A stretch of 64,000 bases of DNA. It comes from an uncultured Prevotella sp. (lineage in GTDB: Bacteria; Bacteroidota; Bacteroidia; Bacteroidales; Bacteroidaceae). Positions 1 through 64,000 of the stretch are shown one piece after another. A program made the position numbers and the translations under genes. The stretch is from the NCBI GenBank assembly GCA_900319715.1, contig ONPM01000004.1, forward strand, positions 1,739 through 65,738, written 5' to 3'. The notes under the pieces were generated by a model. It was not told where the DNA came from. It saw nothing but the letters and a program-made list of their open reading frames with translations, and searched no databases. The first letter of the stretch is position 1. Each line of letters begins with the position of its first letter.

Positions 1-928
1 AAGCAATCTTACCGTTGACGATCACCGGGTCGTAGAGGCGTCCGAAACCTCCGAGGAAGTAACAGCCACCAGCCACGATGAAGGCGAAGATGGTAGAGAT
101 GATGGTGCCACGCTTGATGGCGCTCTCGTCGGTGATGGAATAGAACTTACCCACCATCTGTGGCAGTCCCATCGTACCCAGCGACGTCAGCACCACCACA
201 CCTAACAGTCCCCAAGGGTCAGGACCGAACCACGAGGCGAAGCCGCCGTTGATCGAGGGGTCAGCGTCGGAAGGCAACAGTGACAGTTTGTCGACAGCCG
301 CCGTGAAGCCTCCCTGTGCGTTGAGCACCGCCACGATGATGGCCACGATACCGAACAGCATGATGATGCCCTGGATGAAGTCGTTCATCGCAGTGGCCTT
401 GTAGCCGCCGAGAATGACATAGACCGCCGTCAGGATGGCCATGATCACCACACAATACTCATAAGGAATGCCGAAGCCCATCTCAAAGAGGGTTGAGATG
501 CCTTTGTAGACACCAGCGGTATAGGGAATCAGGAACACGAAGGCAATGATGGAAGCAGCCACGCGCAGACCCTGATCGCTATAGCGGGTACCGAAGAAAT
601 CGGGCATCGTACGACTCTCGATATGCTGTGTCATCAACTTCGTACGGCGACCCAGCAACACCCAGGCCAGCCACGAACCGATCACGGCATTGCCTACGCC
701 GATCCATGTGGAAGACAAGCCATACTTCCAACCAAACTGTCCGGCATAGCCCACAAAGACCACTGCCGAGAAATAAGAGGTGCCAAAGGCAAAGGCCGTC
801 AGCCACGGACCAACGGCACGTCCGCCCAACACAAATCCGTCAACACTACTGGCCTGCTTGCGGGTATAGAGCCCCACACCAATCATCACGGCCAGAAAAA
901 CAATTGTCAGTAATACTTTTATGATCAT
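1..928 (-). CDS. Sodium:solute symporter (SSS) family protein, 5' part; runs off the window
   Basis: Translated by hand from the ATG at 928: MIIKVLLTIVFLAVMIGVGLYTRKQASSVDGFVLGGRAVGPWLTAFAFGTSYFSAVVFVGYAGQFGWKYG, a typical SSS N-terminus. Missing from the ORF track because its stop lies outside the window. Confidence 0.88.
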   Translation of the reverse strand, partial: MIIKVLLTIVFLAVMIGVGLYTRKQASSVDGFVLGGRAVGPWLTAFAFGTSYFSAVVFVGYAGQFGWKYGLSSTWIGVGNAVIGSWLAWVLLGRRTKLMTQHIESRTMPDFFGTRYSDQGLRVAASIIAFVFLIPYTAGVYKGISTLFEMGFGIPYEYCVVIMAILTAVYVILGGYKATAMNDFIQGIIMLFGIVAIIVAVLNAQGGFTAAVDKLSLLPSDADPSINGGFASWFGPDPWGLLGVVVLTSLGTMGLPQMVGKFYSITDESAIKRGTIISTIFAFIVAGGCYFLGGFGRLYDPVIVNGKIA

Positions 929-939
929 ATTTTTTTCTT

Positions 940-1047
940 GTTTACTGTTTACAGTTTACGGTTTACAGTTGATTACTTCTATAGGTGGAATCCTCAGAAC
1001 GGCTTGCCAGCATATCATCTGTAAACTGTAAACCGTCAACTGTAAAC
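940..1047. repeat. Palindromic element with tandem-heptamer arms: (GTTTACA)n-core-(TGTAAAC)n
   Basis: Four GTTTACN units at 940-967, GTTGATTAC, a ~37-bp core, ATCATC, then four TGTAAAC-like units at 1020-1047. Confidence 0.9.
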
Positions 1048-1054
1048 CAAAAAA

Positions 1055-2179
1055 CTAAAACGCCACCTGCATCTGGGCCTGGAGCCAGTTGTAGTCCTTC
1101 GAACTGATATTCTCGCCACAGAGGCAACGGGTGTACTGTAACTGCATACGGCACTTCTTATAGAACCAATACTGGACGCCAATGGTAAGATTCGTCTGAT
1201 CCCAGCCGTCCACTTTCGTGTTACGGTCGAAGGTCTCGCCGGAGGCCACAATGTCGAGGGCATCAAAAACGGGAATGCTGGTGGTGACATAGCCACCCAT
1301 GCTACCCACTTCGCCGTCCTTACCACCCAGCCACTCTGCACGGATGCTGGCAGGACGGGCTTCCTTGTATTTCGCAGGTGAGTAGGCCGCTGTCTTATAT
1401 TCGGCACCCACCGAGTAACGGTTTCGCTTGTAGTTGTCGCCCACCTTGATGTCTGGGTTCCAGGCTGCTGTATTCACGGCACAGCCGGTACCGAGATAGC
1501 CTGATGCCACGAGGCGGAGACCGTTCATCGGACGCACCTCGAGTTTGGCGATAAAGTCTTTCTGGTTGTTCAGATCCCTGCGGTTGATACCCTGACCACT
1601 CATCAGGGCGAGGTTATAGCGGATGGCGCCCTTGGCCAGTTCGCCGTAGAGTTCGAGTCCCATGTCTCGGCCATAGTTCACGCCGTTGAGGGGGTCGGGA
1701 CCTTCGCCAGCCAGATAGAGCACGGCCTGCGAATAGACGTCGATGAGTTCAAGTTGCGTCGGAGACAACGGGTTCTCCATCGAATAGGCGTGTTTGAACT
1801 GTCCGAGACGGACGGTCAGCGAGTTATCTTTGGTGAGGCGATAGTCGGTGTAAAACTCCTGTACGACACTGGAGAAGTCGTGCATAAACATAAACGACCA
1901 TCGGTCTGTGATGCGTGCTTTAGCCCATAGCAGTGTGCGTTTAAGGTTATAGGCGTTAGTGGGTTTGCCGTTCGAGTCCTGATAGGACCATCCTCCCTGG
2001 GCATAGCCGTTAAAGGTGATACGACTCGTGAAATCTTTCAACCAGTCTGGTTCAGACTTCTTCTGTTCCTGTTGCCCCATAGCGGCAACGCTACTGAACA
2101 CGGCGAGCATCACCGCCAGTGTTCTTAGCAGAGCGAAACGGCCGTGCCGAGTGCTCAAGTTGCAAGTTTTCTTTTTCAT
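1055..2179 (-). CDS. Outer-membrane porin (phosphate-selective OprO/OprP-like)
   Basis: 374 aa with a signal peptide, amphipathic strands, RLGQFK and GRDMG motifs, and C-terminal Phe (MQVAF). Confidence 0.75.
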   Translation of the reverse strand: MKKKTCNLSTRHGRFALLRTLAVMLAVFSSVAAMGQQEQKKSEPDWLKDFTSRITFNGYAQGGWSYQDSNGKPTNAYNLKRTLLWAKARITDRWSFMFMHDFSSVVQEFYTDYRLTKDNSLTVRLGQFKHAYSMENPLSPTQLELIDVYSQAVLYLAGEGPDPLNGVNYGRDMGLELYGELAKGAIRYNLALMSGQGINRRDLNNQKDFIAKLEVRPMNGLRLVASGYLGTGCAVNTAAWNPDIKVGDNYKRNRYSVGAEYKTAAYSPAKYKEARPASIRAEWLGGKDGEVGSMGGYVTTSIPVFDALDIVASGETFDRNTKVDGWDQTNLTIGVQYWFYKKCRMQLQYTRCLCGENISSKDYNWLQAQMQVAF

Positions 2180-2216
2180 TTTTTCATCTGGTTAAGAATT
2201 AAATAGTTCTTGCGGC

Positions 2217-2226
2217 TGCAAAAGTA
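2217..2226 (-). promoter_or_regulatory. Bacteroidota -7 promoter element (TACTTTTGCA) for the porin-symporter pair
   Basis: Matches TAnnTTTG about 40 bp upstream of the porin start. Confidence 0.55.
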
Positions 2227-2301
2227 CAACATTTAACACAAACAAACGAATAAAATGAAAGAAATTTGCGCAAAAAGATATCAGAAAGCAAGCAGAAAGT
2301 C

Positions 2302-3828
2302 CTATTTCACGACAGAGAGTCTCCCGTTGTGAATATAGAGTCCCTTGCGAGACGGCTTGGAGACACGCACGCCCTGGAGGGTGTACCAACCCCCGTTCTT
2401 CAGGTCACTTTCCTCGTTCCATTTCGCACTGACTATCGCCGACCAGCCGTCACCTCTGACGGGGATAGTGGTGTTCAGGTCATCTTCTCGGCACTCCCTC
2501 TCCGGATCACCATAATGGCTCCTGTCCTCCAACATGCTGTGTACCAACTCGGTCAACTCCTCAAACGTCACATTATACGCCTCAAGAAAGCCACTAATCT
2601 GTTTATCATCCTTCATCCGGGGCAAGTATTCCGCATACTTCGCCAGGTACTCCGCCTGACGAGGATCTTCAGGCTCATTGCCCACCACATACATCTTGAA
2701 CAACTCAGCAAACAGACTGGAGACATCCTGATTATGGGTGTAATTGTAGAAAAGTCTCTCCAAACCCTCTATCAGCCGAGTCTCTGCGAGGGCAGAAAAA
2801 TCATCCACGCCTGGCAGTTCGGAGATATAGCGGGTCTGTATACGCATCGTGGCCCCATCATCGTTCAACGTCAACAGACGATAGGGACTAGGATAAGCGG
2901 CACAAGAAGCGGTACAGATATCGAAGATCGTACGGGTCATATCGTTATTGGAATCCTTGGCAACATCTGAGGCATGAACATGACCAGAGAACACCACACT
3001 CACACCAGCATTGGCCAGACGACTGCGCACACTCTCGTAACTGTAGTAAGCATAACTGGCACCATCAACAGGCACCCCTAGTTTCACCGCATAGGTGGAA
3101 CTGAACTTATCGACATTTGTCACATGAGGGAACAGGGCGTGATGCATCATCACGAATGCCAATTTACCAGCCGCCGTAGCGTTTTCTGCCCGTTCTCGTA
3201 CCCAGTCGAAGGTGGCTTTGGAGATGACGCCGTTCAGGGGATCGCTGTCGTGACCAGTATCAATGCCAATCAGTACCAGGCCCTCGACAGGCTCACAACA
3301 CCAGGTGAGCGTTGTCGGCTCACGGTCCATATCCTCACCGTAGCCAAAGTCTTTATACAGTTCAGCAAACTGCCGGGTGTTAATGGTATCTGCCCCGTAG
3401 GCCTCTTCTCCATTAAAGATGAGGGCATTGGAGGTGCCCATATCATGATTGCCCGGGACGACCAGCGCCTTGATGCCGGCCGCTTTCAGTTCCTGAAGTT
3501 TCTGTACGACATATTGATGACTCACCCATTCTCCGTCCTTTGTCAAGTCACCTGAGATCAAGAAGAGATCCGGCTTCTCCCGCAACGCAGTGGCAATGAC
3601 TTCATCGTAGATAGCACGACTGTAGTCGTTGAGTTTGCGGTCGTAATAAGTGGCTTCATCCCATGCATCACCCTCTTTGATGAGCAGTCCCGGTCCCATC
3701 ACATGGGGATCAGAGATCAACATGATGCGGGTCTTAGCGGGAACGGCCTGCCAAGAGAGATGAACAGCCATCATCAAGAACAGAATCCTGTTCCACCACA
3801 CGCTTTTACTGATCATCATCTGCTTCAT
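2302..3828 (-). CDS. Secreted calcineurin-like metallophosphoesterase with T9SS C-terminal signal
   Basis: Motifs SDPH, GDLT, PGNHD, HH and SGHVH; signal peptide; C-terminus WYTLQGVRVSKPSRKGLYIHNGRLSVVK is a Prevotella-type T9SS CTD. Confidence 0.88.
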   Translation of the reverse strand: MKQMMISKSVWWNRILFLMMAVHLSWQAVPAKTRIMLISDPHVMGPGLLIKEGDAWDEATYYDRKLNDYSRAIYDEVIATALREKPDLFLISGDLTKDGEWVSHQYVVQKLQELKAAGIKALVVPGNHDMGTSNALIFNGEEAYGADTINTRQFAELYKDFGYGEDMDREPTTLTWCCEPVEGLVLIGIDTGHDSDPLNGVISKATFDWVRERAENATAAGKLAFVMMHHALFPHVTNVDKFSSTYAVKLGVPVDGASYAYYSYESVRSRLANAGVSVVFSGHVHASDVAKDSNNDMTRTIFDICTASCAAYPSPYRLLTLNDDGATMRIQTRYISELPGVDDFSALAETRLIEGLERLFYNYTHNQDVSSLFAELFKMYVVGNEPEDPRQAEYLAKYAEYLPRMKDDKQISGFLEAYNVTFEELTELVHSMLEDRSHYGDPERECREDDLNTTIPVRGDGWSAIVSAKWNEESDLKNGGWYTLQGVRVSKPSRKGLYIHNGRLSVVK

Positions 3829-3880
3829 GTTACCAACTCATCTTTTTACCTTATTATAATATACTACTCGTTATCTCGGG

Positions 3881-3973
3881 GGCAAAGGTACAAAAAAAAC
3901 AATAAAACCTTGCAAATAAATAAAAGAAAACACATTTTCTTTTTCCATTTCGCTCGTTTTTCGTAACTTTGCA
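3881..3973. promoter_or_regulatory. Divergent Bacteroidota promoters (phosphoesterase / topB)
   Basis: TACCTTTG on the - strand at 3883-3890 and TAACTTTG on the + strand at 3964-3971, within an AT-rich intergenic region. Confidence 0.55.
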
Positions 3974-4000
3974 CTCGCAATTTCAAAACGAACGAATCAA

Positions 4001-6124
4001 ATGATTGTCTGCATTGCAGAGAAACCCAGTGTGGCCCGGGATATAGCACGCATATTGGGGGCCAACAGTTCCCACGACGGGTATATGGAAGGTAACGGCT
4101 ATCAGGTGACCTGGACTTTCGGGCATCTGTGTACGCTGAAGGAGCCTGGCGACTACACTCAGGCCTGGAAGCCGTGGGCACTGACTCAACTGCCGATGGT
4201 GCCCCAGCGATTCGGCATCAAACTGATTCCTGACCGCGGTATCGAGAAACAGTTTGCCATCATCGAGAGACTGATGCAGGCGGCAGACGGAATTGTGAAC
4301 TGTGGTGACGCCGGACAGGAGGGAGAACTCATCCAGCGCTGGGTGATGCAGAAGGCACAGGCCAAGTGTCCCGTCAAGCGTCTCTGGATCTCATCCATGA
4401 CCGATGAGGCCATCCGTGAGGGCTTTGCCAACCTGAAAGACCAGGGTGACTACCAGCCACTCTATCTTGCCGGCCTCAGCCGTGCTATCGGCGACTGGCT
4501 CTTAGGCATGAATGCCACCCGTCTTTACACCCTGAAATATGGCCAGAACCGACAGGTGCTCTCCATCGGTCGTGTGCAGACCCCTACCCTCGCCCTCATC
4601 GTGAACCGTCAGAAGGAGATCGAGAACTTCAAGCCTGAGCCCTATTGGGTGCTGGCAACCGTCTATCGGGATACCACCTTCACCGCCACCAAGGGGAAGT
4701 TCACCTCGAAGGAAGAGGGCGAGAAGGCCTTCGCCACCATCGAGGGCAAGCCCTTCACGGTAACGAAGGTGGAGAAGAAGGAGGGCAAGGAACAGCCACC
4801 GCAACTCTATGACCTCACCTCGCTACAGGTAGACTGTAACCGCAAGTTCGGCTACTCGGCAGAGATGACACTGAACCTCATCCAGAGCCTCTACGAGAAG
4901 AAGTTCACCACCTATCCCCGTGTAGACACCCAGTATCTGAGCGACGACATCTATCCCAAGTGCCCACAGACGCTGAATGGCCTCTATCAGGTGAAGTTTG
5001 CCGGCGTGGCTCCCTACGCAGAGTTTATCAAGCCCATCGGCGGAAAGGCCCTGAAGAAGTCGAAACGCGTTTTCGACACCTCGAAGGTGACCGACCACCA
5101 CGCCATCATCCCCACGGGCGTCATTCCCCAGAACCTCAGCGACGCCGAGCGCAGAGTGTTCGACCTCGTCGCCAGACGTTTTATCGGTGTGTTCCTGCCG
5201 GACTGTAAGTTCGCCACGACCACGGTTATTGGAGAGGTGAGAGGTGAGGGGTCAGAGGTAGGAGAACACACAGAGGCAGACGACCCCATTGAGTTTAAAG
5301 TCACAGGCAAGGAAATTCTCGACCCCGGCTGGCGCGTCGTCAGAGACAATAAGCCGGAATCAGAGAAAGAGGACATATCAGACACATCTCTTACCTCTGA
5401 CCTCTCACCTCTCACCTCAGAAAAAGACGAGGAGCGCACGCTCCCCACCTTCGTCAAGGGTGAATCGGGCGACCACAAGCCCACCCTCACCGAGAAATGG
5501 ACCACACCCCCACCTTATTATAATGAGGCCTCCCTGCTCAGGGCAATGGAGACGGCCGGGAAGTTCGTGGAAGACGAGACCCTCCGTGCGGCGATGAAGG
5601 AGAACGGCATCGGCCGGCCGTCGTCAAGAGCCGGCATCATCGAGACCCTCTTCAAGCGCCACTATATCAAACGTGACCGCAAACGCCTCATCGCCACCCC
5701 GACAGGTATCGAACTCATCGACCTCATCCGTGAGGAACTGCTCAAGAGTTGCGAACTGACGGGTATCTGGGAGAAGAAACTACGCGACATTGAACATCAG
5801 AAATACGACGCCCAGCAGTTCATCGAAGAACTGAAGCAGCAGGTGGCCGAGATCGTACAGGAGGTGATGAGCGACACCAGCAACCGTCGCGTCACCGTAC
5901 TGACGGATGCTGAACTGAAGAAAGTGAAGTCGCCCAAGACCGAGCCGGCCCCAAACAAGGACGCCAAGCCCAAGGCGACGAGAAAGAAAAAGACCGAGAC
6001 ACCCAAGGAGGGGGATGTCTGTCCGCTCTGCGGACAAGGTCATATCATCAAGGGCAAGACCGCCTATGGCTGTTCCCGTTGGAAGGAAGGCTGTACCTAT
6101 CGGCTACCCTTCGACACGAAATGA
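4001..6124 (+). CDS. topB: DNA topoisomerase III (type IA)
   Basis: IAEKPSVA TOPRIM start, DAGQEGE, SIGRVQTPTL, TYPRVD with the catalytic Tyr, GIGRPSSRA, and a C-terminal Zn ribbon CPLC...GC...C. Confidence 0.95.
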   Translation: MIVCIAEKPSVARDIARILGANSSHDGYMEGNGYQVTWTFGHLCTLKEPGDYTQAWKPWALTQLPMVPQRFGIKLIPDRGIEKQFAIIERLMQAADGIVNCGDAGQEGELIQRWVMQKAQAKCPVKRLWISSMTDEAIREGFANLKDQGDYQPLYLAGLSRAIGDWLLGMNATRLYTLKYGQNRQVLSIGRVQTPTLALIVNRQKEIENFKPEPYWVLATVYRDTTFTATKGKFTSKEEGEKAFATIEGKPFTVTKVEKKEGKEQPPQLYDLTSLQVDCNRKFGYSAEMTLNLIQSLYEKKFTTYPRVDTQYLSDDIYPKCPQTLNGLYQVKFAGVAPYAEFIKPIGGKALKKSKRVFDTSKVTDHHAIIPTGVIPQNLSDAERRVFDLVARRFIGVFLPDCKFATTTVIGEVRGEGSEVGEHTEADDPIEFKVTGKEILDPGWRVVRDNKPESEKEDISDTSLTSDLSPLTSEKDEERTLPTFVKGESGDHKPTLTEKWTTPPPYYNEASLLRAMETAGKFVEDETLRAAMKENGIGRPSSRAGIIETLFKRHYIKRDRKRLIATPTGIELIDLIREELLKSCELTGIWEKKLRDIEHQKYDAQQFIEELKQQVAEIVQEVMSDTSNRRVTVLTDAELKKVKSPKTEPAPNKDAKPKATRKKKTETPKEGDVCPLCGQGHIIKGKTAYGCSRWKEGCTYRLPFDTK
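5234..5418. repeat. 32-bp inverted repeat built of GAGGTGA heptamers inside topB
   Basis: 5234-5265 and 5387-5418 are reverse complements with 2 mismatches; the spacer is 121 bp. Confidence 0.9.
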
Positions 6125-6129
6125 TGACA

Positions 6130-6156
6130 GAGGCAGGCAATAAAATGCCTGTCTTT
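6130..6156 (+). terminator. Hairpin after topB
   Basis: GAGGCAGGCA-ATAAAA-TGCCTGTCTT (G:U pairs allowed), followed by T-rich sequence. Confidence 0.45.
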
Positions 6157-6171
6157 GCGTTTTAATAAGGT

Positions 6172-8406
6172 ATGCGAAAATGTCACATCCTCATCCTGAG
6201 CGTCGTCGGTGCCCTGCTGTTGATCAGTTGCGGGGCTGATCAGGCCATGAAGAAAGGCGATAAGTTCTATGCCGTCGGCGAATACTTCGATGCTGCCACA
6301 CAGTATCGGAAGGCCTATACCCATACACCCAGCAAACAGAGAGTCCTGAAAGGCCAAAGGGCCATGAAGGTGGCAGACTGTTATCGTCGCATCCACTTCA
6401 CCACGAAGGCCATCTCGGCTTACCAGAATGCACTGCGCTATAAGCAGGATGACTCGCTGACACATCTCTACCTGGGACAGTTGCACATGAGGAATGGCAG
6501 TTACAAGGAGGCCGCCAAGCATTTCCAGATGGCCATTGACTCCCTGTCTATGGTATATCATAATTCTAAGGAATCTAGGAACACAGGAGATTCTGAGCAA
6601 CGCTCTGATAAAGAAAATGCTCAATTTCTAAATTCCATAGACAATTATATCTCCTTAGCAAAAACAGGACTAAAGGCCGCTCAGCAGGCACCAGACTGGA
6701 AGAAAGAAGGCTCTGACTATACCATCAAACGGATGGACCTCTTCAACTCCCGTCGTGCCGAATACTCTCCGATGCTCAGCGGAGACGAGGACGAGCAACT
6801 CTACTTCACCTCCACCCGTAATCAGGCTCAAGGCGACGAATATAGTGGCATCACTGGCGCCAAGAATGCCGACATCTTCCTCTCACAGAAAGACGACAAG
6901 GGCAAGTGGAGCAAGCCCCAGACCATCGACTCGGAACTGAACTCCACAATGGACGAGGGTGCCTGCTGCTTCTCCCCCGACGGCAAGAGCATGTACCTGA
7001 CCATCTGCAAGACCGACCCCAACTATCCGCGCTATGCCACCATCGCCGTGTCGAATCGTAGCGACGCCTCATGGAGCAAGCCCACGGAACTGACGCTCTC
7101 AAAAGATACCCTCTCCAGTTTCGCCCATCCCGCCGTCTCGCCCGACGGACAGTGGCTCTACTTCGTCAGCGACATGCCCGGTGGCTTGGGAGGATTCGAC
7201 ATCTGGCGCTGTCAAATCCATGGCAATGAGGTCGGCAGTCTGGAGAATCTCGGTGAACCTGTCAACACCCCCGGCGACGAGATGTTCCCCACCTTCCGAC
7301 CCAACGGCGACCTCTACTTCTCCTCCGACGGCCATCCCGGACTCGGCGGACTAGATATCTTCATAGCTCGGGGGTACGGGGGAACGAAGGAACGGGGGAA
7401 CGAGAATAGTTCTACCACTGAAAGTAATCTCGAACCACCGTACTCCCGCGCCCCCGCACCCCCGAAAATAGAGATCGAGCACCCCGGTTTTCCCCTGAAC
7501 TCCCAGGGCGACGATTTCGGAATGACCTTCGAGGGAAAGCGCAACCAAGGCTACTTCTGCTCAAACCGTGGGGATACCAGAGGCTACGATCATATCTACA
7601 GTTTCTTTAATCCGGAGATCGTACAGACCGTAAAGGGCTGGGTGTACGAACAGGATGGCTACGAACTGCCTGCCGCTCAGGTTTACATGGTTGGCAACGA
7701 CGGCACGAACCTGAAACTGAGTGTCCGTGGCGACGGATCCTTCACCCAGGAGATCAAGCCCAACGTAGACTACGTACTGCTGGCCACCTGCAAGGGATTC
7801 CTGAACCATCAGGAGCAACTGCGAGTGGACCCCGTGACGAAGTCTGAAGAGTACGTGTTGCAGTTCCCTCTCGCCAATATCTCCGCCCCCGTACTGATTG
7901 AGAACATCTTCTACGATTTCGACAAGGCGACGTTGCGCCCGGAGTCTACCACCGCCCTCGACGAACTGGTACGGTTGCTGAACGAGAACCCGAACATCAC
8001 CATCGAACTCTCCGCCCACACCGACTACAAAGGCTCTGACGAATACAACGAAGGTCTGTCCCAGCGTCGTGCAGAGAGCGTGGTGAACTACCTGATAGAA
8101 CACGGCATCCCCTCAGACCGTCTCACGCCGAGAGGCTACGGCGAAGGAAAGCCCAAGACCATCAAACGCAAGGTGGCAGAAAGATATCCGTTCCTCAAGG
8201 AAGGGGATGTGCTGACAGAAGAGTACATCAACAAACTCCCGGAGGAACAGCAGGAACAGTGCAACCAGTTAAACCGTCGCACAGAGTTTATAGTGTTGCG
8301 GACAACTTACGGGCTGTTTGATAAGGCAGGTAAACTAATACAAATCCCACAACCAAAAGAATCATCCAAGGAGTCAGATGAAGTTCCGTCGTCGGAACTG
8401 TGGTAA
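6172..8406 (+). CDS. TPR/PD40/OmpA_C lipoprotein, PorE-like T9SS-associated peptidoglycan-binding protein
   Basis: Lipobox LLISC, TPR helices, PD40 repeats (FSPDGK, VSPDGQWLYFVSD, LYFSSDGHPG), and an OmpA_C domain (IFYDFDKATLR, SAHTD, LSQRRA, NRRTEF). Confidence 0.85.
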   Translation: MRKCHILILSVVGALLLISCGADQAMKKGDKFYAVGEYFDAATQYRKAYTHTPSKQRVLKGQRAMKVADCYRRIHFTTKAISAYQNALRYKQDDSLTHLYLGQLHMRNGSYKEAAKHFQMAIDSLSMVYHNSKESRNTGDSEQRSDKENAQFLNSIDNYISLAKTGLKAAQQAPDWKKEGSDYTIKRMDLFNSRRAEYSPMLSGDEDEQLYFTSTRNQAQGDEYSGITGAKNADIFLSQKDDKGKWSKPQTIDSELNSTMDEGACCFSPDGKSMYLTICKTDPNYPRYATIAVSNRSDASWSKPTELTLSKDTLSSFAHPAVSPDGQWLYFVSDMPGGLGGFDIWRCQIHGNEVGSLENLGEPVNTPGDEMFPTFRPNGDLYFSSDGHPGLGGLDIFIARGYGGTKERGNENSSTTESNLEPPYSRAPAPPKIEIEHPGFPLNSQGDDFGMTFEGKRNQGYFCSNRGDTRGYDHIYSFFNPEIVQTVKGWVYEQDGYELPAAQVYMVGNDGTNLKLSVRGDGSFTQEIKPNVDYVLLATCKGFLNHQEQLRVDPVTKSEEYVLQFPLANISAPVLIENIFYDFDKATLRPESTTALDELVRLLNENPNITIELSAHTDYKGSDEYNEGLSQRRAESVVNYLIEHGIPSDRLTPRGYGEGKPKTIKRKVAERYPFLKEGDVLTEEYINKLPEEQQEQCNQLNRRTEFIVLRTTYGLFDKAGKLIQIPQPKESSKESDEVPSSELW
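7369..7464. repeat. Palindromic element with tandem 8-mer arms, in frame in the PorE-like gene
   Basis: Four CGGGGGTA/CGGGGGAA-like units, the core GAGAATAGT...AGTAATCTC, then four NNCCCCCG-like units. Confidence 0.8.
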
Positions 8407-8677
8407 TGAACACTTCCAGACTGGTAATCACGCTGGCATAGAGCATCTGCAGACTGGCTTTCAACATCTCCCAGCCGTTGAACACGAAGAACAGCACGAG
8501 CCCAATAGCCGTGCAGAACCAAGTCCACAACAACGACAGCCGATGAGGGGCTAGCGACCTCTGGTCTACGCGCTCCACCCGTTCCATCACCCGCTCCGTA
8601 AAGCCATTGTCTTCAATCTGCTGCTGGGACGCCTGCTTGAAGAACTCTTCTATCAAAAGATTGTCTTTATCTGTCAT
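8288..8677 (-). CDS. Small membrane protein downstream of the ECF sigma factor (DUF5056-like, possible anti-sigma)
   Basis: 129 aa; N-terminal LIEEFF...IEDNGFTERVM motif and two TM segments; overlaps the sigma stop codon. Confidence 0.7.
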   Translation of the reverse strand: MTDKDNLLIEEFFKQASQQQIEDNGFTERVMERVERVDQRSLAPHRLSLLWTWFCTAIGLVLFFVFNGWEMLKASLQMLYASVITSLEVFITTVPTTELHLTPWMILLVVGFVLVYLPYQTARKLSATL

Positions 8678-9278
8678 AACCGTTTTGTTTTAAATAGTTA
8701 GCCATTTTCTCTTTTCCTCGCCGCAGATGCGACTTCACCGTATTCTCCGCGATACCTGTGATCTTGGCTATCTGGTCGATGGGATAGCCGTCGATGAGTT
8801 GTAGCGTGATGCACGTCCGTTCGTCTGGCTTCAACAGGGCGAGGGCTTGATGGATATCCATCTTGAGAGAGGAAGGAGAAACGAGGAGCGAGGAAGGAGA
8901 ATAGTCCTGCTGCAGAGATGAATTCTGCCGGTATATCTGTGGTTGAGAGTAATCTCCTTCCTCTTTCCTCCTTCCTCCTTCCTCGAAAGAGACCGTCTCA
9001 ACCTTCCTCTTTCTCACCTCGTCGTAAAACACATTATAGGCGATTCGCATCAGCCAAGTGGAGAAACTCGCCATGCCACGGAACTTCGTGATGTTCACAT
9101 AGGCCTTGATGAAGGTCTCCTGAGCCAGGTCGTCGCTCAACTGTTCATCGCCCAGTGTCTGGTTGAGAAAGAACCGACGCACAGGCGACTGATATTTCCT
9201 GACAAGTTGGTCAAAGGCCTTCTTGTTCCGGAATACTGCCACCTGCGTCACCAGGGCTATGTCGTTGAACTCCACCAT
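8667..9278 (-). CDS. ECF RNA polymerase sigma-70 factor
   Basis: Region 2 (DDLAQETFIKAY, FSTWLMRIAYN) and region 4 (IAKITGIAENTVKSHLRRG). Confidence 0.93.
   Translation of the reverse strand: MVEFNDIALVTQVAVFRNKKAFDQLVRKYQSPVRRFFLNQTLGDEQLSDDLAQETFIKAYVNITKFRGMASFSTWLMRIAYNVFYDEVRKRKVETVSFEEGGRRKEEGDYSQPQIYRQNSSLQQDYSPSSLLVSPSSLKMDIHQALALLKPDERTCITLQLIDGYPIDQIAKITGIAENTVKSHLRRGKEKMANYLKQNGYDR
8865..8984. repeat. Palindromic element with GAAGGAG/CTCCTTC heptamer arms, in frame in the sigma factor linker
   Basis: Purine-rich arm, core GAGAATAGT...GAGTAATCTC, then (CTCCTTC)n. Confidence 0.82.
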
Positions 9279-9288
9279 ATTTCTTTTT

Positions 9289-9417
9289 GTTTATAGTTTA
9301 TTGTTTATAGTTTATAGATGATTACTTCGATAGGCAGTTCTATAAGCAGTTCTATGGGCGTGCACGGTATTCATCTATAAACTATAAACACTAAACTATA
9401 AACTGTAAACACTAAAC
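9289..9417. repeat. Palindromic element (GTTTATA)4-GATGATTAC-core-GTATTCATC-(TATAAAC)6
   Basis: Read directly from the sequence; the core is nearly identical to the inverted copy at 63173-63303. Confidence 0.92.
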
Positions 9418-9608
9418 TATACCAATCTCCTTTCCGGCATCACGATCCACAGCACGATGTAGAAGATCAGTCCACAGAAGGCTGTAAAGAGCGTAAGGAA
9501 AGCGTAGGCTATACGCACCAGGACGGGATCAAATTCGAAATACTCTGCGAGTCCGCCGCATACACCGGCGATAACCCGGTCGTTTGAACGCATTAATCTC
9601 TTATTCAT
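9417..9608 (-). CDS. PspC domain protein
   Basis: RLMRSNDRVIAGVCGGLAEYF...YIVLWIVMP is the PspC signature. Confidence 0.92.
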   Translation of the reverse strand: MNKRLMRSNDRVIAGVCGGLAEYFEFDPVLVRIAYAFLTLFTAFCGLIFYIVLWIVMPERRLV

Positions 9609-10296
9609 TGTTGTAATTATTTGAGGGGTTGTTGTAATTGTCTACACGATTATCATTCAGAGGATCGTTGTCGGAACCCGATTTCTTGGCGATGACCACC
9701 TTGCCGAGACCGATACAGAACACGAGCGCACCAATGCCGAAACCGATCTTTCCTGCCACGATGCCGAGGAAAATGGCGAGACCGATGCCTAGGAAGATCT
9801 GACGCAGACCAGCAGTGTATTCATTGGACTCCTCCTTGGTGTTCGGGGTTTGGCCTTTCAGCACCTCATCAGGAATCGGCTGTCCGTTCTGGATGGCCAT
9901 CTGTGCCAGTTTATAACGCTCCTTACGGTTCTTGTTCACGAAATAAAAGACCACGAAAATGATCAACAGCGGTGCCAACAGGAAGATGACGATGATAGAG
10001 ACGATGCTCACGGCGACCCAGGGTCCAAAGAAGCCCCCCATGGTTTCCATCACCTCCTTAAGTTCCTGTGCATCCCTGCTGGAGTAGGTCACACTGCGGG
10101 TGACATACTGGTCGTCTTCGGCTTCCTCCGCATCTTTGGCTACGGCAGTAGTGTCTGAAAAGGCTTCGATTGCATCCTTTGTCTTAGTAGAGTCCACCTG
10201 CACCGTCCGGGGCGTGTGGCGGTGCTTCTGTGCTACGGCTTCAGTATTCATACTGAGCACGAGCACCATCATTAATGAGATTAATAACTGTTTCAT
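9601..10296 (-). CDS. Membrane protein (DUF6249-like)
   Basis: Signal peptide, TM helix, RKERYKLAQMAIQNGQPIP motif, and two C-terminal TM helices; first gene of the PspC/sigma operon. Confidence 0.7.
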   Translation of the reverse strand: MKQLLISLMMVLVLSMNTEAVAQKHRHTPRTVQVDSTKTKDAIEAFSDTTAVAKDAEEAEDDQYVTRSVTYSSRDAQELKEVMETMGGFFGPWVAVSIVSIIVIFLLAPLLIIFVVFYFVNKNRKERYKLAQMAIQNGQPIPDEVLKGQTPNTKEESNEYTAGLRQIFLGIGLAIFLGIVAGKIGFGIGALVFCIGLGKVVIAKKSGSDNDPLNDNRVDNYNNPSNNYNNE

Positions 10297-10351
10297 ATCT
10301 TCTTTTATTTAAATTTCTACAGCCGTTTGACGTAACAAATCATAAATTAGT

Positions 10352-10392
10352 TGCAAAGATAGTGGTTTTTCCTATATTTTTTTTAATTTTGC
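10352..10392. promoter_or_regulatory. Divergent Bacteroidota promoters (sigma operon / rsmF-thyA-folA)
   Basis: TATCTTTGCA on the - strand at 10352-10361 and TAATTTTG on the + strand at 10384-10391. Confidence 0.5.
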
Positions 10393-11745
10393 ATGCAAAT
10401 TATGCAGTTACCGGAAGATTTCATCCGTGAGACAAGGCTGTTGATGGGCGAAGACCGCTTCAACCGCTTCCTCGGAGCCTTCGACGAAGAGGCCCCCGTG
10501 AGTATACGGATTAATCCGAGATATTCGAGGAGTGAGGAGTGTGGAGTGTGGAGTGAGAAATGTTCTGAGGCAGAATCAGCACCAGAGAGTAATCTCACTC
10601 CACACTCCTCACTCCTCACTCCACAAATCAAAGTTCCCTGGTGTCCCGAGGGCTTCTACCTCTCCGGTCGTCCCCAGTTCACCTTCGATCCCCTCTTCCA
10701 TGCCGGTTGCTACTACGTCCAGGAGGCCGCCTCGATGTTCGTCACCCATATTTTGCGGGCGGTAGCAAATTCTTGCGTCCCTTCGGTAGCAAGCGGCATA
10801 GCCGAGTCTTCACTCTTCACTCTTCACTCTTCACTTAATGTCCTCGACCTCTGTGCCGCTCCCGGTGGTAAGTCGACGGCCATGCGGACAGTCCTTCCCG
10901 AGGGTAGCATCCTCGTGAGCAACGAACCCAACCCCACACGGGCTCAGATCCTCCTGGAGAACATCACGAAGTGGGGCTGGCCCGACTGTATCGTGACCAA
11001 CAACTATCCCCGTGACTTCAGGAAGGCGAAGGCGAAGTTCGACCTTATCCTCTGCGACGTACCCTGTTCGGGTGAAGGCATGTTCCGCAAGGATCCACAG
11101 GCCATCAGCGAATGGAGCCTGCAGAACGTTGAGAAGTGCTGGCGCCTGCAACGGGAGATCGTCGCCGATGCCTGGGAGTGTCTGAATCCCGGTGGCTTAT
11201 TAATATATAGTACGTGTACCTTTAATATAAAGGAGAATGAAGAGAACGTGCGATGGATCCTCGACACCTACGATGCCGAGCCCCTCGCCATCCCCACCGA
11301 TCCGTCATGGAACATCACCGGTTCCCTTCTTCCCGGCTTCGACGCCCCCGTCTATCGTTTCATCCCTGGCATCACCCGCAGTGAGGGGTTGTTCATGTGC
11401 GTTCTGCGCAAGTTCGGGGGTACGGAGGTACGGAGGTACGGAGGTTCGAGATATGACTATAGGCAGATCAAGGGTTTGAGTATTCTCGTACCCCCGCTCC
11501 ACCATGCCCCCGTACCCCCGACCATCGACCTCCCCTACTCCGACGCATTAAAATATCTCCGGGGCGAGGCCCTCGTCCTCCCACCCGACACCCCTCAGGG
11601 CATCGTGACCGTCACCTACAAGGGTGCCCCCCTCGGTCCCGTCAAGAACATCGGTTCCCGAGCCAACAACCTATACCCCAAGCCCTGGCGCATCAAGACC
11701 ACCCACTTGCCCACCGAGCCCGTGGTAATCATCTGTAAACCGTAA
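10393..11745 (+). CDS. RsmB/NOP2/Sun-family rRNA m5C methyltransferase (RsmF-like); start may be 10402
   Basis: YYVQEAASM, LDLCAAPGGKS, DVPCSGEGMFRK, YSTCT, and C-terminal RANNLYPKPWRI. Confidence 0.92.
   Translation: MQIMQLPEDFIRETRLLMGEDRFNRFLGAFDEEAPVSIRINPRYSRSEECGVWSEKCSEAESAPESNLTPHSSLLTPQIKVPWCPEGFYLSGRPQFTFDPLFHAGCYYVQEAASMFVTHILRAVANSCVPSVASGIAESSLFTLHSSLNVLDLCAAPGGKSTAMRTVLPEGSILVSNEPNPTRAQILLENITKWGWPDCIVTNNYPRDFRKAKAKFDLILCDVPCSGEGMFRKDPQAISEWSLQNVEKCWRLQREIVADAWECLNPGGLLIYSTCTFNIKENEENVRWILDTYDAEPLAIPTDPSWNITGSLLPGFDAPVYRFIPGITRSEGLFMCVLRKFGGTEVRRYGGSRYDYRQIKGLSILVPPLHHAPVPPTIDLPYSDALKYLRGEALVLPPDTPQGIVTVTYKGAPLGPVKNIGSRANNLYPKPWRIKTTHLPTEPVVIICKP
10527..10624. repeat. Palindromic element with GAGGAGT/GTGGAGT heptamer arms, in frame in the RsmF-like gene
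   Basis: (G[A/T]GGAGT)4, then GAGAAATG...AGGCAGAATC...AGTAATCTC, then (ACTCC[A/T]C)4. Confidence 0.9.
10770..10834. repeat. Dispersed ~37-bp repeat followed by (TCTTCAC)4, in frame in the RsmF-like gene
   Basis: 10770-10795 matches the reverse complement of 13010-13035 at 25/26 positions. Confidence 0.85.
11415..11520. repeat. Palindromic element with CGGAGGTA/TACCCCCG 8-mer arms, in frame in the RsmF-like gene
   Basis: Four 8-mers, the core GAGATATGACTATAGGCAGATCA...GTATTCTC, then four complementary 8-mers. Confidence 0.85.
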
Positions 11746-11761
11746 ACTGTAAACTGTAAAC
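11725..11761. repeat. Half element GTAATCATC-(TGTAAAC)4 carrying the last codons and stop of the RsmF-like gene
   Basis: Read directly from the sequence; encodes VIICKP*. Confidence 0.85.
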
Positions 11762-11776
11762 AAAAAAATAAAACAT

Positions 11777-12571
11777 ATGAAACAATATCTCGACATCCTC
11801 AACCGCATCCTCACCGAAGGCACAGAGAAAGGTGACCGTACAGGCACAGGTACCATCAGCATCTTCGGCACCCAGTCGCGCTACAACCTCGATGACGGTT
11901 TCCCCCTGCTCACCACAAAGAAACTTCATCTGAAGTCCATCATCTACGAACTGCTCTGGTTCCTCAAGGGCGACACCAACGTCAAGTACCTCCAGGAACA
12001 TGGTGTCCGTATCTGGAACGAGTGGGCCGACGAGAACGGCGAGCTCGGACCTGTCTATGGTCACCAGTGGCGTTCATGGCCCGATTACAACGGTGGCACG
12101 ATAGACCAGATCCAATACGTGCTCGACCAGTTGAAGAACAACCCCAACTCCCGACGCATGATTGTCTCCGCCTGGAACGTGGCAGAGGTGAATCAGATGG
12201 CACTCCCGCCCTGTCACACCATCTTCCAGTTCTATGTGGCCGGTGACCGTCTGTCGCTCCAACTCTACCAACGGTCGGCAGACACCTTCCTCGGCGTACC
12301 CTTCAACATTGCCTCCTATGCCTTGCTCCTGATGATGATGGCACAGGTGACGGGCTACAAACCCGGTGATTTCATCCACACCACGGGTGACACCCACCTC
12401 TACCTGAACCACATCGAACAGGCTCGCCTCCAACTCACCCGTGAACCCCGTCCCCTGCCTCAGATGAAGATCAATCCTGATGTCAAGTCGCTCTTCGATT
12501 TCCAGTATGAGGACTTCGAACTCATCGGTTACGATCCCCATCCACATATCAAAGCCGAAGTAAGTGTTTAA
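11777..12571 (+). CDS. thyA: Thymidylate synthase
   Basis: [28 protein letters not shown] and [18 protein letters not shown]. Confidence 0.98.
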
Positions 12572-12573
12572 TA

Positions 12574-12738
12574 GTTTATAGTTTAATGTTTATAGTTTAT
12601 AGTTGATTACTTCTAAAGGCAGATCACAATAGCGAAGATAATCATGAAGGGCTTGCTAGGTAATCATCTATAAACTATAAACTATAAACAATAAACAGTA
12701 AACAATAAACTATAAACTATAAACTTTAAACTATAAAC
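12574..12738. repeat. Palindromic element (GTTTATA)4-GTTGATTAC-core-GTAATCATC-(TATAAAC)10
   Basis: Read directly from the sequence; fills almost all of the thyA-folA gap. Confidence 0.92.
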
Positions 12739-12751
12739 AAAAAAAAAGAAT

Positions 12752-13333
12752 ATGATCTCAATAATAGCAGCAGTAGCAAAGAACCGGGCCATCGGATACA
12801 AGAACAAGTTAATCTACTGGCTCCCCAACGACCTGAAGCGCTTCAAGGCCCTTACCACGGGCCACACGATCATCATGGGGCGCAACACCTTCCTCTCCCT
12901 ACCCAAGGGAGCCCTCCCCAACCGTCGTAACATCGTCTTAAGCCGAAGCGCTTTCACTTCTCCCCCTAAGTTAGGGGGAGTTAGAGGGGGTCTGCGCTCG
13001 GCCGAAGGACGCTTGCTACCGGAGGGACGCAAGAACAACAGCCAATGTTCCTCCCTCTACCCTGGTTGCGATGTCTACCCCTCCCTCGAAGAGGCTCTTG
13101 CCCACTGCACCCCCGACGAGGATATCTACATCATCGGCGGAGCCTCCGTCTACCGTCAGGCCCTCCCCCTCGCCGACCGTCTTTGTCTCACGGAGATTGA
13201 CGACACCCCCGCCGAGGCCGACACCTTCTTCCCGCCTTACGAAGATGACTGGAAAGAAGAACAGCGCGAAGACCATGACGTCGACGAGAAGCACGCTCAC
13301 CGCTACGCCTTCGTCGACTACATCCGTAAATAA
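12752..13333 (+). CDS. folA: Dihydrofolate reductase with a ~30-35 aa insertion
   Basis: IIAAVAKNRAIG, DLKRFKALT, IMGRNTF, LPNRRNIVLS, IIGGASVY and ADTFFP; lies downstream of thyA. Confidence 0.95.
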   Translation: MISIIAAVAKNRAIGYKNKLIYWLPNDLKRFKALTTGHTIIMGRNTFLSLPKGALPNRRNIVLSRSAFTSPPKLGGVRGGLRSAEGRLLPEGRKNNSQCSSLYPGCDVYPSLEEALAHCTPDEDIYIIGGASVYRQALPLADRLCLTEIDDTPAEADTFFPPYEDDWKEEQREDHDVDEKHAHRYAFVDYIRK

Positions 13334-13338
13334 CGAGC

Positions 13339-13363
13339 CATCCCCGCTTCCCAAGCGGGGATG
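13339..13363. terminator. Probable bidirectional terminator between convergent folA and ccsA
   Basis: Perfect 11-bp stem: CATCCCCGCTT-CCC-AAGCGGGGATG. Confidence 0.7.
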
Positions 13364-13369
13364 ATTCGT

Positions 13370-14203
13370 TTATGAAGTATAAGTGTGTACGCTGGTGCCC
13401 TGGGCCGAAGGCAGGTAGTTGATGCCCCACCAGCACATCTGAAGCAACACAAACGAGACGAGGAGAACCCCAAGAGCCAGACGCGGATTGTGATTCGGCA
13501 ACTGTCGGTAATGTATATAAATAAGGTACGCGAACCAAGTGATAGCCGCCCACGTCTCCTTCGGGTCCCACGACCAGTAGTGCCCCCAGGCCTCCTTCGC
13601 CCAGAGAGCACCGAAGAGCATACCGAAGGTCATAAAGGCAAAACCCACATAGACGAGATTATCCGTAATGGAAAGTTCGGTGGTGAGGGTCTCCGACTTC
13701 TCACCTCTTGCCTCTAACTTCTCACCTCTCACCTCTAACCTCTTACCTCTTACCAAAACAAACAACGCCATCACCGTTGCCGCGCCAAGAAGGGCGTAGG
13801 CAAACATATAGACTATCACATGAGGTGCAAACCACGGACTCTGCAGGGCCGGCATCAGTGTCTTCGAATGAATCTCCGGTTTAAAGAGGTTCACACAGAT
13901 GAACACCAGCGACAAGATTGTCGAGAACGTCAGGATCCACTTGTACTTCCAGCGTGAATAGACCATCAGTCCCGCCAACGGCAGGAAGAACGAATACCAC
14001 AGTCGTGTCTCCCCCATCGTCCTCAATGGAGGCCGTTCCAACGAGATCCACATCGACAGGATAAACCCGAAGAACACCAGCAGGCCCACGACCGTCGTCA
14101 AATAGGCTACTGCAGACTTCTCTTTCCATGCAGACCAGGCCCCTATGCCCCACATCAGCACCGCCACCACCGCAAAATATACAAACTCCTCCCAGGTAAT
14201 CAT
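13370..14203 (-). CDS. ccsA: Cytochrome c biogenesis protein CcsA/ResC (system II)
   Basis: WWD domain WAKEAWGHYWSWDPKETW, LMPALQSPWFAPH, and multiple TM helices. Confidence 0.9.
   Translation of the reverse strand: MITWEEFVYFAVVAVLMWGIGAWSAWKEKSAVAYLTTVVGLLVFFGFILSMWISLERPPLRTMGETRLWYSFFLPLAGLMVYSRWKYKWILTFSTILSLVFICVNLFKPEIHSKTLMPALQSPWFAPHVIVYMFAYALLGAATVMALFVLVRGKRLEVRGEKLEARGEKSETLTTELSITDNLVYVGFAFMTFGMLFGALWAKEAWGHYWSWDPKETWAAITWFAYLIYIHYRQLPNHNPRLALGVLLVSFVLLQMCWWGINYLPSAQGTSVHTYTS
13701..13749. repeat. Solo arm of seven TCACCTC-like heptamers, in frame in ccsA
   Basis: Same unit as the topB arms; encodes RGKRLEVRGEKLEARGE. Confidence 0.8.
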
Positions 14204-14259
14204 CTGTAAACCGTAAACTATAAACTGTAAACCGTAAACTGTAAACCGTAAACTAAAAC
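14196..14259. repeat. Half element GTAATCATC-([T/C]GTAAAC)7 containing the ccsA start codon
   Basis: On the - strand GATGATTAC supplies ATG ATT AC. Confidence 0.85.
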
Positions 14260-15170
14260 TATCTCCTTCCTCCCATTACGAACATGAGCACCCCTCCGGC
14301 CAGCATCATATAGATACCCGCATAGACATAAGGCAACCACGGGTCACTCACCATCTCCAATATCGATGTGTTGCTCTGTGCACCCATCGACGTGTCATAG
14401 CCATACTGATAGATCTTCCATCCCTCGACCTCTGCCGGCTTGTTCACATCGACGGTCGCCCCGTATTTCTCCCCTTTCTTCGTCCGGATATCAATCACAG
14501 AGGCAAAGCGTTTCGGTGAACCGTCATCGTAGGTCTCCATGATAAACTGCTTCAGTTCGATGGTCAGCGGCAACTCCTTCACATGCCCCTGCTGGTCCAG
14601 TGCCCGCCACTCCGGCTCTCCGATGGCCGTGACCATCTTCAACCGCTGCATGTCGGCATTGCCAAGCGTGGCTGTCGTCATCGTGACAAACAGTCCCAGA
14701 TGGAACAGAGCAGCCACCACCTTACTCGGTGTCTTCAGACGGACACCGCTCTTCAGCACCACCAGTCCGACGATCAGCGCCATATAGACATAGGTCAACA
14801 CGAAAGGCCAGTACGTCAGCATATTGTTCAGTCCCGTGCCACTCGCCGTCTGCCGCGTCAGTCCCATGACGACCGTCAACACCACGGCATAGCACATCAC
14901 AGGAATGGCGGCCTGATACGTCGACAAGAACCTCAAGGCGTAGACCTTCCCTCTCAACAGATGTATGGCAATGATGATTGTCACAAACAGTGCCAGCACG
15001 ATGCCATTCACCGGCCAGGCAAACGCATCCCACGCCACAGGTCCGACACTCAGTTGCAGTGCCAGTCCCGCCACTATCAGACTTCCTCCGATCAGGAAGC
15101 CCTCTTTCATAGTCCAAGGTTTATTCCACAACGGACGAAGGCCCGGATTAGTTGTCTGTGTTGTCGTCAT
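14259..15170 (-). CDS. Cytochrome c biogenesis protein ResB/CcsB-like
   Basis: TM helices, conserved His (LFHLG), VDVNKP..EGWKIYQYGYD and DPWLPYVYAGI; directly upstream of ccsA. Confidence 0.8.
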   Translation of the reverse strand: MTTTQTTNPGLRPLWNKPWTMKEGFLIGGSLIVAGLALQLSVGPVAWDAFAWPVNGIVLALFVTIIIAIHLLRGKVYALRFLSTYQAAIPVMCYAVVLTVVMGLTRQTASGTGLNNMLTYWPFVLTYVYMALIVGLVVLKSGVRLKTPSKVVAALFHLGLFVTMTTATLGNADMQRLKMVTAIGEPEWRALDQQGHVKELPLTIELKQFIMETYDDGSPKRFASVIDIRTKKGEKYGATVDVNKPAEVEGWKIYQYGYDTSMGAQSNTSILEMVSDPWLPYVYAGIYMMLAGGVLMFVMGGRR

Positions 15171-15180
15171 TTACTAAGAA

Positions 15181-16008
15181 TTAGAATACAGGCAGCATCT
15201 GCAACTGCTGCATCAGCGTCTGTGCCATCCGCACATGCCCTTCGTCATTCGGGTGCAGACGGTCGTTCTCCGCATTCTTGAAGTACGGTGCCATCTCGTC
15301 CATCAGCGGATAGAGACCGCAGAGGGCATTCATATCAATCACCGGCACCGCCCAGAGGTTGCCCGCCTCCTTCACCGACTGCACGTAGGCATCGATATAC
15401 TCACCGCACTGGTTCGTATAGTCCTCCCTCGGTTGCCAGTTGTTGTCGTTGGAATAGAACTCCGCCCGGTGTATCGGTGTCAGCAGTACGATCTGCTTCC
15501 GGGGATACATTCGTTTCACACAGTCCAGCGCCTTGTTGATACGTCCCCGATACGTCGAGTCGCTCATCACCGGATAGCGGTGTCTGCGGTCTACCAGATG
15601 CTTCGGCTCATGGATACCAGCCATCACCTTCTCAGGCCTTTCTGTAAACCACTCCCCGATGGGCACACCGGCATTGTAATCATTCGTGCCGATGAAGATG
15701 AGAATGGCATCCACGCTGTCGCCATGCTCCTCCTTCAGTTTCTGTGCCTGTCGGGGGATATCGTTCCACTGCCGCCCGCTCACCCCATAGACATACGGTG
15801 TGATGCCGAGCCAGTCCTTCAGGAAGCCCCAGTACTTCTTCTTCGACCCGTCGTTATTCGGGTCCGTAATCGAGTCCCCGAAATACGCCACTCGTTTCCC
15901 TTTCCACGGATGCCACTGCGGCACCTCGGGTGTAGCGATGATGGCCTGTGCCCTTCCCGGCACAGCCATTACCGCCACCAATAATATAACTAATAACCTT
16001 TTCATCAT
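15181..16008 (-). CDS. Secreted SGNH/GDSL esterase
   Basis: FGDSIT, GVSG, IGTND and DRLHPN blocks; signal peptide. Confidence 0.9.
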   Translation of the reverse strand: MMKRLLVILLVAVMAVPGRAQAIIATPEVPQWHPWKGKRVAYFGDSITDPNNDGSKKKYWGFLKDWLGITPYVYGVSGRQWNDIPRQAQKLKEEHGDSVDAILIFIGTNDYNAGVPIGEWFTERPEKVMAGIHEPKHLVDRRHRYPVMSDSTYRGRINKALDCVKRMYPRKQIVLLTPIHRAEFYSNDNNWQPREDYTNQCGEYIDAYVQSVKEAGNLWAVPVIDMNALCGLYPLMDEMAPYFKNAENDRLHPNDEGHVRMAQTLMQQLQMLPVF

Positions 16009-19000
16009 TATTCTTGCTTCTTGCCAATGACTACATTCGTATGGCCCGTCACCTTGGCAGCGTTACCACCGCCATAGACGTTACCTTGAATATCAGCGCC
16101 AAGTACGGGCAGGCAGTAGACGGTGTTCGACTGGGCCGGGCTAACCGGTGCATACACGAATGGACTTACCTCTGTGCCCTCACCAGAACGGGTGTAGAAG
16201 CCACTCACATCGTCTCCGGCGCTGACACTGACTTCTGTGTACGTCCCGGTCTGATTGCGTTGATAGTAGGTGCCAGCTGCTGTGGCTTTAGTCCTTGGTA
16301 CTGGAGTGTACTCATAATTAGAACTTGTACCAGTGCGAATGTAGTAATTGCTCACATCAGTCTCCCCGGGTACGATACGGTCTAACTTCACATACTTCTC
16401 TGTGCCGATGAACACATTCGTATTTCCATTCACCTCCGCAGCATTACCGCCACCGAAGATATCGCCGATGACACCGATCTTACCCTTCTCGTGACCATAG
16501 AGCTGAATATCCTTACCGTCTACTGTCCTGGTTTCTCCGCTGTAGTCCTGCCCGCCGCCGTCAACCATACCGACACTGACATTGACCGTCGGATTACCGT
16601 TCACAACAGCATCCTTACCCTTACCACCGCCATAGATCGTACCGATGCTGGTGAAGGCCCGGACATTGACTCGCGGCGACGGATAGTTGGGATCATCATC
16701 AAGCTCTGGATAGGTGTACTCCGCCTCATTACCACCACCATAGAGTTCACCGATAATGACAGGCGTATTACAGGTAGGACACTCCTCGATGTTCACTTCA
16801 ACATAGCCGTCGATCTTACCATCCGACTTGTTTCCGCCAAACACCTGCTCGAACTTGCCGCTGGTGATCGTCAGGCTGACGTCGTTACCTACATCTGCCT
16901 TACGCGCTCCGGCATAGACCTCACCAATCCAAGAGTCAGGCATACAACGCAGGACGATCTCTGCGCCACCCTCCATGACGGCTTCGTTACCACCACCATA
17001 AAGCTCACCGACTTCCAATATCTCACAAGGATCATCAGTCTGTGTTCCTGCCTCGTCTGACGTCAGCGTCGTGATGGAAGAACCGTTACGGATATCACCC
17101 AATGTATTGCTACCGCCAAAGACACTGTTAACCTTTCCGGCCTTCAGCTGGACGATGGCAATCTTTTCTTCATCATTAATGTGCGAACCATACGGTGTCT
17201 TCCCTACAGTGCGATAGCCGATGTTAGCACCAGGATTATTGGGGATGTCGGTTGTGCTCTTACCATAGCCGCCACCGAACACCTTATCAATGATCTTTGT
17301 TCCGTTGATAAGCACGTTCGTACCCGGTGTAGAAGCACCATAACCGCCACCATACACCTCATAGATGCTCGTCAGTTTACAGCCCTCGATGATGACCTCG
17401 GTGCTCTGCTTCGTGTCGGTATCCGCCGGCACATAGTCAGAACTCTTACCACCTCCGAACACACCCGTCATATCGAAATCAGATGCAGGCGGCTCCGGAC
17501 TCGTTACATTTTCCTTCTTGGCCGTGATGTTAGCATAGGTAGCCAGATCCCTGTTCTGCGTGGCATACACATGCACCTTGACATGACCCTTAGGTGTACC
17601 GTTGATGTTGTTGGCACCGTAGATTCGGTCAACGACACAACCTGGATCACCTTCTGCCACACCCTTGTTCAGTTCGACCAGCACATCACCACCCACGTCA
17701 GCAGCGACGGTTGATGTACCCTTACCACCGCCGAAGACATCACCGCCGACGACTTTGTCGCCCTTGACACTGCCGATGACGCCGCCCGTCAGCTGTACTT
17801 CCGTACCCTGTCTGACGGTACCGACCTCACCGCCGCCATAGACATCGCCATAGATAGTACCGCCCTGCACCTTGACATCCGTCCATGCAGACGATGCAAA
17901 CGATGTGGGATTCGACAAGGTCTCATCACCACGGCTGGCACCGAACACAAAGCCGCCATAGACGTGGTTGCCATTCGCATCATAGCTTGTCGCATCACCG
18001 ATGGTGGTCGTACTACCAGAGATAATCACCTCATTGAGCGACTGCAGACCCTGCGTTGACTTGTCATTGTCATTTCTACGAATCGGATCATCCTGACGGG
18101 TAGGCGGAATCTTCGGGGCACCGACACTCGAGAGTGAGCCACCGCCATAGACGTTACGATGGATCTTACCGCCCTTGACCTCCACCTTCGTGAAACGGGT
18201 CACGGAACCCGCCGATGTACTGAAGTCCCTCTCCTTTACCGTTGAAGCCCTGCCTGTCTCCGGATTAGTATATTCAACCACATCTTCATAGTCGCCGTCA
18301 TAGTTGAAGTCGTAATTGTACTGACCGATACCAGAACCGGCGCCATAGACATTACCGCACTGCGACCACTCGATTTTCGCAAGATCATCAGCACTGCCGT
18401 CACCATCATAGGCTCTTCCGATCTCACCACTGTTAATGGTGACTGTGGCATCACGACGCACATGGCCATCCATACCACCGCCATAGACAGAACCCCAAAT
18501 CTTGGGACCTTCGCTGCTGTTAGCAGCTCCGATTGTCACATTTGTCTCATTGACATAGCCGGAGAAGAACGTCGGACAATAGAGATAACGTGGCGACTCT
18601 CCGATATTAGGTGCAGACTCACCGCGGCAGCCGCCGAAGACGTTACCGTATGGCAGACCAGAATACGTATAACCCGAAACATTATCAAAGTCAATATATC
18701 CCACCGTTCCGCCATTGATCGTCACATTAGAGACACCGCTGTTCATGAAGGCCTTGCTCGGATCACTGCTTTTATCCCACAGATTACCATCCAGCGTCTC
18801 GCCATAGCCAGACCTTGCTCCATTGTTGTAGTACGAATAATCATCCGTTCCACCGGCATAGTTACCCTTACCGACAGAGCCCAGGTTACCGCCGCCATAG
18901 ACATTACGTACCACATAGCCACCGTTCATTACGACATTGGTGTTTCCGAACACTTTACCGGCCGTGATACTATAGATTTCGGCATCGTATGTGGTCTCCG

Positions 19001-22000
19001 TTTGTGTCGGAGGCGTTACTGTAGATGTCGGGGTGTTGTTTGTCTTAACGGTAACACCGGTAATCTTATTAAGAGTCGTCGTGAACGTTCCCTTACCACT
19101 ACCGCCGCCGTACATAGAGTGACCTATCAAACCATTCTTCAGCGTCAACTTCGTGTCGCCCATGACATGACCGTTCTCGGCACCGCCATAGACGGCTCCG
19201 GCGATACACTCGATGAAATTGCTTTCCATATAGTTTGAAGGAGTTGCAGTGTTGCCTGCAGGATAAGCTATAGTAACCTCGGCAGAACCCACATTAGCAC
19301 AGTACACATAGTTCTTGTATTCGCCGGCAATACCCTTACCACCGCCATACACATCACCATTGTCTAAGTCTTCAAAAGGATTATTTTCTTCTTTATTATC
19401 TTCACCATTGAGACCGATACGGCCACCTGTGATATTCACATGTGTCGCACCGATATAGCCTGGTGAATTCTCGAAATGGAACGGCCAACTCAGGGCGAAG
19501 CCATTGTTCTCATCAAGGTGCGAATGGAAATGCTCATAGACATATTTATCAGTACCTTCAGTATATACCGGATCTGTGGCATTGTTATCAATCTTGACCC
19601 TGCAGTCCATGATACCCACAGAGGCCATCTCGCCACCGCCATAGACACTCTTCTTGACCTGACCGCCAGCGATATTCACATAGGTATTCTGACCCACGCA
19701 ACCGGCAAAAATCATCGGTGTGAATACATAATTCTGATCTTTGTATCCACTAGGCTGATTTGAATCCGGTTCTTTGACAGTAATCTTGGTCTTGGTCTCA
19801 TAGTCCTTACTTCCGTAACCAGCACCATAGACATCACGGTTGACGGTACCGCCATTAATATTCACTGTGGCATTATCACGAACCGTTCCCAACTCACCAC
19901 CGCCATAGACATTTCGTTTAATGACAGCATCGCCACTGATGGTGACATTCGTCTCCTTCACCTGAGCCATCTTCGGCCAGATGGGATTAATATTACCATT
20001 AAGAAGATTCAGACGTCCCATAGATCCACCGAAGACATTACCAGACTCAGCATTACCGACAGTATTACCGATGATACCACCGCTGATATTGATGGTGATA
20101 TGGCCATGAGTCGTAGCAGGTATCTTGATACTCTCTGTGGTCTTATAGTCCTCCATTCCTTCCGTCAGGTTGTTTTCCTGATTGTATGCGTCTGCATCTT
20201 CCTGAGTATAATATATAGGTTCTCCATCCTCCACGATGTTACCATAGTTCGGGCTCTCCGCGTCAGTGAATTCCGTACCCACCGATGCCAGACGTCCTCC
20301 ACCGTAGATAGAACCAAGGATCTCACCGCCGCTGATGGTCATATTGATGTCACCACCCACGGTACCGGCCGTCTGTGCATCGCCACTGAATCCACGGCCA
20401 CCACCGAAGATGTTACCATCCACATACGATGTACCTGTCGTTCCGATCTTGGTATTGCCGCCGCTGATAGTCATCTCCACATCACCCAGCACGTGACCGT
20501 CCTCACCACCACCAAAGACGGAGCCGAAGATATGTCCACCAGTGATCTTCACAATAGCTTTCTCGACATTCGTCCAGGTGTTGAAATTGATGCGCTGGTC
20601 ACCCTTACCTGCACCGAAGAGATAGCAGGTCACCGGGTGCTTCTTGATCTCATCCGGAGTACGTGGAACGCCCAGCGTACCGCCACTCATTTCCACAGTC
20701 GTGGTACCCTTTACGTCGGTACACTCGTTACCTCCATAGACGCTGGTCAGAACGTGACCGCCCTTGATTTCCACATGGGTATTGCCATACACAGCACCGG
20801 CAGAACGGAGCCATACACCATCGGAATAGCCAAGGTCTTTCCTAGACTTATTGCCAAGTGCCTCCTTCACGACCGCCCAATCCGGATCCTGCTTGTACGG
20901 GAAGAGACCACTACCGCCACCAAACACATTACCATAGTAGGTGTGGCCGTCGGAAGCTGGTTTCGGCTTTGTAGTACCAGGCTGATAATCATAGACATCA
21001 TACGACAGATACTCGTAAATCTTATTGTCATTCTCATCAGTAGTACCAGTGTCATGCCCGTATGGCCAGCTAGCGCACTCTGCCAACGACTGGGAAGCCC
21101 ATTCATCAGTAGTATAACGGCGGTTCACGCCGTCACCATTACCGATCTGGCAATCACCGTCGATGACCACATGTGTATTAGCCTGCACATGACCGTTCAT
21201 GCTACCACCATATACGGAACCTTTCACGAAAGCATTTCCTTCGATAGTCACTTCTGTCGTGGTGGTCAAAGCCAGAGACTGAATATACTTCAGATAAGCA
21301 GGCTCTTGCCCCTCACCATCATAATATTCCCAAATATCTTTATATTTTATAATATTGTCATCATCAATATATCCATCAAAATCAGTATCCCATTCTGAGT
21401 TCCAGTCAGTATCAGTGCTCTTGACACGCCACATACGCCTTGGTCTGTTGTCCGTAGTATTCGTCAATTCGTATGGTAGTACACCCTTACCAGCACCGAA
21501 CACATGTCCCTGGTCGGTAGGCCAGCCTGTATCAGTCACCATCTTCATGTTGTCGGGACCAATCTCGGCATTGCCCTTGATGGTCACGGTACAAATACCA
21601 CCTTCATTCGTCGAATAAGGAAGTCCTATTTCTACGTCAGGATGTTGTGCGTGATAAGCCGCATCAGCAACCTTATATCTGCCTACCGAAGCAATCTCAC
21701 CGCCGCCATAGACACTCTGTCCAACTTTAGTATTACCCTGAATGAGGACAGTTGCATCGCCACGCACCAGTGCCGAGTAGCCATGGGTATTGACACCTGC
21801 ACCAGCACCGAATACGCAGCCTCTGATGTCGGGTCCTGTACCATTTTCGATACCTAACGTCACATTTGTATTATTCTCCACACGACCAATCTCGCCGCCG
21901 CCATAGACATTACCTGTACCCTCTACAAGTTTTTCATTATCGTCGAGAGTTCCCACCGTGCCGTTACCGATAGTAACATGCGTGTTACCGATGGTCTTGT

Positions 22001-22367
22001 CTGGGCTATCAGCAATGCCTATCACGGCTTTCTCACATGTGAAAGTGTCTGCCTTACCCTTTCCGCCACCGAACACATTACCAGTAATCGTTGCAGCATT
22101 ACGAACGGGAGTGATTGCCACGAGTTCACCGGCATCGTTATGCTCCGTACCTGTTCCTATCTCCACATACGTATTGCCGACGATATCGGCCATATTACCA
22201 CCGCCGTAGACATTGCCGATAGTGCCGATGGCAAGGATGCCATCGCCCTTTTCTGGCCCATCTTCCGTCACGATGTGGTCACCAGTCCAAAGCACATTAC
22301 CATCCGTATCTTTATGTTCACCGACAAAATCCTCTTTCACATACTTTGCGAGAATCCTACCCGGCAA
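16008..22367 (-). CDS. C-terminal segment (2119 aa) of a giant VYGGG-repeat, putative beta-helix surface protein
   Basis: Dozens of G-N-V-[YF]-G-G-G repeats; TTG start, no signal peptide; overlaps the upstream ORF by 11 nt and continues its repeat module. Confidence 0.8.
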   Translation of the reverse strand: MPGRILAKYVKEDFVGEHKDTDGNVLWTGDHIVTEDGPEKGDGILAIGTIGNVYGGGNMADIVGNTYVEIGTGTEHNDAGELVAITPVRNAATITGNVFGGGKGKADTFTCEKAVIGIADSPDKTIGNTHVTIGNGTVGTLDDNEKLVEGTGNVYGGGEIGRVENNTNVTLGIENGTGPDIRGCVFGAGAGVNTHGYSALVRGDATVLIQGNTKVGQSVYGGGEIASVGRYKVADAAYHAQHPDVEIGLPYSTNEGGICTVTIKGNAEIGPDNMKMVTDTGWPTDQGHVFGAGKGVLPYELTNTTDNRPRRMWRVKSTDTDWNSEWDTDFDGYIDDDNIIKYKDIWEYYDGEGQEPAYLKYIQSLALTTTTEVTIEGNAFVKGSVYGGSMNGHVQANTHVVIDGDCQIGNGDGVNRRYTTDEWASQSLAECASWPYGHDTGTTDENDNKIYEYLSYDVYDYQPGTTKPKPASDGHTYYGNVFGGGSGLFPYKQDPDWAVVKEALGNKSRKDLGYSDGVWLRSAGAVYGNTHVEIKGGHVLTSVYGGNECTDVKGTTTVEMSGGTLGVPRTPDEIKKHPVTCYLFGAGKGDQRINFNTWTNVEKAIVKITGGHIFGSVFGGGEDGHVLGDVEMTISGGNTKIGTTGTSYVDGNIFGGGRGFSGDAQTAGTVGGDINMTISGGEILGSIYGGGRLASVGTEFTDAESPNYGNIVEDGEPIYYTQEDADAYNQENNLTEGMEDYKTTESIKIPATTHGHITINISGGIIGNTVGNAESGNVFGGSMGRLNLLNGNINPIWPKMAQVKETNVTISGDAVIKRNVYGGGELGTVRDNATVNINGGTVNRDVYGAGYGSKDYETKTKITVKEPDSNQPSGYKDQNYVFTPMIFAGCVGQNTYVNIAGGQVKKSVYGGGEMASVGIMDCRVKIDNNATDPVYTEGTDKYVYEHFHSHLDENNGFALSWPFHFENSPGYIGATHVNITGGRIGLNGEDNKEENNPFEDLDNGDVYGGGKGIAGEYKNYVYCANVGSAEVTIAYPAGNTATPSNYMESNFIECIAGAVYGGAENGHVMGDTKLTLKNGLIGHSMYGGGSGKGTFTTTLNKITGVTVKTNNTPTSTVTPPTQTETTYDAEIYSITAGKVFGNTNVVMNGGYVVRNVYGGGNLGSVGKGNYAGGTDDYSYYNNGARSGYGETLDGNLWDKSSDPSKAFMNSGVSNVTINGGTVGYIDFDNVSGYTYSGLPYGNVFGGCRGESAPNIGESPRYLYCPTFFSGYVNETNVTIGAANSSEGPKIWGSVYGGGMDGHVRRDATVTINSGEIGRAYDGDGSADDLAKIEWSQCGNVYGAGSGIGQYNYDFNYDGDYEDVVEYTNPETGRASTVKERDFSTSAGSVTRFTKVEVKGGKIHRNVYGGGSLSSVGAPKIPPTRQDDPIRRNDNDKSTQGLQSLNEVIISGSTTTIGDATSYDANGNHVYGGFVFGASRGDETLSNPTSFASSAWTDVKVQGGTIYGDVYGGGEVGTVRQGTEVQLTGGVIGSVKGDKVVGGDVFGGGKGTSTVAADVGGDVLVELNKGVAEGDPGCVVDRIYGANNINGTPKGHVKVHVYATQNRDLATYANITAKKENVTSPEPPASDFDMTGVFGGGKSSDYVPADTDTKQSTEVIIEGCKLTSIYEVYGGGYGASTPGTNVLINGTKIIDKVFGGGYGKSTTDIPNNPGANIGYRTVGKTPYGSHINDEEKIAIVQLKAGKVNSVFGGSNTLGDIRNGSSITTLTSDEAGTQTDDPCEILEVGELYGGGNEAVMEGGAEIVLRCMPDSWIGEVYAGARKADVGNDVSLTITSGKFEQVFGGNKSDGKIDGYVEVNIEECPTCNTPVIIGELYGGGNEAEYTYPELDDDPNYPSPRVNVRAFTSIGTIYGGGKGKDAVVNGNPTVNVSVGMVDGGGQDYSGETRTVDGKDIQLYGHEKGKIGVIGDIFGGGNAAEVNGNTNVFIGTEKYVKLDRIVPGETDVSNYYIRTGTSSNYEYTPVPRTKATAAGTYYQRNQTGTYTEVSVSAGDDVSGFYTRSGEGTEVSPFVYAPVSPAQSNTVYCLPVLGADIQGNVYGGGNAAKVTGHTNVVIGKKQE

Positions 22368-25300
22368 CTAACTTGGCCTGATAGCCACCACCGAAGATAT
22401 TGTCGATCCGAGTAGCAGAGATGACATTGATACGCGGGTTAGCTTTGGGAGTTACATCTTCTGATGCACTCTCAAGCGGTATTCGTTGCAGCTTTTTCTT
22501 CACTGTATTGTCATTCTCATCAAAATATTCCACCTCTTCAGTATCATAGACACCATTTGTCTTCTTATATCCATAGATAGAATATGGTGCTAAGAATCCG
22601 CCGGCATACAATTCGCCGATACGGATCGGTTCACAGCCGCCCTCCTTGATGGTGACGGTGATGGAGCCATTAATGGCACCACTGGTATTGTTACCGCCAA
22701 ACACACGCTGTAACGACGAGCCATTGGTGATGATGAGGTTGATGTCGTTGTCGACATCTGCATTCTCGGCACCGCCGAACATCACAGAAATACCCTTGGC
22801 ACAATCCGACAACACCTCTACCTCTCCATCGGATTCAGCATTCTTTCCGCTACCATAGGTAGTATTGATAACCATCGGACAGTCATCAAACATGCCTGAA
22901 TAGGATGACGAGAGTTTCGTCCTGACATTACCTCTCGAATTACTGCCACCATAGACAGTGTGTATCGTACCACCCTTGATTTCCGTAGTGGCAATACCAG
23001 AGCCATACATGTAATGATTATCAGGATACTGCCTATTAACCTTGGTCCTGGCATTTTCTTTATCGATATTCTTATACGGATCTGCCTCCGTGCCAGAGCC
23101 TGTTCCAATAAACTTGCCATCTTCATCCTTATCTTGGTCTGTGACAAGGCGTGTATAGTCATAGTAACCCACGTTGGCTCCAGGGTTCTTGTACCATACC
23201 GTATTTGTGCCATTCGTTAAGGAGTAATCATCAGCACCATTACCGCCACCGAACACCTCATTGATCTCGTAGCAGCGTTCCACTACCACATACGTGGCAG
23301 GGACAGGAGCAGCATTACCACCGCCGTACACCGTTTCGATACTCGTCAGGTCGCAACCGTCGATCGTGACTTCAGGACGGGCTGCATCTACCTTAGCCTT
23401 ATTCGCAGCATAATCGTCAGCATCCACCCATAAAGCATCATCCGGCTCGTAGGGAGACAGGTTACCACCGCCATAGACGGCTCTGACATCGTATGTATTC
23501 GTATTCTTGTCGGCTTTAGTACTGAGATTTGCCGCGCCCTTCTTTTGTGTGGCATATACATAAACCTTAACCTTACCCTTCGGCGTACCGTTCAGATTAT
23601 TACAGCCGAACACACGGGTAACGGCGCAGCCTTTCTTACTGCCATCAGCATCGCCACCATTGTTGTTATTGTTCAGTTCTACCAGCACATCACCAAAGAC
23701 CGTAGCCTCCACAGGTGACTCATAGCCGGCCTGGCCTTTTGTGCCATACTCCTTTCGACCCAGACCGCCACCGTAGGCATCACCTTCGATGGTTCCGCCA
23801 AGCAGACTGACCTTTGTCGTAGGATGAACGGTTTCCGTTTTGCCATCACCATCAAGATCAACAGTACTCGTCGTGTTCGTATTGGCCAATGAACCACCGC
23901 CATACACATCCTCCGCGATTGTACCACCCTTGATTGTTACAATGACGCTACCTTTGGTAAGACCCAGTTCGCCACCGCCAAAGACAGAGCCGCTGATGTT
24001 GGCACTTTCGTCGATGGTCACTTCAGGATGAGTGGCCAAAGCCAGCGTTTCAAGATAGGTAGAATAATCGGATTCCGTCTGGAAATAATCCCAGTCAAAT
24101 CGAGCATCTCCAGCTAAAGATTCCCATTCATTCTTGAGAGTCATACGTCTAGACCGTTTCGATTGGTCAGTATTGTCCTTATCGAAATGCGGGGTGACAC
24201 CCTTACCAGCACCATAGACATCGTCTGCAATGGCAGCATTGCCCTTAACGGTTACATAACAATAGCCACCACCTTGCAATATCGACGGCATTTTGTGTTC
24301 ATCAAGACCATATTTGCCCACAGAGGCGATCTCTCCACCACCATAGACACTATGACCCACATGAGCATATTGGTCAACGGTGACTGTAGTATTACCACGC
24401 ACCAGAGCCGAGTAACCATGAGTCTCTACGCCGGCACCGCCACCGAAGACGCTACCATTGATAGTGGGCTCACTTTTAACACCTCCTTCTCCTGGTGCAA
24501 TGCCGATCTTCACTTTAGCGTCAGTTTCCACACGGCCAACCTCACCGCCGCCATAAACATTACCATTCACGGTACCGTTGATAACACTGACATCCGTGCT
24601 GTACGCAATACCTTTCTCACACCAAAAGGTGTCGTCCTTACCCTTGCCTGCTCCGAACACATTACCTTTAACGACAGCAGAACTGCCATTGATTGTAACA
24701 TTGCAAAGGCCTGTGTTCTTACTATTGCCAGCAGTATTGGGAGTACAGTCAGTATCTTGCCATGTAAACGTCCTCATGTTAGAAGACATGGTATACGTTC
24801 CTACACAGCCTAACTCGCCGCCACCATAAACGTTGCCTTTGACATTGCCACCTGTAACAGAAACCCTGGTTTCTTTTCTCACCAAAGCAAACTCGTTACT
24901 TGTTGCGTCAGCATCACCACGAGCCGCACCAAAGACATTACCATCTCCGGCAGTACCGTCGACACCGATTTGGCCGCCGCTGATGCTAATCGTAGCCAAA
25001 CCACCTGTGGTTTTCGAAACGCCTTCGGTAGTAACAGTTTTACCCACCGATCCCATAGCACCAGCACCATAGACATTGCGAACTACCTGACCACCATTAA
25101 TAGTAACTTGAGTATCTCCATAAACAACACCTGCTAATGCGTTGTAAGAATCCTCGGTACCATCGTTGTTGGAATCATACTGGTCCGTACCGCAACCACC
25201 GCCATAGAGATTACCGCGATATGGATATGCTGCACCAGAGTAAGATCCAATAGTCTCACCGCTGCTTATACCGATAGTTCCACTATGGAGTGTAACCTTA

Positions 25301-28300
25301 GCATCATTGAAAGTATGACCATTCTCACCACTGCCATAGACAGAGCCCCTGATCTGAGGACCGTCATTAGAACTAGAGGTTCCAATCACCACATTGGCAT
25401 CATAGACCCATGCCAGTTTATCGTGGATAGAATTCGGAGCACCCACATCACCACGAGACGATCCGAAAATCATACCGTTCTCATCACCATTCGTACCGAT
25501 AGTACCGCCATAGACATAAACCTCGGCTGTACCGGTATTCACTTGAGTAGTTCCTTCGGCTGCTCTTTCCCAAGCAGTCGGCATATTTGAAACCGCAGCA
25601 GTCTGATTAGGAATATAAGTTGCATTGCCGTATGTGATAGTACCTACAGAACCGTATGCACCACCACCATATATATTATGGTATATCTTAGGTTCGCCGT
25701 TAGTGCCAGAATTGATGGTCACCTTCGTATTGCCCTTAATGATACCTGCAGTCACATAATTGCTACCGGCAGGATCCACATAGCCCTTACCGCCGCCATA
25801 GACGTTACCGAATTCAGCACCGCCCTTGCCGGAGGTTCCGATGGTACCGCCAGAGACATTCACAGTGGCATTCGTAGTTACTGTACCCATCTCACCACCG
25901 CCATAGACGCTGCGCTTAATGGTACCGCCATTGATATTAACCGTCGTCGACTTCGCTGTTGCCAACAATGCCCAATGATCAGCACGATCGAAAGGAGTAC
26001 CGTCAAGTTTGGTGAGACGTCCCATAGAGCCGCCAAACACATTTCCACTATGCTCGCCCTCCGCATCGTTTGCAAACTCCTTACCGATCGTTCCGCCATT
26101 AACCGTCACGGTGATATAACCGCGCTTGAAGCCGCTAATTTCAGTACGAGTATATTGACCATCTTCACCTTTAGTCCAATCGCTATATCCATCGTCCTGC
26201 ATTTTACCATATCCATCGTCATTATTAGCGCCAAAGCCTTTCTCAGTAGTCAAGTACAAGCCATAGCCCACAGAGGCCAAACGTCCACCGCCATAGATAG
26301 AACCAAGCATAGTACCACCATTGATGGTCAAATCAACAGAGCCGCCTACATTACCGGCGGTCAATGCCTCACCACCAAATCCACGACCACCACCGAACAC
26401 GTTACCATCCACGTATGTGGAACCGACCGTACCAATAGTCGGACCTGCACCATCAGTCTTGCCTATGGTAACCGACGTGTTTCTCAGTACGTGACCATCC
26501 TCACCACCGCCGAATACAGATCCATAAATCCTACCGCCCTCAACCTTAACGATAGCATCCTTCACATTCGTTTCCTTGTTGAAGTAGATACGCTGGTCAC
26601 CCTTTCCTGCACCGAAGAGGTAACAAGTCACAGGATGATCCTTAATCTGCTGAGCCGTACGCGGCACGCCAATCGATCCGCCCGTCATGGTAACATGAGC
26701 CGTACCCAACACATTGGTAGCCTCGTTACCACCATAGACGTTCGTCAGGATATGACCACCGCTGATTTCCACGTATGAGTCGCCCCTTACAAGTCCTGCA
26801 CTGGGAAGGTATTTGCTGATACCCTCTGTTGTATCGAAGTAAGGCACACTACCTGAGCCACCACCGAATACATTACCGTAAAAGGTATGACCATCGGAAG
26901 CAACACGTCTGCCGCCTGCTGTCGATTTTCCACTGCTGTATTGATCCAAATCTCCCGTTGCATTAGCATACGGGTCATAAGGTGCATAGATAGTCTTTTT
27001 ATTATCGCCTTCACCTTCTTCTATTCCATATTTCCAACTTGCGCATTCAGCTAATGATTCAGAACTCCAGTCACTATCACTATAGCGTCCGTTCACGCCA
27101 TCACCATTACCAATCTGTCCATTCTTGATATACACTTTGGTGTCGAACTGTACAAGACCATTCTCACTGCCACCATAAACTGAACCCTTGACAAAGGCGT
27201 TTCCTTCGATGGACACCTCGGTATAACTAGATAAGGCGAGCGTTTGAATAAATGTAATATAGTCTTCCTGTGAATGAAAATATTGCCATTTATTTTCGCC
27301 ATTCTCATTAATCATACGCTTGGGCATATTTGCATCATCTTCTGCAGTGTAAGAATATTCTTTAGGCAGAATGCCCTTACCTGCACCAAATACATGCCCC
27401 ATGTCATCGGGACCATCTGCTTTTGTCATCTGCATATTGTCAGGGCCTATCTCAGCATCTCCTTTAACGATAACCTTACATTTGCCACTTGGATGGTCTG
27501 GGTCTGCCAATACATACGGCATATCTAATACCGCATCATATCCCTCAGCGATAGCAGCCGCTACTTCTTCTGGAGTTTTAGGAACTTTATACCTGGCCAC
27601 AGAGGCAATCTCACCACCGCCATAGACGTTATGTCCAATCTTGGCCTTGCCCTGAATGGTAACTGTAGGATTGCCACGTACCAAAGCAGCATAGCCATGA
27701 GTTTCCAAGCCCTTTCCTCCACCAAACACATCACCCTTAATAACTGGTGTGCCAGTTCCGGACTCGAGGCCTATCGTCACCACGGTATTCTTTTCTACGC
27801 GACCAATCTCACCGCCGCCATAGACGTTACCCATTACTATACCATTGCCGATATTAACCGTTGTTCCGCCATCGGGATTGTTTATACCGTCGCCATCTTT
27901 TCCTACCATGGCTTTCTCACACGTGAAGGTGTCATCTTTACCCATGCCACCGCCAAACACATTGCCTGTGATATAGGCGCCTAATACTGTGTTTCCTGTA
28001 GTGGATGTGGATACCAAATCGACAGTGGCAGCCGTTCCAATATTCACTGTGGGATCGCCAACGACATCTGCAGCATTACCACCACCATAGACAGTACCTA
28101 TTTCACCCAACTTATTCGGATTATCAGTAGTAGAAGGAATACTGCTGGCAAATGTGCCCGGAATCATATTAATGCTCACCGTCGGGTTGGCATACATGGT
28201 GGCTGGTACACCCAATCCCCCACCGAACACCTTACCGATATAGGTACATGAGATGACGTTCAACACAGGTTGAGCATAAGGGAATGAATGATTGGCATCA

Positions 28301-31300
28301 GTAGCAGGATTAGTCACAGCAGTATGCGCATCGCTTGCTGAAGTCCTTGGCAGATAGACGGGTTTGCCAACAGCATTCGTAGTTCCGCTGTCATAATATC
28401 CGTAGATAGAGTATGCCGCCTGATTACCACCCAAATACAACTCATCAATCTTAATGGGATGACAACCTGTTTCTTCTATGTTCAGAATGATATGTCCAAG
28501 GATAGCACCACCCAGGTTATTACCACCAAACACTTTGCCAAACGTTCCGCTGGTAATCGTCAGTTCCACGTTACCTTTTACATTCGCTTCGTCAGCGCCG
28601 CCAAAGACCTCAGCAGTCTTAGACTCTGGCATACAACCCATGACAAGTATGACATCACCCTCAATGTCGGCATATTTACCTGCACCTACGACCTTCTCCA
28701 ATGCCAAGTCACAACAATAACCAGTAGCACTACTTTCTATGGGATTGGTCACAAGGTTAATGCTTCCCTTAATGACACCCTTCTGATTACTACCACCATA
28801 AGCCTCATGGATATAGCCTGCAGTCAGCGTGGTACTAGGAATACCCGTACCGTAAGTCACCAGGGTTCCGTTGTTGTTATACTGTCCAATATCGGCACCA
28901 GGATTGGCCGTTCCGTCGCTCAGATTGTCCTTACCGTTGCCACCGCCATAGACATAGCCAATCTCGTAGGCACCTAAAACTTGTACATTCGATTCTGGCA
29001 CGGCAGCCGCGTTACCACCACCATAGACAGTTTCGATACTGGTGTAGTTACACCCCTCAATGATGACCTGACTCTTCGAGCCAGTGGTGCCATTGTATGG
29101 TGATTCGGGAACGTATGCAGCCTCATTGCCACCGCCATAGACTGCTACGACATCGTATGCGCCAGTAATTGGGGATGCGGTCTTGTTTCTAGCCTTCGTC
29201 TGTATCTTGTCTGTTGTCGCACTCTGTGTAGCATAAACATGCACCTCGACATTTCCCTTCGGCGTACCATTTACATTGTTACATCCGAAGAGTTTACCTT
29301 TCACGACACATCCTTTTGCTGCTGGATCGACACCATCATTCAACTTCAGCGTCACGTTACCATAGACCAAGGCTTCCACTGCCGTAACAGCAGCCTGCGC
29401 CGGAACGGCTGGCACGTATCCTTCATCACCTTCTGTTCCTTGAGCCGGTTGTCCATCCACTGCCGCTTTAGCCTTACGGCCAAGGCCGCCACCATAGACA
29501 TTACCGTTGATAGTACCAGCAACCAAATTGACGGCAGTAGTGTTTTGCATCTCATAATAATCTGTGTTTGCAGCTGCTTTACCGGAAGCTGGCGAGTAGA
29601 CACCTTCCGAAAGCGTGTAATACCCGTCAACGGAAGATGTACCTGTTGTTAGCCCTGTAACTGGCAGATACGAATAAACTAGATTTCCACTAACCCAGTT
29701 GGCAGTATTCGTGTCGGCCAGAGCACCGCCGCCATAGACGTCGTTGGTCACAGTGCCGCCCTGTATATTCACAGTAACAGTTCCCGTTACGGAAGCCTCT
29801 TCACCACCTCCATATACGTCATTTTTAACCGTTCCGTTAGTCAGAGTCACGCTAGTATTACCTGTAATAATAGCCGAACTTCCCAATCCACCGCCATAGA
29901 GATATCCAACTGTTCCGTTGTCCATTCTCACGGTAGGACTACCTGTATAATCAGCCAGATTACCGCCGCCATATACACTGCCTATAGGATTTGGAATTTC
30001 AGTAGTGGGAGCTGCGGTATTTGTAATCAGAACAGCCACAGTGCTCTGAGGAGCACCATTCTGATCATTACACCCAAACACTTTTCCTGCTGTACCACCT
30101 TCAACCGTCACCGTCACAGGGCCATAGACATTAGCAGCAATACCGGGATTTTCGGAGTTAGTTCCACGCTGTCCCAGTCCACCACCGAACACACTGCCGT
30201 TGACAGTACCTTTCAGGACGTTAACTTTGGTCGTCTTGCCGTTTTGAGGATAATATTCTGTCACATTGCCATCAGGGGCTTTCGTAGATCTGGCATTTAC
30301 AGCACCAAAGGCACTACCGCCATAAACGCTGCCTTTGATAGTAGCGCTTCCTGTATATGCCGTTTCATTTCCCTCTGGTGCCTTACCAATATTCACCTCG
30401 ACGTCATTAGCCACAACTGTCTTTTCTCCCATACCGCCACCATAGACGTCCTTGGATATCGTACCACCATTGACATTCACACGTGTGCTTGCTGTCTTAA
30501 TAATATCATCGTCTTTATATTGTACATCACTCTCCGCACCACCACCATAGACACATCCCCCTACAGTGGTTGTTCCTTCAATATTCAGCGTCACCTGACC
30601 TGTTACAGTACCAAGGGTTGTTAGGTCTTTGTCTGTACGAAGTTTTTTACCGTTCGTGTCAATAGCATTGGATGAAGTAACACTTGCCACATGTTCCCAT
30701 GTATATTCTTCACTACCGGGAACATCCGGATCAAAGTAGGTTCCCAAATTTTGATTATAAAAAGGTGCTTTTACGAAATTACCTGTATTCCTTACCTCAA
30801 CTTTAGGCAAGGTACCAGAATAACCGGCACCAAATACGCTTTCAGTCACCGTACAATCAGTAAGTGTTGAAGTGACAGGACCGTCCACCATACCAAGATT
30901 GCCACCGCCATAGAAGTTTTTGTTGATGGTACATCCAGTAAGTTTAGAAGTGACATCTCTAGTTTTAGCCAAAGAGAAGCTCACATAGTCAACAAGCAAA
31001 CGCGCAACATTCTGATAGTTATTCGACATAGGCAGATACTGGGTGCTATAAGTCACAGATACACCATATCCCTCCTTGTAATTTTTTTTGTAATTGTTGT
31101 TTAAGAATGTATTCCAGTTGTTTGTACCATAGTCACCATTAATATTGTTTATATTGGACGGCGCATAACGATTGTAGGAGTTGCCGCCGTAACCCGCACC
31201 ATAGAAAGTATCAAATGTACAGTCTTTAGCGGTAGTTTTTACCGTTTTGCCTATGTTCATATCACCGAACTTCGGTCCGCCGCAGAACTGCTTGATATAT

Positions 31301-34260
31301 CCTCCTTCAATAACTGTGGTAAGATTGCCCTCGACTGGCTTAGCTGCATTAAGACCACCAGCATAGAACTCCTTGATGTCTGCATTCTGTATCTGCCATA
31401 TGATATTACCGTCATTACCACCTGCCGTACCAATACCCTCCATAGCAGCACCGCATACGATGCCAAACTGACCGCCGTTGATGTAGCACTCGGCGTTGTC
31501 TGCGTAATTGTTCATACCGGAATTGGCTACATAAAGACCCGTGAGGTAGAACTCATCAAAATCGCCACCAGTAACCGAAATTGGAGAGTGCTTAGTTGGT
31601 TGGAATTGATTACCTCCGCTTGTTTGATTTTTATCTTGGTGACAGCCCGTGTGGAATTCCTTGAACCACACGTTACCACCTACATGAATATAGGGTATAT
31701 TATTTGATCTTCCTTTCTGATTGTAGCTTACCCATTGCTCCATGACACCGCCCTGCAGAATAATTGCGTCTGTTGAGGTTCTGCTGGAATGTTCGTACTC
31801 CATTTGTGTGACGCGGAAGAGGGCGGTGTTAGTTACTTCGAACCAACCTTTAAGGCACAAGATTCCTAAGTTATAGGTACCCGTTCCTCCAGTTGATTTC
31901 TGCGCCATGCCAAGACCAACAAGGTTCAGGAAATCCCATTTTAATGGATGCACATCATTGCGGTTATCATCTCGTAACATAAATGAATAATCCGGTTCAT
32001 TGTCACCATCAAGGTCTATGGTAGTAACAGTATATTTGTAATTGTCACCAATAGATTGTTTATCTCCCGTATATTGATGGACATTACCCACAAGCACTAC
32101 CGCATAATCGTTAACCGTGTTTGATGTAGGCTTATTGAGTCCATTTGCATCTTCAACAGCATTCTTAATAGAAGTAAAAACTTTCTGCGATTCACCAGCA
32201 ATTGAATAAGAAGAACCATTAGTATAGATTTGTCCGCCACCAACATTAGAGACATTCTTTCTGGTTTTCATATCCGTACTATATACCACATCAGCATACG
32301 AATCCGCCACATACGCTGCTTTCGCCCAATAAGGCTCAATGGTAATAGCCGTGACTCCTTCGGGTACATCCCAATAAGCACCTTGGTTGAAGACGCGATT
32401 GCTGCCACCACTCCCATAGAGGTCTTTATTGGTACAGTGGCGGTCTGCAAAATTGTAGGGTGCTTTGGTGATATTGCCGTCTGCATCTGCCGTCGCATCA
32501 TATTCGCCTTGCGTAAACGAGCCCGGCGTGCCACCCGTAATGCTGACAATCTTCCAACCCGTCACCACACGATAACCATTATAGTTTTTCGTACCTACAT
32601 CATTGTAATAAGGCAATTGCACCTTGCCGTAATTGAAGTTATAGTGGTCAGGGTCTTTATCAGTAATAGTCAATGTAAGTGACGATCTTGTAATAGTGGC
32701 TCCTGTTGGGGGACCAAATTCCTCACCACCAGAACCCATACGAATACTGACAGAAAGTGTGCCAAGCCGACCTCCTTTATTTCGTTCAGTTGTTGTAGGA
32801 GCATTCTCAGCATCAATATTCACGACCGAAGGATAATAGCCAGGGACTTTCAGAATGGGGAATGGACATTTACTATCCGCATCCAACTGCGAAGGCTCCA
32901 ACACCCATTTCATCATCTCCGTCATCTCGCTCTTATCCTTATGGTACGGGGTGCCCGTAACCCACCATTCAGCCAATTGTAGATGACTGTTCAGCAGATG
33001 ACGGAAGAACTCGAAGCGCTGCAGAAAGCGCGTCTCGGCCAGCAAAGCACAGTTATAGGTCTGTATGTCTGGATTATTATTTGTACCAGTTACATAAGAG
33101 GCACCTCCCCAGAAATAGTTGTAATTGCCAACACCATTATCACCTGCGTTAGAAATTTCCGTTCCATTATAGATAGGGGCCTTGTTTGAACCTCCGGTGA
33201 TGTCACCATAGAACATACAGTTCATCACCATTGTCTTTTGATTACCATTAGCAGAAGTGGTGGTTTGATTGTTATACCCGACAATACCACCCACATTCGT
33301 ACCACCCGTGATATTAGCATAGCTGAAACAATTGATGACACGCGCTGTACCGTCAAGAAAACCCACAAGGCCACCCACATAGCGGTCGCCACTAACGGAA
33401 CTGCCACTAAAACCGGTTATCTTTTTCGCATCCTCGGGATCATTCCTAACGACACTCGTTGGCAAAATGCCACAATTATAGATACGCGAAGTTCCTTCCG
33501 CCTTACAACAGATAGCACCTGCATCACCATCGCTGTCGCCACTACTGATATTTACACCTTCCAAAATGACATTCTTCACCGTACCATCATTGATTGTGGC
33601 AAACAACGGGGTCGAAAGCTTTTTAATCTTAAAAAGACCGCCATCGAGAGTGCCAGAGAATGGTAACGGGTTATTATTCGCATCTTTGAAATCGAAACCA
33701 TCGAAGCCTGAAGCATCAATATCTGCTACCATTTCGTATTGTTTATTCGGGTCGGTAATCTCAGATAATGATCTGATAAACTTGATATTTTCATCAATTG
33801 TTCCTTGCTTAAATGCGACTTTTACATAAGCTGCCGTATAAGCTGCCGGCAAAACAAATGAATACTTGTTACTACCTTCACCAGTAATATCCAATGGGTC
33901 TTCCATCAAGTCTGGGGTTCCTGTACGAGTTGTACTTATATTTTTTACAGGCACAGCCGTGATCAGGTTTTCAGAAATAGAATAGCCTGTTGGAGGGGTA
34001 ATTGTTAAAGTCACTTTTTTCCCGTCTGTGTCAGTGTCATCGACAACTTCGCTAACGACAATAGTTCCTCCGATATTACTGGGAGTCTTGTCCACATAAA
34101 CAGTTATGCCGTTTACTGGGTCAAGCTTCTCATAAGCCCACGCTTCACTCGCTGTACCCACAAAGAGTGCCAGCATAATGAAAAGGATTCGTATGTATCT
34201 TATTGTACTCATATTTTGTTTTATACCTTGTACCATATTGTTTACATTTATCTCTTTCAT
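22357..34260 (-). CDS. N-terminal segment (3967 aa) of the same giant VYGGG-repeat protein; start may be 34212
   Basis: Signal peptide (ILFIMLALFVGTASEAWA), an Ig-like first domain, a GLUG-like region (FSGTLDG, VGGLVG, VGGIVGYN), then VYGGG repeats; ends abruptly in mid-module. Confidence 0.85.
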   Translation of the reverse strand: MKEINVNNMVQGIKQNMSTIRYIRILFIMLALFVGTASEAWAYEKLDPVNGITVYVDKTPSNIGGTIVVSEVVDDTDTDGKKVTLTITPPTGYSISENLITAVPVKNISTTRTGTPDLMEDPLDITGEGSNKYSFVLPAAYTAAYVKVAFKQGTIDENIKFIRSLSEITDPNKQYEMVADIDASGFDGFDFKDANNNPLPFSGTLDGGLFKIKKLSTPLFATINDGTVKNVILEGVNISSGDSDGDAGAICCKAEGTSRIYNCGILPTSVVRNDPEDAKKITGFSGSSVSGDRYVGGLVGFLDGTARVINCFSYANITGGTNVGGIVGYNNQTTTSANGNQKTMVMNCMFYGDITGGSNKAPIYNGTEISNAGDNGVGNYNYFWGGASYVTGTNNNPDIQTYNCALLAETRFLQRFEFFRHLLNSHLQLAEWWVTGTPYHKDKSEMTEMMKWVLEPSQLDADSKCPFPILKVPGYYPSVVNIDAENAPTTTERNKGGRLGTLSVSIRMGSGGEEFGPPTGATITRSSLTLTITDKDPDHYNFNYGKVQLPYYNDVGTKNYNGYRVVTGWKIVSITGGTPGSFTQGEYDATADADGNITKAPYNFADRHCTNKDLYGSGGSNRVFNQGAYWDVPEGVTAITIEPYWAKAAYVADSYADVVYSTDMKTRKNVSNVGGGQIYTNGSSYSIAGESQKVFTSIKNAVEDANGLNKPTSNTVNDYAVVLVGNVHQYTGDKQSIGDNYKYTVTTIDLDGDNEPDYSFMLRDDNRNDVHPLKWDFLNLVGLGMAQKSTGGTGTYNLGILCLKGWFEVTNTALFRVTQMEYEHSSRTSTDAIILQGGVMEQWVSYNQKGRSNNIPYIHVGGNVWFKEFHTGCHQDKNQTSGGNQFQPTKHSPISVTGGDFDEFYLTGLYVANSGMNNYADNAECYINGGQFGIVCGAAMEGIGTAGGNDGNIIWQIQNADIKEFYAGGLNAAKPVEGNLTTVIEGGYIKQFCGGPKFGDMNIGKTVKTTAKDCTFDTFYGAGYGGNSYNRYAPSNINNINGDYGTNNWNTFLNNNYKKNYKEGYGVSVTYSTQYLPMSNNYQNVARLLVDYVSFSLAKTRDVTSKLTGCTINKNFYGGGNLGMVDGPVTSTLTDCTVTESVFGAGYSGTLPKVEVRNTGNFVKAPFYNQNLGTYFDPDVPGSEEYTWEHVASVTSSNAIDTNGKKLRTDKDLTTLGTVTGQVTLNIEGTTTVGGCVYGGGAESDVQYKDDDIIKTASTRVNVNGGTISKDVYGGGMGEKTVVANDVEVNIGKAPEGNETAYTGSATIKGSVYGGSAFGAVNARSTKAPDGNVTEYYPQNGKTTKVNVLKGTVNGSVFGGGLGQRGTNSENPGIAANVYGPVTVTVEGGTAGKVFGCNDQNGAPQSTVAVLITNTAAPTTEIPNPIGSVYGGGNLADYTGSPTVRMDNGTVGYLYGGGLGSSAIITGNTSVTLTNGTVKNDVYGGGEEASVTGTVTVNIQGGTVTNDVYGGGALADTNTANWVSGNLVYSYLPVTGLTTGTSSVDGYYTLSEGVYSPASGKAAANTDYYEMQNTTAVNLVAGTINGNVYGGGLGRKAKAAVDGQPAQGTEGDEGYVPAVPAQAAVTAVEALVYGNVTLKLNDGVDPAAKGCVVKGKLFGCNNVNGTPKGNVEVHVYATQSATTDKIQTKARNKTASPITGAYDVVAVYGGGNEAAYVPESPYNGTTGSKSQVIIEGCNYTSIETVYGGGNAAAVPESNVQVLGAYEIGYVYGGGNGKDNLSDGTANPGADIGQYNNNGTLVTYGTGIPSTTLTAGYIHEAYGGSNQKGVIKGSINLVTNPIESSATGYCCDLALEKVVGAGKYADIEGDVILVMGCMPESKTAEVFGGADEANVKGNVELTITSGTFGKVFGGNNLGGAILGHIILNIEETGCHPIKIDELYLGGNQAAYSIYGYYDSGTTNAVGKPVYLPRTSASDAHTAVTNPATDANHSFPYAQPVLNVISCTYIGKVFGGGLGVPATMYANPTVSINMIPGTFASSIPSTTDNPNKLGEIGTVYGGGNAADVVGDPTVNIGTAATVDLVSTSTTGNTVLGAYITGNVFGGGMGKDDTFTCEKAMVGKDGDGINNPDGGTTVNIGNGIVMGNVYGGGEIGRVEKNTVVTIGLESGTGTPVIKGDVFGGGKGLETHGYAALVRGNPTVTIQGKAKIGHNVYGGGEIASVARYKVPKTPEEVAAAIAEGYDAVLDMPYVLADPDHPSGKCKVIVKGDAEIGPDNMQMTKADGPDDMGHVFGAGKGILPKEYSYTAEDDANMPKRMINENGENKWQYFHSQEDYITFIQTLALSSYTEVSIEGNAFVKGSVYGGSENGLVQFDTKVYIKNGQIGNGDGVNGRYSDSDWSSESLAECASWKYGIEEGEGDNKKTIYAPYDPYANATGDLDQYSSGKSTAGGRRVASDGHTFYGNVFGGGSGSVPYFDTTEGISKYLPSAGLVRGDSYVEISGGHILTNVYGGNEATNVLGTAHVTMTGGSIGVPRTAQQIKDHPVTCYLFGAGKGDQRIYFNKETNVKDAIVKVEGGRIYGSVFGGGEDGHVLRNTSVTIGKTDGAGPTIGTVGSTYVDGNVFGGGRGFGGEALTAGNVGGSVDLTINGGTMLGSIYGGGRLASVGYGLYLTTEKGFGANNDDGYGKMQDDGYSDWTKGEDGQYTRTEISGFKRGYITVTVNGGTIGKEFANDAEGEHSGNVFGGSMGRLTKLDGTPFDRADHWALLATAKSTTVNINGGTIKRSVYGGGEMGTVTTNATVNVSGGTIGTSGKGGAEFGNVYGGGKGYVDPAGSNYVTAGIIKGNTKVTINSGTNGEPKIYHNIYGGGAYGSVGTITYGNATYIPNQTAAVSNMPTAWERAAEGTTQVNTGTAEVYVYGGTIGTNGDENGMIFGSSRGDVGAPNSIHDKLAWVYDANVVIGTSSSNDGPQIRGSVYGSGENGHTFNDAKVTLHSGTIGISSGETIGSYSGAAYPYRGNLYGGGCGTDQYDSNNDGTEDSYNALAGVVYGDTQVTINGGQVVRNVYGAGAMGSVGKTVTTEGVSKTTGGLATISISGGQIGVDGTAGDGNVFGAARGDADATSNEFALVRKETRVSVTGGNVKGNVYGGGELGCVGTYTMSSNMRTFTWQDTDCTPNTAGNSKNTGLCNVTINGSSAVVKGNVFGAGKGKDDTFWCEKGIAYSTDVSVINGTVNGNVYGGGEVGRVETDAKVKIGIAPGEGGVKSEPTINGSVFGGGAGVETHGYSALVRGNTTVTVDQYAHVGHSVYGGGEIASVGKYGLDEHKMPSILQGGGYCYVTVKGNAAIADDVYGAGKGVTPHFDKDNTDQSKRSRRMTLKNEWESLAGDARFDWDYFQTESDYSTYLETLALATHPEVTIDESANISGSVFGGGELGLTKGSVIVTIKGGTIAEDVYGGGSLANTNTTSTVDLDGDGKTETVHPTTKVSLLGGTIEGDAYGGGLGRKEYGTKGQAGYESPVEATVFGDVLVELNNNNNGGDADGSKKGCAVTRVFGCNNLNGTPKGKVKVYVYATQKKGAANLSTKADKNTNTYDVRAVYGGGNLSPYEPDDALWVDADDYAANKAKVDAARPEVTIDGCDLTSIETVYGGGNAAPVPATYVVVERCYEINEVFGGGNGADDYSLTNGTNTVWYKNPGANVGYYDYTRLVTDQDKDEDGKFIGTGSGTEADPYKNIDKENARTKVNRQYPDNHYMYGSGIATTEIKGGTIHTVYGGSNSRGNVRTKLSSSYSGMFDDCPMVINTTYGSGKNAESDGEVEVLSDCAKGISVMFGGAENADVDNDINLIITNGSSLQRVFGGNNTSGAINGSITVTIKEGGCEPIRIGELYAGGFLAPYSIYGYKKTNGVYDTEEVEYFDENDNTVKKKLQRIPLESASEDVTPKANPRINVISATRIDNIFGGGYQAKLVAG

Positions 34261-34271
34261 AGGTTTATTGT

Positions 34272-37200
34272 TTACTTTACTACTACCTTTTGGCCGTTCT
34301 TGATATACAGACCTTTCTTGGTGGGCTTACCGTTAAGGCGGCGACCATCGAGAGAGTACCATCTGTCAATAGCTGTTCCTGTATTATCATATTCTTTGAT
34401 TCCATCAATATCGGTTGTCTCATCAATGACGATACTCAGTCGCACACCAGCAGCTGATCTGCTTGGTGGATTTGGATTGTCAAAATAGAAACTACCTGCT
34501 TCCAGTGTACCTTCTGTGGTAAGTACGAACTTCCCTAAATAGAACAAAAAGACCTTACCAAAGGTTACTTGCAAGCCCTCAGTTCCTGACACTCTTTTTA
34601 AAATATTCCCACTGGTATCAGCCTCATCTCCCGTTTCAACCTGAATTGGGGTTGCTGCGACACCAGCAGTGGTCTTTAGATCTGTTCCTTCCAGATCCGT
34701 CAGCAACAAAACTGGCTTGTCTTTCGGAGCATAGGCAATCTTAGACAACACCACCTTATTCTTAGTCAGATTCACGTCAGTCACAATATATACATCCTTA
34801 CCGGAAATCACCAAATCCGTCGACGGCTGGAAAGCAGCTAAGTCCTTAACATTCTCACCTGTATCAACGCCTGTATTATAGAAATCCAAGACGATTCGCA
34901 TTACCTTCGCTTCATCTTTATAGTTTCCTATTCCTTTGATAGTCCACAGCTGATTTCCGTCTTCCTCAACAGGTCCTGAGACAGTGAAATCCGTATCTTC
35001 CGTGAGACCTGTAATAGTAACAACATTATTATTATCCACATTGATAATAAGGCCATCAGCAGGCGTTGTACCATCACCAATGCTTTTGGGAGAGATGGTA
35101 AAATCGGCAGTTGCCTCACCCGCTAAATAGTTAGTTGTGGTGGCAATTATAACCTTCACCGTATAACTTCCTGCATCTGTAGGCTGAGTCTCTGTATAGG
35201 TGTCTTCTGCAGTTTCTTTTACCTTGTACATATAAGTCACAGCACCATTTTCTGTATTGCCTGTAACCGATGGTATTGCAGCTGTCTCACCATAAGTCCA
35301 GCCGTCGAGAGTCACAGATGCTACCAAAGTTGCCTTTGCTATCGCGAAGTCTGATGTTACTGTCGCTGCCTCGTAATTGGTTGTGGCAGCAATGCTAGCT
35401 TTCACAGTATATGTGCCGGCATCTGAAGGTTGAGTCTCTGTATAGGTGCCATCATCTGCATCTTTTACTTTGTAGGTATAGGTCACTGCGCCATTTCCTG
35501 TGTTCTCTGTCACCGATGGTGTTGCAGCTGTCTCGCCATAAGTCCAACCAGATAGGGTAACAGATGCAGTCAATATTGCCTTTTCAATAGTAAAGTCTGC
35601 TGTTGCTGAGGCAGCCTCGTAGTTGGTTGTTGCAGCAATGCTAGCTTTCACAGTATATGTGCCGGCATTTGTGGGTTGAGTATCAATATAGGTACCATCA
35701 TCTGCATCTTTTACTTTGTAGGTATAGGTCACTGCGCCATTTTCTGTGTTCCCTGTCACCGATGGTGTTGCGGCTGTCTCACCATAAGTCCAGCCGTCAA
35801 GGGTGACAGTTGGTGTAATGCCAATCTTGGCAATCGTGAAATCCTGAGTGTTGACAACTGGCGGCGTATAGTTGCCTGCCTTATCACCAGTAAAAGACGA
35901 TGCTGTGGCCGTATAGCTACCAGCATTAATTGCTTTTCCTTCCGTAAGACTACTACCCTCCTTGGCCGTTGTGGTCACGGTAACACCTATTTCATCACCA
36001 TTTACCATCCCTGAAGCATTGGCTGTTAGAGCATGAGCCTCACCATCATAATCGAAGGATGTAGGTGTGCTCCAAGTAAGTTCCACCTCTTTAGGATTAA
36101 CCGTTAACGTTCCTGGAACAAAAGTGATATTGTAGTTAGTTGCTGTCAGACCACTGGGCGTAATGGTGTAATTGCCCGCATCGCCATACTGAGTATAATC
36201 ACAGGCATAGGCAAGCGTTCCTTCAAGAACAGTTTCGTCCTCAGTGCTGGCAAAGCCTTCATACTCCACTCCTCCGTTAGCAGGTTCATCACCATAGATA
36301 ATTGTCTTTGATTTAGCAGTGACTGTCAATATTCCTTTGGTGATAGTGAAGGTTGCTCCTGTGAACGTAATGGTGTAATTGCTACCTGCAGACAAATCTC
36401 CTTGTTGAATAGCATAAGTGCCCATCGTCTCACCAGCTTCGCGAGCCAATGCTCCTGTAATAGTATTGCCCGACACAAGAGTCTCCGGCTCCATCGTATA
36501 AGTCAGCGTAGGATCAGCAGTACCATACGCTTTTTCCATATTATTTGCAACAATAGCAAGAGAAGCTGGTGAAATCGTGAAATCAGCGGTATTAGCAGCT
36601 GGCAGCGTATAGTTGCCTGCTTTTTCACCAGTAAGAGACGATGCTGTAGCTGTATAACTGCCGGCGTTAATAGCATTCCCGTCTGTAAGACTACTTCCCT
36701 CTTTAGCTGTTGGTGTTACAGTAACACCCACTACGTCACCATTCACTAAATCTGCATCGTTGACATTAGCAGTGGGGGCATGACTACTACCATCATAAGG
36801 GAAGGATGTTGGAGTACTCCATGTAAGGCCAACCTCTTTAGGGTTAACAGTCAACGTACCATTAACAAAAGTGATATCGTAATTATCATTAGATAATCCA
36901 CTGGGTGTAATGGCATAATCACCCGCATCACCATATTGTTCATAGTTGTAGTCATAGGCAAGCGTTCCTGTGAGTACCGCAGAGGTTTCCGTACCAGCAA
37001 ATTCACCGTATGTCACACCATCATTAGCAGGCGCATCGCCATAGGTAATTGTCTTTGGATTAGCTGTGATGGTCAAGGGCTTTGGACTGATGGTGAAAGT
37101 TGCGGAGCCATATACAATAAAAGTACCACCTGTCGCGTTGGTAATCGTGACTGTAGCATCTCCTGCGTCGGTATTATCGTTGTAACCAACGGTATATTCA

Positions 37201-38282
37201 TCGGAAGAAATGGTAGTATTGCCATCTTTTACAGTGACAGTCGGCTCTTGTGCTGAGCCATTATATGTAAATGATGAAGGATCCAAAGTGACAGTTGCAT
37301 TGGGCACAACTCGTATACTGGAAATACAAGTTGGCAGATTATCTTTTACCGCTATCGCCTTAAGGTTGACAGCATTATCTGGCATATCAACTTGAAGAGG
37401 GGCAGTTCCACTTCCATTCTTGTGCGTTGTTGTGGGACTACTATCATCAGTGGTATAATAGATGGTCATATTCTCCTCCGAATGGCTTATCGTTATCTCG
37501 TCCTTAGAAGAAGAGCTAAAAGTAGGGCGAGGAAAATATTCCTCAAGATAGAACCTTCCAGTACCTTGATTTTCAGCAGCTCCATTAGTCCAAAGACCAA
37601 TAATGCCACCTGTCTCAATGTCATTTACTTTGTCATCTTTTCCTTGGAAACTATCTTTGTTTCCTTTATTGATATTTAGATATTTTCTTTCCTTGTTGGT
37701 GCTCGTGTCTATATATGTATCATTATCATCAGCATATTTAGAAAATATTTCATAAGATTTTGACGAGGAGTGATAGTTGATAGCAAACAACGCATAATCA
37801 TCGTCTTCTGGATTATCCTCAAGGTGAACACGTACACGTCCCTCATTGGAAAAATATGCATCGTTGTAAGTCAGGTATTGACTACCGTGTTTGATATAGT
37901 AATAATTCAATGTAGGATGTTTCTGGATAACCCAGATGGCTTTACTTTCATTCTCTTCAGTAGCCCGACATTTGTAGGTGGTCAGAAATGGTTTGTCATT
38001 AGGTGTGCTAGTGTATTCGGTTGTATTATCATAATACCATTCTTCCGTAGGACACAGATAGTAATTTTCAGCAGGATTTTCACTATGAGTCACAGTGGCA
38101 ATATAATACGTTCCTGATAAGTCCGTCTGTCCCCACGTCGTGGAAGCTCCTGCGGTTATCATCAGGAGCAGGAGCATCGTCCTTAAGAATCGGGAGAGCC
38201 AGGGGGAAGGGGAAGAAGAAAGAATCTCCCGCTTACCTATCATCTTATCTTGTGACATCATTTTCACCATATCTTGGGTCAT
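34272..38282 (-). CDS. Secreted multi-repeat (MBG/Ig-like) protein with T9SS C-terminal signal
   Basis: Signal peptide; repeats such as KTITYGD..GDYAITPSGL..NYDITFV.GTLTV and TYGE..PSVTG..AGTYTVKA..NY; CTD WYSLDGRRLNGKPTKKGLYIKNGQKVVVK. Confidence 0.85.
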   Translation of the reverse strand: MTQDMVKMMSQDKMIGKREILSSSPSPWLSRFLRTMLLLLMITAGASTTWGQTDLSGTYYIATVTHSENPAENYYLCPTEEWYYDNTTEYTSTPNDKPFLTTYKCRATEENESKAIWVIQKHPTLNYYYIKHGSQYLTYNDAYFSNEGRVRVHLEDNPEDDDYALFAINYHSSSKSYEIFSKYADDNDTYIDTSTNKERKYLNINKGNKDSFQGKDDKVNDIETGGIIGLWTNGAAENQGTGRFYLEEYFPRPTFSSSSKDEITISHSEENMTIYYTTDDSSPTTTHKNGSGTAPLQVDMPDNAVNLKAIAVKDNLPTCISSIRVVPNATVTLDPSSFTYNGSAQEPTVTVKDGNTTISSDEYTVGYNDNTDAGDATVTITNATGGTFIVYGSATFTISPKPLTITANPKTITYGDAPANDGVTYGEFAGTETSAVLTGTLAYDYNYEQYGDAGDYAITPSGLSNDNYDITFVNGTLTVNPKEVGLTWSTPTSFPYDGSSHAPTANVNDADLVNGDVVGVTVTPTAKEGSSLTDGNAINAGSYTATASSLTGEKAGNYTLPAANTADFTISPASLAIVANNMEKAYGTADPTLTYTMEPETLVSGNTITGALAREAGETMGTYAIQQGDLSAGSNYTITFTGATFTITKGILTVTAKSKTIIYGDEPANGGVEYEGFASTEDETVLEGTLAYACDYTQYGDAGNYTITPSGLTATNYNITFVPGTLTVNPKEVELTWSTPTSFDYDGEAHALTANASGMVNGDEIGVTVTTTAKEGSSLTEGKAINAGSYTATASSFTGDKAGNYTPPVVNTQDFTIAKIGITPTVTLDGWTYGETAATPSVTGNTENGAVTYTYKVKDADDGTYIDTQPTNAGTYTVKASIAATTNYEAASATADFTIEKAILTASVTLSGWTYGETAATPSVTENTGNGAVTYTYKVKDADDGTYTETQPSDAGTYTVKASIAATTNYEAATVTSDFAIAKATLVASVTLDGWTYGETAAIPSVTGNTENGAVTYMYKVKETAEDTYTETQPTDAGSYTVKVIIATTTNYLAGEATADFTISPKSIGDGTTPADGLIINVDNNNVVTITGLTEDTDFTVSGPVEEDGNQLWTIKGIGNYKDEAKVMRIVLDFYNTGVDTGENVKDLAAFQPSTDLVISGKDVYIVTDVNLTKNKVVLSKIAYAPKDKPVLLLTDLEGTDLKTTAGVAATPIQVETGDEADTSGNILKRVSGTEGLQVTFGKVFLFYLGKFVLTTEGTLEAGSFYFDNPNPPSRSAAGVRLSIVIDETTDIDGIKEYDNTGTAIDRWYSLDGRRLNGKPTKKGLYIKNGQKVVVK
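35090..35835. repeat. Three tandem 246-bp (82-aa) intragenic repeats
   Basis: GCTGTCTC(A/G)CCATAAGTCCA recurs at 35281, 35527 and 35773; boundaries are approximate. Confidence 0.85.
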
Positions 38283-38341
38283 AGCCTTGTTTCTTTATCG
38301 TTCTATACGCATTTGCTTGCGTTCATATTATATAATACGAA

Positions 38342-38375
38342 TGCAAAAGTAAAAAAATAATCGCGATTGCGCAAA
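38342..38375 (-). promoter_or_regulatory. Canonical Bacteroidota promoter for the 1336-aa gene and probably the downstream giant gene
   Basis: TTTG (38372-38375), a 20-nt spacer, then TACTTTTGCA (38342-38351) on the - strand. Confidence 0.65.
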
Positions 38376-38466
38376 TGTTTGCGTTAAAAAATTGTTAAAA
38401 GAACCATTTAAGCGGCAAAATACCGGGTAGTTTTTGTGAATTTTCCTGCCATCCTGCACTTCTGGC

Positions 38467-40563
38467 CTAAAAACGGCAGGATGCACGTCGGTCTTTGAGA
38501 TAGTAACCATGCACCCCATCCTGAGATCCGCTGGGATAATGCTGGCGCTTCAGGGCGAGACCCAGTTTACGGATGGTGGGCACATCGGCAGCAACCAGAT
38601 GCTTGCGGAGATGCTGCTGGATATCCGTCGTTGTCATAAAAAATTCCCTATGATGTTCTGCCGGCAGATAGAGGCTCGAGAGGATATCATCCACCGATGT
38701 CATCAGTTGATGCCGCTGGTTGTGCTGGGTGATCTCCTGTTCGTCTTCGTTGGTGAACCAGTAGATGTCGCCCCGCTCCAGTTCTGCCAGCGCCTGGGCG
38801 TACATCTGACGGTAGTTGATGGTGCCCGACATATCTGCCTGGCCCGTCACCTCAACACACAGATAACGGCGTGAGCCCGTGGGGTCCGTCAGGGGCTGAC
38901 TGTCGTTGGTGGTGGCGATGAACGAACAGAGGCGGGGCTTCATCACATACTGGTCGGAGCGCATCTTCCGCACCTGAACATCCTTCTCCGTCAGCAGGCG
39001 TTTGATCTTGGCCTGCTCCCGTTCCGTCTTCGCATTGTACTCCTCGATATTCACCAGCCACATACGACTCAACACGCGCTCCACCTGCTCCGGATTGTCA
39101 AGTTTTATGTCATCCATATAATACTCTCGGAGGGCGTATGGCAGGATGTTCCGACAGAAACTCGACTTCTTCAGAGCCTGCGGGCCGATGAGTAGCGGCA
39201 CCACCGAGTTACCATAGTCGCGGTTCTTGTTCAGCGCCTGGGCCACCATCGCCAGGAACCAGCGGTGGAAGAAATGCGGCCAACGGTCGTAGTCGGTCTT
39301 CAGACGACGGGCGAAGTCCTCGATGTAGTCATGCTTGCCGTCCCACTTCCCTACTCCACCCAGGAATTCGAGGATGGGATTATAGGTCGGTACCATCGCA
39401 GAATGTACATATAATTCAATATCCATCGACCACCCGTGACCGCCCTCCAGCATCTCCTCGAAGGCGATCCGTTTCTGGTCGCGGTCCGTCAACGGTTGCC
39501 AAGGCTGGTAGGTCTGGTCGTTCAGACGGAACTCGACCATCTGCTTGATCTCATTGTAGCGCAACTGATAGCGGCGGGTCATAAACTCACGGATGGTCCG
39601 CGCGACGCGTTCCTTCTCATTCATCTGCGAGATCAATTTGCCCTCATAGGGCTTGGCGTAGGCCGCACGGAAGATCTTCCGTACCACATCCTCACTCAGA
39701 CGGACCCGCGAGAGCCACAGAGTGCGCTTCACACAGGCCTCTTCGGCCAGGCCTGCCTTACGGCAGTAGTCGGCGAGCGTCACCACGAGGGCCTCATCGG
39801 CATCACTCTCGGGATGGGCCTCGATGGCGTGCTGAAGACAGGTATAGAACTCCGTCCGCAGCCGTTCGCGCTCGTCACCTTGGGGACGTAACTGCACCGA
39901 ACCGTCGTCTTCGATCTGGACTCCCGTATATGGCGCCAGCACGCCCTGCGTCTCACGGACCACGGGAAGTGGCTGAGCGTCAGCACGATAGAAGAGACAA
40001 GGGTCGTGGCTCAGGCGACAGCCCGACCACCACGACAACTGCTGGACACGGAGTTCGCACTGGGCCAGCGTCTGGTAGATGGGCACCGCCGTCTGCTGGG
40101 CCTTCTGCAGCAGGGTCAGATACTCCCCGGACGTCTGCGACTCGTATCCGTCAGCATAGGCCACACGCATCACCACCTTCAGCGTCTTCCTACTGCTGCC
40201 GGCAAAGGCGAGCACCGTGTAAGGCACCGCCGACACCCGCTTTCTGACGGCCTCGACCTCCTCCATGCCCTTCGGACAACTGACATCCATCAGCAGCAGT
40301 CCCGTCATCGAGCGGAGATCGTCGAAGCCACCCTTGCCAAAGGTGGCGCTGAAGACGATTCTCGGCAGTCGGTCTGATGCTCCCAGCGCCCCCAGCAACT
40401 GGTTGTTCTTAGGATCAAGCAGGCGGGAGTGGGCCTCAGAGGCGATCTCCCGCACGGCTTCACGAGTAGATTCGGAGCACATTCGTTCAACAATGGCGTC
40501 CAGTTCGATGGTCACTGGTGAACCGAGTTCACCGTTCTTTGTCTTCATTTTTGTAATCTTCAT
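38467..40563 (-). CDS. BT4734/BF3469-family protein with a VirE/VapE-type P-loop domain (putative primase-helicase)
   Basis: N-terminal LPRIVFSA, GLLLMDV, AFAGSSRKTLKV and RLSHDP; C-terminal LRYNEI, YNPILEFL..WDG, IGPQALKKSS, WLVNIEE, SFIATTN..LTDPTGSRRYL. Start moved from the ORF-track 40650 to the ATG at 40563, downstream of a promoter motif. Confidence 0.85.
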   Translation of the reverse strand: MKITKMKTKNGELGSPVTIELDAIVERMCSESTREAVREIASEAHSRLLDPKNNQLLGALGASDRLPRIVFSATFGKGGFDDLRSMTGLLLMDVSCPKGMEEVEAVRKRVSAVPYTVLAFAGSSRKTLKVVMRVAYADGYESQTSGEYLTLLQKAQQTAVPIYQTLAQCELRVQQLSWWSGCRLSHDPCLFYRADAQPLPVVRETQGVLAPYTGVQIEDDGSVQLRPQGDERERLRTEFYTCLQHAIEAHPESDADEALVVTLADYCRKAGLAEEACVKRTLWLSRVRLSEDVVRKIFRAAYAKPYEGKLISQMNEKERVARTIREFMTRRYQLRYNEIKQMVEFRLNDQTYQPWQPLTDRDQKRIAFEEMLEGGHGWSMDIELYVHSAMVPTYNPILEFLGGVGKWDGKHDYIEDFARRLKTDYDRWPHFFHRWFLAMVAQALNKNRDYGNSVVPLLIGPQALKKSSFCRNILPYALREYYMDDIKLDNPEQVERVLSRMWLVNIEEYNAKTEREQAKIKRLLTEKDVQVRKMRSDQYVMKPRLCSFIATTNDSQPLTDPTGSRRYLCVEVTGQADMSGTINYRQMYAQALAELERGDIYWFTNEDEQEITQHNQRHQLMTSVDDILSSLYLPAEHHREFFMTTTDIQQHLRKHLVAADVPTIRKLGLALKRQHYPSGSQDGVHGYYLKDRRASCRF

Positions 40564-40589
40564 AATTTGTGAATTTGATGGTTTCCGAC

Positions 40590-40599
40590 TGCAAAGATA
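40590..40599 (-). promoter_or_regulatory. -7 promoter element TATCTTTGCA for the BT4734/VirE gene
   Basis: TAnnTTTG match about 27 bp upstream of the ATG at 40563. Confidence 0.55.
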
Positions 40600-40643
40600 A
40601 TAAATAATCATGATATTTGCTGTGGTTTTCAGGCCCTGCAAAA

Positions 40644-40760
40644 GTGCCAATAGGTTGCACTATCGGTGCTAACGGCTGGAACTGTCAGTGCCAAGGTTTG
40701 ACACCCGTAGTACCAACCGTTGAAACCAATAGTTTCAGGCATTGGAACCAAAGTTGGAAC
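40644..40760. repeat. Array of five 22-bp-period degenerate palindromes GTNYCA-N5-TGRNAC-N5
   Basis: Units start at exactly 40644, 40666, 40688, 40710 and 40732. Confidence 0.85.
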
Positions 40761-40823
40761 TATAGTTAAAGTTAGTTAAAGTTTCGTTTGGGCGGTTTTC
40801 AGGGGCGAAAAAGGCCGAAAAAG

Positions 40824-40906
40824 GTGCAGGATGGGTGCAGGATAGCGTGCAGGATAACCAACGCAAACTGCCCCATTTTACTGGGGCAGTGCAGGATATG
40901 CAGGAT
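40824..40906. repeat. Five TGCAGGAT direct repeats around a GC hairpin
   Basis: (G/A)TGCAGGAT at 40824, 40835, 40847, 40889 and 40898; hairpin ACTGCCCCA-TTTTAC-TGGGGCAGT at 40867-40890. Confidence 0.85.
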
Positions 40907-40915
40907 AAAAAACGG

Positions 40916-41365
40916 TTACCTATGATGGAAGTCGTAGGTGGTGACGTAGCCGTCGAACTCGAGGTCCTTGGTATAGCCGGCGCTCTCAAAGCGTCGGATA
41001 ATCCAGGCCTGCTGCTCAGGCGTGAGCAGTTTGTCACCCCGGTTATAACGGTAGTAGGGCGTCTTGCCGCCGAGGTATTTCTTCAGGTCTGTCCTGAGAC
41101 TCTTATCGTCGCGGGCCAGGACATTATAGAACAACTGGTCGAATCCCCATGCCATCCGCTTGGGTTCCATCTTGTGGAAGTACTGGCAGGTGCCGTCGGC
41201 CTCGAGGGCCGTCGGATAGATGGCCGGGCCCCACTTCTTCTCTGCCGTCACCTTCTGTCCGGCCTTCCACCGCAGGCAGGCTTCCCGCATCGGGCACTCC
41301 GCGGTGAAGCAGATCTGATAGCCTGCCGGCACATCCTTAAATTCAAATTCTCTGCAGGTTTTCAC
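40916..41365 (-). CDS. Small Cys-rich protein (DUF6078-like)
   Basis: C-x4-CP-x4-CLR...C pattern, YYRYNRG..LTPEQQAWI..F and FDGY. Confidence 0.75.
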   Translation of the reverse strand: MKTCREFEFKDVPAGYQICFTAECPMREACLRWKAGQKVTAEKKWGPAIYPTALEADGTCQYFHKMEPKRMAWGFDQLFYNVLARDDKSLRTDLKKYLGGKTPYYRYNRGDKLLTPEQQAWIIRRFESAGYTKDLEFDGYVTTYDFHHR

Positions 41366-41415
41366 TTTGTCACGACCTTATTTAATTTCATTGATGAACG
41401 ATTCTCGTCACTTAC

Positions 41416-41524
41416 GCTTATACTTTATTCTCGCTTAACCGCAACCTTAAACCTCGTTTTAGTTTGCTCACGCTCGATAAAGCATAAGCGGGCTTATGCT
41501 TTATTCTCGCTTAACCGCAACCTT
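41416..41524. repeat. Direct repeat of the 3' end of the 3789-aa gene plus a 13-bp hairpin (probable terminator / REP-like element)
   Basis: CTTTATTCTCGCTTAACCGCAACCTT at 41423-41448 and 41499-41524; stem ATAAAGCATAAGC-GG-GCTTATGCTTTAT at 41477-41504. Confidence 0.85.
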
Positions 41525-44500
41525 CTTCATATACTGTCCGTCGGCCGTGTAGACGACATACATGCCTGAGAAGTCGGCCTGAACCTTGACGGTACCACCC
41601 GGCTTGACGGAGAAGGTGCTCACCGTGATGCCAGCCGGCGTGACGATACGTACATCGGTGGTGTAGCCGAGGGTCGACTCGACGATGATATGGCCCTTCT
41701 TGGCATAGATAATCAGCGTGCCGCTGTCACCCAGCCTCGGGTCGCCGTGCTCGTCGGCATTCATCTTGCTGTCGTCCTCACCGAAGACGATGCGCTCAAT
41801 ATCGCTGGACACGCCTCGAGTACCGTTGGCGGCCATGACGAAGTACGGACGGAAGGCCTCGACGACGGCACCGGCAGCGTTCTTGTCGAAACTGCCACCA
41901 TCAGCAGCCAGCACATAGCCTGTGCCGGCAGCCTGCAGCGTGGTATTGCTATAGTTAGGCTGGAACTGGTAGCCGGAGGCCTTGACAGGCGTCAGTTCGT
42001 CGTCGCTGACCGCAATGGAGATGCCCGGCTCGGAAGCGAAGATGACTTCCTGCTGACTGAGCCTAGAAATGTCTGTATGCGTGTTCTTGGGATTGAACGT
42101 TCCACTGAGGTCGAACTCATAGTAGCGGCTGCCCGGCAGACCGATGATGTAGGGCGCTCCTGCCGCACTGTAAGGATAGCCGCTGTAGACGTGCTCATCC
42201 TTGTAGTACGTCTTCTGGTACTCATCCTGGTGCACATCCCAATAACTGTCATAACTGTAATAGTAATCCCAGAGGAAGGTATTGGTATAGTACTTCTTCG
42301 CCATACCGGCATCGGGCTTCGTCATGTTGGCGACGAAGGTATGAGCGTCAGCCGTCGAGACGGAACCGCCCTTGAACTCACGCAGCCAGTACTCATGACC
42401 CGTTGCGCTGCCATTGTAGAAGTGGGTGATCTCACCCTTGTCGGGCGTCGTCACCAACTCGGCGCTGAACGGCAGGCTGACAGCCTCCCAGCCCTTCTTC
42501 TCGTCGACAAAGTTATCGGGAGTGCGCTGGTACCACATGCGGTTATCACTGCCGAGGGTGTACTTGATAGGACAGTTGAAATCGTTACGGTCGACGAGCA
42601 CATGGTCGAGCGTGGTGTACAGTTTGCCGCCGCTGCGATAGACCAGATGACCGTGGATGCCAGCGATGTCATTAGCCGTCAGCGCATCGACAGCGCGGTA
42701 TTCAGCCTTCATGCCCGTCGTCGCATCAGCCTCCTTCTCGACCATCTCCGGCTCCGTGAAGTACGTCGTCAGGACTGTTCCGTTATCCGGGACGGCATCA
42801 GCCGTAACAGTCTCGGCCGGAGTTGGCACTGGCGAGTACACCAGCAGGTTCCTCGTCTCGTCGGCATTAGCCACGCCGGCGAGGCTGACCGTAGCGTCGA
42901 AGACAGGACTGTAGAAGATGCCGTCGGCATCGAGGGTCTTGCTGTAGCCCTTGTCGTTATAGCCCGTGAAGTCGACGGCCGTCATGCCCGGGTAGGCCTC
43001 GTGCTGTCCGTCGGCCGACTTGGCAGCCATGATGGCATACGGGTTGAAGTGGAAGGTTCCCAACTTCTTGTTGCCGAAGTAGGCCGGTGTACGGAAGACG
43101 CGGTTCGACTCTGGAACCGTCTGAAGCGTATGGCAGTCGCCCGTCTTGTTCTGATGCGACGGCACCTCCTGATGAGTACCCACACCAGCGTACTGGTAGC
43201 CATAGGTGAGCGACTGTCCGAAGAAGAGATAGTCGTCGGGCCACAGCGGCTGGTAAGTGAGGCTGCCGTCGTCGTTGGTCTTCAGACGGACATCATCGTT
43301 TTCAGGAATCACACCGTCGGCATAGAGGAAGTCGATGTCATCGTTCGAGTAGCGGTTCTCCACATAGCCGTAGGTGTCGACCTTGTCGGCAGCGGCAGCC
43401 TGACGGTTGTAACGCTCCTTCAGGAAGAAGCCGTTCAGGTTGTAGGCCACCTCACCGTTGTAGAACTGCTGTTCCGTCATGCGACGTGCGATGCCGTGAC
43501 TGCTGTTGGCGGTCTTGTAGTCGCCTGTGGCGGTGGTATAGTAACAGTTCTCTATCTGTCGCGTCGTGCTGACCTGGTCACTCGGATTGCCGAAGACGGC
43601 GTAGACATTGGCATCGGGGGTGGCGCTGGTCTTCACCCAGCAGTTCTCCACATAGCCGTCGCCCGTATCGGCGATACCGGCAGAGGTGAACGAGCCGCTG
43701 GCACCGAGGTTGTAGACATGGCCGCAGAGGTTGCCGAAGAGCGACTTGTTGAGTCCGCTGACGGTATAGCCCTCGCCATGGAGCGTACCGGCGAAGCAGT
43801 TCGTCTCATCGCCAAGCGGTGTCCAGTCGGCATATGCCTTCGGCGACTGGTCGGCATGGAGGAGGAAGTCGAGGTGGTTGCCTGCCTTCACCCGGTCGTT
43901 GAGCGGTGCGTGGCCGCTGAGACCGCTGACGCTGAGGTCGAAGAAGTCACGCAGCAAGTCGATGCCACTCTTGGCGTCGCCAGTATAGTCGTTCAGGTAG
44001 ATCTTACTGTTACGCTTCACATCGGGATGGTCGATATGCAGATGGAACTCCGTGTCGGCCATCACCTCCCGCAGGTCGTGGTAGTTGGCCACGCTGAACG
44101 GTACGGCATTGGAATAGGTCTTACCGAGGTAGGTCTTGGCGTAGTAGGCCAGATACTGACCGTCCTGATACCAGTAGACCGGTGTCTTGTTGGTGAACTC
44201 CCTGCCATTGCGGTGGCGCTCGGCGTCCTCCTCGTTCTCGAAGACCTCCCAGCCGCCGCCCATGATCTCATAGGCACCCGGCTTCACGGTGGGCTGGAAG
44301 AGTCCCACATAGTCGCCCGGCAGGACAGTAGCCGGCGAGCGGAGGTTGCCAATCTCGGGCACACCACTCTCGAAGTGGATATGGATATTGACGATATGGC
44401 GCTCAGAGATCGGCTCGATATGCGTACCGCTCTCGTCGCTCTCAGTATAGTCGTAACTGAAGATGACGGTGATGATACGGTCCTTCTGCAGGTCGAAGAC

Positions 44501-47500
44501 ATCCGACTGTCCGGCGACATAGAGCGTGGTCAGTTCCTCAGGAGCATTACCCTGGATGGTGAAATGCTTCTGGAGGTTCGACAACTGCTTGTAGTTGTCC
44601 TGACTGATGAGCACACCGGGACGTACGTCACCACCCTTGCCGATGGTCGAGCCGGTACGGACATCTGTCACGGCATGGCCGTTCACGTCGTTGCTGATGC
44701 GGTAGTCCGCACGACAGTAATAATAGGTATTGTTCAACTCGCTGTCGCTGAACGAGAGGGCGGTCACATGACTCTTCTGGTCGTCGGTCAGATAACTGTA
44801 AGCCTCGGCAGAGATGACCTGTCCGACGGTGTACGGCTGGTCGCCACGGACAAAGGCCATATTGACCACATAGACCGTATTGCCATCGACCTTCACCGGC
44901 GAGTAATGGTACTGCTCGTTGGGGATGGCCTCGTACTGCTCACGGTCGATGACATCGCCGTTGCTGACAGTATGAGAGACACCATTGTTGTCGGTATAGT
45001 TCAATGCCTCGGCATGCGAGTACACCGCCTGATAGTCGATAGGCTGTACCGACGAGTAGCGGAACGGTGACTGGTTATTGTCGTAGAGTTTCATGTTACC
45101 GGAGTAGTCCGGGTCGATGAGCAGGTTGAAGGCGTCATAGTTGAAGCGGAAGTTCTGACGGTCCTCGGTAGAGAGCGACGACCATGCCTTCAGGGCCGTG
45201 TACTTCTGTCCGGCCTCGAAGAATCCGCCGCCATAGTAACCCTCCTGGTAACAGATGTAGGCCGGGCTTACCATCTTGTTCACCTCAGCGATGGCTGCTT
45301 CCCTCGTCCCGCCGAAGTCGCTCACATACACATCCACGACCTCGTTGTAACGCTCTGTCGTCAGAATCTCTCCAAAGAGCATCGACTTGCTGGCGTATTG
45401 CCCGTCGAACTCAATGGTACCGGTGCAGACACGGGCCTGCTCCACCTGCGACGCGATGGTCGTCCAGGTAGCGGCAGAGTAGTCCTCCTTGCACAACGGC
45501 GTGCCGGCGATGAAGTGATAGGTCTTGTCGCCGTCGGTGAAGGTCACATCCTGCTTGGTGACCCAGGCCTCAGCCATCTTTGCCTGTTTCCGGTCAGCCG
45601 TATCGGCAGGCTTATGGCTGCCCATGCTCTCATAGTCGTCGCGAGTGGTCTTGTCGATGACCTCACCTGCCTCATAGAAGCGCTGGCCGTAGACACCCGT
45701 CGAGATGGGTGAGTAGGTGCAGTTGGGATCCTGTGTGTTCCAGGCACTCGGGTTGTCGACAGCATAGGTGACGACGTAGCCGAGGTCGTGAGTCAGGTTG
45801 TTGGAACGGCGGAAGACGAAGTCGAAGTCGACATTCTCCTCCTTGGCGACATGGTAGACCGTCGGATGGGCGGCCTTCAACTTCTCGTAGTCGGCGGGCA
45901 GGAGTACCGTTCCCTCCGGATAGGTCTTGTCGCCGATCTTACACTCGGCGATGGTCAGATAGGTGTCGGCGACGAAGTGACGCTGGTCTACCTCACTCAA
46001 CTGCATCCAGTCCCAATAACTGATGGAGTCGTTGAGATGATAGGTCACATCGTTGTTGACCAGCACGCTGTAGTTATCCTTGGTCTCATCGGTATTCTGC
46101 AGCGGCGTGCGGTCTTTCTCGTTGGCCTCGGTAGAGTAATAGTAGGCGTAGAGGTTCACCTTCACGTCCTCGAGTTTCATCTTACCATAAGAGGCTGCAT
46201 TGATGTTCAGAGGTATCTTCTGGGCCTTGCTGTAGGCGTTAGCCACACCGGTATAGGCGGTGATATACTGATCGTAGACGTAACTGGTACCACGGATGAA
46301 CCAGTAATGGGCGGGGGCGGCATTCGCACCCTTGTAGGCATTGCTGGTGGGATAGCAGTCGTCGATGATCTGCTTCACGTTATGCACGAAGTTACCGGAG
46401 GTCTCCACTTCCTTCAGGTCGGTATCGCTATAGGTGAACACCTTATTCGTGACAGCCTTGGCATGAGCGCTGGACTGTTTATTATAAGAGGAGAGGACGG
46501 TTTGGTCGTTGCCAGAGGCAGAGCGGGTGCCATGCACATTCTTGGCATAGACATAACCGCCGCCGAGACCGGTCTTCACATTGATCAGTTCCAGTTGAGC
46601 CACACCGGTGATGTAGCCCCAGTCCTTTTTCTCCGGCGTGCTCTTCTCGGTGGTCAGTTCCAGATAGACACCCGAGGCGAGGGCCACGCTGTTGGCCACC
46701 TTACCGTTGTTACGCTTACGCTCCTTCGGGAAGGCCTCCTTCCACTGGTAGAAGGTCTTGCCGTCGGCAGGATAGTTGTTATTGTCGGTGACACGTGTCG
46801 TCCCATAGAAGTCCACATCGCTGGTCAGACCTCCCATGTAGTTCACGACACTGTAAATGCCGAAATAGTTACCGTGGGACCGGAACGCCGGATCGCTCTC
46901 ACCGGCGAGGGTCTGGACCTGATTAAGCGAGACCTCACCCACACGGTTCACGGTGTAGTCGGTCTTGTCGGCCACGCTGGGCACACGGTCCTTGGCACCC
47001 TGCATGACGAGACGGCTACCGAAGATGCCGCAGAAGTCAGCACGCTGGATGGTGTTCATCAGACGACCGGCATAGATAGAGCAGAAGCCCCACAGTTGCC
47101 AATTGCCCTTGTACTGGTCGTCGAGTGCATTATAGACTTCCTCGGTGATACGCTGACCTTTGGCATAACTCTTGGTTCCGCTGGCACTCGTCGCCTCATA
47201 AGCATTGATGCACTGATACTCCAGGGCGAAGTAGGCACGCTCACGGTCAGTCAGTTTATAATAGTCCTCCAGACTGATATTATCCGACATGCCATAGTAG
47301 TCGGTGCCGTAGTTGGTGATGTTCAACTCACGATAGCCGTCGACGAGTGTCAGGTTACCGTCGCCATAGATACCACCCACATGCTCAGCACCAATCGTGA
47401 CGAGGTCGCGGTTGTAGATGTCGACCACATTGGCAGACACATTGCCGTGCACGGTCTTCTCGTTGGCATAGATGCCGGCATCGCCTACCGTCACGTTACC

Positions 47501-50500
47501 ACCGGCAAAGATGGCATTATGGACGATGACACCGGAGAGGTCCAGTTTGTCCCAGTAAGTGCTGTGGGCTGACGACTTGTTCTGAAGCCTGTCGAGGTCA
47601 GAGGCCGGAACGAACTGGCCGGCCTGATAGGTACCGCCACCATTGGGAATCGTGATGTCGCTCTTGGCCTGACACCATGGTGTGATGACCACGCTACAGT
47701 CTTCTGTCAACTCGCTACCATGATAATAATAGCCGTCGGCAGCGGATTTCTGACCTGTGCCGCTATAGACATAGCCTACGTTACCGCCACCGAAGACATT
47801 GCCGAAACCGTCGGCAACACCGGCCGCGGTACCCACCTCACCACCGAGGATGCGCACTTCGGTCTTTCCGAAGACATAGCCCTTGGAACTGAGGTCCATG
47901 GTCTTCTTCTCTTCATCGGTCATATAACCTTCACCGTTCCAGTTGTCGAAGCCTCGGCCACCCCCAAAGACATCACGCAGCACATGACCACGGAACAGGG
48001 ACACCCGGGTGCCACCAGGCTTGTAGATCTTCGCCTCGCCGTTGATGAAGGTACCGTCAGGTGCTGCAGCACCATTCTTCACCGTACCACGACCGATCGG
48101 GCCGACCTCACCGCCGCCATAAAGGCCACCACGGATGACACCGCCATACACCTTGACATCGGAGAAGTCGACATAACTGTTGGCCACATAACCGCCACCG
48201 AAGACATTACCGCTCCGGTCGAGCAGGTTGTCACCGGCCTTCACGTCGTCGAGTTCCTCCACATATTCATTATTCTTATAACGATAGCCGATGCGTCCGT
48301 TGTTGATCGTGACATAAGCCGTACCGAAGATGCCACCACCCTCACCACCGCCGTAGACATTACGGTTGATGGCAGGAACGCCATTGAGGAAACTGGTTCC
48401 GTTGAGGTTACCGACGACGACATGGGTATCACCGCTACGGTCGCCCGCATTGTTGGCCACGTCGCTGATGAGTCCCTCGTGATAGCCCACGCTACCACGC
48501 CAGCCACCGCCGTAGACATTACGTACCATACCACCATCGACATAAGCGTTAGCCGTGGCGGTGAAGCCTGCGGCGAAGACATCGGTCACACTACCGGTGG
48601 TACCTGCCGCATAGATATCCTTTACGACCGTGCCGCCGAGCAGGGCAACATAGGTAGAGCCATAGACACCACCTGTCAATGTATTCGGTTCCGATCCATA
48701 TCCGCCACCATAGACATAACTGCCGACAGTAGCACCTTCATGGATGATCACGTTGGTGTTATACCTCTTATATATTCTGGCCTTCTGGTCGTCCGTCAAC
48801 TTACTATAATCACGGTCGTCCATCTCTGCCACCCTGACAAGTGGATTGAGGAGGTTGGTGTATTGATATGGCTTTTCGTCATGATAGGCATATCTCTTGA
48901 ATTCTCCAATAGGATCATAATAGTCGCCGATAGTCCATGCATCCTTCCAGGCTTCCAGCCATTCAGTCTTATACGCAGCCTTCAGTGTACCGCCAACAGT
49001 GCCACCTTCCCATTTATCAGGATTTCTCCAATAATCGTCTTCATTGGCCACCATGTCTGCCGGCTGACCACTATAGAGTTGCAGGTACTTCTGCACACTC
49101 TCGGCATTGAGCACATTACCCAATTCACCGCCACCATAGACCTCCCAGACATTGGCGCCCTTATTGAGGTTCACCTCGGTGTATTCCGCCCATGTATAGT
49201 CACCACGGCCAGCACCGTAGACGGTGCCTGAATATCCATTTTCCTTCAGTACCGGTGCAGAAACATTAATCTTGGCATAGAGCGTACGGCGCACGTTATT
49301 GTTACCACCATAGATAGCGCCATTCACACGGGCATCTCCACCCTGATAGTTCACGTTTGCCTCATATACATCACAAGGCGGGAGAATGTGCATGCCGTAT
49401 GCGCCACCGAAGATGTTATTGATCTTAATAGTAGACTTCTCAGGCACGTTGACGAGGGTACGGCGGGTGATACCTTCCTCGTAACTACCGCCATAGGCGG
49501 CACTCACCTTACCACGCAACAGGTCGATGACGGCAGTGGCCTCGTTAGGGTCGACAGTGCCGTCAAACGTATCTTTCGCAGGATAGCGCATGCCGAGACC
49601 GTTATAGGCACCCGCACCGAAGATCTCCATATCAGTGAAATTCGTGATGCCATCGGGGATATCGATCAGCACATAACTGTGGTCCTGCGACTTGTCGCCG
49701 TCACGGTCACCGGAAAAACCTTCTCCTGCACCGAAGACGCGCTCTATCACACTGTTAGCGTTGGTGATGGGTCTGATATTAACGAAAGCATTATGCAGAT
49801 AGGGTTTATTGGTGATGCGGTTCTTATAAGCATCAGCCTTATAGTCATAATCACCGAAACAACCACCCAAGATATTCCTCACCCTACCCTGGGTATACTC
49901 CATATAAGATGAAACAGGACGGGCTTCTGCCACCATGGCCTTGACTTCGTCACGGATATGGTCAGAGAAAGTCGGGCTGTTGGTCGCCAAGATGCTGCCG
50001 CCCAGGTCGTTACCACCATAGATATGGTCGCGGATCCAGGGGAAGCCATTGGTTCCCACGTAGGTCTCGGTATGACCGAGGATGTCGGCATTACAGGAGC
50101 CGGCGAAGGAGTTGAAGATACGACCGTTGTTCAAGTTGATGTGCGTATCACCGGCGATGACACCCTCGAAGGCACCGCCATAGATGAACTCACACTCAGC
50201 CATGTCCTTATCGTCGCCCTTCGCACCGCGTGCCACACCAGACAGGCGCTTGTCGCCGTTGAGGTTGATATAGGTGCTGTATTTCGAATCGTAGGTGTAT
50301 TCCATCTTCTTGGTCTGCTCGTTATAAGTTCCCTTACCGATGGCACCAGCCTCACCGCCACCGAAGATCTGGAACACATAACCCTTGTTCAGGTTGATGG
50401 TGGTGCTGCCCCAGATCTCTGAGTCGGCACCGTAACCGGCACCAAACACATTGAGGGCGTCACCGAGTACGTCCATACCCTGTTCGGAGAGAATGACACC

Positions 50501-52870
50501 CGTATTGCGCTTCGTAATGGTATATTTTCCCGATTCTGAAATCGGATTTTCATACAGAATATCACCCTCATTTGACGCAACATCAAAGAGCTTGTCACGC
50601 TCCATCAGCGTCTCGTTGATGTTAAGGATGACATTACCATTCACATGGCCAGACTCGAAGCAACCGCCGTAGATGTTACCACCTTTCAGACGACGGTCAA
50701 TGTCGTCAGCAGTACTTGGTATACTCTGGCCTTCCTCGGTAGGCGTAACGTTAGGCACATTATCAAATTGTTTTGTCGTTGAATTGTAAACGACGGTGTT
50801 CCACTCAAGCCCCTGTGACTTATCATTTTTATTCTTCCAACGCATGGGCTGAATCTTCAGGTGCGAGAAGTTGAGTTTCAACTTATCGCCGTTACTGTCA
50901 GGATTGCCAAGAAGACCACCATAATAAGCGGCATTGTAATCTGTAGCATCGACATTTGCCCTGTTACAACCACCCACGAACTTTTCATAGATAATAACCT
51001 TTTCATTGAAGGAGATTTCAGTCAGACCATTGGTCAGTATACTACCCACGTTACCGCCACAATAGAAAGAACCGAACTGGCTGGAATAAGGAACATAACC
51101 CTCGACGTCATCGAACACCACACTGGGCAACAACTTCATGGCACAACCCTCCATGTATTTGTCGAAGACTTTGGCATCTTTCAAATTCATCGAGTTGAAC
51201 TTCGTACTGTTGGATGCGATGTCATCTCTTTTGAAGGTCCGCAGCACACCTTCACCTCTGCCTTCAGCATCGGCTTCGTTGGTCTTCACCATATTCTCGC
51301 CATTGTTGCCGAGGAACAGATTATCGATGGTGACATACGAGCCGATCTTCACATGGGCCTGACGGTTAGGTATGTCTGTCAGTTCATCCAACGAGGCACT
51401 GTTACCACCCACAAAGACAGAACCTTCGACAAAGACTGGCTTTTCTTTGGTACCTCGGAGGAGGAGGGATACCCCGGTGAAAGTGTCACCACTCAAGCCC
51501 AGAATGTCCTTCGGATTATAATAGAAGTCACGCCAGAGGAGTTCGTTCTTCAGCGCCGGGTTGTCGGTATAGGCATACGAGCCGTTACCGCCACCATAGA
51601 CACTACCATGGATAGTGGTCAGGATAGCCACGGTGTTACCACCATAGACATTACCGGAGATATCGTTACCGCCATAGACATTGTTGATGTTGCCGCCGAG
51701 AATTCTCGTTCGCGCTGCAAAGCCTGCAGGAATACCGGTCGGATTCTCCTTCAACTTGATCTGTGCGTTAGGCACGTCCTTGCCGGAAGCATCCAACGGA
51801 CGCACATCGGCCTTTCGGCAACCGCCGTAGACATTGTCGACAGTAAGCGTAGAGGCTTCAGGGATGACCAGCAGCAGCCCCTGCGGACAGGTCATACGAC
51901 CCTCGTTACCACCGCTATAGAGGTTTCTCACCTTACCGCCCAACAAGTTCCACCTGGGCTGAATGGCCATGTCGACCTTGTTGTTGCCACCGAAGAGGTT
52001 TCCGATCTGGAAAGCACCGCTGTTAGGATAGGTGAACTTGTAGTTGATGCCCATCTTGATGAAACGGGCTTCGGTCAACAGGTCAGTACCGCTTTCATCC
52101 TCTTTGCCGTCCTTCACTTTAATGTGGTTCACCACCTTACTTGGATTATCCAGATGGATGACAGCATCCTCGGTCACCGTAGCCATGTTGCCACCACCGA
52201 AGACGTTGACAATAGAGCCGCCCAGGAGTTCGAGATAGGTCTTACCCAAATCGGGCTGGTGGATGTCTAATTGGGTCCTGAGAATTTCAGCGCCCGTTTC
52301 AGCGTCTTTAAGAATATGGATGACATCATTACCATCAGTCTCAGAGCCATAAGTATAGTTACCATTGCCACCGCCAAAGAGTTGACCGATATAGATCTTC
52401 TTGGCATCGTCGGTTTCCTGCTCTTTGCCTTCAACGGTTTTTGTCTTAGTAGAGACACGCACAAAGGCATCCCAGGTGCCGTCAATCTTATTCGCTGTCT
52501 TCTGATTCAGCTCTTCAGGCACTGCCGCATTCGTAGCACTGATGGTACCGGAGATATCATTACCACCATATACCTTATTAATAAGGATATAGTCAGAGGC
52601 ATGTTCACCGTCAATATTGACAAAGGCATTGCCTTCCACGTCAGCCATACGGGCGCCACCATAGACAGCATTGATATCACCAGCATGCACAGTGACTTTC
52701 GTACTTCCCTTCGTCGAACCAGCATTACCGCCACCATAGACGTTACCGCCGATGGTGATCTGGGCAAAGACATTGAACACTGAACATTGAACATTAAGGA
52801 CTACCGCCATCAGCAGCAATCTCATCCATGATGTCCGTTTCATTGTCCTATGTATCATATCTGTCAACAT
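41501..52870 (-). CDS. Giant (3789 aa) VYGGG-repeat surface protein with a T9SS-like C-terminal domain
   Basis: Signal peptide ending VFA|Q, VYGGG repeats, a Tyr-rich middle, a GLUG-like region (FAGTLHGEGYTVSGL), FRPYF, and a CTD ending SGMYVV...MKKVAVKRE. Confidence 0.88.
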   Translation of the reverse strand: MLTDMIHRTMKRTSWMRLLLMAVVLNVQCSVFNVFAQITIGGNVYGGGNAGSTKGSTKVTVHAGDINAVYGGARMADVEGNAFVNIDGEHASDYILINKVYGGNDISGTISATNAAVPEELNQKTANKIDGTWDAFVRVSTKTKTVEGKEQETDDAKKIYIGQLFGGGNGNYTYGSETDGNDVIHILKDAETGAEILRTQLDIHQPDLGKTYLELLGGSIVNVFGGGNMATVTEDAVIHLDNPSKVVNHIKVKDGKEDESGTDLLTEARFIKMGINYKFTYPNSGAFQIGNLFGGNNKVDMAIQPRWNLLGGKVRNLYSGGNEGRMTCPQGLLLVIPEASTLTVDNVYGGCRKADVRPLDASGKDVPNAQIKLKENPTGIPAGFAARTRILGGNINNVYGGNDISGNVYGGNTVAILTTIHGSVYGGGNGSYAYTDNPALKNELLWRDFYYNPKDILGLSGDTFTGVSLLLRGTKEKPVFVEGSVFVGGNSASLDELTDIPNRQAHVKIGSYVTIDNLFLGNNGENMVKTNEADAEGRGEGVLRTFKRDDIASNSTKFNSMNLKDAKVFDKYMEGCAMKLLPSVVFDDVEGYVPYSSQFGSFYCGGNVGSILTNGLTEISFNEKVIIYEKFVGGCNRANVDATDYNAAYYGGLLGNPDSNGDKLKLNFSHLKIQPMRWKNKNDKSQGLEWNTVVYNSTTKQFDNVPNVTPTEEGQSIPSTADDIDRRLKGGNIYGGCFESGHVNGNVILNINETLMERDKLFDVASNEGDILYENPISESGKYTITKRNTGVILSEQGMDVLGDALNVFGAGYGADSEIWGSTTINLNKGYVFQIFGGGEAGAIGKGTYNEQTKKMEYTYDSKYSTYINLNGDKRLSGVARGAKGDDKDMAECEFIYGGAFEGVIAGDTHINLNNGRIFNSFAGSCNADILGHTETYVGTNGFPWIRDHIYGGNDLGGSILATNSPTFSDHIRDEVKAMVAEARPVSSYMEYTQGRVRNILGGCFGDYDYKADAYKNRITNKPYLHNAFVNIRPITNANSVIERVFGAGEGFSGDRDGDKSQDHSYVLIDIPDGITNFTDMEIFGAGAYNGLGMRYPAKDTFDGTVDPNEATAVIDLLRGKVSAAYGGSYEEGITRRTLVNVPEKSTIKINNIFGGAYGMHILPPCDVYEANVNYQGGDARVNGAIYGGNNNVRRTLYAKINVSAPVLKENGYSGTVYGAGRGDYTWAEYTEVNLNKGANVWEVYGGGELGNVLNAESVQKYLQLYSGQPADMVANEDDYWRNPDKWEGGTVGGTLKAAYKTEWLEAWKDAWTIGDYYDPIGEFKRYAYHDEKPYQYTNLLNPLVRVAEMDDRDYSKLTDDQKARIYKRYNTNVIIHEGATVGSYVYGGGYGSEPNTLTGGVYGSTYVALLGGTVVKDIYAAGTTGSVTDVFAAGFTATANAYVDGGMVRNVYGGGWRGSVGYHEGLISDVANNAGDRSGDTHVVVGNLNGTSFLNGVPAINRNVYGGGEGGGIFGTAYVTINNGRIGYRYKNNEYVEELDDVKAGDNLLDRSGNVFGGGYVANSYVDFSDVKVYGGVIRGGLYGGGEVGPIGRGTVKNGAAAPDGTFINGEAKIYKPGGTRVSLFRGHVLRDVFGGGRGFDNWNGEGYMTDEEKKTMDLSSKGYVFGKTEVRILGGEVGTAAGVADGFGNVFGGGNVGYVYSGTGQKSAADGYYYHGSELTEDCSVVITPWCQAKSDITIPNGGGTYQAGQFVPASDLDRLQNKSSAHSTYWDKLDLSGVIVHNAIFAGGNVTVGDAGIYANEKTVHGNVSANVVDIYNRDLVTIGAEHVGGIYGDGNLTLVDGYRELNITNYGTDYYGMSDNISLEDYYKLTDRERAYFALEYQCINAYEATSASGTKSYAKGQRITEEVYNALDDQYKGNWQLWGFCSIYAGRLMNTIQRADFCGIFGSRLVMQGAKDRVPSVADKTDYTVNRVGEVSLNQVQTLAGESDPAFRSHGNYFGIYSVVNYMGGLTSDVDFYGTTRVTDNNNYPADGKTFYQWKEAFPKERKRNNGKVANSVALASGVYLELTTEKSTPEKKDWGYITGVAQLELINVKTGLGGGYVYAKNVHGTRSASGNDQTVLSSYNKQSSAHAKAVTNKVFTYSDTDLKEVETSGNFVHNVKQIIDDCYPTSNAYKGANAAPAHYWFIRGTSYVYDQYITAYTGVANAYSKAQKIPLNINAASYGKMKLEDVKVNLYAYYYSTEANEKDRTPLQNTDETKDNYSVLVNNDVTYHLNDSISYWDWMQLSEVDQRHFVADTYLTIAECKIGDKTYPEGTVLLPADYEKLKAAHPTVYHVAKEENVDFDFVFRRSNNLTHDLGYVVTYAVDNPSAWNTQDPNCTYSPISTGVYGQRFYEAGEVIDKTTRDDYESMGSHKPADTADRKQAKMAEAWVTKQDVTFTDGDKTYHFIAGTPLCKEDYSAATWTTIASQVEQARVCTGTIEFDGQYASKSMLFGEILTTERYNEVVDVYVSDFGGTREAAIAEVNKMVSPAYICYQEGYYGGGFFEAGQKYTALKAWSSLSTEDRQNFRFNYDAFNLLIDPDYSGNMKLYDNNQSPFRYSSVQPIDYQAVYSHAEALNYTDNNGVSHTVSNGDVIDREQYEAIPNEQYHYSPVKVDGNTVYVVNMAFVRGDQPYTVGQVISAEAYSYLTDDQKSHVTALSFSDSELNNTYYYCRADYRISNDVNGHAVTDVRTGSTIGKGGDVRPGVLISQDNYKQLSNLQKHFTIQGNAPEELTTLYVAGQSDVFDLQKDRIITVIFSYDYTESDESGTHIEPISERHIVNIHIHFESGVPEIGNLRSPATVLPGDYVGLFQPTVKPGAYEIMGGGWEVFENEEDAERHRNGREFTNKTPVYWYQDGQYLAYYAKTYLGKTYSNAVPFSVANYHDLREVMADTEFHLHIDHPDVKRNSKIYLNDYTGDAKSGIDLLRDFFDLSVSGLSGHAPLNDRVKAGNHLDFLLHADQSPKAYADWTPLGDETNCFAGTLHGEGYTVSGLNKSLFGNLCGHVYNLGASGSFTSAGIADTGDGYVENCWVKTSATPDANVYAVFGNPSDQVSTTRQIENCYYTTATGDYKTANSSHGIARRMTEQQFYNGEVAYNLNGFFLKERYNRQAAAADKVDTYGYVENRYSNDDIDFLYADGVIPENDDVRLKTNDDGSLTYQPLWPDDYLFFGQSLTYGYQYAGVGTHQEVPSHQNKTGDCHTLQTVPESNRVFRTPAYFGNKKLGTFHFNPYAIMAAKSADGQHEAYPGMTAVDFTGYNDKGYSKTLDADGIFYSPVFDATVSLAGVANADETRNLLVYSPVPTPAETVTADAVPDNGTVLTTYFTEPEMVEKEADATTGMKAEYRAVDALTANDIAGIHGHLVYRSGGKLYTTLDHVLVDRNDFNCPIKYTLGSDNRMWYQRTPDNFVDEKKGWEAVSLPFSAELVTTPDKGEITHFYNGSATGHEYWLREFKGGSVSTADAHTFVANMTKPDAGMAKKYYTNTFLWDYYYSYDSYWDVHQDEYQKTYYKDEHVYSGYPYSAAGAPYIIGLPGSRYYEFDLSGTFNPKNTHTDISRLSQQEVIFASEPGISIAVSDDELTPVKASGYQFQPNYSNTTLQAAGTGYVLAADGGSFDKNAAGAVVEAFRPYFVMAANGTRGVSSDIERIVFGEDDSKMNADEHGDPRLGDSGTLIIYAKKGHIIVESTLGYTTDVRIVTPAGITVSTFSVKPGGTVKVQADFSGMYVVYTADGQYMKKVAVKRE

Positions 52871-52885
52871 ATCATTATTCAGTTA

Positions 52886-54013
52886 TCAATCACCCCTACT
52901 CACTTTGATTCCCGGGTTGTCGATCTCGTCGTCGGAGAGCTGATAGAGGTAGGTTGGCTCAACCGTCAGGTTGATGGTCGTCCGCTTGCCCCGAGTCAAC
53001 GAAGCCAGGCCCGCCAGTACAGACAAGTCGTTGACAGCCACACAGTCCTCGCGCACACGCGATCCTATTTTATTATTCTTAATATCGATGGCATAGACAT
53101 CGTATGTACAAACCAGTGACAGTCCTGTGGCAATCCCATCGCCCGGGGCGAAGAAGCCCGGGAAGACGGTACCGTCGACCGCCAGTTCCTTGCCTTCCGG
53201 ATTGTCGTTATCCAGGGTGAAGTCGTAGATCGTACCTGTCGACGGGGCATTGGCTGCGGCGGGCACCGTAGAATAGCTGACGTCCGTCGCTGTCGGTGTG
53301 AGCTTGACGGTGACACCCGTCAGCTCGTAGGTCGACTGCAACTCCATTTTCTTGATCTTGATGAAACGCAACTTACTGTATTCCGTGCCAACACTGATAT
53401 TAAAGTCGACGCGGACGAAGAGATGGTCAAGCAACAGGCTGACATAGTTCTCCGATTTCATCTCAAAGTGGAACTGTCCCTTCTCTGGTGTATCATCCGT
53501 CGCCGCTTTCGTCGTGCCGTGCCGTATGCCGACGATCACGCAGAGGTCGTTGCCGGAGGCGGCGCTCAGGTTCGTGAGCTTCATCATGGCCCCATCACGA
53601 TAGGACGCCGACCCGTCGACAGGGCTGATCGCACAAAGTCCGATCGTAGCCGGAGAGTAGCCGTAGATACAGTTATGCGGGTCCTTGATACCGATGGAAG
53701 AATACCAGCCCGGTGTCGCTGCCTCAGGATCATAGAAAAACTCTCCCTCGCGTTTCTGAGTAATCGCGGTCTCGGTGGCACCCGACATCAGGAAGAACTG
53801 GATGGGCGAATGGACGTCCCACGCCGTGGCAGCATCGTAGGGCTCCCCAGCACGGGTGGCACGCACCAGATTCAGCGGGACCTCCGTTGGGACAGGCGCC
53901 GGCGTATCGGGCTTGGGCTGGGGGTCCACCGGGGGCAGCGTCTGTTCCGATTCTTCAGAACAGGCGACGAGCAGCAGGGCTGCCAGGAGGAATAACCAAC
54001 TTTTATATCTCAT
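52886..54013 (-). CDS. Fimbrillin-like lipoprotein (putative tip/adaptor pilin)
   Basis: MRYKSWLFLLAALLLVAC lipobox (start moved from the ORF-track 54064 to 54013), TRAG motif, IYGYSP and LDHLFVRVDFNI. Confidence 0.7.
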   Translation of the reverse strand: MRYKSWLFLLAALLLVACSEESEQTLPPVDPQPKPDTPAPVPTEVPLNLVRATRAGEPYDAATAWDVHSPIQFFLMSGATETAITQKREGEFFYDPEAATPGWYSSIGIKDPHNCIYGYSPATIGLCAISPVDGSASYRDGAMMKLTNLSAASGNDLCVIVGIRHGTTKAATDDTPEKGQFHFEMKSENYVSLLLDHLFVRVDFNISVGTEYSKLRFIKIKKMELQSTYELTGVTVKLTPTATDVSYSTVPAAANAPSTGTIYDFTLDNDNPEGKELAVDGTVFPGFFAPGDGIATGLSLVCTYDVYAIDIKNNKIGSRVREDCVAVNDLSVLAGLASLTRGKRTTINLTVEPTYLYQLSDDEIDNPGIKVSRGD

Positions 54014-54038
54014 TCTTAACTTTTTCACTTTCTCACTC

Positions 54039-55199
54039 TTACCAGTTTGGTACATTATGATCAAACGGGGGATCCACCTCTTCCCAGTCGACCACCTTCA
54101 CAGTGTTGATCTCCAGTTTCGAGGAGCCCATATAGTAGGCGTAGACAACCCACGTCTGGTTTCGCCGGAAATTACCCGTTGACATGGAGAAGGAGGCCGA
54201 CATCAGCTGTCCTGTACTACCCAGTCGGAACCAGATGGTGCCCGACAGGCGCTTGTCGCTCTCCGGCAGGTAAATGGGACCTTTCTCCGTCAGCTCGCCG
54301 GCAGCGATGCCTTGGTTGACAAGATCCTCATAATACACATCCGTCATCGAGCTGCTGTAGGCATAGACCGAGGGGTCTTCTATCTGTACGACAGGGTTCA
54401 CGCGGTCGCCCTTCACCAACAGCACCTCCTCCGTGAAGGGAGCCCCCTCCACCCAGTAGCTGGGATGGTCGCCATTGAGGAAGAAGCGTTCCTTACTGTA
54501 CAACATCCCAGGATTCAGGGTGATGCGGTCTATGAACACCTGCTCCAACCCTTCCATGGATGACATCACAAAGCGGATCTTCGACACGGTACGAACCAGT
54601 TTGAGGTTCGCTTCGTTGACATGGAGGACATTGTTCCTGTCGATGACGCTCTTGCCACGGGCCACACCCGACATGGGAACGCCCTTGTCGGCGGGGACGG
54701 TGGAGACGGCCTGATAGGAAGGGCCCTGCGTGAAGCCGAAGAAATGGCCGCCGTTAAAGACCGCATTCTCCAGAACGTCACTGCTATTGACGCTTCCCAA
54801 GTATTCATTGAAACCGACGTTGGCCAGCACATAGACGTCCACCGGCTCAGGCTTCTCGGCAAAGCTCCTGTCGGACAGGGCGATACTATAGGAGGCGCTC
54901 TTGTTGCTGTTCAGGCCCTGCAGCTCCGACTCTTTGGTGAGGGTGAGGCTGGCCACCAGCTTCGACGGATCGCTGCTCCTGAAGACCCATATCTGCAGGT
55001 TATGGATCAGGGCTTCCTCTTCAGTGGGCACGACCTCACCACGGGTTACCGTCGCACGGTCAGGGGCATAGACATAGATATTGAGCTTAGGCACGTATTC
55101 CTCCTCATCGTCGCTGCAGCTGACGCACAACATCAGCAGCACCGGCAACAGGAACAAGGCCCTCAGCCCAAAACATCTATATCTCATTATATTCATCAT
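54039..55199 (-). CDS. Fimbrillin-like lipoprotein
   Basis: LCVSC lipobox, TRGE motif, IHNLQIWVF, VYVLANV, VPMSG, LVRTVSKI and C-terminal VVDWE. Confidence 0.78.
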   Translation of the reverse strand: MMNIMRYRCFGLRALFLLPVLLMLCVSCSDDEEEYVPKLNIYVYAPDRATVTRGEVVPTEEEALIHNLQIWVFRSSDPSKLVASLTLTKESELQGLNSNKSASYSIALSDRSFAEKPEPVDVYVLANVGFNEYLGSVNSSDVLENAVFNGGHFFGFTQGPSYQAVSTVPADKGVPMSGVARGKSVIDRNNVLHVNEANLKLVRTVSKIRFVMSSMEGLEQVFIDRITLNPGMLYSKERFFLNGDHPSYWVEGAPFTEEVLLVKGDRVNPVVQIEDPSVYAYSSSMTDVYYEDLVNQGIAAGELTEKGPIYLPESDKRLSGTIWFRLGSTGQLMSASFSMSTGNFRRNQTWVVYAYYMGSSKLEINTVKVVDWEEVDPPFDHNVPNW

Positions 55200-55227
55200 T
55201 CTTTCAACTTTTCACTTTTTCACCTTT

Positions 55228-57072
55228 TCAATTCTTCAGCAACTCCACCGTCGTAGGTCTGATGGTCTCCCAGTTCTCGACCTTCACGCCGATCTCCATA
55301 CGGGGTGCCAACAGGTCAGGCATCACGTTATAGGCACTCTTGAAGTTCTCTACAATCACATCGAACGTCGTCGTATAGTCCTGGGTAAAGACTCGGTTCT
55401 TGTTCTCGGCTGTCGTATTGGTCGTTGCCGCCGAAGGGTTCACCTCACCGATCAGATAGAACTTCGTACCAGGATAGACGACTCCATCATAACCTATAAA
55501 CTTCTTATCACTTCGATTCTCGAATTCCAGGACGATCTTCACGTTCCTCTTCTCATAGTTCTGGAAGACAAGGGTGTTCGTACACCCCTCATCGGCCGTA
55601 TTGCTCAGACAGTAATAATCATACGTATCACTGCCAGTGTCTGTGGATACCTTCTTGGTCTTGACCTGACTGTCGAAGACAAAATACTGTTGGTCTGTCA
55701 TGGCCTTCACCTCCTCTTCTCCCGACGGCCAGGGCTGCACGGTCTCAGGCCGGAAATCAAAGCCCACAGGATACTGCCCGCCCACGATGACGGCAGTCAG
55801 GGGATAGTAGGTGTTATCGAAACTCACCAAGTCGCCATTAGCATCCACAAAAGGTGTGACGGCAATACGCTTGAGCCGGACACTCAGTCGAGCCACGCCG
55901 TACTGCACCGGAGAGACCATCACAGCCGACTTCGTGGAAGATGTCACTACCGACCCCGCGTCATAATGAGCCAGCACCTCACTCCATTTTGTCGCACTAC
56001 GGTAGACTGATTCCTCAATCTTTTCACCAGAAGTCTGAATCGTACTATTGCCATAATAGCAGAGTTCTGCCGGCCATGAGAACCGGTCGACACTGGTAAT
56101 AGCCGTCTCAACAGTGGTCTGGGTCTGTGCCGTAAAGGCAGAACCGTTCCATTGAATGGCCGCAGCCCCATCGGGCAGACCAATCTGAGCGGGATAGTCT
56201 GTGAGAGGCGTTCCAGACCAAGTGGTCAAAGTCACATGTCCCTTGTCATCAACATTCGCACCAGACTTGATATTGTTACGGATTGCGGTGACGACTGTAG
56301 AGACAGCCTCAGTCTCTGCCAGCCCCACCTCTTCATACAATTCCTCCAGAAATGCCCTGAGGCTGGCGGAAGAGCCACCGAGCACAGCATAGTTGCCCCC
56401 ATCGTCCTTATGGATGAAGTCTTTGTAGAGGGCTTTCAACTTGGGGTCTTCCGTAGTCGCCCATCCTGGGGTGTTGGCAACGGCTGTCAGATAGTCGGCT
56501 AAGGCCTTAGCACGGCTGCCGGGCGTCACAGAGGCGCTGATCTGTTCCGGACTGAAGCGGATCTGTGAGGGGCCATTGGCATCCAGATAATTCGTGATGG
56601 CAGAGCCGTAATAAGCCTTGTCACTAGCCGGGATGGCCTCGCTGCCCTCCTGCACGGAGTTGGCGCCACGGCCATAGAACAACACAGAGGCCGTGCCAGA
56701 CCAGAAAGGACAGTCAGGATAATAATAGTATGCCGATGGCGTCAGGGCTGTCGGCTTGCCGGTCACCCGTCCCGTACCATCACCGCTCAACTCATCATAG
56801 ACGAAGGGGAGATGGTCTTTCGCGATGGTTCCTGCCACCTTAAACGGGATAATACGCACATCCTTCAGGCCACGGAAGTCTGCATAGGACGGCTGTACGA
56901 CAGGGTCGGCCATACGTGTCCCGGCACCGACATCAGGCAAGGAAAGAGCGAGACTCACAGAGACAGGCGAGTCTTCGGCAGTAACTACCGGCTCCTCAAC
57001 CTCACGGTCGGCACATCCCGCCAGGGCTGCCAACAGCGTTATTCGTACTATGAGTTTCTCTATCTTCATCAC
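55228..57072 (-). CDS. Type V pilin-like lipoprotein, paralog of 58153-60087
   Basis: LAGC lipobox, GTRM motif; shares LPDG.A, PAEL.YY.NS, YGV..L, GGQ, FYLIGE and PDL..W blocks with the 644-aa protein. Confidence 0.75.
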   Translation of the reverse strand: MMKIEKLIVRITLLAALAGCADREVEEPVVTAEDSPVSVSLALSLPDVGAGTRMADPVVQPSYADFRGLKDVRIIPFKVAGTIAKDHLPFVYDELSGDGTGRVTGKPTALTPSAYYYYPDCPFWSGTASVLFYGRGANSVQEGSEAIPASDKAYYGSAITNYLDANGPSQIRFSPEQISASVTPGSRAKALADYLTAVANTPGWATTEDPKLKALYKDFIHKDDGGNYAVLGGSSASLRAFLEELYEEVGLAETEAVSTVVTAIRNNIKSGANVDDKGHVTLTTWSGTPLTDYPAQIGLPDGAAAIQWNGSAFTAQTQTTVETAITSVDRFSWPAELCYYGNSTIQTSGEKIEESVYRSATKWSEVLAHYDAGSVVTSSTKSAVMVSPVQYGVARLSVRLKRIAVTPFVDANGDLVSFDNTYYPLTAVIVGGQYPVGFDFRPETVQPWPSGEEEVKAMTDQQYFVFDSQVKTKKVSTDTGSDTYDYYCLSNTADEGCTNTLVFQNYEKRNVKIVLEFENRSDKKFIGYDGVVYPGTKFYLIGEVNPSAATTNTTAENKNRVFTQDYTTTFDVIVENFKSAYNVMPDLLAPRMEIGVKVENWETIRPTTVELLKN

Positions 57073-57106
57073 ATCAACTCTTTTTCACCTTTTCACTTTT
57101 TCACCT

Positions 57107-58147
57107 TTACAATGGCACTTCATGATGCCCTGCCTCTTTCCAGTCGAGGGTGACGCTGACTGCCAATCCCGGCTCGTCAGACTCCAGACTGCCATCGGAA
57201 GACATCCGGGCATGGAGAATCTTCAACTGCGCTGCCAGCAAAGGATTCTTGACTCCTATGACGCTCTTCGTCACAGTCCCATCAGCCAAAAAGGCATAAA
57301 CGTGTAACTCCCACAGGGCATCAGGAGCATCGATAGAGGCACGAGGGTCTTCCACTTCAGTCACAAGACGCGTCGACGGACCTGACGGATTCTTTGACGG
57401 GAAATTGACGGTACAGAAGCACTGCTGGTTGTCGCTGCCCGTATTGATCTTATCTGTCACAATCATCGGCGGTCTTTCGGAATAGACATACGAACTGTCT
57501 GCTATATTAAAAGATGTGGCAAACCCCGTGGCAAACACTTTCAGGTCCTTAAGGGTTGCCTTGCTGGTATCGAGGATCAGACCGGCGGCACAGTTTGCCA
57601 TATACAGACGTACAAAGATCGTCTGGTCATCATTTTTCTTCATCCTGATGGCCTCTCTTGCTGTGAACAGGCCTGTCTTATGAGTACTGATGGTATCACT
57701 GCGAGACTGCAGGAACTGCGCCGTTCGACAATGATTGCCCCCTTCTTGGGTGACGATCCCGTTTCCATCCACATTTGCGGTCGCCAGATGCATGTAATCA
57801 CGGTAAGGGATATAGAGTGTATAACTCATCTCGTTGGCATCCATCTGGTGCTGTTCATGATGCAGACGGGCGAAATCGCCCTGAGTGTCGTAGAACGAGA
57901 GGTCCAAGTCATGGGCATAGTCAGAGAAAACAGGAGAAAGATATCTCCTCAGCGCCTCCAACAGCCGGGCATCAGTCTTCTTATCCAACTCTTTCTGGAG
58001 TTCGATAGACAGGTTGGTCACCAGATGCAGTTCGTAATCCAGTTTCAATGTCTCATCACAGTCGCTCAGGTCTTCATCAATCGCCGAGCAGCCAGAGAAT
58101 ACGACCGCCATAACCATCCCAAAGATGATGCTGACTATGCTCTTCAT
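57107..58147 (-). CDS. FimB/Mfa2-like anchor pilin lipoprotein
   Basis: FSGCSAIDEDLSDC is an Mfa2-type N-terminus with a second Cys and no early TR site; C-terminal VTLDWK. Confidence 0.72.
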   Translation of the reverse strand: MKSIVSIIFGMVMAVVFSGCSAIDEDLSDCDETLKLDYELHLVTNLSIELQKELDKKTDARLLEALRRYLSPVFSDYAHDLDLSFYDTQGDFARLHHEQHQMDANEMSYTLYIPYRDYMHLATANVDGNGIVTQEGGNHCRTAQFLQSRSDTISTHKTGLFTAREAIRMKKNDDQTIFVRLYMANCAAGLILDTSKATLKDLKVFATGFATSFNIADSSYVYSERPPMIVTDKINTGSDNQQCFCTVNFPSKNPSGPSTRLVTEVEDPRASIDAPDALWELHVYAFLADGTVTKSVIGVKNPLLAAQLKILHARMSSDGSLESDEPGLAVSVTLDWKEAGHHEVPL

Positions 58148-58152
58148 CTCTC

Positions 58153-60087
58153 TCAGTCAATAATCACATTAAAGTTCAGGCCAGCCTTCCATTCCAGATC
58201 CACAGACAAGCCGAAGAACATCTGTGTAGAACGCAGGTCAGGGATCGTTGAGTAAGCCCGTTGCAGAGCATCCTTGCCAATCGTGAAGGTGGCCGTAGTG
58301 ACAGCATCACGGATGAACACACGGTCCTTGCCATAGCCCGTATCACCACTACCGAAACTGGTCTGTTTGGTCCAGTCAACAGGTTCCAACGAAGTCGACA
58401 GCGGGTCGAGTTCACCGATGAGGTAGAACTTCTGCCCTGCATTAATGAATCCATTCAGGCCATAGAAATCCTTATTAGCCATCACCTCAAGTGCAATATA
58501 TACCTTGGACTGGGTCTCACCGACTGTGAAGTTATCCAGGACAAGTGTATAGTTCGTCACCGTCTTGCCATTATCCGAGGCCGGCAACTCACAGTTGGAC
58601 AAATCGGGGAACTGGTCGTATATCACCTTATTAAAAGAGGTGCTCTTGGGCAGATACTCAAACTGTGCCACGTCAGGTTGTCCTCCTATGAGGATGCCTG
58701 TCACCGTGAAAGAGACTCCGCTTTCACCAGTACCACTGAACACATTGTTTGACGCAGACCCACCACTGATGGCAGCAGCATTGTCGGTGAAGGTATTCTC
58801 TACGTTACGCTGGATGGTGGCTTTTAACTGAGAAACGCCATAGGTGATATTCTCCTTCATAGCCACAGCACGAGTCGAGGAAGAGACGGCATCACTATTC
58901 CAACCGTTGGAGGTCCAGGAAACGGCCTTCATCCACTCTCCTGCTGATGTCGGGTAAGAGGCGGCCTCCTTAGTGGTGATAGACTGCCAAAGACCTGAAT
59001 TACAGTAATAAGTCAACTCGGCCGGATAAGTCACATCATTATACTCAACAGACACTTTTGACATCGTCGCATTGCTGTTCCTGAAGACAAATTCTCCTGT
59101 TGCGTTATTGAACTCAAGAATAGCACAGCCGTCGGGGACGCCGAGGGATGTCGGATAATTCACAACAGCAGACGAGGTGCCAGAAGCATAACTGTCCTCC
59201 CATTGATAGGTTGCCGGCGTGCCAGAAGATGTCACCGTAAAGTTTTCGGCGATCTTCTTAAGGATGGCCTCCGACAGGGCCTTGGCCGTCGCGTTAGTCG
59301 ATTTGGTATAGATATCATTGACAACTCGGAACAGTTCGCCCACCATATTCTTGATGGAAGTAGAAGAGCCCTGACGGAAATCGCCATCGCTGGCATTGGC
59401 GACGAACTTGTCATAGACATCACCAAGGGGTGCCAGTTCACCGTTTGCCGTACCGCTTGTGGCAGACCACTTCAAGGTCTCCGGCGAGGTAATGCCCACG
59501 CCGACGATGCCGTTCAGGATGCCAGCCAGCGTAGTCTGAGGAGCCGTAAAGTCGGAGGCTTTCTCCACACGGTCGGCCAGACGGAAGGTAATGTCGTTCA
59601 CACTATTGACATTGCCGGTGTAGGTCTTATTCAACTTACCATAGTAGCCGGGCTTGCCATTTTTCTCGGCATCATTGACGGTCGCATAGAACAGGAAGTC
59701 GCTGGTGCCCGTAGGGATATACAAGGTATAGACCTTGCTGGAGTTGGGCGTACCACTGGTATGGGTCGGTTCCGGCTTTCCCAGGTCATCAAGGGGAAAA
59801 GTATGATTCGCGTCAACCGCGCTATTGTTGCCTGGAGCATTATTGAAACAGAACAAATACATCTCATTGATGCCCTGGAAGACGCCGTTGCCGACGACTT
59901 CGCTTACCTGACGCGTCCGTTCTTCCGGCTGCGTCACATTAAAGACGAACTCTGCCCTCACTCTTCCAGTTTCTGGGTCGTAGCCCGGGTTGATGTCCAC
60001 ATCTTCGCTTGAGGAGCAGCCACCGAGGGAGACCGTTCCAACAAGGGCCGTCAGCCCCATCATGACATACTTAAAATGATTCTTCAT
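58153..60087 (-). CDS. Type V pilin-like lipoprotein (candidate major subunit)
   Basis: LGGC lipobox, RTRQ motif, FLFYA and C-terminal GLSVDLEWKAG; first pilin gene of the operon. Confidence 0.75.
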   Translation of the reverse strand: MKNHFKYVMMGLTALVGTVSLGGCSSSEDVDINPGYDPETGRVRAEFVFNVTQPEERTRQVSEVVGNGVFQGINEMYLFCFNNAPGNNSAVDANHTFPLDDLGKPEPTHTSGTPNSSKVYTLYIPTGTSDFLFYATVNDAEKNGKPGYYGKLNKTYTGNVNSVNDITFRLADRVEKASDFTAPQTTLAGILNGIVGVGITSPETLKWSATSGTANGELAPLGDVYDKFVANASDGDFRQGSSTSIKNMVGELFRVVNDIYTKSTNATAKALSEAILKKIAENFTVTSSGTPATYQWEDSYASGTSSAVVNYPTSLGVPDGCAILEFNNATGEFVFRNSNATMSKVSVEYNDVTYPAELTYYCNSGLWQSITTKEAASYPTSAGEWMKAVSWTSNGWNSDAVSSSTRAVAMKENITYGVSQLKATIQRNVENTFTDNAAAISGGSASNNVFSGTGESGVSFTVTGILIGGQPDVAQFEYLPKSTSFNKVIYDQFPDLSNCELPASDNGKTVTNYTLVLDNFTVGETQSKVYIALEVMANKDFYGLNGFINAGQKFYLIGELDPLSTSLEPVDWTKQTSFGSGDTGYGKDRVFIRDAVTTATFTIGKDALQRAYSTIPDLRSTQMFFGLSVDLEWKAGLNFNVIID

Positions 60088-60110
60088 ATCTATTCCCTTT
60101 TTTATTATTG

Positions 60111-60737
60111 TCAGTTAATGATATACACGATATTAACGCCCAACTGGGGCAGAAGGAATATACGGTCATCCTTACCGTAATACGTGCCACAGTGCGGACA
60201 GTCGTACTCCTTAAACCAGGCATAGCCAATGGCCACACCAGCCTCGGCCTCAATACGCCAGTCACGACTCAAGATCCAAGAATAACCATACTTCCCTCCG
60301 AGAGCCAACAAGTCGCCCTGCAACCGGCGCTCACGGACGGTCTTATAAAGTCCCAACGGGAACTTAACATTACCCACGTTGAAATGGCTGTAGATGGCAT
60401 CAGCCTCAAAATAGCCTTTATGGAAGACGGAGTCATTCACATACTTTCGTGCCCGAAAAGAAAAAAGCATGTGACGCCATTTCTTGTTCTTTTCCTTATC
60501 TATATCCCAGGCATTCATTCCTGCCAACAGACCAACAGTCCAAGTGGAGTCGACCCTTACATCAACACCCAGATTAGGAGACAACGTAGCATCGTACAAA
60601 AGATTGGTGCGCAATGCCACCCTTGGGAGATTCCGCTCCATGCCATCGGACTGCTGTGCGAGCAACGGTTTTCCACAGAGGAGACTAAAAAGCAATATAT
60701 ACAAATACTTCATTCCAATGAGGCTTTTTTCTATCAT
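60111..60737 (-). CDS. DUF3575-like small outer-membrane beta-barrel typical of Bacteroidales fimbrial loci; start may be the second Met
   Basis: ALRTNLLYDATLSPNLG, GYSWIL..WRIEAEAGVAIG and CPHCG. Confidence 0.8.
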   Translation of the reverse strand: MIEKSLIGMKYLYILLFSLLCGKPLLAQQSDGMERNLPRVALRTNLLYDATLSPNLGVDVRVDSTWTVGLLAGMNAWDIDKEKNKKWRHMLFSFRARKYVNDSVFHKGYFEADAIYSHFNVGNVKFPLGLYKTVRERRLQGDLLALGGKYGYSWILSRDWRIEAEAGVAIGYAWFKEYDCPHCGTYYGKDDRIFLLPQLGVNIVYIIN

Positions 60738-60755
60738 CTGTCAGTTAAAGAACAA

Positions 60756-60765
60756 TGCAAAGATA
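60756..60765 (-). promoter_or_regulatory. -7 promoter element TATCTTTGCA for the pilus operon
   Basis: TAnnTTTG match just upstream of the DUF3575-like gene. Confidence 0.55.
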
Positions 60766-60944
60766 CTCATTTCTTATCAATCGAAAGACTTTTCTGCTGA
60801 CAAATGTCCCGTATTTAACATCAATTAACCGTATTAATATTAAATAGGTATAGTTTAAGGCTTTTAGGGAACCCGTCTTCTTTAATTTTCGTTAATAACT
60901 AAGGTTCATCTTATCACTTCCCGCCAAGATTGGAACTTTATTCG

Positions 60945-60954
60945 TAACTTTGCA
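60945..60954 (+). promoter_or_regulatory. -7 promoter element TAACTTTGCA for the TonB-dependent receptor
   Basis: TAnnTTTG match about 45 bp upstream of the ATG at 60999. Confidence 0.55.
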
Positions 60955-60998
60955 CCGCTTTTCGATAAGGGAAGCCATCAATTTTATTATCACACAAC

Positions 60999-63173
60999 AT
61001 GTACAAGCCAACATTCAACAAGCGCCAAGTGCTCGTGTTCCATCATTTCGGGAACAAGGGCTACTCGCTGTTCGCCTGTCTGGGCCGGGAGGTGGTGTGC
61101 AGCGTGCTCTCCGTAGCAACGCTGACCTATGCCTCGGCTGAGAGTGTCAGCACGGACCCCGTGGTGACCGACTCGACAGCCACCACGACAGCCCGCGAGA
61201 TGATGCTCGAGGAGGTCAGCGTGACCGGCTCGAGGGCGCCCCTGACCAAGAGTCAGGCTGCGAGAATGGTCACTGTACTGGAACGTGCCGACTTTGCGCA
61301 GGCCCCAGTACAAAGTATTAACGACTTACTGAAATACGCTGTCGGCGTCGATGTAAGGCAACGAGGCCCTATCGGTGCCCAGACGGACATCTCCATCCGA
61401 GGCGGCACATCAGAGCAGATCATCCTGTTGCTCAACGGCATCAACATCTGTGACCCCCAGACCGGCCACAACGCGATGGACTTGCCAGTAGACCTGAGCG
61501 AAGTGGAACGCATCGAGGTGATTGAAGGGCCCGCAGGAAGGATCTATGGGACATCATCGCTCGTCGGAGCGATTAACATCGTGACAATGGAAAGTGGAAA
61601 GTGGAAAGAGGAAGGTGTTTCGAGGAAAGAGGAAAGAGGAAAGAGGAATGAGATGACTCTGCACGCCGAAGGAGGATCATACGGCTATGCCCACCTCGGC
61701 TTCAGGTATTCTCACTCCACACTCCTCACTCCGCACTCCTCGAAACTCACTCCACACTCCTCGAAACACGCTCCACTCTCCTCGTTAAGCCATTCCCTCT
61801 CTGGGAACTACAGCCGCAGCGACGGTTGGAGCCGGTCGAAGGCAGGACACCTGAACACAGACTTCAGCGGCTCGAAGGCCTTCTACCAGGGACAGTATGA
61901 AGACAACGACCTGAGGCTTCACTGGCATGCAGGTATGGCCGACAAAGGATGGGGATCAAGCACCTTCTACGCCTCACCCAAATGGCAGGCAGATGAGCAA
62001 TATGAGCACACCACAAAAATTTACACAGCCATACAAGGCGAGAACAAGCGTGGACGACTACACCTGAGCGGCAACATCTACTGGAATCAGAACAAAGACC
62101 GTTATGAAGGCTATCGTGGACAAGCAGACAAAATGAAATACAACTATAACCGCACTGACGTCTATGGTGTCAGTCTCAACAGTTATTTCGACTGGGAATC
62201 AGGAAATCCAGACCGTATCAGGAACAGGACCGCCTTCGGTGCAGAACTGCGGAATGAAGACCTTGTCAGCGGCAACCTGGGCGAGCCTCTGTCGCAGACA
62301 CATCACATCTGTGGTACAGACCGAGACTACACCCTCGGCCTGAACCGGACGAACATCAGCGGATATCTGGAGCACAATTTAATACTAAATAAATTGACAG
62401 TTTCTGCGGGCATCGTAGCCGTCAAAAATACCTGGAGCAATATGAATATGACGGTATACCCCGGTGTGGACATCAGTTACCGTCCGTCATCCCATTGGCG
62501 GATTCATGCCTCTTACAACACCTCACTGCGCATGCCGTCGTTTACAGAGATGTACTACAAACTCCAAGGTTACAGTGCCGCCCCCCATCTGAAGCCAGAG
62601 GAGATGCAGGCCTTCGAAATAGGCGTAACCTCTTACTTCTCACCTTTTACCGCTCACTTCGCCGTATGGCATCACCACGGCAAGAACATGATCGACTGGA
62701 TCATGGACACCACCAAAGGCAGTGAGGCTGTATGGGAGAGCGTCAACCACACCTCCATCAACAGCACAGGGTTCGAGACAGACATGCAAATCAACCTACA
62801 GCGTTGCCGCTTTAAAGTCTCATACAGTTACATTCACCAGGACAAGGAACAAGAGACAGGCATCGTGTCGCAATATGCGCTGGAATACCTGCGCCACAAA
62901 CTGGTGGCCCATGCCATGCTACCAATCATCAAACGGGTGTCACTCGACCTGAACCTGAGATGGCAGGACCGTGTGGGCAGTTATACAGACTTCAACGGTG
63001 AGGTTTGCGGCTATAAACCATATACCCTCGCAGATGTCCGTCTCACCTGGCAGGAGCGGAGGTGGAAGGTTTATGTCGAAAGCAACAACCTCTTCGACAC
63101 CCGCTATCACGACTACGGTCTTGTAGAGCAACCTGGCCGTTGGCTCATCGCCGGGGCTTCGGTTACACTCTAG
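60999..63173 (+). CDS. TonB-dependent receptor (BtuB/CirA-like, not SusC type)
   Basis: LEEVSVTG TonB box, plug motifs ISIRGG and VERIEVIEGP..IYG..GAINIVT, and C-terminal NLFDTRY..PGR. Confidence 0.92.
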   Translation: MYKPTFNKRQVLVFHHFGNKGYSLFACLGREVVCSVLSVATLTYASAESVSTDPVVTDSTATTTAREMMLEEVSVTGSRAPLTKSQAARMVTVLERADFAQAPVQSINDLLKYAVGVDVRQRGPIGAQTDISIRGGTSEQIILLLNGINICDPQTGHNAMDLPVDLSEVERIEVIEGPAGRIYGTSSLVGAINIVTMESGKWKEEGVSRKEERGKRNEMTLHAEGGSYGYAHLGFRYSHSTLLTPHSSKLTPHSSKHAPLSSLSHSLSGNYSRSDGWSRSKAGHLNTDFSGSKAFYQGQYEDNDLRLHWHAGMADKGWGSSTFYASPKWQADEQYEHTTKIYTAIQGENKRGRLHLSGNIYWNQNKDRYEGYRGQADKMKYNYNRTDVYGVSLNSYFDWESGNPDRIRNRTAFGAELRNEDLVSGNLGEPLSQTHHICGTDRDYTLGLNRTNISGYLEHNLILNKLTVSAGIVAVKNTWSNMNMTVYPGVDISYRPSSHWRIHASYNTSLRMPSFTEMYYKLQGYSAAPHLKPEEMQAFEIGVTSYFSPFTAHFAVWHHHGKNMIDWIMDTTKGSEAVWESVNHTSINSTGFETDMQINLQRCRFKVSYSYIHQDKEQETGIVSQYALEYLRHKLVAHAMLPIIKRVSLDLNLRWQDRVGSYTDFNGEVCGYKPYTLADVRLTWQERRWKVYVESNNLFDTRYHDYGLVEQPGRWLIAGASVTL
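61589..61783. repeat. Two short tandem arrays in frame in the TonB receptor: (GGAAAG[T/A])n and GTATTCTC-(ACTCC[A/T]C)n
   Basis: Arrays at 61589-61647 and 61706-61783. Confidence 0.8.
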
Positions 63174-63303
63174 TTGATTGTTTATAGTTTAAAGTTTATA
63201 GTTTATAGATGAAAACCTTGCACGCCCATAGAACAGCCTATAGAAGTAATCATCTATAAACTATAAACTTTAAACTATAAACAAAAATCTGTAAACTGTA
63301 AAC
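63173..63303. repeat. Palindromic element (GTTTATA)n-core-GTAATCATC-(TATAAAC)n between the convergent TonB receptor gene and dnaA
   Basis: Inverted copy of the element at 9289-9417. Confidence 0.92.
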
Positions 63304-63310
63304 AAAAGAA

Positions 63311-64000
63311 TCACTGTTTCAGTTTAAAGGAGTTCTCAATGCTTGACAATTCCTCTGAGAAAGACTTGTCGACCTTCAACCGTTGTTCGATGGTATTACA
63401 ACTATGGATGACGGTTGAATGGTCACGGTTGCCGATGAGTTGACCGATTCGGCCTGCCGGCATCTTTGTGTACTTCTGAGCCAAGTACATCGACACCTGA
63501 CGCACCTGCACCAGTTCACGCTTGCGACTCTTGCTAAATACCTGACGCTGCTCGACATGATAATGCTGGCATACCTTCTCTAGGATATCATCAACAGTCA
63601 GCGGATGGTTGTCAACCTTCACGGCCCGCTTGATAATACGCTCAGCCAGACGCATATCCACATTCGTGTTATAGACAATGGAATAGGCCATCAACGAGTT
63701 GACGACACCTTCCAGGTCACGCACGCTGCCATTGGCAGTCTGCGCAATATAATCAATCACGTCTGCAGGAATCTTCAGGCCGTCACGACGACACTTGGCA
63801 TGAAGGATATCGACGCAAAGTTGCACGTTCGGCTTCTCCAACTCAGCAATCAGACCGCAGGCAAAACGGGTAAGCAGACGGTCCTTCATGCCCTGCAGGT
63901 CGACAGGGGGGCGATCACTGGCCAGGATAATCTGCCGGCCCATGCGGAAGAGGTGATTAAAGATATGGAAGAACGTGTCGAGTGTCTTGGGAGAGTTCAT
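63311..64000 (-). CDS. dnaA: Chromosomal replication initiator DnaA, 3' part; the 5' end is outside the window
   Basis: FFHIFNHL, ASDRPP, RLLTRF, SVRDLEG, RQVSMYL and RDHSTVIHS (domain IV signature). Confidence 0.96.
   Translation of the reverse strand: MNSPKTLDTFFHIFNHLFRMGRQIILASDRPPVDLQGMKDRLLTRFACGLIAELEKPNVQLCVDILHAKCRRDGLKIPADVIDYIAQTANGSVRDLEGVVNSLMAYSIVYNTNVDMRLAERIIKRAVKVDNHPLTVDDILEKVCQHYHVEQRQVFSKSRKRELVQVRQVSMYLAQKYTKMPAGRIGQLIGNRDHSTVIHSCNTIEQRLKVDKSFSEELSSIENSFKLKQ

Follow-up and report, generated by a model that had tools for sequence, protein, structure and literature searches.

Mirrored heptamer-arm hairpin elements of a rumen Prevotella-like genome: probable gene-less miniatures of a cassette related to rRNA intervening sequences

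Rickettsia palindromic elements (RPE) are palindromic repeats of about 100 bp that lie in frame in housekeeping genes and add peptide segments to their products, and eukaryotic foldback (FB) transposons have long inverted terminal repeats made of short tandem repeats. Cyanobacterial genomes reportedly contain, genome-wide, the tandem heptamers called STRR that Elhai et al. are said to have described in 2008, with small dispersed repeats nested in them. The family PF05635 is that of the 23S rRNA intervening-sequence (IVS) proteins. In Coxiella the IVS combines a 28-bp stem with tandem heptamers and an S23p ORF; RNase III cuts it, and mobility has been proposed for it (PMC4990558). Four tandem heptanucleotides are present in multiple copies inside and between the genes of Geobacter metallireducens (PMC2700814), and in Xanthomonas convergent arrays of the heptamer GGGAATC make inverted repeats (PMC4692102).

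The window analyzed here, a stretch of 64,000 nucleotides, belongs to a rumen Prevotella-like genome that contains hundreds of small hairpin-forming inserts, with stems built from four mirrored repeats of 7 bases. We propose, at a probability of roughly 0.6, that these elements of about 100 bp are gene-less miniatures and solo ends of widespread selfish hairpin cassettes, and the cassettes are best read as the same kind that forms the ORF-bearing IVS of 23S rRNA. The elements of the window, to which no strand is assigned, are the following.

940..1047, full element, intergenic: (GTTTACN)4, GTTGATTAC, 44-bp core, ATCATC, (TGTAAAC)4, flanked by a T-run and an A-run
5232..5259, left arm of GAGAGGT type with junction GAGAACAC and an AGGCAGA box, in frame in topB (ORF 4001..6124, + strand)
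5388..5418, mirrored right arm of CTCTCAC type in topB
7369..7464, full element with 8-mer arms of CGGGGGTA type, junctions GAGAATAGT (left) and GTAATCTCG (right), in frame in an OmpA-family ORF (6172..8406)
8865..8984, full element with GAGGAAG-type arms, junctions GAGAATAGT and GTAATCTC, in frame in an ECF sigma-factor ORF (8667..9278, - strand)
9289..9421, full intergenic element: (GTTTATA)4, GATGATTAC, core, GTATTCATC, (TATAAAC)6.7
10527..10625, full element: (GAGGAGT/GTGGAGT)4, GAGAAATG, core with GAGGCAGAATC, GTAATCTC, (ACTCCNC)4, in frame in an RsmF-family ORF (10393..11745)
10757..10835, half element: junction GGCGGTAGCAAAT and (TCTTCAC)4, the junction split by a nested 36-bp mini-insert (10771-10806)
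11415..11520, full element: (CGGAGGTA)4, CGAGATATGAC, core TATAGGCAGATCAAGGGTTTGA, GTATTCTCG, (TACCCCCG)4, in frame in RsmF
11725..11761, solo right end: GGTAATCATC(TGTAAAC)4, then an A-run; gives RsmF its last codons and stop codon
12566..12738, full element in the thyA/folA gap: (GTTTATA)5, TTGATTAC, 63-bp core, GGTAATCATC, (TATAAAC)10
13696..13754, solo array (TCTCACC)8, in frame in a cytochrome c assembly ORF (13370..14203, - strand)
14196..14253, solo right end: GGTAATCATC(TGTAAAC/CGTAAAC)7
61589..61784, complete element with non-mirrored arms: (GGAAAGN)8, GAGATGAC, core, GGTATTCTC, (ACTCCNC)8, in frame in ORF 60999..63173
63171..63307, full intergenic element: (GTTTATA)5, GATGAAAAC, core, GTAATCATC, (TATAAAC)7

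Every site listed in the original prediction contains what was described there, including eight full elements and the solo ends with junctions at 11725-11761 and 14196-14253. The supposed half element at 61706 is the right arm of the complete element 61589-61784, in which the left (GGAAAGA)n is no mirror of the right (ACTCCTC)n. The mirrored arms in topB (5232-5259 and 5388-5418), the half element 10757-10835 and the solo array 13696-13754 had been missed. The core of 9289..9421 is near-identical, save for a 12-bp duplication, to the reverse complement of 63208-63254. RNA folding of the stems gives z-scores of -5 to -10; the values are -37.5 kcal/mol (z -5.05) for 940..1047, -69.2 kcal/mol (z -10.2) for 10527..10625, and z -5.9 for 11415..11520.

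The predicted design of variable mirrored arms, a common junction and partly common cores is real, and the observation is confirmed as lying far beyond chance. TRF reports 920 rows of period 7 versus 123 of period 6 in the whole genome, and merging leaves 1,012 arrays of 7- or 8-mers. Neighboring arrays with matching units, at most 300 bp apart, form 178 inverted versus 6 direct pairs, and the left arm is G-rich in 159 cases and C-rich in 12. In 118 of 166 elements an arm has the junction word A[AT]TAC no more than 14 nt away, versus 1.3% of random genomic 14-mers that contain it; the word is combined with at least eight arm types, and it is enriched about 50-fold, as had been predicted for the flanks of arrays. 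As also anticipated, cores clustered separately from the arms do not group strictly by arm type. The core word AGGCAG/CTGCCT occurs in 34 cores, versus 2.25 expected from shuffles, and spans six arm classes. Can ordinary microsatellite slippage, with inverted repeats arising by chance, account for such an arrangement? Unit numbers do vary between strains, since in the close relative RELA the arm at 9289 is two units shorter and the array at 14196 one unit longer. Nevertheless, the inverted-pair excess, the junction enrichment and the consistent G-rich polarity of the left arm refute this explanation, copies have cores in common, and its probability is negligible.

The elements are insertions relative to orthologues, as the RsmF and topB comparisons indicate. 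In RsmF, 10527..10625 is an insertion and 11415..11520 takes the place of a roughly 90-residue domain that other orthologues have, while 8865..8984 is absent from an 81%-identical relative whose sigma factor has 178 residues versus 203 here. Sites also turn over: 3 of about 12 carry a different element in a 97.4%-identical genome. That genome has an unrelated 133-bp element with the same boundaries at 7369..7464, and at the thyA-folA site a different element with GTTTACA arms and another core. The nested mini-insert 10771-10806 is cleanly missing from RsmF genes of 98%, 93% and 84% identity and is thus a clean indel between near-identical strains; about 26 copies of such a 36-40-bp insert are located in arms and junctions. 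The original prediction proposed to look for empty sites and target duplications in relatives: the elements are insertions versus orthologues, but no target-site duplication was found, and near-identical strains yielded replacements and no clean filled/empty pair of a full element; these two negatives weigh against the cassette reading. The two arms in topB are separated by about 120 bp of native conserved sequence. Its IEFKVTGKE..GWRVV stretch is present in all the homologues aligned, some of which lack one arm. Because these arms enclose native sequence, insertion at a single point is no explanation for them, which also counts against the cassette reading.

The copy number is specific to the lineage. 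The junction sequence GTTTAYAGWTGATTAC, with at most one mismatch, has 223 matches here, 39 in one congener and 0-4 in 148 other species, and a longer pattern has 231 matches here versus 0-1 among 300 genomes of the family. Core identity also reaches 93% or more in 15 pairs of copies that are unlinked or have different flanks.

It might be supposed that the hairpins are selected by the host as RNA or DNA structures, and are not selfish at all: RNase III processing stems, insulators or stabilizers of transcripts at gene borders, or protein-binding arrays. They are very stable, contigs from RNA libraries read through them, the IVS stems of rRNA are RNase III substrates (PMC4990558), and the Geobacter genome paper took similar arrays as regulator sites (PMC2700814). 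In addition, many ends fall exactly at gene borders and provide start or stop codons; the start codon of ORF 13370..14203 (- strand), for example, is the ATG of the junction of 14196..14253 (ATGATTACC). Against this stand the lineage-specific copy number, the orthologous sites of relatives that are empty or hold other elements, and the 30 copies, with stop-avoiding units, that lie inside the reading frames of genes, many of them housekeeping genes. Only 18% of elements, versus 66% of random segments, lie in an open frame, and for the GTTTATA class, whose units contain stops on both strands, the count is 0 of 27. Such depletion from coding sequence is expected of harmful inserts, and we regard selection by the host as quite unlikely to explain the elements. 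Under the cassette reading, copies within genes would persist only when in frame and free of stops, and the surviving ones would lengthen the protein by about 30 residues.

What would the parent of these elements be? The original prediction saw no candidate protein, which holds for the window; outside it, PF05635 and PF13366 genes of this genome are framed by those same arms and junctions. Each of the five PF05635 genes is enclosed by inverted heptamer arrays, and four of these genes have junction words found in the window (GAGAATAGT..GTAATCTC, GATGATTAC..GGTAATCATC, GAGATTAC..GTATTCTC and TTATGATTAC..GTAATCATAA), and a second core family, GATATGACTGGAGGCCG..CCGCANAGGTAATCA, matches both ends of the C190 cassette. 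The PF13366 genes are likewise flanked by inverted arms, of tandem 7-9-mer units. Since the five PF05635 proteins are only 17-47% identical to one another, the cassette design must be old. In many phyla, the best inverted repeat between the upstream and downstream flanks of PF05635 loci scores at least 14 in 45 of 76 cases, versus 0 of 76 shuffled controls; the arms there consist of tandem 6-8-mers that vary among loci, and the GATTAC junction, specific to this lineage, is missing.

A complete cassette, then, consists of a small gene flanked by two long inverted arms. In one set the gene encodes a four-helix-bundle protein of PF05635, and in another, parallel one a PD-(D/E)XK "GxxExxY" nuclease of PF13366. 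Each arm comprises about four tandem heptamers, with a GA..ATTAC junction added in this lineage. The elements of about 100 bp retain the arms, the junction and about 20 nt of each end of the cassette interior, and have been amplified within one rumen Prevotella lineage. They are probably mobile and would be moved by some agent, and RNase III may cut their stems. Further observations weigh on the other side: moving DNA is not a known activity of either PF05635 or PF13366; the main core family (TTCTATAGGCAG..GGCTTGCCAGG) lacks an exact gene-bearing parent in the 89%-complete assembly; and 63 of 166 cores are singletons upon clustering.

The arms change as blocks. At the orthologue of site 940, an 81%-identical relative has GTTTATA arms in place of GTTTACA with the core unchanged; at the RsmF site 11415, one relative keeps the core, with 7-mer GAGAGGT arms replacing the 8-mer CGGAGGTA arms; and unlinked copies with cores 93-96% identical differ in arm type. 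Arms of a single type number 244 of 258 versus about 75 expected (14 are mixed versus about 183 expected), and the commonest arm length, at 199 of 345 ends, is exactly four units. That the two arms always mirror each other, as had been claimed, is a strong rule, followed by 82 of 85 typed elements, though not an absolute one, the exceptions being 61589-61784, C190:15760 and site A of one relative's RsmF gene. The original prediction suggested that a dedicated process may build arms outward from GATTAC. In a sharpened form of this idea, a seed unit beside the junction would be copied reiteratively to about four units on both sides, at every mobilization or continuously, so that arms are regenerated and not inherited. 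Homogenization within and between arms and arm switching lend the original prediction partial support. Block changes, homogenized units, matched arms and the modal length of four units agree with the sharpened form, as do the four heptamers of Geobacter (PMC2700814) and Coxiella (PMC4990558), and the G-rich strand running 5' to 3' toward the core (159 versus 12) is expected if repeats are added onto the 3' ends of a broken target. However, the seventh unit base varies within arms, and particular variant units, such as the stop-avoiding unit TCA and its mirror GTTGAC, occupy a constant position across many copies, which points to inheritance of whole arms; subfamily-specific variants of this sort fit copying of whole elements. 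Chimeras with unlike arms also occur, and the genome yielded no candidate reverse transcriptase or polymerase-like protein. Selection for a stem, combined with slippage during replication and with template switching at quasi-palindromes, could produce the arm pattern without a new enzyme. A dedicated builder is unlikely; nothing demands an arm-building enzyme working outward from GATTAC, and the elements are no new arm-building system. In the cassette reading, the constraint on the arms would be self-complementarity alone, their sequence being free, and from this would follow units homogenized within an arm, matched across arms, and changed in situ as a whole arm type. Slippage and palindrome-templated copying are the probable route to matched arms.

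A further candidate is a REP/REPIN-like or IS200/IS605-derived palindrome that depends on a Y1 (RAYT/TnpA) transposase for its movement. Hairpins and inverted doublets are indeed formed by the units, and the junction includes TTAC, the target word of IS608. On the other hand, the arms are tandem repeats with no conserved REP head, and a PF01797 search of the 89%-complete assembly gave no match whereas control genomes were matched; that assembly yielded neither a transposase or Y1 enzyme nor a reverse transcriptase. We consider this origin very improbable.

By description, the elements resemble RPE in being small palindromes of about 100 bp in frame within housekeeping genes; RPE sequence is conserved, whereas here the arms are exchangeable tandem heptamers, the phylum differs, and the elements are tied to a parent cassette that bears a gene. 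As a lead only, cyanobacterial STRR share the genome-wide tandem heptamers with very small nested mobile inserts, in a different phylum. FB transposons, which offer an analogy only, also have inverted ends built from short tandem repeats, but they are eukaryotic, far larger, and have a known transposase partner. REP/REPIN-RAYT and Ssn-NTS systems likewise combine hundreds of hairpin repeats with a repeat-framed small nuclease or transposase gene (PMC3116915; PMC11893778); here the repeats frame PF05635 and PF13366 genes instead of RAYT or GIY-YIG ones, and it is the design that is conserved, not the repeat sequence.

A match to already described repeats exists in part, the design being partly in print (PMC4990558, PMC2700814, PMC4692102); the burst of gene-less elements, the copies in frame within genes and the evidence for arm switching are new. 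The G. metallireducens arrays consist of four heptamers or octamers in tandem, lie both between and within genes, and mostly form inverted pairs (PMC2700814), and the Xanthomonas arrays are convergent heptamers forming inverted repeats (PMC4692102). Those reports took the arrays as regulator sites or G-quadruplex repeats, named no gene family, and gave no analysis of junctions or cores and no arm change in situ (PMC2700814; PMC4692102). With the 23S rRNA IVS of Leptospira and Coxiella burnetii (S23p/PF05635), the elements share terminal inverted repeats with a stem of about 28 bp, heptamer tandems beside an ORF in strain-variable number, the PF05635 family and a sporadic distribution, and the IVS, too, have been put forward as selfish or mobile elements (PMC4990558). 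Unlike the IVS, the elements here lie outside rRNA, between protein genes or in frame within them, mostly with the ORF lost, in hundreds of copies and with a lineage-specific GA..ATTAC junction.

Every coordinate of the original prediction is borne out by reading of the sequence and by Tandem Repeats Finder (TRF), and the observation as a whole is confirmed. In the standard element, a 7- or 8-mer repeated about four times is followed by a short junction, a 30–65-bp core, a mirrored junction and about four reverse-complement units. The array at 61706, which had been taken for a half element, is real but belongs to a complete element as its right arm.

Heptamer- and octamer-armed features of the window
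940, 7369, 8865, 9289, 10527, 11415, 12566, 63171: full elements (sequence reading and TRF)
11725, 14196: solo ends with junction
61589-61784: complete element whose arms are not mirror images; includes the right arm at 61706
5232 and 5388: mirrored arms in topB, absent from the original prediction
10757-10835: half element, absent from the original prediction
13696: solo array, absent from the original prediction

The arms (about 4 × 7 bp) together with the 9-bp junction make a long stem in the manner of terminal inverted repeats, with fold z-scores of -5 to -10. A search of the whole window against Rfam at gathering thresholds gave no match. Listing of the ORFs places many copies in frame within long genes, namely those for TopB, an OmpA-family protein, an ECF sigma factor, a cytochrome c assembly protein, an RsmF-type methylase (three copies) and a 724-residue protein. 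Short 7/8-mer arrays with no obvious partner also occur at 52770-52795, 55202-55238, 57082-57108 and 62628-62657 (ACATTGA, TTTTCACT, TTTTCACC and ACCTCTTACC); these may be solo or decayed arms. Separately, a 246-bp tandem repeat (2.7 copies, 83% matches) occupies 35134-35792, in the region of the giant repeat protein described earlier.

The design pervades the genome, a 3.19-Mb draft of 192 contigs that is 89% complete. TRF returns 920 rows of period 7 versus 123 of period 6; there are 109 unit types and, after merging, 1,012 arrays. Where neighbouring arrays with matching units lie no more than 300 bp apart, they are inverted in 178 cases and direct in 6, and the left arm is the G-rich strand 159 times and the C-rich strand 12 times. 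The motif A[AT]TAC is found within 14 nt of the arm in 118 of the 166 elements, with at least eight arm types, versus 1.3% of random 14-mers, so the proposed association of junction and array holds against chance; other arm classes have the junctions AATTTGCYRCCGCC and TTAAG. The word AGGCAG is present in 34 cores, versus 2.25 expected from shuffles. As originally predicted, cores are not strictly sorted by arm type: on clustering, 74 cores from five classes, GTTTACA and GTTTATA among them, fall into one group, and small core groups unite quite dissimilar units (AGTCATT with AATCTTAC, and ACAGATT with AGTGTTGC). We also observed a third family, with a TTAAG/CTTAAT junction, a core of 125–165 bp whose centre is palindromic and AT-rich, and arms drawn from eight or more different unit types.

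Copies of the third family in the genome holding the window (contig:positions)
C103:870-1051
C150:52383-52565
C176:750-932
about eight others

What kind of element is this? A first indication comes from another genus, in which a small gene lies between (TATAGTT)5 and (CTATAAA)5. Judging by the look of its translation, we take the product to be a four-helix-bundle (PF05635) protein, and it aligns at 35–45% identity with three PF05635 proteins of the present genome. The latter has five PF05635 genes, all five surrounded by inverted heptamer arrays and four of them accompanied by the junction words of the window; in fact, the second core family of the short elements is the same as the two ends of one PF05635 cassette. 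Since these five proteins are only 17–47% identical among themselves, the design is old, though the arms differ. Species genomes scanned with an alignment of four proteins (a six-protein four-helix-bundle alignment being too divergent) gave 80 loci in many phyla, and the best inverted repeat across the PF05635 gene scores at least 14 in 45 of 76 loci versus 0 of 76 shuffled controls. In other phyla, the arms at these loci are nearly always tandem 6–8-mers, different at each locus, and in the listed examples the upstream arm appears by eye to be G-rich and C-poor. The PF13366 “GxxExxY” nuclease genes of the genome are similarly placed, 5/5 loci lying between inverted repeats, with tandem 7–9-mer units in at least four. 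The gene-bearing cassettes contain a single gene only. A PF05635 ORF is found in none of the window's elements and in five full cassettes elsewhere in the genome.

Related arrangements have been described. The 23S IVS of Coxiella combines a 28-bp stem and an S23p ORF with tandem heptamers whose number varies; RNase III cleaves it, and it has been suggested to be a mobile element (PMC4990558). In Geobacter metallireducens, heptanucleotides occur in tandem sets of four that form families, paired and located both between genes and inside them (PMC2700814), and Xanthomonas has convergent GGGAATC arrays (PMC4692102).

Copy numbers suggest that the elements have multiplied in this lineage. We counted 223 occurrences of the junction-plus-unit pattern here, 39 in one congener and 0–4 in 148 other species sampled from the genus, and a longer pattern gives 231 matches here versus 0–1 in 300 genomes from the same family. 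In fifteen pairs of copies, differently flanked cores are at least 93% identical.

Comparison of RsmF proteins and their DNA with relatives 75–98% identical reveals a gene that varies at the three element sites and is conserved elsewhere. At 10527, one relative lacks the element; in another the left arm is the same, but the core differs and the right arm is unrelated. Where the window has element 11415, other species of the genus (five RsmF orthologues) have a segment of about 90 residues; the insertion of the element therefore accompanied or came after a domain-sized deletion. The element of the sigma factor is missing in the 81%-identical relative. No target-site duplication was seen at the sites compared with orthologues, where the outer arm ends are ambiguous. 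In contigs of four metagenome runs, which break at elements, no full element had cleanly filled and empty alleles.

Turnover is also seen among close relatives. Along 21-kb syntenic stretches, a genome that shows 97.4% identity across 14.7 kb shares the element at nine sites, with the unit number changed at some, and has a wholly different element with the same boundaries at 7369, 11415 and 12566; the replacement at 7369 was found in two sequencing runs as well. Replacement at identical boundaries implies either a strong target preference or exchange at occupied sites. At 7369, the copy and near flanks of the 81%-identical relative are (almost) identical to those of the window, which suggests that recombination between lineages imported this copy.

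A smaller insert, of 36–40 bp, is built of TTCTTGCGTCCC, 4 nt, GGTAGCAAGCG and then GCAAAGCCGAGCG or a variant. Its roughly 26 genomic copies lie preferentially within arms and junctions of larger elements.

Copies of the mini-insert
10771-10806: 36-bp copy
12990-13030: copy inside folA
elsewhere in the genome: about 24 copies

The copy at 10771-10806 is cleanly absent from three RsmF relatives, one of them 98% identical, and a TCTT duplication at this site is possible. We also note that folA (DHFR, ORF 12752..13333) has an in-frame insertion of about 35 residues at 12955-13060, which includes the palindrome CCCCCTAAGTTAGGGGGAG and a mini-insert copy, and that the 81%-identical relative has a shorter version.

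Coding copies are a minority. With margins of 150 nt, 30 of the 166 full elements lie in open frames, versus 66% of random segments, and the GTTTATA class, with stops on both strands of its unit, contributes none of them. Those in frame belong to subfamilies with stop-avoiding units: in one, a TCA variant and its mirror are translated as FTVDSLQFTDDY..STVNCKPSTVN, and another reads SEECGVRSENTP..GNLTPHSTLLTP. Insertion relative to orthologues is shown for RsmF, topB and the sigma factor. In topB (5232-5418), mirrored arms and junction words stand at two separate points around about 120 bp of native, conserved topoisomerase sequence; the segment between the arms is present in all homologues, some of which carry one arm only. 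RNA-library contigs pass through elements, and the contigs of the four runs contain no RNA-only joint; contigs cannot reveal processing, and from them an absence of splicing or cleavage does not follow.

Units within an arm are alike well beyond chance. GTTTAYA ends have exactly four units in 199 of 345 cases, with a T-run outside. Among the 258 four-unit arms, C stands at position 6 of every unit in 179 and of no unit in 65, which leaves 14 mixed arms where independent units would give about 183. One arm type is found on both sides in 82 of 85 elements; the predicted rule that arms always mirror each other thus holds for most elements but not absolutely, as 61589-61784 demonstrates. In addition, copies with 93–96% identical cores may have different arm types. 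Around the same core at the orthologous site 940, the arms are GTTTACA here and GTTTATA in the 81%-identical relative; similarly, the 11415 core is retained in a relative with 7-mer GAGAGGT arms and has 8-mer CGGAGGTA arms here. This purity, the matching of both arms and the arm differences around like cores mean that all units of both arms change jointly, faster than the cores diverge.

How might such change come about? Slippage, by collapse and re-expansion, would homogenise one arm, and the partner arm could be matched by template switching at quasi-palindromes, which is established for bacteria, or by ectopic conversion among the more than 300 near-identical ends. The original interpretation, a dedicated process that builds arms outward from the junction, is therefore partly supported: the joint change of all units in both arms stands, but a new enzyme is not needed. 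We consider it unlikely that arms are rebuilt de novo rather than inherited. The constant polarity, with the G-rich strand toward the core, is what addition to the 3′ ends of a broken target would be expected to produce; however, variant units are inherited, the modal length is fixed and non-mirrored chimeras exist, all of which argue against rebuilding as an obligatory step.

As to an agent of movement, the only genes found with element ends are PF05635 and PF13366, and neither is a known transposase. By analogy with small nucleases framed by repeats (PMC11893778), the PF13366 nuclease would be a more plausible candidate than PF05635. The 89%-complete genome has no match to the Y1 (RAYT) transposase, PF01797, for which control genomes matched, or to reverse transcriptase, PF00078, which argues against REP/RAYT, IS200/IS605 and retroelement models. 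We do not claim capture of cargo: mirrored arm pairs 0.3–4 kb apart mostly enclose ordinary genes (hisIE, glycoside hydrolases, ABC transporters), and inverted pairs of solo arrays (23 G-rich-left, 8 C-rich-left) are not commoner than direct pairs (37). The GTTTACA class is flanked by T-runs and A-runs; on either strand, the hairpin is preceded by a T-run and followed by an A-run, the reverse of a terminator, in which the U-run follows the hairpin. It is tempting to propose that heptamer-armed cassettes are pan-bacterial mobile DNA with a mechanism of their own, in which arms would be regenerated from a seed unit to four per side or actively matched, with the Avd-like or GxxExxY protein as mobility factor; we give this joint reading a probability of only about 15%.

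For some thirty years, to our knowledge, neither the intervening sequences of rRNA nor the heptamer repeats of many bacteria have been explained. Here, one genome joins gene-bearing cassettes to hundreds of gene-less hairpins that share their ends, to solo ends supplying start and stop codons, and to in-frame copies in a topoisomerase, a sigma factor and an rRNA methylase. It offers a test-bed: a cultivable-type rumen lineage with many close relatives sequenced, sites that differ between 97%-identical genomes, and an oddity open to measurement, the joint change of all eight units per element. Should an agent of mobility be found, it would represent a new way of moving DNA; if none exists, this would be a clear case of palindrome-driven concerted evolution reshaping proteins. 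Were the joint reading above to hold, arm sequence would be free to vary, and rRNA, operon gaps and coding frames could all be open to the element.

A search of the literature on heptamer or palindromic repeats in Prevotella and on STRR/SDR found nothing specific. Among known systems, REP/REPIN-RAYT differs in its PF01797 transposase, unmatched in this genome, and diversity-generating retroelements (Avd with RT) differ in that PF00078 has no match in the 89%-complete genome and the cassettes have one gene only. MITEs share terminal inverted repeats and small size, but the elements with the present ends encode PF05635 or PF13366 and no known transposase of an autonomous IS. Rickettsia palindromic elements likewise lie in frame within protein genes (here 30/166). 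With IVS-type cassettes, the elements have in common a long inverted-repeat stem (about 28 bp) and tandem heptamers; they differ in lying in or between protein genes, rather than at helix 9, 25 or 45 of 23S rRNA, where such cassettes sit and are excised by RNase III, and in lacking the PF05635 ORF, and are thus derivatives, not full members. The best classification is therefore not as a categorically new system but as gene-less derivatives of heptamer-armed hairpin cassettes of the IVS type, a kind that is known but poorly understood.
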